Shown here piece after piece: positions 1-64,000 of a DNA stretch of 64,000 nucleotides; positions within the stretch are counted from its first letter, which is position 1; the number at the start of each line of letters is the position of its first letter. The stretch is taken from positions 5,828,001-5,892,000 of the forward strand of contig NC_058368.1 in assembly GCF_018350175.1 (NCBI RefSeq). The letters are read 5' to 3'. The notes beneath the pieces were generated by a model. The model made no database searches, was not told the DNA's origin, and worked only from the letters and a program-made list of their open reading frames with translations. Origin of the DNA: Felis catus. Lineage: Eukaryota. Both the position numbers and the translations under genes were made by a program.

Positions 1-250
1 TTGAGATTTTCCGTGCACAAGTCAGTAAATTCCTATCCGAGACAGAGAAAGGGTCTGCACTGGCCCTCACAGAGGGAGATTCTGGGAGCTGGTGCCTGGC
101 CTCTGGGAGCTGGTGTTGCTTTGGGGCCGCCTCTGACTGTGATGTATTGCCTTACTTCAGTGCTATTGCTAAAGTATATCCTTTTCCTGCAATAAACTGT
201 AAATGAGAAAGCTTTGTCACGTTGAGTCCTGTCTCTTTAGCAGTCAAACT
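1..250 (+). mobile_element. 3' portion of an old LTR (MER21/MER77-like)
   Basis: aataaactgtaa...gctttg...ttgagtcctgt...tagc...tcaaac layout typical of these LTR 3' ends. Confidence 0.45.
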
Positions 251-251
251 T

Positions 252-363
252 AGGATGACCACTCCATCCCTGTTCACCCAGGGCTGTCCTGATTTTAGCA
301 CTGGAAGTCCAACATCCCAGGAGAACCATCAGTCCCAGGCAAACGGGCATAGTTGGTCATCCC
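252..363. mobile_element. MER94-like hAT MITE
   Basis: Inverted ends aggatgacca.../...ttggtcatcc and internal ttttagcactggaagtcc...cagtcccaggcaaac. Confidence 0.65.
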
Positions 364-1367
364 AACATTTGTGCAAGTATATTTCCCCTTCTTCCTTACC
401 CACTCCCACCCCACATTTCAAATATTCAGTTAAAAAAAAATTCCATTAGTTGTTCTGTGTTCGGGACATTTAAGCAAATCAAAGAAAAAAGACTGTGCTC
501 CAAGTTTAAGTTGAAGAAAGGTAGAGAGAAGGCAACAGCTTCAAGTGGATGAAAAAGAAATCAAGGATTCTACTTGAGGTGAGAAATGGGAGAGGAGATG
601 AGTAGTAGAAACAGAAGATCTGAGGATCCTTGGATGGATTGAAGAAGGATGCCGTATTTTCCCTAGTAGTCTGACTGTGGTTCTATCTAGTTTTATTTGA
701 ACACCAGAGGAAGGAAGGATTTGAGCAGCTGGAGGAGGTGAGAGCACCCAGAACTGCAGCCTTGAGCGGCGCGATTAGAAATGTAGCAGTGCTCTCTCCC
801 TCCTTCCGTCCCCCGAGGCCCATGAGGAGGGGACATCCATGGCCGTGGCCACAGGGGTATGGGCCTCAGGTCAGCAGAAAAGATGGATATTCTTGGAGGG
901 GGGATTCCCTTCCGGGAGCATGGCAGCTGCATGGGATTCGCGGGGTCCCTCTTGCTTGTGCCCAGGATACGTTGGGAAAGGCAAGGTCAGGGGGAGAGGC
1001 ATCTGGACAGCTTCACTGCCTGGCTCATCGCGGGGGGGGGGGGGGGGGGGTCGGGTTCCACTGCGTTTGTTCTCCTTAACGAGGAAAATTGCAACTTTCT
1101 AAATATAAATGACACACATAAAAGGGGAAGGACTCACTTTTCTAAGAAGGTGTTGGTGTTGTTTCCCCTAAAGGCACACAAAATTGTGACGAAGTTGGCT
1201 TCTCAAAGTCCTTGGGTCTAAGTTTATTATCTTGTTTTAGGGGCATAAACTGGTTGAAGTAGGTTTGCTCTTATTTTCAACTTGGAAGTCCAATAAACTG
1301 TGCTGCCCAAAATAGGAAAATAAATTGTAGATACTTAAATAACTGGAGATTTCTTAATCCTGGGTCC

Positions 1368-1650
1368 TTTTTTTAAGGTTGAGATATAGTTGACATAACA
1401 TTATATTAGTATCAGGTGTACAAGGTGATGACTCAATATTTGCAGATACAGCGAAATGATCACCATTGTTGTGACTTACTGGTCTAGTTAACATCCATCA
1501 CCACACAGGGCTACAATTTTTTGTGGGTGTGGTTAGAACTCTTAGGTCTACTACAGCAACTTTCAAATATACAATTCAGTATCATTAACTGTATCATGTT
1601 ATACATTGTATTCCCAGGACTTATTTATGTAGTGGGATTGTTCTTTGTGT
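1368..1650 (-). mobile_element. L1 3'-end fragment (L1MA/L1_Carn-like)
   Basis: gagatatagttgacataac...aactttcaaatatacaat...ccccaggacttattta-like L1 3' UTR motifs. Confidence 0.7.
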
Positions 1651-1904
1651 ATCACCTAGAAAATTCAGTAAGTTTTGACTAAAATCATCTATTTTCCAAA
1701 AATGAGTTGTAGATACATAAAAGGGACTGACAGAGCAGCCATTTATATAAAAATAATGCCATTCAAGATGGCAGACAAGGAGTTTTGCATTTCTAAGAAG
1801 GATCACTGCCTAAAGTATCATTTGACACGGTGTCATGCAATTTATGATGGGTGGGGGCATTTACTCCAATCTGAAAAACATGATTTCTTTTTCAATTAAA
1901 AATA

Positions 1905-2112
1905 GGGTACCTAGGCGGCTCAGTCAGTTGAGTGTTCGACTCTTGATTTCAGCTCAGGTCATAATCCCGGGGCTGTGGCATTGAGCCCCATGCCAGTCTC
2001 CATGCTAAGCACGGAGCCTGCTTGGGATTCTCTCTCTCTCTCCCTCTCTCTCTCTTTCCCTCTCTCTCTCCCTCTCCCCCCCCCCCCGCCCCTCTCCCCT
2101 GCTTGTGTTCTA

Positions 2113-2186
<74 letters not shown>

Positions 2187-2220
2187 ATGTATATATAGTA
2201 ATGAAAAATTAAAAAAAAAA
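1905..2220 (+). mobile_element. SINEC (CanSINE) with (CT)n and compound (TA)n(TG)n microsatellite
   Basis: ggctcagtcagttgag...ctcaggtcat head, CT tract, A tail. Confidence 0.9.
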
Positions 2221-2258
2221 TAACCCATCTGGGCACATGATACTCTTTCTTGGCAATT

Positions 2259-2476
2259 CTTTTTTTTAAGTTTTTATTTATTTTTAAAGTTTTATTTATT
2301 TTGAGACAGCACAAGCAGGGGAGGGACAGAGAGAGAAGGAGAGGGAGAATCCCAAGAAGGCTTTGTGCTGTCAATGCAGAGCCCAACATGGGGCTCAATC
2401 CCAAGAACCATGAGATCATGACCTGAGCCAAAATCAAGAGTCAGACACTTAACCAACTGAGCCACCCAGGTGCCTC
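2259..2476 (-). mobile_element. SINEC
   Basis: T tail, gagatcatgacctgagcc, ctgagccacccaggtgcc head. Confidence 0.9.
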
Positions 2477-2502
2477 TTTAAGGCACCTATTAAGGTGCCT
2501 AT

Positions 2503-2900
2503 TTAAATTTTAGTTAATGTACAGTATAATAATAGTTTCAGGTGTACAATGTAGTGATTCAACACTTCCAAAAAATACCTGGTGCTCTCACACCAAGTGC
2601 ACTCCTTAATCCTCATCACCTATTTCATCCATCCCCCCACTACCTCCCTTCTGGTAACGACCAGATTGTTCTCTATAGCTAAGAGTCTGTTTCTTGGTCT
2701 GCCTCTCTCTTTATTTCCCTTTGCTCGTTGGTTTTGTTTCTTAAATTCCACATACGAATGAAATCATGTGGTATTTGTCTTTCTCTGACTGACTTATCTC
2801 GATGAGTGTAATAATCTCTAGCTCCATCCACATTATTGCCAATGGCAAGATTTCATTCTTTTTTATGGCTGACTAATATTCCATTGCATGCATATACCAC
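2503..2900 (-). mobile_element. carnivore L1 3' end
   Basis: ttagttaatgtacagt...tttgtctttctctgactgacttat...aatggcaagatttcattc. Confidence 0.85.
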
Positions 2901-3156
2901 TTTTTTTTTTTCCCCTTCAGATCTAGGGTTAGGGTTAGGATCAGGTTTAGGGTAAAGGTTAATCTTAGGGGCCAGGGTAAGACTATGTCCCTGATATCTT
3001 GGTATTCTTTACATAAACCTGTGACCGTTTACCCTGAGGTGCTAGAAAGGAAGCATCAGTTATGCCTCTGACAATAGTCTTCGATAGCAGAAAATATAAA
3101 AGTCCAACATTATAAGACCTTTTTGATGGCTAGCAAAAATTTGGACTTGAACTTAT

Positions 3157-3590
3157 TTTTTTTTAATGTTTTTATTTATTTTGAGACAGAGAGAGACAGA
3201 GCATGAGCAGGGGAGGGGCAGAGAGAGAGGGAGACACAGAATCCGACACAGGCTCCAGGCTCTGAGCTGTCAGCACAGAGCCCAATGCAGGGCTCGAACT
3301 CATGGACTGTGAGATCATGTACTGAGGCGAAGTCGGACGCTCAACCAACGGAGCCACCCAGGCACCCGTCGAACTTATTTTTTTTTAATCTTTTAATGTT
3401 TTTATTTATTTTTGAAAGAGAGCACGAGCAGGGGAGGGGCAGAGAGAGAGGGAGACACATGGAATCTGAAGCAGGCTCCAGGCTCTGGGCTATCAGCACA
3501 GAGCCCAACACAGGGCTCAACCTCATGAACCGCGAGATCATGACCTGAGCCAAAGTTGGACACTCAGCTGACAGAGCCACCCAGGGACCC
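3157..3590 (-). mobile_element. two tandem SINEC_Fc elements (about 3157-3367 and 3379-3590)
   Basis: Two complete bodies; target motif gaacttat repeated before, between and after them. Confidence 0.9.
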
Positions 3591-3869
3591 ATGAACTGGA
3601 ACTTATAAAAAGAGAATTAGTGCTCATACATTTCAATGTTAACATAAGGGGCATATGATTCCACTCTTGTCTGATGTATCTATAGATGTGTGTATACGCC
3701 CATACACATAAACAGGATCATAGTAAACATGCTATTTTGAAGCTTATTTTTGTCCCCACCTTATAAACTGTGAATATTTTCTCATTTGGGTAAATACTCT
3801 TTTACAACATGATTTTAAATGGTTTCTGGGTATTTAAAATAAGATTATAATGAAATTATAATTTTTAAA

Positions 3870-4285
3870 CATTTAAAAAAATTAATATCTTAGTTAATAT
3901 ACAGTGCAATATTGATTTCTGAAGTAGAATTCAGTGATACATCACTTAAATAAAACACCCAGTGCTCATCACAAGTGTCCTTAATATCCATCACCCATCG
4001 AGCCCGTCTCCCCCCAACCACTACCTCCCTCCATCAACCCTCAGTTTGTTCTCTATCATGAACAGGCTCTTGTGGTTTGTTTCCATTTATTTCTCCCTCT
4101 TCCCATATATTCACCTGTTTTGTTTTTTAAACTCCACATATGAGTGAAATCATATATTTGTCTTTCTCTGATGGACTTATTTTGCTTAGCACAATACATT
4201 CTGGCTCTATCCATGTTGTTACAAATGGCAAGACTTCATCTATTTTGATGGCAGAGTAGTATGCTATTCTATATGTACACAACTC
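3870..4285 (-). mobile_element. carnivore L1 3' end
   Basis: ttagttaatatacagtgcaa...cacccagtgctcatcacaagtg. Confidence 0.85.
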
Positions 4286-4304
4286 TTTTTCTGAGCTAAC
4301 TGGT

Positions 4305-7300
4305 ATATTTTATTTAAAAAATTTTTAATTTATTTAAATTCAAGTTAACATACAGTGTAGTCTTGGCTTCTGCAATAGAACCCAGTAATTGATCGTTACA
4401 AATAACATCCAGTACTCACCCCAACAAGTGCACTCCTTAATGGACATTGCCCATTTAGCCCTTCCCCCCGCTCCACCTACCACACCTCCAGCAGCCCTCG
4501 ATTTGTTCTCTGTATTTGGAGTCTCTGATGGTTGGCCCTCTCTGTTTTTATCTTATTTTTCCTTCCTTTCCTTTATGTTCATCTGCTTTGTTTCTTAAAT
4601 TCCACATATGAGTGAAATTACATGGTATTTGTTTTTCTCTGCCTGACTTATTTCACGTAGCATAATCTACTCTAGTTCCATCCACCTCATTGAAAATGGC
4701 AAGATTTCATTCTTTTTTTTAACACAGAGTAGTGTTCCATTGTGTTTGTGTGCGTGTGTGTGTTGATTCTTCTTTATTCATTCATCAGTGGACATTTGGC
4801 CTCTTTCCATAATTTGGCTTTTGTTGATAGCAATGCTATAAACATTGGGGTGCATGTGCCCCTTCGAATCAGCGTTTTGGTGTCCTTCAGATAAATACCT
4901 AGTAGTGCAGTTGCCAGGTTGTAGGGTAGTTCTATTTTTCATTTTTTGAGAAACCTCCATACTGTTTTCCAGACTGGCTGAGCCAGTTTGCATGCCCACC
5001 AACAGTGCAAAAGGGTTCCCCTTTTTCCACACCCTCGCCAACATCTGTTGTTTCCTGAGTTGTTAATTTTAGCCATTCTGATAGGTGTGAGGTAGTATCT
5101 CACTGTGGTTTTGATTTGTATTTCCCTGATGGGGAGTGATGTTGAGCATCGTTTCATGTGTCTGTCGGCCATCTGGATGTCTTCTTTGGAAAAGTGTCTA
5201 TTCATGTCTTCTGCCCATTTCTTTACTGGATTATTTGGTTTTTGGATATTGAGTTTAGTAAGTTCTTTATAGATTTTGGATACTAACCCTTTATCCAATA
5301 TGTCATTTGCAAATATCTTGTCTCATTCCATTGGTTGCCTTTTAGTTTTGTTATTTCCTTTGCTGTGCAGAAGCTTTTTATCTCGACGGAGTCCCAATTG
5401 TTCATTTTTGCTTTTGTTTCCCTTGCTTCCTGAGACTCGTCTAGTAAGAATTTGCTGTGGCAAGGTCAAAGAGGTTGCCGCCTGTGTTCTCCTGTAGGAT
5501 TTTGTCTCACATTTAGGTCTTTCATCCATTTTGAATTTATTTTTGTGTATGTTCTAAGAAAGTGGTCCAGTTTCACTCTTCTGCATGTCACTGTCCAGTG
5601 TTCCCAGCACCACTTGATGAAGAGACTGTCCTCTTCCCATTGGATATTCTTTCCTGCTTTGTTGAAGATTAGTTGGCTATACATTTGTGGGTCCATTTCT
5701 GGGTTCTCTGTCTTGTTCCATTGATCTATGTGTCTGTTTTTGTGCCAGTACCATACTGTCTTGATTACAGCTTTGTAATACAGCTTAAAGTTCAGAATTG
5801 TGATGCCTACTGCTTTGGTTTTCTTTTCCAGCATTACTTTGGCTATTCGGGGTCTTTCGTGATTCCATACAAATTTTAGGATTGTTTATTCTAGCTCTGT
5901 GAAGATGCTGGTGTCATTTTGATAGGGGTTGCATTGAATGCGTAGATTGCGTTGGGTAGTATCGACATTTTAACAATATTCTTTCAATCCATGAGCGTGG
6001 AATGTTTTTCCATTTCTTTGTCTCTTCCTCAGTGTCTTTCGTAAGCTTTCTATAGTTTTCAGCGTATAGATCTTTTACCTCTTTGGTTAGGTTTATTCCT
6101 AGGTATCTTATGGGTTTTGGTGTAACTGTAATGGGATCAATTCCTTGATTTTCCTTATTGGTGTATAGAAATGCAACTGATTTCTGTACACTGATTTTAT
6201 ATCCTGTGACTTTGCTGAATTCACATATCAGCTCTAGAAGTTTTTTGGTGGAGTCTTTTGCGTTTTCCATGTAGGGTATAATATCTGCGAAAGTGAAAGT
6301 TTGACGACTTCTTTGCCAATTTGTATGCCTTTTGTTTATTTTTGTTGTCTGATTGATAAGGCTAGGACTTTCAGTACTATGTTGAACAACAGTGGTGAGA
6401 GTGGACATCCCTGTCATGTTCCTGACCTTAGGGGGAAAGGTCTCAGTTTTTCCCCATTGAGAATATTAGCTGGGGGTCTTTTGTATATGGCCATTATGAT
6501 TGTGATCTCTTTTTATCCGTACTTTCTTGAGGGTTTTTATCAAGAAAGAATGTCAAATGCTTTTTCTACATCTATTGAAAGGATCATATGGTTCTTACCC
6601 TTCCTTTTATTTATTTTTTTTAAATTTTTTTTAACGTTTATTTATTTTTGAGACAGAGAGAGACAGAGCATGAACAGGGGAGGGGCAGAGAGAGAGGGAG
6701 ACACAGAATGGGAAGCAGGCTCCAGGCTCTGAGCCATCAGCCCAGAGCCCGACGCGGGGCTCGAACTCGCGGACCGCGGGATCGTGACCTGAGCCGAAGT
6801 CGGACGCTTAATCGACTGAGACACCCAGGTGCCCCACCCTTCCTTTTATTAATGTGGTATATCACATTGATTGATTTGCAAATGCTGAACTAGCCCTGCA
6901 GCCCAGGAATAAATGCCACTTGATCATGGTGGATAATTTTTTTAATGTACTGTTGAATTAGATTTGCTGGTATCTTGTTGAGAATTTTTGTATCCAGGTT
7001 CATCAGGGATTTTCGCCTGTAATTCTCCTTTTTAGTGGGGTCTTTAGTTTTGGAATCAAGGTGATGCTGGCTTCATAGAATGAGTTTGGAAGCTTTCCTT
7101 ACATTTCTATATTTTGGAACAGTTTGCTAAGAATAGGTATTAACTCTTCTTTAAATGTCTGATAGAATTCCCCTGGGAAGCCATCTGGCCCAGGACTCTT
7201 GTTTTTCAGAAGTTTTTTGATAACTGATTCCATTTCTTTGCTGGTTAGGGACTATTAAAATTTTCTGTTTCTTGTTTCAGTTTTGGCAGTGTCTGAGTTT

Positions 7301-9920
7301 CTAGAATTTGTCCATTTCTTCCAGATTGCCCACTTTGTTGGCATATAATTTTTCATAGTATTATGTTATAATTGTATTTCTTTGGTGTTGATTGTGATCT
7401 CTTTTGTTTGTGATTTTATCTATGTGGGTCTTCTCTCTTTTCGATAAGTTTGCCTAGGGGGTTATCAATTTTGCTTATTATTTCAAAAAAACCAGTTTTT
7501 AGTTTCATCGATCTGTTCTACTGTTTTTTTTTTTTTTTGGTTTCTATATCATTTATTTCTACTCTAGTCTTTATTATTTCCCTTCTTCTGCTATTTTTTG
7601 GACTTCACTGACTGCTCATTTTCTAGCTCCTTTAGGTGTAAGGTTAGATTGTGTATTTGGGACCTTTCTTGCTTCTTGAGATGGGCCTGAACTGCAATGT
7701 ATTTTCCTCTTAGGACTGCCTTTGCTGCATCTCAAAGGGTTTGGGCTGTTGTGTTTTCATTTTTATTTGCTTCCATGTATTTTTTATTTCTTCTCTAATG
7801 ACCTGTTTAGCCCATTCATTCTTCAGTAGGATGTTCTTTAACCTCCATGTATTTGAGGACTTTCCACATTTTTTCTTGGGTAGATTTCAAATTTTATAGC
7901 ATTTTGATCTGAAAATATGCATGGTGTGATCTTGATCTTTTTGTACCTTTTGAGACTGACTTGTGACCCACTATGTGATCTGTTCCGGAGAATGTTCCAT
8001 GTGCACTCAAGAAGAATGTGTATTCTGCGTTAGGATGAAATGTTCTGAATATATCCATTGTTAGGTCCATCTGGTCCAGTGTGTCATTCAAAGAGATTGT
8101 TTCCTTGTTGATTTTCTACTTAGGTGATCTGTTCAATGTTGTAAGTAGGGTACTAAAGACTCCTACTATGGTTTTATTACCAATGAATTTATGTTATTAA
8201 TTGATTTCTGTATTTGGGTATCTCCAAGTTGAGGGCATAAATATTTACAATTGTTAGATCTTCTTGATGATAGATCCCTTACTTATGATACAGTGCCACT
8301 CTTCATCTCTTGTTACAATATTTGTTTTAAAATCTAGTTTGTCTGATATAAGTATGACTACTCTGGCTTTCTTTTGACATCCATTAGCATGGTAGATGGT
8401 TCTCCATCCCTTCACTTTCAATCTGCAGGTGTCTTTAGGTCTAAAATGAGTCTCTTGTAGGCAGCATATAGATGGCTCTTATTTTTTATCCATTCTGATA
8501 CCCTTTGTCTTCTGATTGGAGCATTTAGTCCATTTACATTCAGAGTGATTATTAAAGGATATGAATTTAATGCCACATGTTACCTCTAGAGTTGGTGTTT
8601 CTGGTGATGTTCTCTGGTCCTTTGTAGTCTTGGTTGCTTTGGTCTTCTTTTTTTTTTTTTTTTCCCTCAGAGAGTCCCCCTTAAAATTTCTTGCAGGACT
8701 GATTTAGTGGTCATAAACTCCTTTAGTTTTTGTTTGTCTGGGAAACTCTTTATCTCTCCTTCTATTCTGAATGATAGCCTTGCTGGATAAAGAATTCTTG
8801 GCTGAATATTTTTCTCATTCAGCACATTGAATAGTTCCTGCCACACCCTTCTGGCCTGCCAAGTTTCAGTGGACAGGTCTGTTGCTAACCTTAGGTGTCT
8901 ACCCTTGTAGGTTAAGGACCTTTTGTCTGTAGCTGCTTTCAGAATTGTCTCTTTATCTTTGTATTTGCAAGTTTCACTATGATATGTTGTGGTGTTGACC
9001 TGTTTTTGTTGATTTTGAGGAGTTTTCTGTGCCTTTTGGACTTGAATGCCAGTTTCCTTCCTTGGATTAGGGAAAATTTTCAGCTATAATTTGTTCAAAT
9101 AAACCTTCTTCTTTTTCCCCACTCTTCTTCTTCTGGAACTTCTATGATACAGATATTGTTTCGTTTTATTGAATCACTAGGTTCTCTGAGTCTCCCCTCA
9201 TGATCTAATGGTTCCCTTTTCCTCTTTTTTTCAGTTTCATTATTTTCCATAGTTTTATCTTCTGTCTCACCTGTTCTGTCCTCTGCTTCTTCAATCTTCA
9301 TTGTGACTGTATCCAGTCAATTTTGCATCTCAGTTACAACATTTTTTATTTCAACCTGACTAGTTTTTAGGTCTTTGATCTCTGCAGCAAGGGTGTCTCT
9401 GGTAGCTTTTATGCTTTTTTTTTTTTTCAAGCCCCGCTAGTAGTCTTATGACCGTTGTTCTAAATTCTTGTTCAGATATATTGTTTATATCTGTTTTGAG
9501 CACGTAGAGACTGTGATTTCTTCTTGGCCTTTCTTTTGGGGGAGAATTCCTCTGTCTTGTCGTTTTGTCTGTTTCTGTCTTTTGCGCGTTTTAAAAGCTT
9601 GTTATGTGTGCCGCACCTGAGAATACTGCTATATTAAGAAGGGGTCATACACGGTCCGGGACCTGGCACTTCAGGATGTGTTTCTGGGGTGTGCCGTGTG
9701 CGGTCTGCTGTTGCATTGTGGCTGCTCTTTCCCACCGCTCAGTCCTCTCCCGAGCTCCTCCTTGCCTGCAGTGGGGAGTGTTTGCGCCTTTCACTAGGTG
9801 TGCTTCGGTTTGTTTGTTAGGATGAGGCTTGCACCTGCCATGCTGGCTCCCTCCGACCGTGGAGATCCTTTTGCCAGTCTGCAGATTGATCTCCTGGGCG
9901 CTCAAAGGATCTGACCTCGC
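4305..9920 (-). mobile_element. near-full-length degenerate carnivore L1 (3' UTR, ORF2, ORF1, part of 5' UTR)
   Basis: ORF2 remnants ([62 protein letters not shown]) and ORF1 remnant (LREPSDSIKRNNICIIEVPEEEE); many frameshifts. Confidence 0.93.
6606..6835 (-). mobile_element. young SINEC_Fc inserted in L1 ORF2
   Basis: CpG-rich body; TSD acccttccttttatt on both sides. Confidence 0.93.
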
Positions 9921-10433
9921 CACAGCTGTGTTTCTGTATTTATATTTAAAGTGCATTTCTCGCCACTGCCGTATTGTTGGATCTTGCTTGCTTGTTGAGT
10001 CTGACAATATCTGAGTTTTATTTGGAGTATCTAAACCATATATACTTAATGTAATTATCAGTGTAGGTGGGTTTAAATCCACCGGCTTTCTATTTATTTT
10101 TTATTCCTCTTATTTTCCATCCACCCCCACTTTCCCTGCCTTCTTTTTGATTATTTTTAGTATTCCATTTTATCCAATAAAATGTTTCATTAGATATTCC
10201 ATTTTATTTAAGCTTTTAGTGGTTGTCCTACAATTTACAGTGTACCTCTTTAATTTTTCACAGACTATGTTTAAATAATATGTCATGTAAGATATAGTGT
10301 AGAAACTGTATGGTAATATTCTTTCCTTTTCTCTCTCCCTTCCTTTGTGCTATTGTTGGCATATGTTTTACTTCTACATATGTTATAAACCCTACAATAC
10401 ATTGTTACTAATTGTGCACTAAATAGAAACAAA

Positions 10434-10654
10434 TTTTTTTTTAATTTTTTTTTAATGTTTATTTATTTTTGAGACAGAGAGACAGAGCATGAACGGGGGA
10501 GGGGCAGAGAGAGAGGGAGACACAGAATCGGAAACAGGCTCCAGGCTCTGAACCATCAGCCCAGAGCCTGACGCGGGGCTCGAACTCACGGACCGCGAGA
10601 TCGTGACCTGAGCTGAAGTCGGACGCTCAACCGACTGAGCCACCCAGGCGCCCC
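10434..10654 (-). mobile_element. young SINEC_Fc
   Basis: Consensus-like body; TSD gaaacaaatttttt. Confidence 0.93.
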
Positions 10655-11309
10655 GAAACAAATTTTTTAATTAGAAAATAAAATTCCTTATGTTTATCCA
10701 AGAATTCACCTTTTTGAAGTTTTTTATTCCTTTGTGTAGATCAGATTTTCCATCCCTTATTACCATGTTCTTTCTGCCTGAACAACTCCCTTTAAACCTC
10801 TTCTTTTAGTTCAGGATTGTTAGTGATGAACTCTCAATTTTTGCCTGAAAATGCCTTACCTTCCCCTTTCATCTTGGAGGATATTTTCATTAGCTATAGA
10901 ATTCAGGTTGACAATATTTTTTCTTCTTTCAGCAAATTTCCTTTTGGGCTTCCCTGAGAAGTCAATGATCATCTATTTGCTTTTCCTTTCTTAACTTTAT
11001 AATGTGTTTTTTTTAACCTTCTGGCTAATTTTGAGACTTTCCTCCTCATCCTTGATTTTCAGCAAATTTATTATGCTTCGTTTGTTTGTGTGTGTTTAGC
11101 ATAGCCAAGCTATGCTTCTCAGATCATGCTTGGAAAATTTCCCACTTTTATTTCTTCAGTGATTTTTTTTCTGTTACTTTCTCTATCTGCAATTCTAAAA
11201 ATTGCATGTAACACTGTTTGATATTGTCTTACAGGTAATTGCTCTTTTTCAGTTTTTGTTCAGCCTTTTTCTTTGTGTTTCAGTTTGGATAGTTACTGCT
11301 GTGTTCAAG

Positions 11310-11390
11310 TTTATATATATGTGTGTGTATATATATATATGTATTATATATATTATGTATACGTACATATACATATATATAATATATATA
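11310..11390. repeat. imperfect (TA)n microsatellite
   Basis: Direct reading. Confidence 0.85.
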
Positions 11391-12449
11391 TTTGATTCTG
11401 CAGTGTCTAATCTACTAAACTTATTCAATAAAATGTTCATATTGTATATTCCTTTCAGCTCTAGAAGTTTCATTTATTTCTTCATTTATGGTTTTAATTT
11501 CTTTCCTCATTGTGTTCATGTTATCTTGAAGTCCTTAAACATATTTGTAATAGTTATTTTAAAGTTCTTGTCTGTCAATTCCATTACCTCTGTCAGTTCT
11601 GGGACTGCTTCCATTGACTTTTATTTTGGTTACAGATTAGGTTTTCCTGCTTTGAATATCTATTTGAGTATTTTTGACAAGATGTTGGACATTGTTACTG
11701 TTACACTAAAGTGGATCTGTTTTCTGCTGCTCGAGGGTTTGTTTCTCCTTCCAGGCAGCGAAATTAACTATGGATCCCCCTGATGATTTGGATGCTTATT
11801 TTTAAGCTTTCCTAAGATAAGCTTTGTTAAAGTAAGATTATGGCTCTATAGTAGTTCTTGCTCTAAGTGCTGGCTTAGCCTTACTATTAAGGTATGGCTC
11901 TGGGGTCTTGGTGGAATACCTCAAGTACTCATCAAGCCCTTTCTACCCTATTTGGTTGAATATTGAATCCTGTGGAAGTTGTAGGAATTGTTCAGCTTAA
12001 ACGTCTCCGGTAGCTGTCTTTGCCATCGTCATTGAGTTCCACTCCACATACATGTAGGTGAGCGTCTAGGTATTCACTCTGTGACATCCCTAAAGAAATG
12101 TCTACAGCTCTGTGTATAGCTCCTTTCTCAATAGTACTATAACCAGAAAATATCAGCTGCCTCAGCCTCCCCAAATTTTTAGCTTAGTTTCCCCAGTTCA
12201 CTGAGAGTACTGTGCTTTGTTTGGGTGCTACTTTCCTGTACCTTGGTCTGGAAAATGCCTCTAGGAAGAAAGCCTGGGGAATAGTATGGCTTTTAATTCC
12301 TTTCTCTTAGGGATTATATCCCTATGCTGCCCTTTGTCCAATGTCTGAAAATACTTTTCTCATATATTTTTCCAGTTTTCTAATGGTTTTGAGTAGGAAG
12401 GCATGTCTAGTACATTATGATTGGAAATAGAATTACCCTGTATTATTTT

Positions 12450-12860
12450 TAAAAATAGCTTTATTGAGATTTAAATCACCAATTCATCCATTTAAAGTAT
12501 AGGATTCAATGGTTTTTTAATATATTCATTTTAACATGGGCAACTATTACTGCAGTCAATTTTAGAACATGCTTATCACCTCAAAAAGAAACCCTGTACC
12601 TTTTTGATATTAACCCTTTCCCCTTCATCTTCCCACCAGCACTAAGCAACTACTAATCTCCTTTATATATCTATAGTTTTGCTTATGAACGTCCCAATGG
12701 AATATTATATGTGGCCTTTTATGATTGGCTTTTTTTACTTAGCATGATGTTTTTAAAGTTTATCCATGTTATGCATATATTAGTATTTCATTACTTGTTA
12801 TGGTCAGATAATATTCCATTGTACGGACATACCACATTTTGTTTATCCATTCACGGATAA
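12450..12860 (-). mobile_element. L1MB-like 3' end
   Basis: agctttattgagat...caattttagaacat...aaaagaaaccctgtacc. Confidence 0.75.
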
Positions 12861-13148
12861 CTTTTTGAGATATTAATTAGATTTTTCTCCCCATGTTTTT
12901 CTTGTTGTCTGCATTCAAACAGTTATCAGGCTTTTTGGATTATTTCCTCGGAGGAGTCCTTTGATAGGATAGAAAATAAAGGTTCCACCTTTAAAAATTC
13001 TGGTTTTTGCTTTTAAAAACTCACTAAATAGAATGGGTGTGAGGAAGGGGACTTTGGACTACAGAAGGAATTTGAAAGCTATCTGTTCATTACCTCAACG
13101 TGCCCTGGAATGATAATGTGTTACAGGAGCTGGTGATGTTAGACCACA

Positions 13149-14152
13149 TGTGCAATATTGTGATTTATAAGAAGTATGTATTTGGTCAAGATGGTCATGT
13201 GAATGACCAACGTATATTTCTCATATATATTCATTTGGTCTTTGTCCATGGTTCCTGGCCCACAGCAACCAAAACCCTTGGGATTCCCTGAGTGATAAGA
13301 GCAATGAGAACGTCTTTTGTTTTATTATTCAGTGTCTTGTCATCAGTTCCTGAAAATGCTTTAGACCCTTAGAGGCGAAATGCTGTCTTTTTATTCCTAA
13401 TAAATCCCTTTCTATCACAATTGGGTTTATGTTAATGAAGTTACTTTTAGAAAGCACCTAAGGACGGGGCCTGGTTGCCAGGGGAACCAACAATAAATAG
13501 AGGGTTAGAACTTTGAGTCTCACCTACCCCTTTCTGAGGAGGGGGAAGGAGTGGAGTTGAATCAGTTACCAATGGCCAGTAATTTAATCAATCATGCCTT
13601 TATGTAATGAAGCCTCCGTATAAATCCAAATGAAAGGTTTTGGAGAACTTCTGGGCTGGTGAACCAGAATGTTTCCATGTGTTAACATGCTGGGCCCAAA
13701 CTCCACTGAGACAGAAACTGCTTTGTTTGGGACCTTGCCCTGTGTATTTCTTCATCTGGCTGTTGAATCATATTCTTTCATATTATTTAATATCCTTTGT
13801 AATAAATTGGTAATCTAATGAGTAGATGGGTATTCTGAGTTCTATGAGCTGCTCTAGCTAATTAATTGAACCCAAGAAGGGTGTCATGGGAACCTTTGAT
13901 TTATAACCAGTTGGTTAGAAGCACGGGTGATATTCTGGACTTGGGATTGGCATCTGAAGTGTGTATGTGTAGGGAGGGGCAGTCTTGTGGGGCCGAGTCC
14001 TTAACTTGTGGGATCTGATGCCATCTTCCAGGTAGATAGTGTCAGAATCGAGTTGAATTATAGGACACCTGGCTGGTATCTGAGAATTCTTTGGATGTAT
14101 AGGGAAAAAAGCTCTCCCACATCTCAGAATTAGTGACCCAGAATCATTAACA
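13149..14152 (+). mobile_element. solo LTR, MER21-like
   Basis: tg...atattgtgatttataagaag...atttggtc...ggttcctgg...aaaacccttgg start, internal aataaa at about 13801, ccaggtagatagtgtcagaatcgagttgaatt, ends ...ca. Confidence 0.8.
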
Positions 14153-14737
14153 GGCGTGGGATTTCCAGCCTCCTCAAGGGTTTCAGTTTCCCATAACTGA
14201 CTCAAAAGCCTCATAAAGTGACCAAAATAAACCATTTGTTTTAGTGGTGACCTGTGTGGGAAGACGACAGAAGAACAGAGGGGTGTCCCGATGCTGTGCA
14301 CTGTATGAAACCCTGGAAAGTTGGTAGACGCCTGAGGCACAGTCCCAAGAATGATTGTGGTTGAATTTCCTACTAAGTCCTAATGTAATGGACATTACAT
14401 TCAGTGTACAGAAAATGGGATATGTTGATTCCTGCACACTGATTTTGAAGCCTGAGATTAGGGTATTTTCCACCTGTTTGAATTCATTGAAATCAAGAGT
14501 ACCGTGCAGATATTGTACAAGTAAAATATGATTCAAAGTGACAGGACGTCCTACTTAGAAAAATATTTTATATTCTGCCTTTATACGCTCCACCTTAGTC
14601 TGTGAGTTTTCAAAGTACAGAGTTTGTGGGTGACTCGTTTGCAGTTAAGTAAGGGAGGCTTATTCATCATGACATTCTTTACCTTTTCTCCCAAAACAAC
14701 TTATACCAGAGCTTAAGTTTTGGTGAAACAGAATGCT

Positions 14738-14743
14738 TTTAAT
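14738..14743 (-). terminator. candidate polyadenylation signal ATTAAA for the ATP8A2-like gene
   Basis: First AATAAA/ATTAAA-type hexamer I found on the minus strand after the stop, about 275 nt downstream. Confidence 0.35.
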
Positions 14744-15018
14744 TTTATACTTCAGACTGAACTGATCATCTCACAACCACAAAAAAGTAAACAAGTTAGG
14801 TGAAACATTGAACGCAAATTTTAAAAAAAGCAAATAGGCTTCCCCCATTATTTATATCCAAGGATTGTGACTCTGTCGATACATAAATAACAAATTGGCC
14901 AGAGCCACAAGAAATGAGCATTTGGGGGCGTTGGCACGTTCCACGGTCTCGGGGAAGGACACGAGAACACAGGATGTGGTCCAAACCTCACTCGTAGCTG
15001 GACTCAGAAGAGATCGGA

Positions 15019-15119
15019 CTATAAGCTCTTACTGGTTTTGATTTTAGTAGCGTCATAAGAACGGATGAGTTCTTCCTGAGTAATCACACCTTGTTCTAGC
15101 TGAGAAAATGCGTACCCAC
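15019..15119 (-). CDS. ATP8A2-like terminal coding exon [32 protein letters not shown]
   Basis: ctttactctttcag|GTGGGTAC; GYAFSQ...QEE.IR.YD.TK is the ATP8A1/ATP8A2 C-terminal signature; TAG at 15019-15021. Confidence 0.93.
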
Positions 15120-18100
15120 CTGAAAGAGTAAAGCACAGAGGAATCTGTTAGGAGCACTAACAGGGAACATTCTGTTGACAGAAAGCAAGACTCCTACCAG
15201 ACTGGGCCTCATCGGCCACATCAGGCAGGCCCGTGACGGAGGCGGGAAAAGTGGTGAGGTGGTGAGGGATGGTAATGGAGCGGCTTGCAAATTTGGCTGT
15301 ATTAACATACCCACTCCTGGGGCCACGACTGAAAGAAGGAAAGTGATTTATGTCCACGTGGCACCGGATTAACTGAAATTGCTCCCGCGTGGAAGGAAAG
15401 ACAGGTGGTCCCAGCCTTCCCTGCACAGTGTAAGCGCCTGGGAGCTGGTGAAATCCCAGGATCCGGCACCGACACCGGACCAGTGCTTCTCAGGTGTGCA
15501 CCAGAATTCCCGTGGTGACCACCGGCCCCACGTCCAGAGCGTCTGGTTTCACGAGTCTGCCGCGGGGCTCGAGAACCGATCCTTCTGACAACTGCCCAGC
15601 CGAAGCGCCTGCCGCGGGCCTAAGTGCCGGGCATGGAGCCTCGCCGTTTGGGCCGATTTAACCCCAAGCTGTGGGTGGACACTGTTACCAGTAGCTTCCA
15701 ACCCCTGGGGGTTTCCTTCCTCCTCTTTCCTTCCCGCTCGAACTCCATCACAACCTCAAGGTGGAAGTTTGCCCCTTTTTTTTTTTTTCTGTTTTCCCCT
15801 GTTTTTATTCTTGACCTGAGACTTGCAGAGAGCAGGAGGATCTGAAAAGAATGCTTCAGATTTGGCCTGAAAGTATATTTCTGCTTGCTTCTGACAAGAC
15901 TCGTGTACAGAGAGGACCTTTTGTGAGCTGAAGTGGCCGCTTACCTCATTCAAAGCTCTGGGTGGTGTTTTAGAATTTTCTTTTGTACGCTAGTGATCTG
16001 TTGTGATTTTTTGGACTCATTCTAAACATTTAAACCTAATTTTCCTAAAAAAGGTCCCCCAAACTATATAAAGATCTGGCCTCAGAGAAGCAGGATCTGC
16101 TGCTACACCAGAGTTAAATGGTGTCTTTTTGGAAACCGGGCCTGGTTTTCCTTTCAGCAGTGTTCCCAGGGAGGAGTGAGGGCTGAAGAGGGACAGCAGG
16201 GACCGTGACCCTCCACCTGCCCAGCCCGCACCCCTCAGCTTGACAGAGATGCGCCATCAGGTCAGCAGCTCAGTCTGACGAACCTTTACCTTCCGTTTGC
16301 ATCCAAACGGGGAGCTCAGAGGAAGCCTCCAGCTCTTGGCGTCTCCCACTTTTGTCCGTCCTGACAGACGGAAAGTAACAACGGGGCCCTGGATGGACCC
16401 CACGCCTGAGCTTCCCCTGGCTGGCTTCCCAGTGCACCTGCTTCCTAGATGCTCAGCCACAGCCAGAGTCCAAGCATAGAGGAAGGGATGTAGAGGCGAA
16501 GCATGAGGGAATTTTCAAGTCATTTTTTTCTTCACCTGGTCAAACGTTTAGCAGATCTCAGAGTCGACTGTGTCATTTCTCATTATTTTGGCATAATTGT
16601 CTTGTTTAATGCACTTCATTAGAAATTGAGGAGTCTGATCAAATCTTAAAGCCAGAATTTTCTGGCTCATGAAAGAGTTGTTAATTGCAATTAACAAAGA
16701 ACTTCCCCCTCTATTTCTTATTTGAGGAGCTCAGAGCACTCTACAAATTCAAGCTAATATTAATAATATTTTGGTGTACAGCAGAAAAATATACAGGACC
16801 CCCAAACCCACAAACTGCCTGAGGGACTTCAAGCAATAAAAGATAATGTTGCAGAAAAAACACCTTAGAGGCTCTTATAATCCTGTAAGATTTCTAACCT
16901 TTCAATAACATTCTCTGTTTTAATATTTTTAAAAAGTGGGTCATGAAAATACAATGTTTTTAAAAGTAACTGAAATATATTTTTCAGTTTCTCATATACA
17001 TTCAGTCAGTGATATTTTCAGGACATTCGTATTGGTTTTGTAGTGGTTTTAGGACAATGTGATTACTGTGTAAAACATTTACCATCTATTTGAGTCCAGA
17101 TACACGTGTCCGTTAACACTCCATACTACCTGTCATGACCCCAGTAGCATGAAATGCCAAAAAGGTAGAGACCGTGCAGCTCAGGGACGGTGACTAATAT
17201 GCCTAGAGTCCCACAGCAAGTCACGAGGCAGAACTGGGATGTAGCTGCCCATCTGTCTGGTTTCCGTGTCTCTTCTCTGGAGCTCGACAGGGTGGCACTT
17301 TGGAGTGAGACAGACTGAGGCTCCAATCTGGCTTCTGCCCATTTCTAGAGATAGAATCTAAGGCAAGGGACAAATTTGCCGAACCATTTCCTTCTCTGCA
17401 AAGTGAGGATTCATCCAGTTAACCTGCCATTCGACAAGGATTTAATAACTGTCTCCACATGGTGGCTCCAAATATTCAGTGCAGTGAAGCCCGAGTATTT
17501 AACAGTGGCCCAAATCAGTTTTATGTGCTCCATGAATATGGGTTCCATTTTGGCCATGTTCATAGTTGACGTCGGACAGATGGAAGAAGGAATGGCGATT
17601 TGTTAATTCTGCTTGGAGACTCTTCATTAGTCAATTAGTCCATTCATTCAATGAGATTTGTATAGCGTGTCTACTATGTACATGCATTCTTGGAATGAGT
17701 TAGTAAAGCAAAAATCCTTCTTGTTATGGAGCTTACCTTCTAGCAATAGAGATACATAAATAAGTACATAATAAGCACGTAACATAAAGTTAATCGTATG
17801 GTCCCAAGAATGTACTAAAGAGCTGTGGACAACAGAAAAAGTACTTGGACAAAAGCTTGAAGGAAGTGGGAGAATGAGTGACACAGATAACATGAGGGAT
17901 TTGCTTTCTAGGCATAAGTGTGGGCCGGTTCAAAGGCCCTGAGGAGAGAGCATTCCTGATACGTTGTGAGGAGAGCACAGAGGATGGAGTGGAGTGAAGG
18001 AGGAAGAAGATTAGGTGACACTAGGAAAGCGACGGGGTCCAGACCGAGTGGGTCTTTTTTGACGTTGAATCTGATAGCCATTGCGGGATTTCAAGCAGAA

Positions 18101-21100
18101 AACTCATGTGCTCGTGCTGACGTAATTTTAAATGCGTCACTTCGGCTACCGTGTAAGGGTCCCGGGTAGAGGCAGGAGATGGGTCAAGAGGTTGTTGAGG
18201 CAGTGCCGGTGGGTGATGGTGGTCCAGACCCGGGTGCCAACGGGGGTGTGCGTGGCAAGCGGTCGGTCTCTGAGCACAGTGTGACGGCAGAGCCATCCGC
18301 TACGTTAGAGGAATTAAGAACGACTGAAAGGATCGTGGCCCGAACAGTCGGAAGCATGCGGCTGTCTTCAAGCGAAGGCGGCAGACGGGGCCGGCTGGGG
18401 GGGAGAGGAAGCCAGGGGCGGTTTTGGACATCACTGGTGGCCTTGACTGGAGGCGTGTCAGTGGCGTGGTAGGAGTGAAGGCTTACTGGAGCGGGTTCAA
18501 GAGAGACTGGGAGGAGGGGGTCTGGAGACCCCGGGGACGAACGATTTGATCCGGAGCCGTTGCTGCAAAGGAGTGTGACGGAATGGGGCGCACTCTAATG
18601 GGTGACGTGGGGTCCAGAGGAGGTTCTGCTTGGTGAGACCACCTTCTGGAGGCTGGTAGAACGATGTAACAGAGGAGCGTGGGAAAGTGGTGACGTAGAA
18701 GGTAAATGAAGGAGCAGCCGGGGCGAGGCGCTCGGGCGTGCAGGAGCAGACGGAGTCAGAGGCAGGCGCACGGGAGGGAGAGCCAGTCTGTGCAAACAAG
18801 CGGGAAGGCAGAGCACGTGGCAGGTGAGGTGGTGGCGGGAACCCCCGCAGGTTCATTTCTGGTGCGTTTTTCTCAGGGATGGAGAAGTCAAGGCCCTCGG
18901 TTGGGAAAGAGGACGGGAGGGATGTCACCCAAATTTTTAAGACCTCTGCCATCCTTTGTTTTCTTGTCCTCGTTCATTTTTTTTCTTTTTCTTGTTTTTA
19001 CCTTTGGTTCCCTTTCAGCTGCTGTTTCCTAAGTGTCTCTAGGGTGAGGGGAAGGCAAAGTGGTGGGCACAGGACAGGAAGAGGAAGTAATGCGTGTGTG
19101 TGCAAAAGAGAAATAGCAGTCAATCCAGAGACACACAAATCTGTGATATAAAAAATAGACAATAAGGGGCACATGGGTGGCTCGGTCTGATAAGCGTCCA
19201 GCTCTTGGTTTCGGCTCAGGTCATGATCTCTCGGTTCGTGGGATCGAGTCCCACGTCAGGCTCTGTGCTGATGGTGCAGAGTCTGCTTGGGATTCTCTCT
19301 CTCCCTCGCTCTCTGCCCCCACGCAGCTAATGTTCTGTTTCTCTATGTCTCTCTCTCTCTCAAAATAAACAAGCTTAAAAAAATAGACAATAGAATTTTA
19401 AAATCCTACAACTTTCAACAAATACGTTGGTCGGAAAGGAGGGACAGTTAGTCTCCACAAACACCACATGTTCCTTTATTTGTATCGCCTTTTTGTTTGA
19501 CTTGTTCTCAGGATCGTACTCAGCACTCACGTTACCAGACATGAGTCACATGGGACCTAAACATTTCATCTAGGCACTTCTTGGACACATTCCTTTTTGA
19601 AGGAAGGGAAAATGAAATAACTTTTAAAGGTTTTCATGCCCAATGTGGGCTATGTTAACATCACACCCCCAATAAGGGTATGTAAGTTTTCTAAGGGTAT
19701 AAATTATTTGGAGCCAAGTACTACTTTTCCATTTAAAATGGTAGGCTGGGAATCTGTCAGAAGATCTTGCAAACGTGAGGATGTTAGATTTGAGGATGTT
19801 ATCATGGAGTGGGAGACCGGGAATTACTCTTTCAGACCACACTTGCTTTAGGCCAAGAACATTAATTTCATGAATCCAATGGAGCCCTCCTTCTGTGTGA
19901 GAACTACCTTACCTTCTAAAAAATATGTAATACTACAGGTAGTTTCCTTTTTTAAAAAAATTGTGGTAAAATACATGTAACGTAACACTTACCATCTTAA
20001 TGAAGTTTAAGGGTACAATCCAGGGGCAGTAAGTACATTCACAGTGCTGTGGAACCATCACCAGCATCTGTCTACGGACCTCTTTCCACCTTCCCAAACT
20101 GAAACTCCATACCCATTAAACACTGAGTCCCCATTCTCCCATCCCCGGGCCCCTATTAACCCCCAGTCTCCTTTCTGTCTCTATGGGTTTGAGGACTCTA
20201 AGCACCTCATAGCAGTGGGGCCATACGGTGCTTGTCTTTTTGGGTCTGGCTCCTTTCACTTGGCATAATCTCATCGAGAAGCACCTAACGTTGAATTACT
20301 CCTCCTCCTCGTCCGTAGGTGGAGTCTCAGCTTTGCGGCCTACTTTACGGCACCGATACTCACGTGGGGCGCTTCGATCAACAGATTCATCCTGGAAGAC
20401 CACCTTGTGCAGCTGGCTGGACAGAGGCAGTTGGAGGTGTTCTGTCTTCACGCTGTGAGTAAACCAATCATAACCTGGCTTTAGTTCATCGGAAAGTGAA
20501 ACAGAACAAAACAAAACAAGTGACGAGGTAAAAGAAAAGAGTCTTCCTCACGTTTCAGAGGGTGTTCATATAGTTCAACTAAAGTTGAAAATTGATACTA
20601 TCTAGACACTCAACAAAGTGCTTCTTCTAAAATAGGGTTGTGCTTGTGAACGTTTCTTTATTATACGGCTCTCCTAACTGTCCTTCACCGGTAGTTGAAC
20701 TGAACGACCAATGTCTGGTCAGTCTTCTGGCCTCCCAGAGCACCTTAGAGATTTTATAATGTGTATTTTAAAAATCTTTGTCTCAACTTCCTGTTCTAAT
20801 GGCAAAGCCATAACTTACGCTGGGTCAAGACTCTGAACCATGTCTGTCGGGAAGGGTCAACTCTAGCAAAAGAGCTACCTTCTCCAGTTCCCAAGGCTTA
20901 TCGTGACACTACACCAGAAGCCCCAAGTTCAATACTTTCTAAATTCCACAGAGTGGGTAAGCATAGCAGCATAATTAGAGAAGTCCATGGTTTTTTCTTT
21001 TTTTTTTTTTTTTTTCCTCTACAAGCTGAAAGATGGGGTTAAAAAAATACCCAGGTGGCCTAACCTAATCTGCTTTCTCACTCCTAAGATGTCACTAGGC

Positions 21101-24100
21101 CATACTGGGGCCTTCTGCTGTTTTGGGACTTACCATGTATCCTGACATTTGCAGGGACTTGAGGGGCTCACACCCTGCGTGATAAACCGTAGCTGCTTTC
21201 GACAGCCGTAAGGGCGCTCTGATACCGTGTCCTCCTGCGGGAAGAGGGTCTTCCCTAGAGCCAGCTTCCCCTTCGTGGCTCAGAGGAAGCTTTCGAGGGA
21301 TGCCTGAAGAAGCAGCTCCCGGGGCGGTGCGGCTCAAAGGTTATTGCACGACGGGGGTGGCCTTTGGAATAGCTGGCTACTGGCTTCCCCCTCTGAATTC
21401 CCCTCTAGAATGAAGGCTACCCACTGATAATGTCCTGAACCAGATTTTTTTTTAACTTAAAAAAAAAGTAGGATTTTACTTTTGCTCATATATCTAGGAG
21501 CTGAAGAGCATTTGGCTCCGGGCTTTCCAGAATCCATTTACTCATTTGCATTCCCTCCTCTCCCTCTCTCTCCTCTCTCTCCTTCCCTCCTTTTTCCTTT
21601 CCCTCTCTGTCTATGCTAAATTTGACACAGATAAAACATTTACATGGTTAAAAATTGGAAGAGAAAATATGAAAAGTAGAGAATAAACATTGTTTTCCTT
21701 TCCCCATCTTCCTGGTTCCTCACTGGTAATCTGTTCTTTACTGGTAATCGCTCGAAGTGCTTTCTTAGCTAATTTTGCAGAGGTGCTTTCTAAGAAAAAG
21801 TGCTCATATATTATTATCCCTGCCCTTTGCACTAAAGGTTGAATATTGTACACGGCGTCTGACATTTGACTTTTTCGGCTAATACATCCTAGAATCGTTT
21901 GCATCTCAGTACCCAGGGAGCTCCCTAACTCCTTTTCACAGCTAGAGAGTATGTTAGCATGACAATGTGCCACAGGTATGGTTGTTCCTAAGTGTTTGCT
22001 GTTCCAAATACTGTGGTGGTCCCTACCACTGGGACCTGTGTGAGTATTCTGAGGATGGGAGGGAATGGTATGTTCCCAGAAATGGAATTACCGAGTCAAA
22101 GGCCATATGCAATTATATTTCTGATAGATATTGCCGAAGTAACTGCCATAATTCTTTACTTTCCCATACTTTCACTAACCAAGGGTGGCCAATGATGATG
22201 GATGAAAAATATCCTTCCTGTGTACTTAGGATTTTCATTTCTTATTATGAGTAAAGTTGAGAATATTTTAATGAGATTAAGAATCTTTAGTATTTCCTTT
22301 TATTTCCTTTTCTGTGAACTGTACTTTGCTTATTTTTCTATTGCTTGGGGGTGGTTGATCTTACTGATTTCTAGAAACAGTTTATCTATTGGGGAGGTTA
22401 GCCCTATGTTATGTGAGCTTTCTTTTTGCACATTTATATCGTATTTATCGTTTTGGTTTGGTTTCTTACTGAGATTGATTTTGCATGTGATAAAATGCAC
22501 AGATCTTAAAAGTACAGTGTAATGAATTTTAACAAAGGTATTTACCTAGGTATCAATCTCCCAGCTCTATTTTTTATATCAGTTACTATACTGTTTTGAT
22601 TGCTATAGCAATATATATATTAGCTTTAGAAGAGAATGTAATAGTGTAATAGCTTTGTAATATAGTTTGAAATCAAAAAGTGTGATGCCTCCAGCTTTGT
22701 TCTTTCCCAAGATTGCTTTGGTTATGTGGGGTTTCATGCAAAGTTTAGGATTTTTTTCTATTTATTTTCTTCTATTTATTTTTTATTTTTTTCTATTACA
22801 ACGTCATTAGAATTTTGATAGGGAGTGCATTCAGTCTATAGATGACATTGGGTAGTATGCACATTTTAATGTTAACTCTTCTGATCCATGAATGCAGGAT
22901 ATCTTTCCATTTATTTGTGCCCTCTTCAATGTCTTTCATCAGTGTGTTACAGCTTTTGTTATTTAGGTCTTTCACTTCCTTGGTTAAATTTTTCCTATGT
23001 ATTTTATTGTTTTTGATGCAGTTGTAAATGGGATTGTCTTCTTTATTTTCAGAGAGTTTACTGTTAGAAATGCAGCTGATTTTTGCATCTTGGTTTTATA
23101 TCCTGCAACTTTCCTGAATTTTTTTATTCTAACAGTATTTTGGTGGATTCTTAAGGATTTTCTATCTGCAAGCTCATATCATCAGCAAATAGAGATAATT
23201 TTACCTCTTCCTTTCCAATTTGCATGCTTTTTTTTTCTTGCCTAATTGCTCTGTCTAGGACTTTCAGTGCAGTATTGAATAGGAGTGGTGAGAGTGGGCA
23301 CCTTTGCCTTTTTTTGTGATTTTAGAGGAAAAGTTTTCAACCTTTTACGACGGAGTGTGATGTTATGTGTGGGTTTGTCATATATGGCTTTTATTCTGTT
23401 GAGGTGTGTTTCTTCTATACCCAGTCTGTTGAGAGCTTTTATCATGAGAGAATGTTGAATTTTGTCAAGTACTTTCTCTGCATCTATTGAAACAACCATG
23501 ATTTTTGTCTTTTATTCTATTACTGTGGTATGTCACACTTATTGATTTGTGGATGTTGAACCATTTTTGCATTCCCAGAATAAATCCCACTTGATCATGA
23601 TACGTGGTCATTTTAACGTACTATTGAATTTAGGTTAGCTAGTATGTACTGAAAATTTTTGTATTTATATTCAACAGGGATATTGGCCTGTAGTTCTCTT
23701 GTAGTATCCTTACCTGGCTTTGGTATCAGGGTAATGCTGGCCTGGTAAAAGGAGTTTGGAAGTGCTCCTTCCACTTCTATTTTTTGAAGAGTTTGAAAGG
23801 GATTGGTAAATGTTCTGTAGATTTCACCAATGAAGCCACCTAGTCCTGGACTTTTATTTGTGGGAGGTGTGTCATTACTGATTGAATTGCCTTGTTTGGG
23901 TCTATTCACATTTTCTCCATTTTTTAAAAGTGAGATATAATTGACTTATAACGTTTCATTTCAAGTGTACAACATAATGATACGTATAATCACCACAAGT
24001 CTAGTTAGCATCCATCACCATGCATAGGTACAATTGTTTTTTCTAGTGATGAGGACTTTTAAGCTCTCTCTTAGTATTTTTAAATATACAAAGTAGTAAT

Positions 24101-27100
24101 ATTAACTGTAGTCACCATGCTTTACATTACATCCCCATGACTTACTTATTTTATAACTGGAAGTTTTCACCAATTTCACTCTTCATCAATTTCACCTTAC
24201 CACCTCTGGCAACCACCAATCTGTTCTCTATATCTGTGAGTTTGGTGTTTTGTTTTGTTTAGATTCTACATATAAGTAGAATTTTTGTCTTTCTCTATCT
24301 GACTTATTTCATTTAACATAATGCCCTCGGGGTCCATCCGTGTTGTCACTAACAGCAGAATTTCCTTGTTTATTATAATTGAATAGTTTTCCATTATATA
24401 TATATACACACACATACTACATTTTCTTTATTCATCCACTGATGGGCATTTAGGTTGTTTCAATATATTGGCTATTGTAAATAATGCCATAGTGAACATG
24501 GAGGGGGGTGTGCAGACATTTCTTTAACATAGTGATTTTGTTTCCAGAAGTGGAATTTCTGAATCATATGGTGTATCTAATTTTAGTTTTAACTGTTTTC
24601 CATAGTGGCTATACTAATTTTCATTCCCAACAACACTGCATAAGGGTTTCCTTTTTTCCACATTCTGCCAACACTTGTTGTTTCTTGCCTTTTTGATAAT
24701 AGCTGTTCTAATAGCTGTGAGGTGATATATCATTGTAGTTTTGATTTGCATTTCCCTGATGATTACTGATGTTGAGCACCTTTCCATGTACCTTTGGTCA
24801 TCTGTATGTCTTTGGGAAAATGTCTGTTCATATCTTCTGATAGTTTTTAATTGGATCGATCAGGGTTTTGCTATTGAGTTGTATGAGTTCTTTATATATT
24901 TTGGATATTACTCCTTTATCAGATATGATTTGCAAATATTTTCTCCCATTCTGTAGGTTGCCTTTTCATTTTGTTGATGGTTTCCTTTGCTGTACAGAAG
25001 CTTTCTCGTTTGATATAGTCCTACTTGTTTATTTTTGTTATTGTTGCCTTTGTTTTGGGGGTCAAATAAAAAAAATCACTAACACCAATCAAGGAGCATA
25101 CGTCCTGTGTTTTATTCTAAGAGTTCCAGGGTTTTAGGTCTTACATTCAATCTTTAATCCATTTTGAGTTAGTTTTTGTGTATGGTGCAGATAGTGGTCC
25201 AGTTTCATTCTTTTGCATGTTATTGTCGTTTTTCCAACACGTTTATTGAAGATAAACGTTGTATATTTTTGGTGCCTATGTTGTAAACTAACTGACCACA
25301 TACGTACGGGGTATTTCTAGATACAAATTTCTAGATTCAACTTTTTGGATTGTTTGTTCTAATTCTGTAAAAAATGCCATTGGAATTTTGCTAAGGATTG
25401 CCTTGAATCTGTAGTTTGCTTTAAGTAGTGTGCACATTTTAACAATATTCTTCTAATCCATAACCATAGAATATTTTTCCATTTGCTGGTGTCATCTTCA
25501 GTTTCTTTCATCAGTGTCTTAGAGTTTTCAGTTTGTAGTTTCTGTGTCTCCCTCTCTCTGCCACTCCCCTGCTCGTGCTCTGTCTCTCTTTCTGTCTCTC
25601 AAAAGTAAATAAACACTGAAAAAATAAAAAAAAAAGAAACACAACTGGTTTTTGTATATTGATTTTGTATCCTGTGATGCAGATTACTGCATTTGCTTAT
25701 TCCAGCAGGTTTTTTGATGGAGTATTTAAGGTTTTCTGTATATAATGTCATGTCATCTGCATATAGTGACAATTTTACTTCTTCCTTTCCAATTTGAATG
25801 AACTCCCTCCCCCACTTTTGTTTTGCTTAATTGCTTTGGTTAGGACGTACAATATTATATTGAATAAAAGTGGCAAGAGTGGACTTCCTTATCCTGTTCC
25901 TGATCTTGGAGGAAATGGTTTCAGTTTTTCACTGTTGATTATGATGTTAGCTGTGAGCTTGTTATATGTTGAGACCTTGTCATATGTTGTCATAGCTGTG
26001 GCCTTTATTATGTTAAGGTACATCCCTCTATACCCAGTTTGTTGAGAGTTTTTATCATGAAAGGATGTTGAATTTCATCAAGTGCTTTTTCTATATCTAT
26101 TAAGGTAATCATGATTTTTATCCTTCATTTTGTTAATGTGGTGTATCTCACTGATTAATTTGTGGATGTTGAACCATTATTGCACCCTTGACATAAATCC
26201 CACTTGATCATGGCATATGATCCTTTTAAGTTATTGTTGAATTTGGTTTGCTAATATTTTGTTGAGGATTTTGTATGTGTGTTCATCAGGGATCTTGGCC
26301 TATAATTTTTGTTTCTTGTACTGTCCTTCTGTGGTTTGGTATCAGGGTAAGTGCTGATCTTGTAAAATGAGTTTAGAAGTGTTCTCTTTTCTTCTACTTT
26401 TTGGATGAGTTTGATAAGGATTAGTATTAATTCTTCTTTAAACGTTGGGTAGAATTTACCAGTGAAACCTGGTCGTGGACTTTTGTTTATTGGGAGGTCT
26501 TTGATTACTGATTCAATTTTCTTACTGGTAATTGGTTTGCTCATATTTTCTATTTCTTCATGATTCATCTTGGTAGACTGTGTTTGTTTCTAAGAATTTA
26601 TCCATTTCTTTCAGGTTGTCCAATTGTTGGTGTATAATTGTTGATAGTAGTGTTTTATGGTCCTCTGTATATCTGTGGGATCAATTGTAATGTCTGTCTT
26701 TTTTTTTTAATTTATTTTTTTTTCAATATGACCTTAACTTTAAAAGCCTCAGGGTACAAATACAATAAAGTCATTCATTAAAATATTTAAAACTGATGGC
26801 AACATAATAACAGTTGTATTCCATACTGCTTTTTCGTCTTGGCAGGACAACTAATAAGACAGGGTTTGGGTTTTTTTTTTTTCTTTCTCAAATTTTTATT
26901 TAAATTCCAGTTAGTTAACATACAGTGTAATGTTAGTTTCAGGTGTAGAATTTCTGATTTATTTGAGTTTTCTCTCTTTTTCTTATCATGAATCTAACCA
27001 AACGTTTTTCTATTTTTTGAAAACCACAGTAGTTAATTGATCTTTTCTATTGTGTTTTTGCTCTATTTCATTTATATCTGCTCTGCTCTTTGTTATTTCC

Positions 27101-30100
27101 TTCCTTCTGCTAACTTTAGGCTTACTTCTTCTTTTTCTAGTTCCTTAAAGGGTATCATTAGATTGTTTATTTGAGATGTCTTTTGTATCTTAATGTTGGC
27201 ATTTATTGCAATGAACTTCCCTCTATAGAGCTGCCTTTGCTGCATCGTGTAAGTTTTGGTATGTTGTCTTCCCATTTTCATTTGTTTCCAGACATATATT
27301 GATTTCTTTTTTGACCATTGGTTGTTCAATAGTATATTGTTTAATCTCTACAAACTGTGAGTTTTCCAGTTTTCTTCTTGTAATTGATTTCCAGTTTCAT
27401 AGCATTGTGGCTGGAAAAGGTGCTTGATATGATTTTAGTCTTCTTAAATATCTTAAGACTTGTTTGGAGGCTGAACATATGATCTGTCTTGGAGATTGTT
27501 CCATGTGCCTTTGAGAAGAATGTATATACTTTTGCTCTGAGATGGAATGTTCTATGTGTATCTGTTACGTCCATCATCTAACAAGACATTTAAGGTCAAT
27601 GTTTCCTTGTTGATTTTCTGTCTAGGATATCTATCCATTAATGAAAGTGGGATATTAGAGTCCCCTGCTATTATTGTATTGCTGTCTATTTCTTCTTTTG
27701 GGTTTGTTAATATTTGCTTTATATATTTAGTATTCTTATGCTGGGTGCATAAATATTTACACATATTATATCCTTTTGTTGGATTAACCCTTTCTTCATT
27801 GTGTAATGCCTTTCTTTGTCTCTTGTTTTTATTTTAAAGTCTATTTTGTCTGATATAAGTATAGCTACCCTAGATTTCTTTTGGTTTCCATTTGCATAGA
27901 ATATCATTTTCTATCCCTTTGCCTTCAGTCTCTGTGTCTTTACATCTGAAGTGAGTTACCTGTAGACAACATATAGATGAGTCTTGTTTTTTTTAATCCA
28001 TTAAGCCCCTCTATTTCTTTTAATTGGATAATTTAGTCCATTTACATTTAAAGTAATTACTCATAAGTATAGGCATACCTCAGTGGTACTGCAGGTTTGG
28101 TTCTAGACTACCATAGTAAAGCTAATATTGCAATAAACCAAGTCAGATGGATTTTTTTGTTTTCCCTGTGCTTATAAAAGTCATGTTTATCCTATACTGT
28201 AGTCCAAGTGTGTCATTGCATTATGCCTTAAAAAATGTACATACCTTAATTAAAAAATAACTTACTGCTGATGACTGCTTACCATCACCTGAACTTTCAT
28301 CAAGTCATAATCACTGTTGACAGATCACCATAAAAATAGTAATGAAAATGTTTGCAATACTGTGCAAATTACCAAAATGTGACACAGAGACATGAAGTAA
28401 GCAAATGCTGTCAGAAAAGTGGTGCCAATAGACTTGTGGACACAGGATTGCCACAAAACTTCAATTTGTAAAGAGAAAAGGGGGGGAAGAAAAGCAGTAT
28501 CTGTGAAGTGCAATAAAGCAAAGCACAATAAAACAAGATATGCCTATGTGTAGTTACTGCTTATTTTTGGCTCTTTGTTGTTTTTTGGCTGTTTTGGTTG
28601 TGTACTTGTTACCATTTTGTTTGTTGTTTTGAAGGACCGTTGTCCTTCATTTCTTGCTCTCTTTTTTGTGATTTGATGGTTTTTCTGTAGTGGTATGCTT
28701 AGATGCTTTTTTATTTATTATTTTCTTTGTGTATTTATGATAGTTCTTTGCTCTGTGGTTACCATGAGGCTTACCTAAAATGATTTGTATTTGTAACAGT
28801 CTGTTTTAACTTGGTAGCAGTTGAAGTTCAAACGCATTCTAAAAGTCTGAATTTTTACTCTCCCCCCCCTTTGTTTTGTATGTCAATTTTTTCTTGTGTA
28901 TTTATTAACAAATGATTGTAATTATAGTTATTTTTTACTACTTTTGTCTTTTAACCTTCATATTGATTTATCTATCACCTTTTCAACATTAGATTATTTT
29001 GAATTTTACTATATATTTACATTTACCAATGAGATTTATACTTTTCATGGTTTTCTGTTGATTAATGCCCTATTGTTTCAGCTAAAGAAGTCCCTCTAAC
29101 ATGTCTTGTAAGGCCAGGCCCGCGGTGATAAACTCCTTTCCCTTTTGTTTGTTTCGAAAACTCTTTATCGCTCCTTCAGTTCCAGCTTTGTCAGATACAG
29201 TATTCTCGGTTGGTGGCTGTTTTCCCTTCAGCACTTTGAATATAGCATGCTACCCTCCTCGGACAATAAGTTTTGTGTCGAAAAATCGGTTGATAGCATC
29301 GCCTTGGGTGTGACAAGCTTCTTTCCTTTTGTTGCTTTCAAGATTCTTTGTCTTTGATTTTTGACAGTTTCGTTGTAATGTATCTTGGTGAAATCTTCTT
29401 CGGGTCATACCTGATGGAGATCTTTCCGCATCATGCACCTGGATGTGTAGACATACACTTTAAAGTCTCTTGGGTAACTACCTAGAAATGGGACTGTTGG
29501 GACATGGGATAAGCTTTTCTTTAAACTCATGAGAAATGCCCAGCTGTCCAGACTGTCTTTTCAACATCTGTACTTGCTCTTCGTCCTTGCCAGCGCTTGG
29601 GACCGTCACTCCTGAGTACTCACCAGGTGCCAAATATGTGGGTCTTGATTAATCACCCCATTCACTTATTTTATATTTGCCCACTTACAATTTTGCTTCT
29701 CCCTAAATAAAAAATGTGTTTGGGCCTCTTTATTCAGGTCACATCACCAGTTGCTTTTGACCCTTTCCATCTTGGTTAACAAAGTACTCCAAATATAGCA
29801 GCCATCCAGTATCGTTAAAGACTTATTCTTTGCCTTATACTTCCTGTATAAATATTCCAGATGCAGAGAAAGCCCACTTAAAACTCCAGGACAGACCAGG
29901 CTTCATGGAAGTGCCTTGAATAGAAGAAAAGGAGCATGGCACTTTTACTCAGAAGAACACCCAGGTTGTGTCAGACAATTGGAACGGATCTCTCCCTGGA
30001 GCTAGTTTAGATACAGAGATAAAAAATATTGGTACACTTTGATTCCTAGCATTCGGTCTATTCTTCTCTCAAGGCCGTCGGGTCAGGACCAGTGGGAAGA

Positions 30101-30588
30101 AGCAGCAACTGTGGAAGCGGACACTGTAATTTGGTGTCTTCTTCCCAGGCGGTGGGAGGAGGGGAGCATTTCTAGAAGCAGCCCTGGTCTTTTTCTCTGG
30201 CGGTGCCCTCCCCTGACCTCCTGTATCCCCAGCTTCGTCTAGCGGGAAGGACTCAGAGAGAGGAGCTGCTTCCCCTGCACGTCTAAACCTTTCTGCACGA
30301 ATCTGCAGGGGAAAGTGGCAGAGATTAGCAGATTCCTTGGCCCAACACAGGTATCTGGGTGTCTGTCCACCAACCACTAGAAGTTAAAATAAAGTCAGCG
30401 TGCATGAGCTTGATGCACCATCTGTTAGAATAATAGCAAGGGAGGTTGTGAAAAGGACACACCTTTCTTTGAAAATACGTGGGGTGAAATGGAAATGTGA
30501 TTTTCCAAAACGAGGCATTAAAAAAAAACAAAACCTTTTGGTGACCAGACAGGAGAAGAGAAAGCCATAAGGAGGTATCTCAAATTGG

Positions 30589-30632
<44 letters not shown>

Positions 30633-32524
30633 TGGGACTGTGTGTAGGGCACTGGCAGCCACTAAAAGGGTCTTGTCTTTCTGAGTGAGAGAGTGAGAGG
30701 AGAGGTCATAGGAAGGCAGAGAGCAGGGAGTGATATGGTCTGATTTACCCTGCCAAAGCCTCCTCCCTCTGACTGCTATGGGGAAGGCCAGAAGCAGAGA
30801 TACCTGGTAAGAGGCCTCTGCAATAATCCAGGAGAAAGATGATGGAGGCTGGACCTGGTCAAGATGGTGCGGGTTGTGAGTAGTGATCAAATTCTCAGGG
30901 GTTTTTTTTTGTTTGTGTTTTTGTTTTGAAGTAGGAACAGTCAGATTTTCTGACACGATGGGGGTGGGATAGGAGAAAGAGGATGTGAGAATGACTGCAA
31001 GATTTCTGGCCTGAGAAACTGGAAGAATGAAGTTGCCATCCGCTGAAAGGAGGATCTTACGGGAAGCTGGTGTGGCTGGGGGTGTGAAGTTCAAGAAGCC
31101 TGTTGACATGCACTTAATAAACTTGCGGAATCATGACACGTATGGAAGTGCCTGGGAGAGGAAAGGTAGAAAAAGAACAAGGAGATCAGGTTTTTAACAA
31201 AAGTCAGGATAAAGGGAAGAGCCTCACCTCTTTTCAAACGCTGTTGGAAGATGAAGTTCTTGAACCCTGCCTCTTTCCATCTTACGAACTTCTTCTAGTA
31301 ACGTTCCGTTGCAGGTATTTCTAATCCTGTATCGTATGGGAAAGATAAAAAGAACACATGAGCTTTACACGGTGTAAGCAACAATTTCTCCCTCTTGGGT
31401 AGCTGGACATCCCTTGCCTACAGGCTGTACGATGAGATGCGATGCATTGTGCCCAGCCTCCGAGCGAAACCAGAGTCTTGCTTTCCCAGCAGCTACGGGG
31501 CGTTACCAGAGGGGGTGCTGCAGCCGCCCCGAACACTGCCGACTCTCCGTGCAAGTCTGTAGATCTGGGTGTGTGTCTACGTTGCAGGGGCCGTGACTCT
31601 GGACGAGTCAATCTGCATGCATTTTATTTTATTATTATTATTTTTTTTTAATTTTTTTTTAAATTTTTTTTTCAACGTTTTTTATTTATTTTTTGGGACA
31701 GAGAGAGACAGAGCATGAACAGGGGGAGGGGCAGAGAGAGAGGGAGACACAGAATCGGAAACAGGCTCCAGGCTCTGAGCCATCAGCCCAGAGCCTGATG
31801 CGGGGCTCGAACTCACGGACCGCGAGATCGTGACCTGGCTGAAGTCGGACGCTTAACCGACTGTGCCACCCAGGCGCCCCTTAAATTTTTTTTTTAACAT
31901 TTATTTATTTTTGAGACAGAGAGAGACAGAGCATGAACAGGGGAGGGGTAGAGAGAGAGGGAGACACAGAATCTGAAATGGGCTCCAGGCTCTGAGCTGT
32001 CAGCACAGAGCCCGACGCGGGGCTCGAACTCACAGACTGTGAGATCATGACCTGAGCCGAAGTCGGACGCTTAACCGACTGAGCCACCCAGGCGCCCCAA
32101 TCTGCATGCATTTTAGCCAGACAGTTGAAGGTTCAGAGGACTGAGACGTGATTCCGTATGACTTTTTCTACCATGGTCACTAGTTGGGAATCTTGATTCT
32201 CAAGTTTTCAGCTGTGTGCTGCCTCCAACCCTCACTTCGATCAGAGAGACCTAGGACTACCTGTGCCATTCACAGCAGTCGTAAGGGCAGAGTGGATGTG
32301 TCCTGTCAGTGCTTGACCACAGGTGTGGGTTTCTGACTTGAAACCGACAAGACAGTGCTCCCCCTTTCTGTGGCAACTTGTTTTCATTAGGGTCTCTATC
32401 TGTATTCATGCACTCATCATTCATCCACTCCAGTATTAAGTTTCTTTGAGCCACAATTAGATACCAAAGCAAAAATAGACATTGTTTCTACTTTCTCTTT
32501 TTTAAATTTTTTTAACATTTGTTT

Positions 32525-32575
<51 letters not shown>

Positions 32576-35500
32576 CATGAGTGGGGGAGGGGCAGCAGAC
32601 AGAGAGGGAGACACAGAATCCGAAGCAGGCTCCAGGCTCTGAGCTGTCAGCACAGAGCCCGACGCGGGGCTCGACGTCACAAACCGTGAGATCGTGACCT
32701 GAGCCGAAGTCGGACGCTCAACCGACTGAGCCACTCAGGAGCCCCGGTTTCTGCTTTCGCAACGCTTCCGACGTATGTAGAGAGACAGTCAACAGACAAG
32801 TACACGGATGAGCCACGTCAGAGGGAAACAGGTATGATGGAAGGGGCCCCATGTGGCACCATTCCAGTGTGCGGCAGAGGCAGAAGCTTCCGAGGGTGTT
32901 AGCAAAGCCTTCTCTGGAGAAGTGGAATTTGAGCTGGGGTGAAGGAGGAGAAGCCGGTTAGTGAAGGAGGGTGTGGGAGAGCATTCTGGACAGAGGGGAC
33001 CCACTCTGGGAAACCCCTGTGGTGGGAGGGGCACAGTAAGCATGACCTGAGAGAGGCGGGGGAGACGGGGCTGGAGCAGGCCATCTGTGGCCTTGGGAGG
33101 GGTCTGGCAGGCGCTAAGAAGTGACACAGAGGACAGCTCATGGACGCCTGGGTAGTCATAGCCGCTCACATCCCCAGACAAGTACAATTAAAAAGTGCAA
33201 GAGTTTAGGCTGGTAGTAGGACTTGGTGGTTTATAAATTTTAGGCTGGCTGAGGCAGAAAATCACGGGAAGAAGGAAGATGGGGTGATTGGGAGAAATTA
33301 TTAGAGACGTCAGTGGTCAAGTTTTGGAACAAAAACCATCAAAGAATGTGATGCCACACACTTCAAAATTGGATTATAAAAGAATTAAGAAGCCGGGGTG
33401 CCTGGGTGGCTCAGTTGGGTAAGCCTCTGACTTCAGCTCAGGTCATGATCTCGAAGTTCCTGAGTTCCAGCCCTGGGTCTAGGTCTGTGCTGCGGGCTCA
33501 GAACCTGAAGCCTGCTTTGGATTTTGTCTCTCTCTCTTCTGCCCCTTCCCCGCTCACGCTCTGTCTCTCTCAAAAATAAGCATAAAAAAAAAAAATAAAA
33601 AAATAAAGAATTAACAAGCTTAAACACTAATGTATACTTGAAGAAAAACACATGTGTCTAACTGGTATGCTTCAATTTTAGGAATTTTCTAAGCTGTTCC
33701 CTAAACAAAGGAAGCTGCCTTTCTCTCTAGTCAGCAGCTGTTCTACTGATATTTTAACTTAAAACCTGTGACTGTGACGTCACTGTGTTGGCACTGCATT
33801 GAATCTCTTGAAATCCTTTTGGATTAAAGTAAAATTATGAACATGTAACAAGCGAACACTTTACCATGTTCTTCGTACGTTGACTACAAGGTTTATCTGT
33901 CTCCGGTGTATCAGGAAGTTGCTGATGGGAAGTAACTAAACAACAAACGAACAACGAAGGAAATGTAGCTAATAAGATATGGTTTGAATGTTGGAAAAGA
34001 AAAGCCATACTTTATTTGACAGGTTCAGAAGTCCGTGATTATTCATTATAAAAAGCTTTACTTACTGTATGTCTATCTAACGACATATTTGGACATCACA
34101 ATGTAAGGAAAGGTGAAGAGTGATGGAGGAGAACATTTTGTAAAGCAGTTGAAATAGAGGCACAGGCTATATTTGCTGTTTACTCGAAAGTGAACAGTTT
34201 TTGTTTTATGGAAAGAAAGTTCAAGGTAGAGTATAAACATTTTCTAACTCCTGAGAATGGATTATAAATAGTAAAATATGGCATTTGTCACTTATGATTT
34301 TTCTGTAGAATAAACAATAGAACTAAATTATCAAGGAAGTACGCATGAGAGATAAATAAAAAGATCCCAGATAATCAGGGCACCCTTCAAGCCACCACAT
34401 TTTCTCCTCGCTGCACAGCAGGAAGCCACACGGCGGGGGGGGGGCAGCAGGGATGCAGTTCACCGTGTTAGCTCTGGGATCCTGTCGACGAGGTCCTTTG
34501 TACAGCTCCTGAGGGAGAGCCTTGGGATGGTGGTTCTGGCAGTAGGTCCTAAGGGGCAAGGTCTGAAGTCTAATCTGAAGCAGAAGCGACCACCTCTGGC
34601 TCGCTGGTTTCCTCACACCCCCAGTTTCTGCACGTGTACCTGCCTCCTCAGGTCCTCCCCCTCTTACCACCCTCTGCAGCAACTTCTCTTCATTCCTTAC
34701 CTTCCTAGATTTCAGGCCGGGAAACAACAGTTTCAAGCACTTGTGTACCCAGTAAAGTATTTCTCAGGAGCTGAAATACTGCTCATTTCCAGTGACACTG
34801 TTTCCCTTTTCCCCCCACGGAAATGAGTTTCATTTCATCCATGTTATCAAATAAATAGCCACTTGTGGCCTGATTAAAAAAAAAAATACTGCTACTTACA
34901 TTTCTTTGAGAAAACGTGCCTTTAGATGCAAATAGGTGTGCAATTGAGTATTTGGAACATAATTGGCTATCGGGACCACCTACATGCATTTACATGGATT
35001 CTTCTGAAAGTCACGATGAAGACGCATGGGTCACTCCTTTTTCCTGGGAATCTTTGTCTAGTAAATTCCATAGTTATGTAAAGGATCCTAACTATTTCCT
35101 TGATAATGTGTAACTGTAGGATGGCTAAAATGTAATACTTCACAGCTCTGAAAATTATTTGGAAAGTGATCCATGGCATCGAGTGTAGGTCTTAACTTGG
35201 ATCTTTTACAACCTGTGGCTTCTGTCACTTGATTCCCCAGTGATGTCGTCATCTAGCCATAGACCCTAGATTTCCAAAGAGAGAGAAGGGTGCGCTGGAT
35301 GCTGAGGGGTCCTGTTAGAATCATCCTCTCAGTATGTTAGCATCTTCGTCTGTAACTGAGTGTGGCCAAGGTGGTCTGCAAGTTCCCAGCTGCATTTTAA
35401 AGGCAAGTAAGAGTAATCCTGAATTTTTCATTGTCTTTTTAATTACTTGAGGCCCCCCTTTTTTTTCATTGAGTAAAGATAAGTTAGCATACCACATTTT

Positions 35501-38408
35501 TTGTTTTTGTTTTGTTCTGTAATATGGTAAATAGAGGTGGGAAAATCTGCAATTCAAAGGGACTGTGAAATGTTTGAAATTTGTACTTTACTGTGTTATG
35601 TAACTCAAAGAAAGTATTTTAGTAGTAGATACAGTCTTTTAAAATCCAAATCACATGTATATTTGAATTATTTCACGTTTTTACTTAATTTTCATGTAAG
35701 TATCTCCCTAGGATTGTACCAAGATTTTTAAAAGATTTTTTTAAATGTTTATTTATTTATTTTGAGAGAGCGAGCGAGCAAAGGAAGGGGCAGCAGAGAA
35801 AGGGAGCAAGAGAATCCCAAGCAGGCTCCACACTGTCGGTGCAGAACCCAGTGCAGGGCTCAATCTCACCGACCATGAATCCTGATCGGAGCTGAAATCA
35901 AGAGTCAGATGCTTAACCAAGTGAGCCACCCAGGCGCCCCATTTGTACCAAGATTTTGAAATCATTCTGGATCATAGAATATTTTATAAGCAGGAAATAT
36001 AAGTAGAGTAGTAAAGGGGATAGATATGTTGAGGTTAAAAACAAAACAGAGCCAAAAGAACTGCTCCTAAAAGTCCGGTGGCTTTAGTGGCAGCATTTTA
36101 CAGCAACCTTGACAGATGAACTTCGCTGTGCTGTGAGTATATAGCAGTTCATTTAAAAATGCCATCTCGGGGGTGCTGGGTGGCTCAGTCAGTTGAGCAA
36201 CCGACTCTCGATTTCAGCTCAGGTTTGTGGGGTGGAGCCCCACTTAGGGCTCCACGCTGAGTGTGGAACCTGCTTAGGATTCCCTCTCTCTTCCCCTCCC
36301 CTGCTCACGCGCACGTACACACTCTCTCAAATAAATAAACGTTAAAAAAAATACAAATGCCATCTCAGATAAACAATTTGGAAGAATTGAGAAATTAATT
36401 CTTGAGAAAGCCAAATTTATGCTTTTTAAGAAATACATACTATCCATATTATACATGTGCCCAACGAGGTGTTTTAAGCAAAGTTTGATACAATGTGAAA
36501 GTGCAGGTGGTTAAGAGGATAAAAATGGAGTGTTTACAGATCCAAATCTACCCTTTATTGCCTAATAGGAGAGGACCATCCAGGAAGTTTTCAGATGCCA
36601 CAGGGCAAAAGATGACTACTTCATTCTGACGTTTTTTACCCGTAAGAGTTTGAGTTCTGAAATGGAGAAATGAATGGTGAGCTAAGAAAGAGCAGAAATA
36701 ACGCAGCTGATGTGCTGAAGAGCTCATACTGAGATATGTGTAATGCCACGTGCTGGAATTTAACACCTTTAAAAAAGTTTAACACACTTTCAGAAAGATT
36801 CAAAAACTCAAGCTCCAAGTTCCGCAGTGACACCGGCACGGAAGACACGCTTGTGCGCTGTCAGCGTGTGGCACATTCTTCATCTACGTGACAGCAGTTA
36901 ACGCCCAGTCGGTTAATTTGTTCCTCAGTAATTATTTCCGAGGTTAAACTGAAAAACTTGTGGATGGGATGCGGATTAGGATGTAGTGAGGAATAATTAG
37001 GAGAAATATATTGCACGTTAAAATGTAGTAGTTAAAAATTTCCCTAGATCGAGTACTTTATAGAAAGGTTTTTTTTTTCTTTCCAGAAAGAATCTCATCC
37101 AACTTAATAGAAATATTTATACTCAGAGATGGAATAAAGCAATGTGAAGAAAACTGCATTCTGTAAGCAAAAGAAAGTATGGAATGAAACAGGACCAGTA
37201 CATATTGCACTGGGGAAATTGATGCTGTGGTATAGATATGAAATGCTCATTTTAAAGAATGTTTTCATGTTTATTTATTTATTTTGAGGGACCGCAAGAG
37301 AGAGAGTCCCAAGCAGGCTCTGCACTGGTAGCACAGTGCAGACGTGGGGCTCGATCTCACCAACTGTGAGATCATGACCTGAGTCAAAATCAGGAGTCGG
37401 ATGCTTAACTGACTGAGCCACTCAGGCGCCCCTGAAATGGTTATTTTAGGTTGGGAGTCTTCAACGTATCCTAGTTCGGTTGAGGTTTCTGTCTCCCTAC
37501 TGGCCACAACTCTGCTAGCAGGAACACTTGGGTACTAAGTAAATAAATGCCTTTGGGGCAGCACATCCTGGAGCACTCAGATTGGAGGTGCCCCCAAAAT
37601 GGGAAATGGTATGTTTCCAGGGTTTTTTTTTTTGTTATAATTATTTTTTAAAGTCTGAGATCTGTTAATACAAAGGTGGGTATGTAACTATTAATTACAT
37701 TAGAATGGTTTCCTCCCCAAATGGCAAAACCTACTGAATGGAAGATAAGATGTACCTGTGGGAATGTGGAGAAGACATTCTGTGCCAGGGCAGAACGTTT
37801 ATGTTTCAAAATGTGATGAGATCGGAGCCATGGAGATATTCTAAGATTTGTGAGCCTGGAGACACTGGTTTTATCTCACCCCTGCACAACTTTACTCACA
37901 TTCCAAAGAGTGGGAACCCATGATCCTTCTCCTTCTCTTCCCCAGGAGAATTTGCTTCCATTAAGGAGCAAAGCCTCTCTCCTTTCTCAGGAGACAAGAG
38001 AGGAAAACTGCCGTTCTCCTGCAGAGACTCCCAGGTTCATAGTCTGGGGCTTCCTCCCCTGTGACATACCTTTCATGCTAGGAGGGCTGTCCATCCAGCT
38101 CTCCTGGCATGACCCCAGCAGGGGGGCACCAGAGTGGCTGTTGCCGTGAGTAAGCACTACTGGCTGTCTCTGCCCTGAAGCCTCCTGCTTTCAGGATCGA
38201 ATGAATAAACGTGCATATTACAAACGTATTAAGTACTTTCTCTCCACCTCCCATTGCTGACTTTGGTTGATGAGTTAATACTGATATAAAGGGTTCTTCA
38301 AACAGTTTCTTAAAAGACAGTTCTTGCTGAAGGTGGAATGAATGAAAAGACCCCCTCCCCCACACTTGCGCAAGCGCGCGCGCACACACACACGCGCACA
38401 CACACGCG

Positions 38409-38454
<46 letters not shown>

Positions 38455-41400
38455 ACACAGAAAGAGAAAAAGAACCTAAAATGTTTGGGGGGGGGATTTG
38501 AGAAAGATTCACTCCTCTGCTTTGGGGTCTATAAATAATTATATTTGCCCTGATGTATAGAGGAATTAAGGAAGAATTGGACATTAAAAAGCAAAATTAG
38601 TATTATCCCTTCTAGAGTATTTCTTTCTCTAACTTCTTAGTTTGAAATTTATGATGTTTATTTACTTTTTAATGTTTATTTTTGAGAGAGACAGAGAGAC
38701 TGTGAGCAGGGGAGGGGCAGACAGAGAGGGAGACACAGAATCCGAAGCAGGCTCCAGGCTCTGAGCTGTCAGCACAGAGCCCGATATGGGTCTCAACACC
38801 ACGGACCGGACCGTGAGATCAGGACCTGAGTCGAAGTCAGGTGCTCAACTGACTGAGCCACTCAGGCTCCCCTATGATGTTGTAAAGCCCTGTTGTTCAT
38901 GTTACACATTATGTACGATGATCGTGTACAAGTTATTTCCGATTTTTAAAGCTTGTAATTTCATGGGTTCTTTATCTGTAACATTAGGGATTTCAGGGAT
39001 TTCTAACACCTTAGTTAAAAGCTTTTTTTCCTGTTGGATTCAGTAAGAAAAAAAAGGGGGAGGGGAGTTTCTGTCATCTAATACCTAAATATTCTGGGGG
39101 AACTATATTTAATAGATTCTTATTTCCCATGTTTTTAAAAAGTGAAGAATGTCTTTCTAATTTGAACATCTTTCTCCTGTTTCTTATTTTGTTATTAGTT
39201 TTTAATCTGTGATCCTCTGGTATCAGGTTTTGGTTCCTCTAAAATAGATAGAAGTCCCACTTCTAAAGAGTAAGTGGATGACCTTTCAGGAAAGATCATG
39301 AACTAGGTAGTTCACTACCAAATTTACCTCTCATGTATTTTGATAACATCTTTTTCCCCCCCAAATTGGTTGCTGGGAAATCTACGGTGGTAAAAGGCAG
39401 AAGACATTTACTTCTAAAAGTCCCATGACTGTTAATATTCATAAAGTGGCAAATTTTCAAATTCAACTTAATTTGAAGACCACATAATTGGAAAAGAAGA
39501 ATTAACCATGACAGTATATTTTTTTGGTTACTACCTTAATTTTCAACTTACGATGTCCATAGTAGATTTAGAATCAGGCACACAATAGGGACTATGAAGA
39601 AACCCAGCCAGAAGTATGGACAAACCAGGACCACACTGACCTGCAAATAAATAGAAATAAAGAGTATTTACATAGGAATCTTTTAGTTTGTCAGTATTGA
39701 GTACCACGTGTAACTTTCAGTTTCCCTTCTCCTCCACAAAAACCTCGAGATGCAGGTGTGGATGCAGTCATAGGAGTCTAGAACTACTCAATCAGTGTAA
39801 GTACATAAAACCTAAATATAGTATCAGCTAACTTAATTCAATAGTGTATTCTATAAACAGTCAACCAAGTAAATATTTTGATCAAATAAGTTTTATCTCA
39901 GGAATGCAAGCGTGGTTCAACCTTATGTTACCTAGCAATACAACTTTACTTAACTTCTAGACATTGTGTGTAAGACAATTGTGCCATTCTAGTCCCCTGT
40001 GAAAAATCACTCTTCTCTCTGCCTGATCAGAGAGAATCAGGACTGTACTGATTTAAGACTGGGTAAGGCTCTGTACTGTATATATTTTTAATTTTCTGTA
40101 TATGCTGATGTTTCAACATCCAAACAAAAAAACCTTTCTGTGTGGAGACTGCCCCTCCCAGAACTAGTCAATTCTTACAGATGGTAAGATCTCAGCGGAG
40201 AGGATGCCTTTGATCTGCAAACTAATCCACAGCCTCTCTCCTCTATCTGGCCCATATACCCCAGGAGGCATTATTCCTTTGCCATAATCATTCCAGAACC
40301 AGGTAACAGGCAACTAGAAACCACCCCTATAGTCCAAAGCCTGCAAAAAATCATTTAAACTAGCCATTCCTGGGCTGTTCACCCTGCTCTGCCTTGCCTT
40401 TCCCATGGAAGCCCCAGTAAAGGCAAGGCCTAAGCACTCCTCAGCTCCTGTGTTCCTCCTCCTGACCACCCTGGTCTCTTTCCCATGTGGCATGCTGTGA
40501 TTTATCTTTAGGACCTGTGGGAATAATACATGTTATTAAAATGGCTATAGTAAGTCCTTACCAGTAAGTAATTACTTTAAATGTAAACGGATTAAATTCT
40601 CCAATCAAAAGACATAGAGTGACTGGATAAATAAAAAAGATCCAAGAATATGCCACTGATAGGAGACTCACGTCAGCTTTCAGGCCACATAGGCAAAAGT
40701 AAGGGGATTGAAAAAAATATTACAAGTAAATGGTAACCAAAAGAGAGCAGGAGTGGCTATATTAATATTAGATAAAATAAACATTCAGGCCAAATCAGTC
40801 ATAAGAGACAAAGAAGGTCACTATATAGTATTATGGAGGTCAATTTATTAAGAGGATATGAGAATTATAAGTTTGTTTGCACCTGACATTGGAGCACCTA
40901 AATATTTAAACCATAAACAAAACTGAAGGGGGAAATTCACAGCAATATAATAATAGGGAATTCAATTCCCCACTTTCAACAATGGAAAGATCATTTGGAC
41001 AGAAAATCGATAAGGAAACCGCTGTCCTCAATAACACAATAGACAAAATGGACCTTATAGACATATTCAGAACATTCCATCCAACAGCACCAGAATACAC
41101 ATTCTTTTCCAGTGCACATGGAACATTCTCCAGGATAGATTACATGTTGGGCCACAAAGCAAGCCTTAACAAATTTAAGAAGATTGAAATAATATCAAGT
41201 ATTTTTTTCCCTGATCATAATTATATTTAATTAGAAATCAGTACTAGGAGGAAAACTGGATAAAATCACAAATAATGTGGAAATTAAACAACACACTACT
41301 GAATAATCCAACGGGTCAAAGAAATCAAAAGGGAAACCACTCATGCATCTCTGGAATAAATCCTACTTGATTGTGATGAATGATTTTTTTAATGCATAGT

Positions 41401-44400
41401 TGCATTTGGTTTGCTAATATTTTGTTGAAGATTTTTGCATCTATGTTTATCAGAGATATTGGCCTGTAGTTATCTTTTTTGTAGTGTCTATCTGATTTTG
41501 GCATCAGGGTAATGCTGGCCTTATAGAATGAATTTGGAAGTCTTCCTTTTTTAGAAGTGTGAGAAGAATACATATTAACTCTTATTTAAATGTTTGGTAG
41601 AATTCACTTGTGAAGCTATCTATTCCTGGACTTTTGTTTGTTGGGAGTGTTTTGATTATCAGTTCAGTTTCATTACTTAGTAATTCATCTGTTCAAATTT
41701 TCTTTTCCTTTCTTATCCAGTTTTGGAAGATTGTATGTTTCTAGGAATTTATCAGTTTCTTCTAGGTTGTCTGATTCATTGGCCTATAATTTTTATAGTC
41801 TCTTATAATCCTTTGTATTCCTGTGGTGTCAGTTGTTATTTCTCATTCTATATTTCTGATTTTATTGACTTGAGTCCTCTCTCATTTTCTAGATGAATCT
41901 GGCTAAAGGTTTATCAATTTTGTTCATCTTTTCAAAGAAACAAACTCCTGATTTCATTGATCTTTTCTATTTTTGGTCTTTATTTCTTTTATTTTTGCTC
42001 TAGTCTTTATTACAAACATTACTTTGAATTTTTTATTGGGCATATTGCTTATTTCAGTTTCATTTAGATCTTTTTCTGTAACTTTGTCTGTTCTTTCATT
42101 TGGTACATATTCTTCGGTCTCTTCATTTTGTCTAACTTCCTGTGTTTGTTTCCATGTATTATTAGGGAGATCAGCTGTGTCTCCTGGTCTTGGAAGTAGT
42201 GATCTTGTAGAAGAGAGGCCCTGCGGGGCCCTGCAGCACAGCGTTCCCTGGTCACCAGAACTAGGTGTTCCAGAAGTATCTCCCGTGTGGGCTGCCTGCA
42301 CCCTACTGTTATGGCTGGGCCACATTTGCCTTTAGCCCCATCAGCTACAGTGACCTCCTTTGCCTGCTGTGGACACACTGGGCAGGGTTTGGTCACTGCA
42401 TTGCTGAGGGCCTGTCGATCAGTGTGATACACCAGATTAACAAGACAAAGGATAAAAAACTAGACAGTCATCTCAGTAGATGCAGAAAAGCACTTGACAA
42501 AATCCAACATCCATTTGCAATAAAAACTCTCAACCAAGTGAGTTTAGAGGGAACACAGCTCAACATAATTAAGGCCATATAAGAAAAATCCACAGCTAAC
42601 ATGATATGCAGTGGTGAAAAACTGAGAGCTTTTCCTCTAAGATCAGTAACATGACAAGGATGTTCATTTTTACCACTTTTATTCAATGTAGTACTGGGAG
42701 CCCTAGCTGCAGCAGTCAGACAATAAAAAGAAATAAAAGGCATCCAAATTGGTAAGGATGAAGTAAAACCGTCACTGTTTGCAGATGGCATGATAGTATA
42801 TATAGAAAATTCTAGACTCCGCCAAACAACTATTAGAACTCATGAATGAGTTCACTAAGGTCACAGGATATAAAATCAATGCACAGAGATCTGTTGTATT
42901 TCTATACACTAAGAATGAAGTAGCAGAAAGAAATTAAGAAAACCATCCCACTTAAAATTTTATTCAAAAAGAATAAAATACCTAGGAATAAACTTAACCA
43001 AAGAAATGAAACATCTGTACTCTAAAAACTGTAAAACATTGATGAAAGAAAATTTAAATGACACAAATGGAAAGATATTCCATCCTCATGGGTTAGAAGA
43101 ATTAATATTGTTAAAATGTCCATATTACACAAAGCAATCTATAGATTCCATTCAATCTCTATCGAAATACCAATAGTACTTTTTACAGAACTAGAACACG
43201 TAATACTAAATTTGAGTGGAACTACAAAAGACACCAAATAGCCGAAGCAATCTTGAGAAAAGAACAAAACTAGAGGTATCACGATCCTAGATTTTGATCA
43301 CTACAAGCTATAGTAATCAAAACAGTATGGCACAAAATAGACATGCAGATCAATGGAAAAGAATAGAGAGTTCAGAAATAAGCCCCTGCTTATATGGTAA
43401 TTAATCTATGACAAAGGGAGCAAGACCATAAAATGGGGGAAAGACACTCTTTTCAATAAATGATGTTGAGAAACCTGGACAGCTATATACAGAAGAATGA
43501 AACCGAACCACTTTCTTATATCATAAACAAAGTGGATTAAAGTGAGACCTGAAACCATAAAGCTCCTGGAAGAAAACATAGGTGTAATCTTTTTGACATC
43601 AGCGCTAGGGACATTTTTCTAGATATGTTTCCTCAGACAAGGGAAAAAAGCAAAAGTCAACTATTTGGACTACACCCAAATGAAAAGCTTTTGCACAGCA
43701 AAGGAAACCACCAACAAAACAAAAGACATCCTACTGAACAGGAGATATTTGCAAATCATATATCCAATCAGAACCTAACATCCAAAATATACAAAGAACT
43801 TACGGAACTCAGCAACAACAAAACTAAACTAGATTGGACCTGAATAGACCTTTTTCCAAGGAAGATTTATAGATGGTCAATAGAGGTTTCCCGAGGGAGG
43901 GGCCAGGATGCTGGAGCAGCGTGGAAGTTCTCTGCTTCTCTCGTCCCTGAAATCCAACTAGATGAGCACCAAACCATTTTGCACTCCTAGAAAATTGATC
44001 CGAGGATGAACACAACAATCTGCATAACTTGAGCCACAGAACTTGGCAGGTACACAGTGCGGAGAGGTAAACTGGGGGAGAGAGGCCATGGAGGGTAGAG
44101 AGCTGTTTTTGCAGAGAGAGGGCAGAGAAAGGGGGCAGAGTACAGGAAAAGCACTCCCGCTGAAACTAGCTGGAGGGAAAGAGTGGAAACAGCCACAAGT
44201 AACTGGACAAGAAAGGGAGAAAGGAGAAAGGAGAGGGTTTCAATACCATTAGGGCTCTGGAAACAGGGGAGAGCAGTCAGAAATTCCGCAGCTCGATACC
44301 TGGCAGTGGTCTGGCGGGAAGGGCGAATCCCCCGGAGCAGGCAGTGAGGTCCGAGGTCTGGGGGCTACGTGGGGAGAAGCAGTTCCCCTGCTAGGAGGGC

Positions 44401-47400
44401 ATTTGGTAGAGGACCTCCCCACAGGCAAAGGTCCCAGCGGACCCCAGGGAACGGCCACGTTTGCTGGCATTGAAACAAAGATGCCGGGATGAGGTCAAAC
44501 CTGGTGCCGGTTGTGCGTTGTCATTTACCATAACCCCTTAACCTCTTCTGTGCGATTGCACGAACTTCTGCTGGGGCGAGCCGGCACCCAGCCATTGCTC
44601 AGTGAGACCCTCCCCCAGAGGGTTGGAGCAGGTCCAAGCCACAGGGCCCTCAGAAGTGGGGGGGGGGGGGGGGGGTTGGAAACAGCCCCGTCTGAAATAA
44701 AATTCTGGACGGAGGTGCTGCGCGGCAGGATGGCTTGAATGCAGACAGTGTAGAAGCAGGGAGTGGACAGAAAACAGAGACATAGGAGGGTTGCTTGACT
44801 GCTGGTCAGTGAGAGTGCGGTGTTCCTGTGCCAGACTGGGAAGCTGGGTAATGCCATTTTCCCCTCTCCCACACACGTGCATCCGTCCATCCCCGTAAGC
44901 TATCCACCCCGCTAAGCTAAGCAGAGCCACCTAGTGGAGAATCGAGCCGTTACACCAAGCCCCATCCAACTGCACCAACCAAGCCCTAGAGGACCACAAG
45001 TCTCTCCGCCTCCTAAGTGTGCAGATACATGGTGCTTTATAGTTTGGCTTCCAGGGCAAACTGGACATAATTTCGTTTCGATTTCATTCTGTTCGCTGGT
45101 CCATCTATTTGGGTTTTTTTTCCTTTTCTTCTCTTAATCTTGAATACAGAATAAGAAAAAAATTATTTTTATTTTCCGTTTTTATAAATTTTTAAAATCT
45201 TTTTACTATATTTTTTTGTAAATTTTTTATTCTACTTCCTACAGACCAATAGACACATGAAAGGCTACCTCACATCACTAGTCGTCAGTAATCATCAGAG
45301 AAATGCAAATCAAAACCGTAGTGAGACATCACCTTGTATCTCAGAATGGCCAGAAATAAATAACAAATGTTGGTGAGGATGTGGAGGAAAAGGAACCCTT
45401 GTGCATTGTTGAGAATGTAAATTGATGGAGCCACTATGGAGAACAGCATGGAGGTCCCTCGAATTTAAAACGCAATAATGTATGATCCAGTAATTCCAGT
45501 ACTGGGTATTTACCCAAAGAAAAAGAAAACACTACTTCAAAAACATATGTGCACCCCTCTATTTATTGCAGCATTATGTACAGTAGCTAAGACATGGATG
45601 CAACTTAAGTGCCTATCAGTAGATGAATGGATAAAGAAATGGGGTGTGTGTGTGTGTGTGTGTGTGTATTATTTTCATAGTAAAAAATGATATCTTGGTA
45701 TTTATGACATCACAGGTAGACCTAGAGGGTATTATGCTAAGTGAAACACATCAGACAGAGAAAGACAAATACCCTATGATTTGATTTACATATGGAATCT
45801 AAAAACAAATGAATAAACAAACAGAAACAGACCCATAAATAGAGAACAATCTGGTGGTTGTCAGAGGGTTGGGGATGAGAGGATTGGTGAAATGGGTAAA
45901 GAGGAGTGGAAGGTACAGGCTTCCAGTTATTGAATGAATAAGTCTTGGGATTAAAGGTAAAGCGTGGTGAATGAATATAATCAAGGATATCGTAATAGCA
46001 TCGTATGGTGACGGAGGGCAGCTACACTTGAAGTGAGATAGCATAATATATAGAGTTGTTGAATCACTATCTTGTACACTTGAAATTAAATAACACTGTA
46101 TGTTCATTATACTTTAAAAAGAAGGTACAACAACAAAACAAGTTCAGAAACAACAAAAGAGGAAACTGGAAAGTATCTCTGGACAAACAAAAATGAAAAC
46201 ACAACATATCAACACTTATGGGCTGTGGCAAAAGCAGTTTTAAGAAGGAAGTTTATAGTAATAAATGTTTACGTCAAGAAAAAAAGATCTCGAGCTAACT
46301 TAACAACTTGGGAGCTAGAGAAACAAGAACAACCAAGCCCACGCTCGCCAAAAGGAAGGAAATAATAAAGAATAGAGCAGAAATAAGTAAAACAGGATTC
46401 TAGGACAATGGCAGAATAGGAAGCAATGGGGAGCTGTCTGCCCCCCGCCCCCGACAGTAATTGCACTCATAGGATGTGTCTGTTATAATTGTTTTTGAAC
46501 TCTGGAATCTGTTGAAGGCTTGCATATTCCAGGGGGTAACTTGCAAAGTTAAACTGTGTTTAGTTTTGGTCAATTTCAGCTCTTTGCCCAGTAGCAGCTC
46601 CCCATCATGTCCTCCCAGCCAAGTGGCACATATTTCTGAAGCCTCTCGCATACAGGTTAGGGGAATTTGGCCGAGGGAAAAGGACCCTGTTCTCCAAATA
46701 TTGGAGGTGTTTGCTCTGATCACGTACTGCTGCTCCTGGTCACAGAGGTGCAAAGAGGCATAGTGTTTTCCACAGTGGCTGCACCAGTTTACATTCCCAC
46801 CAACAGTGCTCAGCAGTTCTCTTTTCGCCACATCCTCACCAACACTTGTCATTTCCTGTATTTTTGATAGTAGCCATTCTGACTGTTATGAGGCGATATC
46901 TCCTTGTGGTTTTGATTTGTGTTTCACTGATGATTGGTAATGTTGAGTATCTTTTCATGTGTCTGTTGGCCAACTGTATGTGAGACTCTTGACTTTTGTA
47001 TGTATAACAAAAGTAATCAAACTAGGTAACTTCAGCACAAATGGAGTTACTTGCAGGAGGTTTGTTTTTACTGGTTTGGTAAATAAATTTCCTGCATGCT
47101 GTGCCAAACTCAGAGTGGAAAACCTTTTCTGTGACGTGTGCGTGACGAAAATCAATAGATCGTCTGTATGTAAACACTTTGCCTTTGCTAGCAGTCTTGG
47201 CAGTTTTGCCAAGGGTAAAGAGATGATTTATGAATAGAAATAAAAATCAAAGGAAAGGAAGAAATTAAATACGTCTTTGCTACAAGCGTCAAGGAGTTCT
47301 CACTCTCTAGATTTGAGTGTATTTTAAGAACTGAAACAATACATATCCTTAACACCCTGGACCCAGAAGCAGGTAGCTCAAGCCCAGAGTAACTGGCTTA

Positions 47401-50400
47401 TTATTGTTTGGCTCTCTCAGTGGAGAACAGCTTTCTTCTAGACGTATGCATGAAAGGTGTATTGGGGAAATTATTTTTAAAGGAACTGAGGAACAAGTAA
47501 GAAAAAAATATTTCATTTAATATCCAAACAACAAACTGCATATTCCTTCACCTTAACACTCAACTTATGCTTAAAACATTCAGAAAAGTACAAGACTTAA
47601 AATGATAAATTTTAGTTTGTTTTTGTGTATGATGTAAGAAAGTGGTCCAGTTGCATTCTTTTATATCTAGCTGCCCAGTTTTCTCAACATCATTTGTTGA
47701 AGAGAATGTCTTTTTCCTATTGCATGTTCTTGAAGATTAATTGGTCACATAATAATGATGGGTTTATTTCTGGGTTCTCTATTCTGTTCCTTTGATCTAT
47801 GTGTCTGTTTTTGTGTCAGCACCACACTGTTTTGTTTACTACAGATTTGTAATATATCTTGAAATATGGGATTGTGATACCTCTAGTTTCGTTCTTTTTT
47901 CTCAAGATTGCGTTAGCTATTTGGTATCTTTTGTAGTCCCACTCAAATTTAAGGATTATTTGTTCTAGTTCTGTGAAAATGCTGTTGGTATTTTGATAGG
48001 GATTGCACTAAACGTGTAGATTGCTTTGGGTAGTATAGACATTTTAATGATATTTATTCTCCCAATCGATGAGCATGGAATACCTTCCCATTTGTTTGTC
48101 ATCTTCAGTTTCTTTCATCAATGTTTTATAGTTTTCAGAGTACAGATCTGTCACCTCCTTGGTTAGGTTTATTCCTAGGTATCTTCTTGGTTTTGGTGCA
48201 GTTGTAAATGGATTGTTTTCTCAATTTCTCTTTCTCCTACTTCATTATTAACGTATAGAAATGCAGTGGATTTCTGTATATTGATTTTGTGTCCTGAGAC
48301 CTTATTGAATTCATTATAAGATCCAGTAGTTTGTTTGTTTGTTTGTTTGTTTGTTTGTTTGTTTGTTTGTTTTGGTGGTGTCTTCAGTGTTTTCTACATA
48401 CAGTATTATGTCATCTGCAAATGGTGACAGTTTTCCTTCCTCCTAACCAATTTGGGTGCCTTTTATCTCTTTTTCTTGTCTGATTGCTGTGGCTAGGACT
48501 TCTAGTACTATGTTGAAAAGAAGTGGTGAGAGTAGATATCCTTTTGTTCCTGATCTTAGGGTAAAAGTTCTCAGGTTTTCATTAAAATTCTCAATTTTAA
48601 TACAGAATTTATGACAATATAAATATTCTCTCTTAAAATGGGAAAAAAAACAGCCTATCACCATTCCCTTACTAGTGCTTATTCCACCACATTCATAAAT
48701 TAAGTCTCATTTAAATATTTTATGATTTTAACAGCTTTATCAAGGCATAGTTTGACTTAAAATACACTGAACATATTTAAAGTGAACAATTTGATATGTT
48801 TGGCATACATTATGTCCATGAGCTCATTAACACAAGCAAGAATATAACTAGCACCCCCAGAAGTCTCTTTATCCTTCAGTGTAAGCACTCCTTCCTGCCC
48901 TCGTGTGCCATTTACCACCCACCACCCATGTCTCCAGTTTACTATTGATCTGCTTTCTGTCACTATAAATTTGTTGGAAATTTCTATAAACAGATCCATA
49001 CAGTTTGTAAACTTCTTGGCCTGGTTTATTTCTCTCAACATAATTATTTTGAGAGCCATCCAAGTTGTTGTATATGTCAACAGTTTATTCATTTTTATTG
49101 CTGAATAATAATTCAGTTGTATGGTGATTTGTCTTTTTATTCACCAGTCAATGCACTTTTGCGCTGTTCCCAGTTTGGGCTGTTGCAAACAAGGCAGCCT
49201 TGAATATTTATATTCAAGTCTTTTTGTGGACGTATGCTTTCATTTCTTTTGGGTAAATATCAGGGAGTGGAATGACAGGTTCTTATGGTATATGTATGTT
49301 ATACTTTTTTTTCCCCTTTTTTTTTTAACTTAAAGTTTAGTTAATTAACATACAGTGCCATATTGGTTCCAGGAGTAGAATTCAGTGATTTGTCACTTAC
49401 ATACAACACCCAGCACTCATCACAACAAGTGCCCCCCCAATACTCATCACCCATGTAGCCCCATCTCCCCTCCACCTCCCTCCATCAACCCATGATTTGT
49501 TCTATATCGTTAAGACTCTCTTGTGGTTTGTTTCCCTCTCTTCTCTTATCCCCTTCTTCCCATATGCTCATCTATATGAAATCATATGGTATTTGTCTTT
49601 CTCTGATTGACCTAATTCACTTAGGATAATACATTCTGGCTCCATCAACATCATGGCAAATGGCAAGATTTCATTCTTTTTGATGGCTGAGTAATATTCC
49701 ATTGTGTACATATACCACATCTTCTTTATCCATTAATTGGTTGATGGACGTTTGGGGTCTCTCCATAGTTTGGCTATTGTTGATAATGCTGCTAAAACAT
49801 TGGGCATTATAGCATATTAAATACACGCTATAACACGTATGTTAAGACCTTTACGAAACTGCCAAACTGCTTTCCAAAGCATTTTACATTTTTTTATTAA
49901 AAAAATTTATTTTAAACATTTCTTTATTTTTGAAAGGCAGAGAGAGACACAGAACACCAGCGGGGGAGGGGCAGAGAGAGAAGGAGACACGGAATCTGAA
50001 GCAGGCTCCAGGTTCTGAGCTGTCAGCACAGAGCCGGAGAAAGCGTTTTACATTCTTATACGCAGCATATGAGGGTGGCAGTTGCTTTGCATCCTCAGGG
50101 ACACTTGGTGTTGACATTTTTATAGTTGTAGCCATTCTCATAGTTGTGTGCTGCTGTCTCAGTTTAGTTTTAATCTGTATTTATCTCATAACTAATGATG
50201 TTAAGCATCTTTTCTTTTCCTTTGTTATTCATATGTATTCTTTGGTGAAGTATCTATTTGAATATTTTGACCATTGTATAATTTGGTCATTTATCTTTAT
50301 TATGTCCTTTCTTCTCAGTTTGGGTTTCATTTGTCCTTTTTCTAGTTTCTTAACATGGAAGCTAGAGCTGATATTTGAGAACCTTCTTTTTTACAGACAT

Positions 50401-53400
50401 GATTATGGTGCTAAAAAGTTCCCTCTAAGTAATGCATCAGCTACATCCTATAAATTTTGACATGTCATGTTTTCATTTTCAGAGTTCATAATGCTCAGTT
50501 TCCTCTTTGACATATAAATGAAGTGTGTCTGTTGCCCTTAACTCCTGGATTGACTCTTAAACAGCGAATGTGCGGGGTGAGACTTTCAGAGACCCAGCAG
50601 AAAAGAGATGGCAGGTTGAAAAACCAAGCAAAGACGTGGCACCTACCCAGTGCTGGGGAGACAGAGATTGTAGTTTAAGCCTTGCCAAATGGGAATGCCC
50701 TTGGTAAACATTCGGGGTCTTCCTGAGATCCCAGAAAAGCCATGGCCTAGATGTAAATGCCTGAAATTAGAAGAAAGTACTACCTACACCATGGAAATAA
50801 TAACTACCATGGCCTCAAGGGAAAACAAAACTTCAAACAACCTTGACCCTATCAAAGTCTTTCCCTGATACTGTGCTTCTCACTTCTCTATGGCTGCCTC
50901 TTCTTGAGGGTTTTGTCCCTCAAGTCCAGGCATTTCAGCAGCCTAGGACTCTGAATTCTACCTCCCAGTAGAATCACTCCCAGTAAGATCACTGCGTTAA
51001 CTTTGGGCTTCTTTTCTTGCACTACAAGCTGAGAAATGCTCATAGGGAAGGAGCCAGGGTAAAGAAGGAAAGGATGGAAAAGGCTTCCCTTTTTTTCAAG
51101 AACCATTCCCTCGAGTATTACTCTGTTCGTTTCTAGCCAGTGTCTTCAAACAATTCTTATATCTTGTTTAGTTTTCAGAGTTGTTTTTGTCAGGTTCATC
51201 CAATCCTGGCCACTTGGTCATGGCTAAAACAAGAAGTCTCTTAAAATTCTTATTTCCTGGGAAGTGGGCTGCCATGATCCAGGGGTACAAGGGTCATCTC
51301 CCATTTCCACAGAGAAAGACAGGGAGTGTGAAGGATGACTGTGTGGTAGACAGACCACTGGGATTGAACCGGACAACTCTGGACCTGTGTTTCTCCATGT
51401 GGCAAGTGAATAACTTTGGACCAAGGCTACCTCTAGTCCTAACATCATAATTCTGTGGTCCATTTTGTAAGCACCATAGGCCTATTCCCCATAATAGGTA
51501 TAGACAAAGTAGAATTTATAAATATGTAAACAATTGTAAAAGTCTAAAAATTATGTCACCTCTGAGGTTTAACATAAGTGAAATAAAAGTTTCTAATATT
51601 TAGAAGCTGGAGCTTCTGGAGGTCCAAGGAATGTCCATTCTGGTTAAACATTTCAAATAAAAATAGTTTCTTAGTTGCCATATATACCTTATAAAAAGTA
51701 CCTAATAATTTAAGCATATAGCACATTAACATGAAAAATATAACTACAATATTAGCTATTTTAGATGATTGTGATTATACCTTTTATCAGTTAGTTACAA
51801 AAGATAACAATTTTGGAAACCATAGCTAAGTAATTTTGAAGTTTGAAGTAATGCGATTTCGATAAAACAATATTATAACTAAAACTTCAACCAGAATTTC
51901 GTTGGGTCACCAGCTATTTCTAATTGTATTGATTTTATCTTTTCTTTCCAAATTACTTTGAAAGTAGGTAGCAGACTGTTGTTATTAAAAAAAAAAATTT
52001 GTTTTAATGTTTATTTATTTTTTTTTTAATTTTTTTTTTCAACGTTTATTTATTTTTGGGACAGAGAGAGACAGAGCATGAACGGGGGAGGGGCAGAGAG
52101 AAAGGGAGACACAGAATCGGAAACAGGCTCCAGGCTCCGAGCCATCAGCCCAGAGCCCGACGCGGGGCTCGAACCCACGAACCGTGAGATTGTGACCTGG
52201 CTGAAGTCGGACGCTTAACTGACTGTGCCACCCAGGCGCCCCAATGTTTATTTATTTTTGAGACAGAGAGAGACAGAGCATGAACAGGGGAGGGGCAGAG
52301 AGAGAGGGAGACACAGAATCTGAAACAGGATCCAGCCTGTGAGCTGTCAGCACAGAGCCCGACGCGGGGCTCAAACTCACGGACCACGAGATCATGACCT
52401 GAGCCGAAGTCGGACGCTTAACCGACCGAGCCACCCAGGCACCCCACAGACTGTTATTATTTTTTTTTTAATTTTTTTTTTCAACGTTTATTTATTTTTG
52501 GGACAGAGAGAGACAGAGCATGAACGGGGGAGGGGCAGAGAGAGAGGGAGACACAGAATCGGAAACAGGCTCCAGGCTCCGAGCCATCAGCCCAGAGCCC
52601 GACGCGGGGCTCGAACTCACGGACCATGAGATCATGACCTGAGCCAAAGTCGGACGCTTAACCGACCGAGCCACCCAGGCACCCCACAGACTGTTATTAT
52701 TGACAAACATAAGTTTTCATGAGGAATGTAAAGCATACTCACCACTGACAGTTAATAGAACTGACCTGTCCTGTCATTTCAGGAGCAACAGGAATGGTGG
52801 GCCATAAGAAAGAGTAAATTGCAAAAAACACCAGCCATATAATTATGCTTCCCCAAATTGCCAGATGATTAAACTGCAGAAAGAACAATATTACAGAAAG
52901 CCTTCAGCCTTTTCCATTTAAAAGGAAGAAATTATTTAACTCTATCAACTGTCCGGGCCATATGTTCTCACATGAAGAAAATGACAGTCTTTTGATTTCT
53001 TGACACTTGAGCTTTCCTTTCTAACATCCTTCTCAGAATGAAGTTTGAACAGAAATCATTGAGAGGGGTAAAAATTCGACCTTACCATATCTGTCCTGCA
53101 TGAATAATTCTGGGAAAATGGCAGAAGTTGTGATTCTTTGACTGAAACTGGAGGGTTTTCGGTGCATATAAAGTCCCTGTGTCAGTCAGATCAAGGTAAT
53201 CTTGGGTGAAGGATCACTGTCTGTGCCTGGGGCTAGAAACTGCCAGATTCTTAATGGTAAATGGTAAGAAGGCAGGTCCTTCTGTTGATCTGATCTGTTG
53301 CCTTGTATGATTTGTGTTAGCAGAGGAATTGCAATGACAACGAGTAGGAGACCTGTGCTCTAAACCTGGTCGTACTGGGTACCTCAGAGTTATCATCTAT

Positions 53401-56400
53401 GCATAAATCAGTGATTCGCTAGATGAGATAATTTCTTTTTTTTCAATATATGAAATTTATTGTCATATTGGTTTCCATACAACACCCAGTGCTCATCCCA
53501 AAAGATGCCCTCTTCAATGCCCATCACCCACCCTCCCCTCCCTCCCACCCCCCATCCACCCTCAGTTTGTTAGATGAGATAATTTCTTAAGGGTCCAAGT
53601 GCTGTCATCCTAGTAGGTACTTCTCATTGCTTAATCCTATCTGAACAACAAAAATATGGAGGGAAAAACCCCAGTCTGCTGTTTATTAGAGTATTTATTG
53701 TTACTTGTTTATGAGTCACTTTCAAAGGCAGTTTTTTACACTCTTTGGAAATCATCTCTTACTCAAAGGATTTCTCTCTTGTGGTCACGTAGGAGATGAT
53801 GGAGAAGAGAATCCGCTCAAGAGTGTGAGCTTTAAACTCTTCTAACACTTGAGTGCATTTCCATGTAACCATTCCCTTAGAGTTGGCATAAACATGAGTT
53901 GCAATGGGAGGCATTCTGCGTGGCTTGGATCCCAGGTGGGTTTCTGTCGGGACCATCCCCTGGGGGACGGCAGTAAGCCACCATTGCTGCTCTAAGATAT
54001 ATTCTGTTATCTCTGCCCTGGCTCCTTCTCTGTACCTAAATAGTGGCTTGCAGAATCTTCTTCCCCAGTGAAGAAGCACAAGCTCCCTCTTGGACTGTCC
54101 ACACAGGGCAGAGCAGCCTCTGACCAAACGGGAGAACTGGTCCCTTTTCTTTGCTGCCCTAATCCCCAGGCTCCTTCCTGGCCAACATGTGAGCCGGAGG
54201 GCAGGAGCCTGGTAGCTTGTAGGCCAGAAGAGACCTCTGTGTTTTGTTAAGTCTGCTTTGGCCTTGAAATGATGCCGTATTTGTAAATGAGATTCACCGT
54301 ATGTGGATAGTGTAAGGTCATCGTGGATCTAAGAAACATTCATACTGCAGGGAATTTAATAACAATTAAAAGGAGGAATAGAAAATAATTGCTTGTTTAT
54401 GTTACATTAATGCAGTATAGTACCACATTTACAAGTGGTGTGCCTTATGAATTGCTAATAAAATAATTTTTGTTGGGCACACTTCAGTCCCACCTTTATG
54501 TTGATGTTCAGTTGGGGACAGTAGCAGTGAGAACTGTGTTGATTACACTGGAGCAGAAACTCATGATATGCTACATAATCTTAGCTCTCCAAAAGTGACA
54601 GGCCGGTTAAAATTCATTTTCTGTCATAAACTTTTGAGTGCAGCTTGGAAAACAACTTATTTATAGGTGTATATGTACCTACATATAGATTCACTTAAAT
54701 TACTGATCAGTTTATAAAAACATTCTACGTATCAGAAGTTCCACTTTTAACAATATCCTAGGGAAATTATTACTCATGTCTGTAAATACACAAGTACATC
54801 TGTGTTCATAACAGTACTGATTATATATCATTTACAGTAATGAAGTTAAAAAACAATTATTCTAAAAATATAAATAATAAGTCTCCAAGTGATAAAATAT
54901 TATACAGTCATTAAATGAGGTATAAATGTTAAAGATATGGAAAAATGTTAAAGATCTAGTGTCTAGTGAAAAAAAGCAAATCATAAACTGTTAGGTACAT
55001 TAGAATTCTATTTTTATGAAAAATAAATAAAACAAAGACTGAAAAAATAGAAACCAAAATGTCCATGTCATTGACATTGAAACGTATAAGCAATTTTTAT
55101 TTCTTTCCTTTCTGTATTCGCTAAATTTTCTATTATAGTTCTGTACTTGGATAATAATAATTAAGGATCTCAATTAATATCATGATAAATTGAATCTATT
55201 TAAGATATAAGGCAGGGAAATGAATTTTTAAAAACATTAGATGGCTAACATGCCATCATCAGCTTAAATCATCATTTCAATATGCAAAACAAAAGAAGGT
55301 AAAATATGAAGAACAGAACAAGATGCTTATTTTCTAAAGTTTAAAAAGTAAATCAACATGCAAACAACTATACTGGATTGAGGAACTACCCTGAAGAATA
55401 CTCACTTTATTCCAAGATAGTGTGTCTAAACCAGCTTTCAGACAAACAGTAACAACTACATACTGTGCAAAGAGATGGAAAGGGGAAATAGATTGGGAAA
55501 ATGTATTAAAATTTCCATTAGGGTCCACATCACCCCACTCCCTCCCTGACTCCCCCTACCCCCGACCCCCCTTCTCCATGTCCAGTGAACTCTGGTGCCA
55601 TAGTTGCTAATTGCTTTACTAGCTTTTAATTAAGGAGAGAATGTATGGCCTCTCAATAAGTGCTTCATATTTAGAAGCCCTTCAACATATGACAAAAGCC
55701 ATGCTTCTATCATGAGCTTATATTTACATTCTTTATAAATGGAATGGAAGATTTCTTTCTGATTAAAAATCCAAATGCCATCGATAAAAAGCACAGTTGA
55801 ATGAGGGAGATTGAAATTGGCTTATTCTTGGCCTTTTGCGTTTGGACATATACATACTTTAGAAATAGCTCATCAGGCATCTGGGGCTTTTGATTGGGAT
55901 TACAGTAAATCTATAAATCAATTTGACTTCCTATAAATCAAGCTGACTTCCTTTATAGTATTGAGTATTCCAATTAACGAGCATGGTATATTTCTCCATT
56001 TAGACGTTCTTAATGTTTCCAATCAAGTCTTATAATTTTCCTCAGAAGTCATGGATGTCATTTGTTAGATTTATTCATGTTTTTCCTATTTTTGATACAA
56101 TGGTAAAATAGTATATAAATTTTTTATTTTCCAAATATTTATTGTTGGTATATTGAAATAGAATTTCTTATTTTTTAAATATTGGCCAATATCCAGCAAG
56201 CTGCCAGCCTCTCTTAGTAACTGTAATATTTTATCTGTAGAATTTTTTTGTGTTTTCTGCGTGCACACTTGTGTCGTCTATGGTTGAAAACCAGCTTTTC
56301 CCCTTTCAGCGTCTTGTGCTCCTCCCCTTATCTTACTCCTCCACGATGGCGAAGAAAGGTGGGAAAACCAAGCAACTTTCTTACTTTTCATCTATTCTTT

Positions 56401-58651
56401 TTTATTTATTTATTTATTTTTTTACATTTTTTTTTCAACGTTTATTTATTTTTGGGACAGAGAGAGACAGAGCATGAACGGGGGAGGGGCAGAGAGAGAG
56501 GGAGACACAGAATCGGAAACAGGCTCCAGGCTCCGAGCCATCAGCCCAGAGCCTGACGCGGGGCTCGAACTCACGGACCGCGAGATCGTGACCTGGCCGA
56601 AGTCGGACGCTTAACCGACTGCGCCACCCAGGCGCCCCTACTTTTCATCTATTCTTAATCTCAAAAAAAAAAAAAAAAAAGCTTTAAGTGTTCCATTAAG
56701 TATGATTTTGTCACAGTGTGGGTTCCTGTGCAGCAACAGACGTGTGATACGCTGGGTGTTTAAAGTCCTGCTTTTGAAGCAGACTTTAAGTCCATTCTTC
56801 TCGCTCTGGACTCAGCATTGCAGCTAGCCTGCATCGTCCCATCTAAGCTTCTCCAAAACCTTAAAGGTGGCAAGGCACTGGCCCCTACCTACCACTCCAA
56901 GTTCGTCTTTGCCATTATCCTGAGCCTCCCTTGCCCGCCACACAGTTTGCACTGTGCTTTAGTCCCACGGGCCTTCTTCAATTCCCTGAGAGCATCAAGG
57001 CAGACTCTACTTCCCTGGAGGTTTACTCCATTCCTCCAGCTGCTCTGTTTTGGCTTAGTGCTTCCTCCAACTCACTGGCTCTGGGAACAGCATGTCAGGA
57101 AAGCTGGATCAGTGATGTCACCATGCTGACCCCGCCAACTCTCCCATTTCTCCCCTGACATCTCATTTTGAGGTTTTTAGCATTGGTGCAGTCCCCTCTA
57201 CTTCTTTGGTTGCTGTGCTGAGTTGATTTTGCCGTAGTTTGTTGTTGCTGGTTTTACTGTATATATTCATTTTTTGTCTTAGGAGGTTGAGATTCCTTTA
57301 TATCAATTTACTCGGTCATCTTAACAAGGAATATCTTTTATGTTTGTATGCATGCATGTCTATATGTGAGGAGGTCTGAAAAGAAGGAAATTTACTATAT
57401 GCGTATGTCCACATAAATAAGAAAATACTACCTAACCTCATTTGATGTTTAGGAAGATATAACACAGAGTTAAAAGCCACACCCATTATCATGAAGTAAT
57501 AACGACAACCAGCTAAAGTGAAAAGAGGCAATATGCCAATAAATTGCTTCTTTCGTAGAAGAAAACATGAGGAAAAACATGGTTTGTGGTTTTGTTGTTC
57601 CAACATGTGTTGTTAAATGAAAAGAAAAACAGACATGCAGAGGAATATGTTTCCACTTGCAGACCAAAAGAATAACATACAACATTGTGAATAAGACACA
57701 AAACTCAGAAGCCATAAAGAAAAATATCAATACATTTAACTACATAAAACCAACATGCAGAATACATGCATGACAAAAATGGCTTGAAAAATAATATGCA
57801 AAACTGGAAATATATTTATGTAACAAATATGGGGGAAAATTAACATCCTTAACACATAAATATCTACTACTACTAATAAAAAGACCAACAACCCTATAGG
57901 ACAATTGGTAAAGTAATTCAACAAACTTTTATACACACACATACAAAAGAAACGAAAGGGTTTTTTTTACTTCATGCAAATACACTATCCTCAAAGCAAA
58001 AACTGCAATAGAATACCATTTTACCTACTAGATCAAAAAGTGTGGTAAGACTTACCGCCACTGGGGGCTTGGGGAAACTGATATTCTCATGACTAACTGT
58101 GTACATCCTATTTGGGGGATAATTTAGTAATAATTTCCAAGATTCACAGTACTCTCTGATCCAGCCAGTTACACTTCTAGAAATTTATCCTACAGATCTA
58201 CCTACCCATGGGCATAAAGAATAGACTCTGCAACACTGTTGATAATGGCAAAGGACCCAGAACAATCTTTCCACTAATAGGAGACTAGTTAAATACCATC
58301 ACCCAGGTACGCTGTGTAGTGAAAAAACAAGGTATAAAAGAGCTTCTCCCTACTTGTACAAAAGAAGAGAGGATAATATACATTAGGTACATGTATTTCA
58401 CATTCCTACAAATTACATATGTGTGTGTATATATATACACACACAACACACATGCATATGCAACCACTGTTCCTCCTTGGAAAAAGTATGGGAGCATGAG
58501 GGAGATTTAAAACTTATGGAATTCTTATAATGCTTGAACTTTTCAATTAAAAACTAGAAACAGCGATTGAATCATATGGGTAATCTTACCGTATAAATGA
58601 AATTTCCAAGAAACAAATAGTCTGTAGTGTAACCCCCTTGTAAGACCATAT
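15019..58651 (-). CDS. 3' part (last 7 coding exons, 5'-partial) of an ATP8A2-like P4-ATPase / phospholipid-transporting ATPase IB-like gene
   Basis: Manual splicing gives (D)[200 protein letters not shown]. All introns are GT-AG, phases 0,0,0,2,2,1 are consistent, and the peptide is colinear with the ATP8A2 C-terminus as remembered. Symbol withheld because the divergence indicates a paralog. Confidence 0.93.
15405..15660. mobile_element. MER5A-like hAT remnant(s), unusually CpG-rich
   Basis: cagtgcttctca...gtgcaccagaat...ggccccac...cagag...ctg.tt.ca...gtctg...gggg.tcgagaa follows the MER5A layout. Confidence 0.55.
17165..17480. mobile_element. MIR fragments (two, opposite orientations)
   Basis: gctcagggacggtgactaatatgcctagagtcccacagc and ctttggagtgagacagactgagg...ttccttctctgcaaagtgagga. 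Confidence 0.6.
17628..18900 (-). mobile_element. L2 element, 3' end and body
   Basis: cattcattcaa...ctactatgt 3'-tail signature, atggagcttaccttctag, caaaggccctgagg and purine-rich L2 antisense pattern. Confidence 0.75.
19167..19383 (+). mobile_element. SINEC
   Basis: Full body; TSD aaaaaatagacaata. Confidence 0.92.
19945..20270 (-). mobile_element. L1MB-like 3' end
   Basis: ttgtggtaaaatac...taccatcttaa...cccaaactgaaactccatacccattaaac. Confidence 0.8.
20364..20452 (-). CDS. ATP8A2-like penultimate exon, 89 nt, [29 protein letters not shown](R)
   Basis: tttactcacag|CGTGAAG...GCCCCAC|gtgagt; phase 2/1 exactly bridges the flanking exons and the length fits the ATP8A2 segment before GYAFS, though sequence similarity is low. 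Confidence 0.82.
21620..29660 (-). mobile_element. nested cluster of L1 fragments of several ages
   Basis: ORF2 remnants ([54 protein letters not shown]), an internal 3' end at about 23920 and an ORF1 piece near 29100-29445. Confidence 0.85.
28070..28546 (-). mobile_element. non-autonomous Tigger1 derivative (Tigger1a-like)
   Basis: TIRs taggcatacctc.../...aagatatgccta, TA on the left; both Tigger1 termini joined with an internal deletion. Confidence 0.85.
30592..30631. repeat. (TG)n microsatellite, about 20 units
   Basis: Direct reading. Confidence 0.95.
30632..31110 (-). mobile_element. L2 fragment
   Basis: Translation [19 protein letters not shown] resembles the L2/CR1 ORF2 motif ARNLGVILDSSLS. 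Confidence 0.75.
31228..31326 (-). CDS. ATP8A2-like exon, 99 nt, [32 protein letters not shown](S)
   Basis: ctttcccatacgatacag|GATTAGA...AAAGAG|gtgagg; TC..TLLEEV motif of ATP8A2; phase 2/2 fits both neighbours. Confidence 0.9.
31622..32098 (-). mobile_element. SINEC_Fc nested in the A-tail of another SINEC_Fc
   Basis: Outer TSD aatctgcatgcatttta flanks both; inner TSD ttaaattttttttt flanks the left copy. Confidence 0.92.
32497..32744 (-). mobile_element. SINEC_Fc with expanded (AG)n
   Basis: Body plus long GA tract; imperfect TSD gtttct(a/g)ctttc. Confidence 0.92.
33394..33604 (+). mobile_element. SINEC
   Basis: ggggtgcctgggtggctcag head; TSD aaagaattaa(g/c)aagc. Confidence 0.9.
35736..35940 (-). 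mobile_element. SINEC
   Basis: TSD ttgtaccaagatttt. Confidence 0.9.
36169..36352 (+). mobile_element. SINEC
   Basis: TSD aaatgccatctc. Confidence 0.88.
37251..37431 (-). mobile_element. SINEC
   Basis: Imperfect TSD tgaaatg..(c/t)atttta. Confidence 0.88.
38374..38459. repeat. compound (CG)n/(CA)n microsatellite
   Basis: gcgcgcgcgcacacacacgcgcacacacacgcgcgcgcgcgc(ac)n. Confidence 0.95.
38659..38872 (-). mobile_element. SINEC_Fc
   Basis: TSD tatgatgtt. Confidence 0.9.
39552..39640 (-). CDS. ATP8A2-like exon, 89 nt, [29 protein letters not shown](S) (TM10 region)
   Basis: ttctatttatttgcag|GTCAGT...ACATC|gtaagt; FWLG..VP..CLI...W pattern of ATP8A TM10. Confidence 0.93.
40070..40530 (+). mobile_element. 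MER74-like ERVL LTR, 3'-truncated
   Basis: ctgtatatgctgatgtttcaacatc...gactgcccctcccag..ctagtcaattct...ttcaccctgc...cctttccc.tggaa. Confidence 0.7.
40535..41335 (+). mobile_element. L1 ORF2 endonuclease region; resumes at about 46155-46395
   Basis: [53 protein letters not shown]. Confidence 0.9.
41336..46150 (+). mobile_element. L1 with inverted 5' segment (41336-42414, minus) and sense ORF2/3' UTR (42415-46150), interrupted at about 43885-45240
   Basis: Strand switch at positions adjacent in L1 ORF2; 3' UTR and A-rich tail at about 46115-46160. Confidence 0.85.
43885..45240 (+). mobile_element. carnivore L1 5' UTR segment (GC/CpG-rich)
   Basis: Starts gggaggggccaggatgctggagcagcgtggaag (L1 5' terminus-like) and ends in a T-rich tract; no ORF1 follows. 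Confidence 0.75.
46396..46985. mobile_element. old L1 5' fragment (+, to about 46760) followed by L1 ORF2 3' fragment (-)
   Basis: ggtcaatttcagctctt...agtagcagct motif, then gtggctgcaccagtttacattcccaccaacagtg. Confidence 0.6.
47610..48590 (-). mobile_element. L1 ORF2 fragment containing (GTTT)n at about 48330-48372
   Basis: [25 protein letters not shown]. Confidence 0.9.
48725..51200 (-). mobile_element. old L1 fragments with a nested carnivore L1 3' end (about 49310-49810) and a 5'-truncated SINEC (about 49888-50036)
   Basis: L1 3' UTR motifs; SINE TSD aaagc(a/g)ttttacatt. Confidence 0.75.
51997..52686 (-). mobile_element. cluster of three SINEC_Fc elements
   Basis: Three bodies ending at about 52242, 52446 and 52686; cagactgtt(g/a)ttatt present three times. 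Confidence 0.93.
52766..52873 (-). CDS. ATP8A2-like exon, 108 nt, [36 protein letters not shown] (TM9 region)
   Basis: gttctttctgcag|TTTAAT...GGACAG|gtcagt; matches ATP8A2 [36 protein letters not shown]. Confidence 0.95.
53438..53570 (-). mobile_element. severely 5'-truncated young felid L1 (3' tip)
   Basis: aatatatgaaatttattgtca.attggtttccatacaacacccag end; perfect 18-bp TSD tagatgagataatttctt. Confidence 0.9.
55406..55462 (-). CDS. ATP8A2-like exon, 57 nt, [19 protein letters not shown] (TM8 region)
   Basis: tctcttttgcacag|TATGTAG...AATAAA|gtgagt; near-identical to ATP8A2 [19 protein letters not shown]; visible inside ORF 55334..55528. Confidence 0.95.
56398..56638 (-). mobile_element. 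young SINEC_Fc within a decayed L1 fragment
   Basis: TSD tacttttcatctattctt. Confidence 0.93.
57640..58555 (+). mobile_element. old L1ME-like ORF2 3' end / 3' UTR
   Basis: aactggaaatatattt...ataccattttacctactagat...cacttctagaaatttatcctacag. Confidence 0.6.
58590..58651 (-). CDS. ATP8A2-like exon, 62 nt, (D)[20 protein letters not shown]
   Basis: ctttttcatttttcag|ATATGGTC...TATACG|gtaaga; matches ATP8A2 [21 protein letters not shown]. Confidence 0.93.
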
Positions 58652-59171
58652 CTGAAAAATGAAAAAGTCATTTATTTATTTTTATAGAGTTTTAAATATA
58701 GATTTGAATTTATTTTTACCAAAGGTACCCATATTGGCCACCAAAAATGTTTCTCAATTATTGGTCATATTTCTAAAGTGACAACGATGCTTCGCCTGTC
58801 GTTGGGACACTTTTCCATTTCTCACTCCAAAGATATATTAAGCAACAAATGATTCAATAAATTGCAAGGAGCACATGAATGTGATTATTAAACCTAGTTT
58901 CACATGCAAATAAGCCATCTGGGAAACCGAAAGTTCAATCCAATGAGTGACACTGGAAAACAAGATTGGGGTTTTAAGGATTTTGAAATAACACCTTTGA
59001 CACTATTGCTTTTCCAGGATTACTAAAATAATAAACCTAACAGGTAACTTAAATTTACAGTGGAATTTCATAGTCTCTTCAATTATTGCTAAGTCTGCTA
59101 TAACTTATGAATTTCATTCTGTATAAAGAGTCAAAACTATCTCAAGATTAGGATGATTTTTTTTCACTTAT

Positions 59172-59395
59172 TTTCACTTTTTATTTTTTTTAATGTTTAT
59201 TTTTGAAAGAGAGAGACAGAGACAGAGCATGAGTGGAGGAAGGGCAGAGAGGGGGAGACACAGAATCCGAAGCAGGCTCCAGGCTCTGAGCTGTCAGCAC
59301 AGAGCCCGCCGCAGGGCTCGAACCCACGAACCGTGAGATCATCATGACCTGAGCCGAAGTCGGACGCTTAACCGACTGAGTCGCTCAGGTGCCCC
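59172..59395 (-). mobile_element. SINEC_Fc
   Basis: TSD ttattttc(a/c)cttttt. Confidence 0.9.
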
Positions 59396-61478
59396 TTATT
59401 TTCCCTTTTTAAAATTCTCGAATATATACTGGTGCTTCTGGTCCTGGTTGATATGGAAATATTGGGGTGCAAATCCCTGATATTAATACCAGTTCAGAAG
59501 CTCACTCATTCCATTTTCTCCTGATTAAGAACTCGCTAAAAATACACAAGGCTCATACCCTTTCTTAAAATTATCTGCAGTGGAATATTAGGGCATCTCA
59601 TTGACAGAACCTATAGGTAAATATGTGGGGTCACCTAGGGAAGTGACAATGAGTCTGGATTGTGTATAGACCTAACTTGGTGAGTTTTATTGGGAATGGG
59701 GTGACAGTATAGATGAGAACAATCTTTTAACTGCCTAGAAACAGGGAGAAAACTGCAAAAAAAGGGAAAAAAAAGGCCATGTTGACTTATGTTGTCCAAC
59801 TGCATATTCACAAAGGGAAAAGAGAAAGGGAAGCTTTGTTGGGTCACCAGGGAAACTTCCACTATGTACATGGTGATGTGAAACAGATTCTTTTCCTTCT
59901 GGATACTGTACAAAATCAATGATGCAAATAGAGAAAACCTCCACAGAATCTTTGTCGGGGTAACTAGGAGACAAAAAAAAATCCACAATCTCAGAAAGCT
60001 AATTAGGGTTTCAAAGCAGCTAAGGTGAGCACAGAAGCTGTGCTCGGTAAGTGATAGTAAAAGCTCCAGGGTAAAGCAAATTCCAAGCTGGCTGAGGGCA
60101 GCAGACCTCAGAAAGTATCGGCAAAAAGACTCTCCTTAAAAGAAACTTCTTCCAGTAGCTGGGAAAGAAAAATCTGGTTTCTTGAGGAATAATACAAAAG
60201 TAGCAGGCACAGCATCAATGAAAAGAGACTGTAGGGAAAAAGACAGGATATTCTATTCTACGTGATTTATATGGTTATTATCTACTCTACTCTACTATAC
60301 ATTTGTGTGATGTATAAAATGTGTTTGAAAATGGTTTTAAAGCAAATAAATAGAAGATCAGCAAAACTTATTAGATGATGTATACTCACCAAGGAATTTT
60401 GGAAAAAAAAAAAAACTATTTTACCCAGCTAACAAAGAAAGGATTGGAGAAGCCAGAGCAAAAAAGGCTTGTTGTGAGCATTTGATATGTTAATTGTAGA
60501 ATTAAAATGAAGAAAGCAAAGCCGAAAACAAACTTAGTGTTAGAATAATCAATATGATTGTAGTTATTCAGCGCCCAATGTGGAAATGATGTTAATTCAT
60601 ACAATATCTGAGGGCATATGTGAATGAGATGGGAAGTAGAGTAAGTTTGCAGATTGTCTCAACTATAATTAGGAGTCAAATAAGAACATTCAAAGCTAAC
60701 AATCAAGTAATGGAATTATAAGTTCATATAAAGTGTAAAGGAGATAATGGGATGCTAGAGGAAAGGGAAGGGAAATGGAAGGATGGGAAACAAAATTTTT
60801 TCATACTTGGAAACAAATGGATTTGTCCAAAGAAAGAGAGCAATGGCTATTAAACTTACAATAAAAATAAGCATAAGAACAAAAATCCAAACCTTCCTGA
60901 ATACCAGAAGACAATACACAAGGAACTCACAAAGAAATCCAACCGCATAATTAAAGATTAGAAAAAATATATTAAAACAGGAAATGTGAAGTCTAATGAG
61001 ATATTGCAAAGAAAACCTGTTTTTTTGAAAAAAAAAACTCTCTGATTATATCTCAAGAACAAAACAGTTCTATACTGTATACAAGCAACAGGCCTTAAAA
61101 AAAAAGTAATTCATAAAGTTTGAAAAGCAAATTACAGGAAAGGAAAATACAAATTAAAAGCATAAAACATGGTATTAATATTAATTAAGAAATTGAGGGT
61201 GAAGAGAATTAAACAAGCACTTTATAATGCCAAATGGTACAAATTGCAATGAATGTGAAACAACTTGGAGTACTGGAAGAACAAATAACATTTCTAAACC
61301 ATAAACTATGAGAAATTAAAAGGGAAACAAATATTTTAGTAGGAGAAGACTTTCACTCACCTTTCTCAGTACATGCCAGACCAGTGACAAGAAAATTAGC
61401 AAGACCAGGACTCTGCCTGCCACCCATAAAGAAGTAACAGTACTTTTCCTCTTGCTATAGTCAATTAGATAATTGGAT

Positions 61479-61805
<327 letters not shown>

Positions 61806-61809
61806 TTGG

Positions 61810-64000
61810 ACGAAACATATGAAATAATTTCTTCAGACATTGGGTAAAAAGCAGCACCGGACTGTGATCCCTGAGAGAAGGGTAAAGAGACCCACTACTG
61901 CCCTTGCTTCATACCTGGAGGCAATTTCTGGTCTGTGCAGGGAGGAAGAGCCCAAAGATGGGTCAACACTTTGGCTAAGTTAATGAGACAGAGATTGGAC
62001 CTTAGAGAGGTGGCTGGAATTTGTAGAAATGAACCCTGGAAATGAGGGAACTATGCAGAGAATGAGCTCCAGAAATTCTTGGGCTGAATGCCAATCCGTA
62101 TATGTGTACTGAGAAATTTCACAAGGCCACCAACGAGCAGTTACTGTGGGAAACCAAGTTACCATAGAACTGCGAGTCAAAACTTGCCAGATCTAATATA
62201 GAGCTAGAAATTACTCTTATTTCCATGGGTCAAAGTAAAGAGACCTTATTCAATATATGAAGCATTCAATAGACACCCAAGAAGAGATAACCCTTGTATA
62301 GGAACTAAATTACTTCTTAAGTAAAAGATACTCTAGACTCACTTGAAGAAGAAGAAAAATAAATCTTAGAATGATCAAACTATTCATAGGGAATGTAACT
62401 TCCTGCAAAACCAAAGTCCAAGTATTTAAATGTATGCAACAGAAAACATTCAACAGCATAAAATTCACAATGTCCAGCACCCATTATAAAATTGCAGTCT
62501 ATGAAGAAGCAAAACTTTGAACCATAGCCAGGAGAAAATCGGCCATAGAATCAATAGAAAAAAACAGATACTGCAGTGAATTAGCAGAAAAATCTTTAAG
62601 ATAGCTATTACAATTACACTCAATCATTTGAAAGAAAGCAATGAGAGAAAGATGTAAAGAAGGACTAATTAATATTTCTAAAGATGAAGAGTATTAACAC
62701 ATGAAAGGAAAATGTCACTGAATTATTATTAACCTCAGAGAGGCGGCTAAATAAAAGACCCAGTGAACTTGGGCACGGCAAAAGAAACTAAAAATGAACC
62801 AAAGAGAGAACAAAGGTGGTATAAATGAACAGAGATATGGGAAATATCAAGAGTTCCAATAGATGTGTGGTTGAAGTCCCAGAAAAAAAGGAAAGAGTGA
62901 GAGAAAAATATGTATAAAAAGAAATGATCAAATTTTTCCCTATTTGATGGAATCTATAAATCAACAGACCCCAAGAGCAATCTCAAGAAGGATAAATGCA
63001 AATAAAACAACACCAAAGCATGTCAGTATCAAATTGCTGACAATCAGCAATGAAGAGAAAAATCTATAGACTACACAAAAATAGAAAACATAATACATGA
63101 AGAGAAACAAATAGGAAAAATATCAGACTTCCCAATGAAATAGTGCAAGTGAGAAGACAGCAAACATTTTTCAAGTGTTGAAGAAAATAAACTTCCAATC
63201 TAGAATTCTGTACACAGAAAATTTTTTTCAAAACTGAAGGCAAAAGTATTTTGAGAAATAAAATTTGAAAGAATATCCATTTCCTTTAAATTTAAAAAGA
63301 ATTTAAATTATCTTTAGATGCTTATGTTAGAAAAGGAGGCTACAAAATCAATGACCTAATCTTCCAACTTCAACAAGTTGGAAAGGAGCAAATTAAATCT
63401 CAGTTAAATAGAAGGGAAAGGAATAATAAAAGTAGAAATTAATACAATAGGAAAAAGACAAACAGTATATAAAATCAGTGAAACCAAAGTTGGTCTTTTG
63501 AAACTATCTATAAAGTTATCTAGGTGCACTGATCACCACAAAAAAAGAGAATTCAAAATTACCAATGTCAGTAATGAAAGAGAGAATTATCAGTAGTTAT
63601 TAGTATGGGTATCACACATAATAAGGGAATACTATAAACAAATGTATGTCAATAAAGGTGACAACTTGGATGAAAATTTAAAATTCCTTGAAAGATACAA
63701 ATTAACAAAATAGATTCAATAAAAAAAAACCCTGACCATCCTTATATTTAATAATAAGATTAACTTCATAATTAAAAACTTTCCCAGGGCTTCATCAGTA
63801 AATTCTCTCAAATATTTATGAAAGAAATAATGCTAATCTTAAACTTTTTCAGAAAATAGAGACAAGGGAAACACTGCCCAAATCAAGAAGCAAGTACTAC
63901 GCTGATTCAAAATCCAGACCAAGAATATTATGGGTTAAGTCAGAAAAATATCTCTCATAAACTTAAGTACAAAATCCTTAGCAAATATGAACAAATCAAA
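61810..64000 (+). mobile_element. old L1 5' region, ORF1 and ORF2 fragments (decayed)
   Basis: ORF1-like aatctagaattctgtacacagaaa and ORF2-like tgacaacttggatgaaa...aaattccttgaaagatacaaatt. Confidence 0.75.

What the first reader, a model, noticed from the sequence alone, without database searches (positions are those of the whole stretch)
15019..58651. Intact, diverged, intron-containing ATP8A2-like flippase paralog hidden in repeat-dense DNA
Seen: seven small exons over 43.6 kb splice with canonical sites into one open frame, with no stops or frameshifts despite heavy L1/SINE invasion of every intron. Known: GYAFSQ and CLKAGL..W..F.H.A.WGS are ATP8A-class P4-ATPase (aminophospholipid flippase, CDC50-dependent) signatures, and mammalian ATP8A1/ATP8A2 orthologs are highly conserved. 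Against human ATP8A2 from memory I count roughly half identity overall (about 15/19 and 25/36 in the TM8/TM9 exons, 13/29 in TM10, very low in the proximal tail). Inference: this is a third ATP8A-type gene made by genomic duplication (not a retrocopy), still under selection in felids and probably functionally uncharacterised. Automated annotation may already list it as an ATPase IB-like LOC gene.
Basis: partly seen in the sequence, partly recalled or inferred. Interest (0 to 1): 0.85.

Follow-up and report, generated by a model that had tools for sequence, protein, structure and literature searches.

The report
Unstudied placental duplicate of flippase ATP8A2
These are the last seven exons of an intact cat gene for a lipid-flipping pump that arose by duplication of ATP8A2 in early placental mammals; databases already list it, but no paper found here describes it.

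Summary
Seven minus-strand exons between 15019 and 58651, all with AG/GT boundaries, splice into one open frame. That frame equals residues 908-1107 of the Felis catus RefSeq model "phospholipid-transporting ATPase IB-like isoform X3" letter for letter. They encode TM8-TM10 and the C-terminal GYAFSQ tail of a P4-ATPase.

The gene is not ATP8A2, not a retrocopy and not hidden, because automated pipelines already annotate it in dozens of mammals. Trees place 31 "IB-like" proteins from all four placental superorders in one clade that is sister to placental ATP8A2. Marsupial, monotreme and other vertebrate ATP8A2 fall outside (SH-aLRT 100; AU test rejects an older origin, p 7e-5).

The copy changes about 3-4 times faster than ATP8A2, yet it keeps DGET, PISL, DKTGT, TGDK and GDGAND. 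Cat-tiger differences avoid conserved sites (2/510 against 24/629), so it is under purifying selection in felids.

Six name variants gave no paper. No junction reads were obtained for cat.

Verdict: an ordinary, functional-looking, uncharacterised paralogue. Moderate interest.

The parts
58590..58651 (-). Coding exon, residues 907-927 of cat isoform X3 (..[21 protein letters not shown]). It covers the luminal loop and the first half of TM8, and begins in phase with one base carried over from an upstream exon outside the window.
   Evidence: tblastn at 100%; AG/GT boundaries and exact splice match; hydrophobic core centred at residue 928.
55406..55462 (-). Coding exon, residues 928-946 ([19 protein letters not shown]), the second half of TM8. 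It is skipped in the jaguar isoform X2 model.
   Evidence: 78% mean identity to ATP8A2; the skip is seen.
52766..52873 (-). Coding exon, residues 947-982 (FNHLAIWGS...), TM9.
   Evidence: hydrophobic core at 956-967.
39552..39640 (-). Coding exon, residues 983-1012, TM10; ends in phase 2.
   Evidence: hydrophobic core at 990-1006.
31228..31326 (-). Coding exon, residues 1013-1045, the proximal cytosolic tail ([13 protein letters not shown]...). Poorly conserved.
   Evidence: 49% identity among orthologues and 28% to ATP8A2.
20364..20452 (-). Coding exon, residues 1046-1075, the tail linker and the least conserved part.
   Evidence: 37% identity among orthologues and 22% to ATP8A2.
15019..15119 (-). 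Last coding exon, residues 1076-1107, with the GYAFSQ autoregulatory motif and the TAG stop at 15019-15021.
   Evidence: matches residues 1121-1150 of PDB 6k7g chain A.
14738..15018 (-). Probable 3' UTR, running to the first ATTAAA at 14738-14743, 275 nt after the stop. This is inferred and not shown.
   Evidence: 20 public runs hold at least 0.77 of the sampled words of 14700-15119; none was laid.

Best explanation
The window holds the 3' third (by genomic span) of a real protein-coding gene, which RefSeq calls 'phospholipid-transporting ATPase IB-like'. It is a DNA-level duplicate of ATP8A2 made in the stem lineage of placental mammals. The seven exons encode TM8, TM9, TM10 and the cytosolic C-terminal tail.

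The protein most likely works as a class-1a P4-ATPase. That is an ATP-driven pump that is phosphorylated on the DKTGT aspartate and dephosphorylated through DGET. It moves aminophospholipid (phosphatidylserine or phosphatidylethanolamine type) from the outer or luminal leaflet to the cytosolic leaflet along a TM1-2/TM4/TM5 path. It probably pairs with a CDC50 subunit, and its GYAFSQ tail probably regulates the nucleotide-binding domain.

Shown here: the gene structure, identity with the RefSeq model, the family, the date of the duplication, the faster rate, retention of the motifs, and purifying selection. Inferred: the substrate, the CDC50 partner, tail autoregulation and the tissue of expression.
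For: Gene structure. The spliced exons equal P0007 residues 908-1107 exactly.

Family. P0007 scores 1392.8 bits against PDB 6k7g chain A, a P4-ATPase, and DGET, PISL, DKTGT, TGDKQETA and GDGANDV are visible in that alignment. Pfam finds PhoLip_ATPase_N, PhoLip_ATPase_C, Cation_ATPase and E1-E2_ATPase above their cut-offs.

Intactness in cat. Leopard and tiger have a full-length 1144-aa isoform X1. Cat isoforms X3-X7 jointly cover all 1144 positions at about 97.7% identity.

Phylogeny. The IB-like clade holds 31 of 54 rows with SH-aLRT 100. [IB-like + placental ATP8A2] holds 23 of 32 rows with SH-aLRT 100 under LG+C20 rooted on Polypterus. An AU test rejects keeping placental and marsupial ATP8A2 together without the IB-like clade (delta lnL 43.1, p 6.6e-5).

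Motifs in the 31 IB-like proteins: DGET 31, TGDK 31, PISL 30, DKTGT 30, KGAD 30, GDGAND 30, FYKN 30, LQQI 28, GY[AS]FS 24.

Constraint. 482 of 1114 columns are invariant across 18 orthologues. Per-site variability correlates with that of ATP8A2 (Spearman 0.37, p 3e-37). Cat-tiger differences fall at 2/510 conserved columns against 24/629 variable ones (p 7e-5), and cat-hyaena at 5/510 against 113/626 (p 3e-25).

Splicing in a relative. A 162-aa protein from a 987-nt assembled contig is 92.6% identical to vicuna IB-like and spans the equivalents of four of these exon junctions.
Against: No read-level evidence of splicing or expression was obtained for cat, because one search returned no data. 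Of the 20 runs that hold the 3' end, only 1 is on record as RNA, and none was laid.

Each of the cat isoforms seen (X3-X7) omits a block of residues relative to tiger X1, and X3 omits the TM5 exon. I did not see a cat X1 record: only 15 of the 42 cluster members were listed.

The puma and Iriomote-cat models read the TM10 exon in another frame. The hyaena model diverges after GYAFSQ.

The copy evolves fast: 70-75% identity between species pairs in which ATP8A2 is 89-93% identical. The two proximal-tail exons are only 37-49% conserved among orthologues.

GY[AS]FS is absent from 7 of 31 models. Truncated models may account for that, but I did not check it.

No dN/dS could be computed, because no coding DNA of other species was available.
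Confidence: 0.72

Rival explanations
1. The pump is functional but has taken on a new role. After the duplication the copy changed substrate, regulation or location, for example a role in a tissue specific to placental mammals or in reproduction, and no longer acts as a second ATP8A2.
For: The stem leading to the IB-like clade is very long: 0.52 changes per site, against 0.11 for the branch below [IB-like + placental ATP8A2]. The proximal-tail exons share only 22-28% identity with ATP8A2, and TM10 only 44%. The copy has been retained across four superorders for the whole placental radiation.
Against: The TM1 LQQI, TM4 PISL and TM5 FYKN stretches, which by recall line the lipid path in ATP8A1 and ATP8A2, are kept in 28-30 of 31 proteins. 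The GYAFSQ tail is kept in cat. Nothing here measures substrate or tissue.
Confidence: 0.2
2. It is an unprocessed pseudogene, or a gene decaying in felids. It is still transcribed and still open by chance or recent history, but it makes no working pump.
For: The annotated cat isoforms seen each lack a block, including membrane segments. Puma and Iriomote-cat models have odd frames. The hyaena C-terminus diverges. The evolutionary rate is raised. There is no cat junction evidence.
Against: There is no stop or frameshift in the seven exons, nor in any of the 1144 positions covered by cat isoforms. Cat-tiger and cat-hyaena differences avoid conserved columns (p 7e-5 and 3e-25), which neutral drift would not produce. 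All catalytic motifs are present in the cat protein.
Confidence: 0.07
3. It is simply the cat orthologue of ATP8A2 (or of ATP8A1).
For: The same family and the same motifs. Some databases name members 'ATPase IB' without the '-like', for example the rabbit, elephant and camel entries.
Against: Tiger has a separate ATP8A2 (P0107), 65% identical to the cat protein. It falls in the ATP8A2 clade, while the cat protein falls in the 31-member IB-like clade. Pika and Arctic ground squirrel also have both genes.
Confidence: 0.01

Closest known systems
ATP8A2 (phospholipid-transporting ATPase IB), class-1a P4-ATPase
   Same: It is the sister gene by phylogeny. Domain order and catalytic motifs are the same, CLKAGL in TM8 and the GYAFSQ tail included.
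   Different: Overall identity is about 65%, and about 49% in the window-encoded part. It changes 3-4 times faster. The proximal tail is unrelated in sequence. Among the 120 best hits the only haplorhine entries were ATP8A2, and there were no murid entries at all. A 2025 review counts no such gene in human or mouse (PMC11775268, passages seen).
ATP8A1 as solved in PDB 6k7g-6k7n (by recall human ATP8A1 with CDC50A; the tool names it only 'phospholipid-transporting ATPase')
   Same: It is the best solved relative at 1392.8 bits and aligns over nearly the whole length, the last exon included.
   Different: It is a more distant paralogue. No ATP8A1 was placed in my trees.
Mouse Atp8b5 (FetA)
   Same: It is a precedent for a mammalian P4-ATPase that is absent from humans and so little studied (PMC11775268, passages seen).
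   Different: It belongs to class 1b, not 1a, and is a separate gene. This is an analogy only.
Human ATP8A2P1
   Same: It is an ATP8A2-derived locus about 68 kb long, so it has introns, as this gene does (table row in PMC3974860).
   Different: It is listed on human chromosome 10, not beside ATP8A2. I could not test whether it is the remnant of this paralogue or a separate primate duplication.

Membership tests
P4-ATPase (lipid flippase), Pfam PhoLip_ATPase_N / PhoLip_ATPase_C | N- and C-terminal P4-specific domains above the curated cut-offs | tested here: met
   P0007 scores PF16212 190.2 bits (cut-off 28.3) and PF16209 83.5 bits (cut-off 29). Leopard X1 scores PF16212 275.6 bits. The window encodes the last part of PF16212.
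P4-ATPase | P-type phosphorylation motif DKTGT, plus TGDK and GDGAND in the P domain | tested here: met
   All are seen in the cat protein alignment. DKTGT is in 30, TGDK in 31 and GDGAND in 30 of 31 IB-like proteins. These motifs lie upstream of the window.
P4-ATPase | DGET in the A domain and PISL in TM4 | tested here: met
   for cat. DGET is in 31 of 31 and PISL in 30 of 31. Both lie upstream of the window.
P4-ATPase | Ten membrane segments, the last three before a cytosolic tail | tested here: met
   Hydrophobic cores are centred at residues 890, 928, 956-967 and 990-1006 of P0007. The last three fall in window exons 1-4. This is hydropathy only; no topology predictor was run.
ATP8 subgroup (class 1) | C-terminal [G/A][F/Y]AFS autoregulatory motif | tested here: met
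   GYAFSQ is at 15100-15117. The motif definition comes from PMC11775268. It is present in 24 of 31 IB-like proteins.
ATP8A2 orthologue | Groups with ATP8A2 of the same species set, to the exclusion of other paralogues | tested here: not met
   It falls in a separate 31-row clade, SH-aLRT 100. Tiger, pika and ground squirrel each have both genes.
Processed retrocopy | No introns and a poly-A tract | tested here: not met
   There are six introns of 2532-13125 bp with AG/GT boundaries.
Unprocessed pseudogene | Stops, frameshifts or lost splice sites, and neutral substitution | tested here: not met
   No disruption in the window or in the cat isoforms. Substitutions avoid conserved sites. Codon-level dN/dS was not computed.
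P4-ATPase | CDC50 partner and ATP-dependent lipid transport | not testable with these tools
   This needs co-expression and flippase or ATPase assays.

The most novel reading that the evidence does not exclude
Placental mammals ancestrally had a sixteenth P4-ATPase, a third ATP8A-type pump. It was created beside ATP8A2 in the placental stem and remodelled in a burst, especially in TM10 and the regulatory tail. It was then kept for about 100 million years (by recall) in carnivores, ungulates, rabbits, many rodents, lemurs and lorises, xenarthrans and afrotherians. It was lost in the lineages that supply the standard models, anthropoid primates and murid rodents, which is why it has no name and no literature. 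It would then be a flippase with its own regulation and tissue role. It could also modify ATP8A2-deficiency phenotypes in dogs, cats and livestock.
Probability: 0.3. Interest if true: 0.6.

Novelty: new member of a known kind. Interest (0 to 1): 0.35.

Why it matters
The field counts 14 human P4-ATPases plus mouse Atp8b5 (PMC11775268, passages seen). An additional, apparently functional ATP8A-type flippase in most placental orders would change that count for cat, dog, pig, sheep, cattle and rabbit.

It matters in three practical ways:
- Animal models of ATP8A2 disease may have a possible back-up gene.
- Proteomic or GWAS hits labelled 'ATPase IB-like' in livestock and pets would have a defined identity.
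- It is a natural experiment in how a flippase's C-terminal regulatory tail can be rewritten while the GYAFS motif is kept.

It is not a new kind of system, and automated annotation already records it.

Tried and rejected
Read laying. 

Sequencing runs. 20 of the 24 listed rows, from 11 studies, hold at least 0.77 of the sampled words of 14700-15119. Only one, a gut metatranscriptome, is on record as RNA; the rest are guessed. Several are too small (46-1035 million letters) to be whole-genome DNA. None was laid, so I count this as a hint only.

Own genome. No genome is held for this window, so upstream exons, the position of ATP8A2 and the neighbouring genes could not be read.

Earlier scan notes. 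There were none.

Fused models as synteny clues. The stoat model is named 'RNF6 isoform X2', yet Pfam finds only P4-ATPase domains in it. The golden-mole model has a RasGEF_N domain at 1180-1269. The atlas gave only generic 'N-terminal Ras-GEF domain' clusters at 0.92, so no neighbour gene could be named.

Human ATP8A2P1. It is listed on chromosome 10. Its relation to this gene was not tested.

Scorpion outgroup. It left the attachment point of the IB-like clade unresolved and broke vertebrate ATP8A2 into an implausible arrangement. I dropped it and rooted on Polypterus.

Long intronic open frames. Those at 30384-31130, 53759-54328, 38078-38596 and 49846-50460 have no Pfam match. They are microsatellite-bearing or unremarkable sequence, and I rejected them as exons.

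Spliced fragments. The last protein search, restricted to shorter proteins and residues 907-1107, found no cat-identical spliced fragment among 51 hits.

Literature. 'ATP8A3' and 'ATPase IB-like', 'ATP8A2-like' and 'ATP8A2L' each gave 0 papers. 'ATP8A2 + ATP8B5 + paralog' gave 1 paper, a review. 'ATP8A2, gene duplication, P4-ATPase, eutherian' (at least 3 of the 4 terms) gave 7 papers; from the search listing none appears to be about this duplicate. Supplementary tables were not searched.
Full report
WHAT IS THERE

I read the open frames and flanking DNA and mapped a full-length protein back with tblastn. This gives seven exons: 58590-58651, 55406-55462, 52766-52873, 39552-39640, 31228-31326, 20364-20452 and 15019-15119.

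Every acceptor is AG and every internal donor is GT. The introns measure 3127, 2532, 13125, 8225, 10775 and 5244 bp. The 605 nt read as 200 codons plus a terminal TAG. The translation is identical to residues 908-1107 of P0007, which NCBI names 'phospholipid-transporting ATPase IB-like isoform X3 [Felis catus]'. The window is therefore cat or a very close relative. The jaguar protein already differs at several of these positions.

Hydropathy puts three hydrophobic cores in exons 1-4, centred at residues 928, 956-967 and 990-1006. One more lies upstream at 890. No further exon of this gene was found at 58652-64000 or at 1-15018.

Against orang-utan ATP8A2 I count 15/19 in the TM8 exon and 24/36 in the TM9 exon (by eye, from the alignment). 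Mean identity to 8 ATP8A2 proteins is 57, 78, 67, 44, 28, 22 and 57% for exons 1-7. My length-weighted mean is about 49%, which matches 'roughly half'.

The repeat claim is partly right. Sensitive self-comparison marks 33% of the window as dispersed repeat. It finds 20 blocks of about 200 bp that recur 8 or more times. Five of these carry tRNA-like heads by ARAGORN, as expected of tRNA-derived carnivore SINEs (that name is recalled). L1-like sequence occurs in 5 of 6 introns, and intron 2 shows none. L1 ORF1 domains pass Pfam's cut-off at 8670-9083. A reverse-transcriptase match at 5917-6465 falls below the cut-off. No exon overlaps a repeat.

WHAT FAMILY

The last exon alone matches residues 1121-1150 of PDB 6k7g chain A (E 1e-4). 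The whole cat protein matches that chain at 1392.8 bits. Next come yeast Drs2p, ATP8B1, Dnf1/2, ATP11C and others, 20 distinct solved sequences at E up to 1e-50. DGET, PISL, DKTGT, TGDKQETA and GDGANDV are all visible in that alignment. Pfam finds PhoLip_ATPase_N, Cation_ATPase, E1-E2_ATPase and PhoLip_ATPase_C above their cut-offs. It is a P4-ATPase of the ATP8A type.

IS THE CAT GENE WHOLE?

Isoform X3 lacks 37 residues that form TM5. The other cat isoforms each lack a different block: X4 lacks 877-917, X5 lacks 1-84, X6 lacks 450-552 and X7 lacks 34-153, in tiger X1 numbering. Together the listed cat isoforms cover all 1144 residues of tiger isoform X1 at about 97.7% identity. Leopard and tiger have the full 1144-aa X1.

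So every coding exon is intact in cat. I did not see a cat X1 record, because only 15 of the 42 cluster members were listed.

NOT ATP8A2, AND NOT FELID-SPECIFIC

A search with the whole protein scored 7951 proteins at E up to 1e-50 and listed the best 120. At 65-98% identity come proteins mostly named 'IB-like'. They are from Carnivora, Artiodactyla, Eulipotyphla, Lagomorpha, six rodent genera, two strepsirrhine primates, an anteater and three afrotherians. At about 60-65% come proteins named ATP8A2/IB, from tiger, orang-utan, marmoset, whales, bats, marsupials, platypus, birds, reptiles, amphibians and a bichir.

I built two trees from subsets chosen one per species, leaving out isoforms and most bird and frog rows: 54 of the 127 proteins then held, and later 32.

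- In the 54-row LG+G4 tree, 31 rows form an IB-like clade with SH-aLRT 100 and a stem of 0.33. Its inner branching follows Xenarthra, Afrotheria, Euarchontoglires and Laurasiatheria. A distant scorpion outgroup left the clade's attachment point open.
- In the 32-row tree, under LG+C20 and rooted on Polypterus, the IB-like clade plus placental ATP8A2 form a clade of 23 rows with SH-aLRT 100. Marsupial, platypus, sauropsid and amphibian ATP8A2 lie outside it. The IB-like stem is 0.52.

An AU test rejects the best tree that holds placental and marsupial ATP8A2 together without the IB-like clade (delta lnL 43.1, p 6.6e-5). I named that group after seeing the tree, and the test shares the model's pull between long branches.

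The reading is a single duplication of ATP8A2 in the placental stem.

LINKAGE

For tiger, pika and Arctic ground squirrel, the IB-like and ATP8A2 proteins report the same longest-contig length: 238,220,823, 8,472,308 and 226,668,729 bp. So the two genes very probably share a chromosome, and in pika they lie within 8.5 Mb of each other.

The stoat model is filed under 'RNF6 isoform X2'. By recall RNF6 lies next to ATP8A2 on human 13q12, which would fit a local duplication. I could not verify this, because no genome is held.

SELECTION

- The copy is fast. Identity between the same species pairs is 75.2, 71.3 and 69.9% for IB-like against 92.6, 89.1 and 92.0% for ATP8A2. The ATP8A2 figures are lowered somewhat by isoform differences.
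- It is not neutral. 482 of 1114 columns are invariant in 18 orthologues, and per-site variability tracks that of ATP8A2 (Spearman 0.37, p 3e-37).
- The catalytic and lipid-path motifs are present in 28-31 of 31 proteins, and GY[AS]FS in 24 of 31. Some of the misses may be gaps in gene models, which I did not check.
- Within Feliformia I defined conserved columns from 16 non-feliform orthologues only. Cat-tiger differences hit 2 of 510 conserved against 24 of 629 variable columns (p 7e-5). Cat-hyaena differences hit 5 of 510 against 113 of 626 (p 3e-25).

This is what purifying selection in the cat lineage predicts, and what neutral decay does not.

Within the window, conservation among orthologues falls from 90, 86, 78 and 66% in the membrane exons to 49 and 37% in the two proximal-tail exons. 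It rises again to 60% in the GYAFSQ exon. The linker is free to change and the terminal motif is not.

EXPRESSION

This is the weak point. Of the 24 listed runs, 20 (from 11 studies) hold at least 0.77 of the sampled words of the last exon plus 3' UTR. Several are far too small to be genome sequencing, but only one is recorded as RNA. My single lay returned no data.

Indirect support comes from a relative. A 162-aa protein predicted from a 987-nt assembled contig is 92.6% identical to vicuna IB-like. It runs without interruption across the equivalents of exon junctions 3/4, 4/5, 5/6 and 6/7. The orthologue is therefore spliced this way in a camelid-like animal. No cat-identical fragment was among the 51 hits.

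HOW IT MOST LIKELY WORKS

By homology it is an ATP-driven aminophospholipid flippase. The steps are phosphorylation at DKTGT, dephosphorylation by DGET coupled to lipid entry along TM1-2, TM4 (PISL) and TM5 (FYKN), a CDC50 partner, and a C-terminal tail whose GYAFS motif docks on the nucleotide-binding domain. That regulatory role is described for ATP8A1, ATP8A2, ATP8B1 and Drs2p in PMC11775268 (passages seen).

The motifs are shown here. The substrate, the partner and the autoregulation are inferred. The rewritten linker between TM10 and GYAFSQ suggests that whatever releases the tail differs from ATP8A2.

KNOWN OR NEW

The gene is annotated by RefSeq and TrEMBL pipelines in dozens of species. 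No paper in the searchable library uses 'ATP8A3', 'ATPase IB-like', 'ATP8A2-like' or 'ATP8A2L'. The 2025 review of the family lists 14 human genes plus mouse Atp8b5 and no third ATP8A in the passages I saw. Two broader searches gave no paper on this duplicate, judged from the search listings. Supplementary tables were not searched.

Human ATP8A2P1 is listed on chromosome 10 over about 68 kb (PMC3974860, one table row). Two other papers mention it only as an RNA-level regulator. Its relation to this gene is open.

Among the 120 best hits, the haplorhine, cetacean and bat entries were all ATP8A2, and there were no murid or perissodactyl entries. That hints at repeated loss but shows only that no such protein is annotated there.

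VERDICT

It is a genuine, intact, selectively constrained but uncharacterised placental paralogue of ATP8A2. It is a new member of a known kind, already in the databases, and of moderate interest.

Noticed in passing
window 5917-9083 (minus strand): An L1 remnant lies downstream of the gene. ORF1 domains (Transposase_22 and its dsRBD-like domain) pass Pfam's cut-offs at 8670-9083. There is a sub-threshold reverse-transcriptase match at 5917-6465. The strongly negative AT skew at 4001-12000 fits a long antisense-oriented element.
   Followed up: partly
window 39552-39640, and 42208-42414, 36551-36637, 31417-31611: The puma (P0014) and Iriomote-cat (P0005) RefSeq models read the TM10 exon in a different frame. 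The puma model also adds three extra 'exons' that match intronic sequence of this window at 86-100%. These look like gene-model artefacts or species-specific frame problems. I did not resolve which.
   Followed up: partly
P0025 (striped hyaena IB-like), last exon equivalent: The hyaena model diverges from all the other IB-like orthologues aligned that reach this point, a few residues after GYAFSQ, and ends early. This could be a frameshift in the last exon of that species or in its assembly.
   Followed up: no
P0148 (protein from a 987-nt assembled contig): This camelid-like IB-like transcript has GSAFSQ where vicuna and cat have GYAFSQ. That is a change in the otherwise conserved regulatory motif.
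   Followed up: no
P0062 (golden mole model) residues 1180-1269; P0032 (stoat model): Both are fused gene models. The golden-mole model carries a RasGEF_N domain after the flippase, and the atlas gives only generic names for it. The stoat model is filed under RNF6, yet it holds only flippase domains. Both may point to neighbouring genes.
   Followed up: partly
window 52874-55405 (intron 2): This is the only intron with no detectable dispersed repeat by self-comparison. It holds a 189-codon same-strand open frame at 53759-54328 with no Pfam match and unremarkable composition.
   Followed up: partly
window 30387-31130 and 38081-38596 (minus strand): These long intronic open frames (248 and 172 codons) contain dinucleotide microsatellites, read as runs of TH and CV. 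They have no family match.
   Followed up: yes
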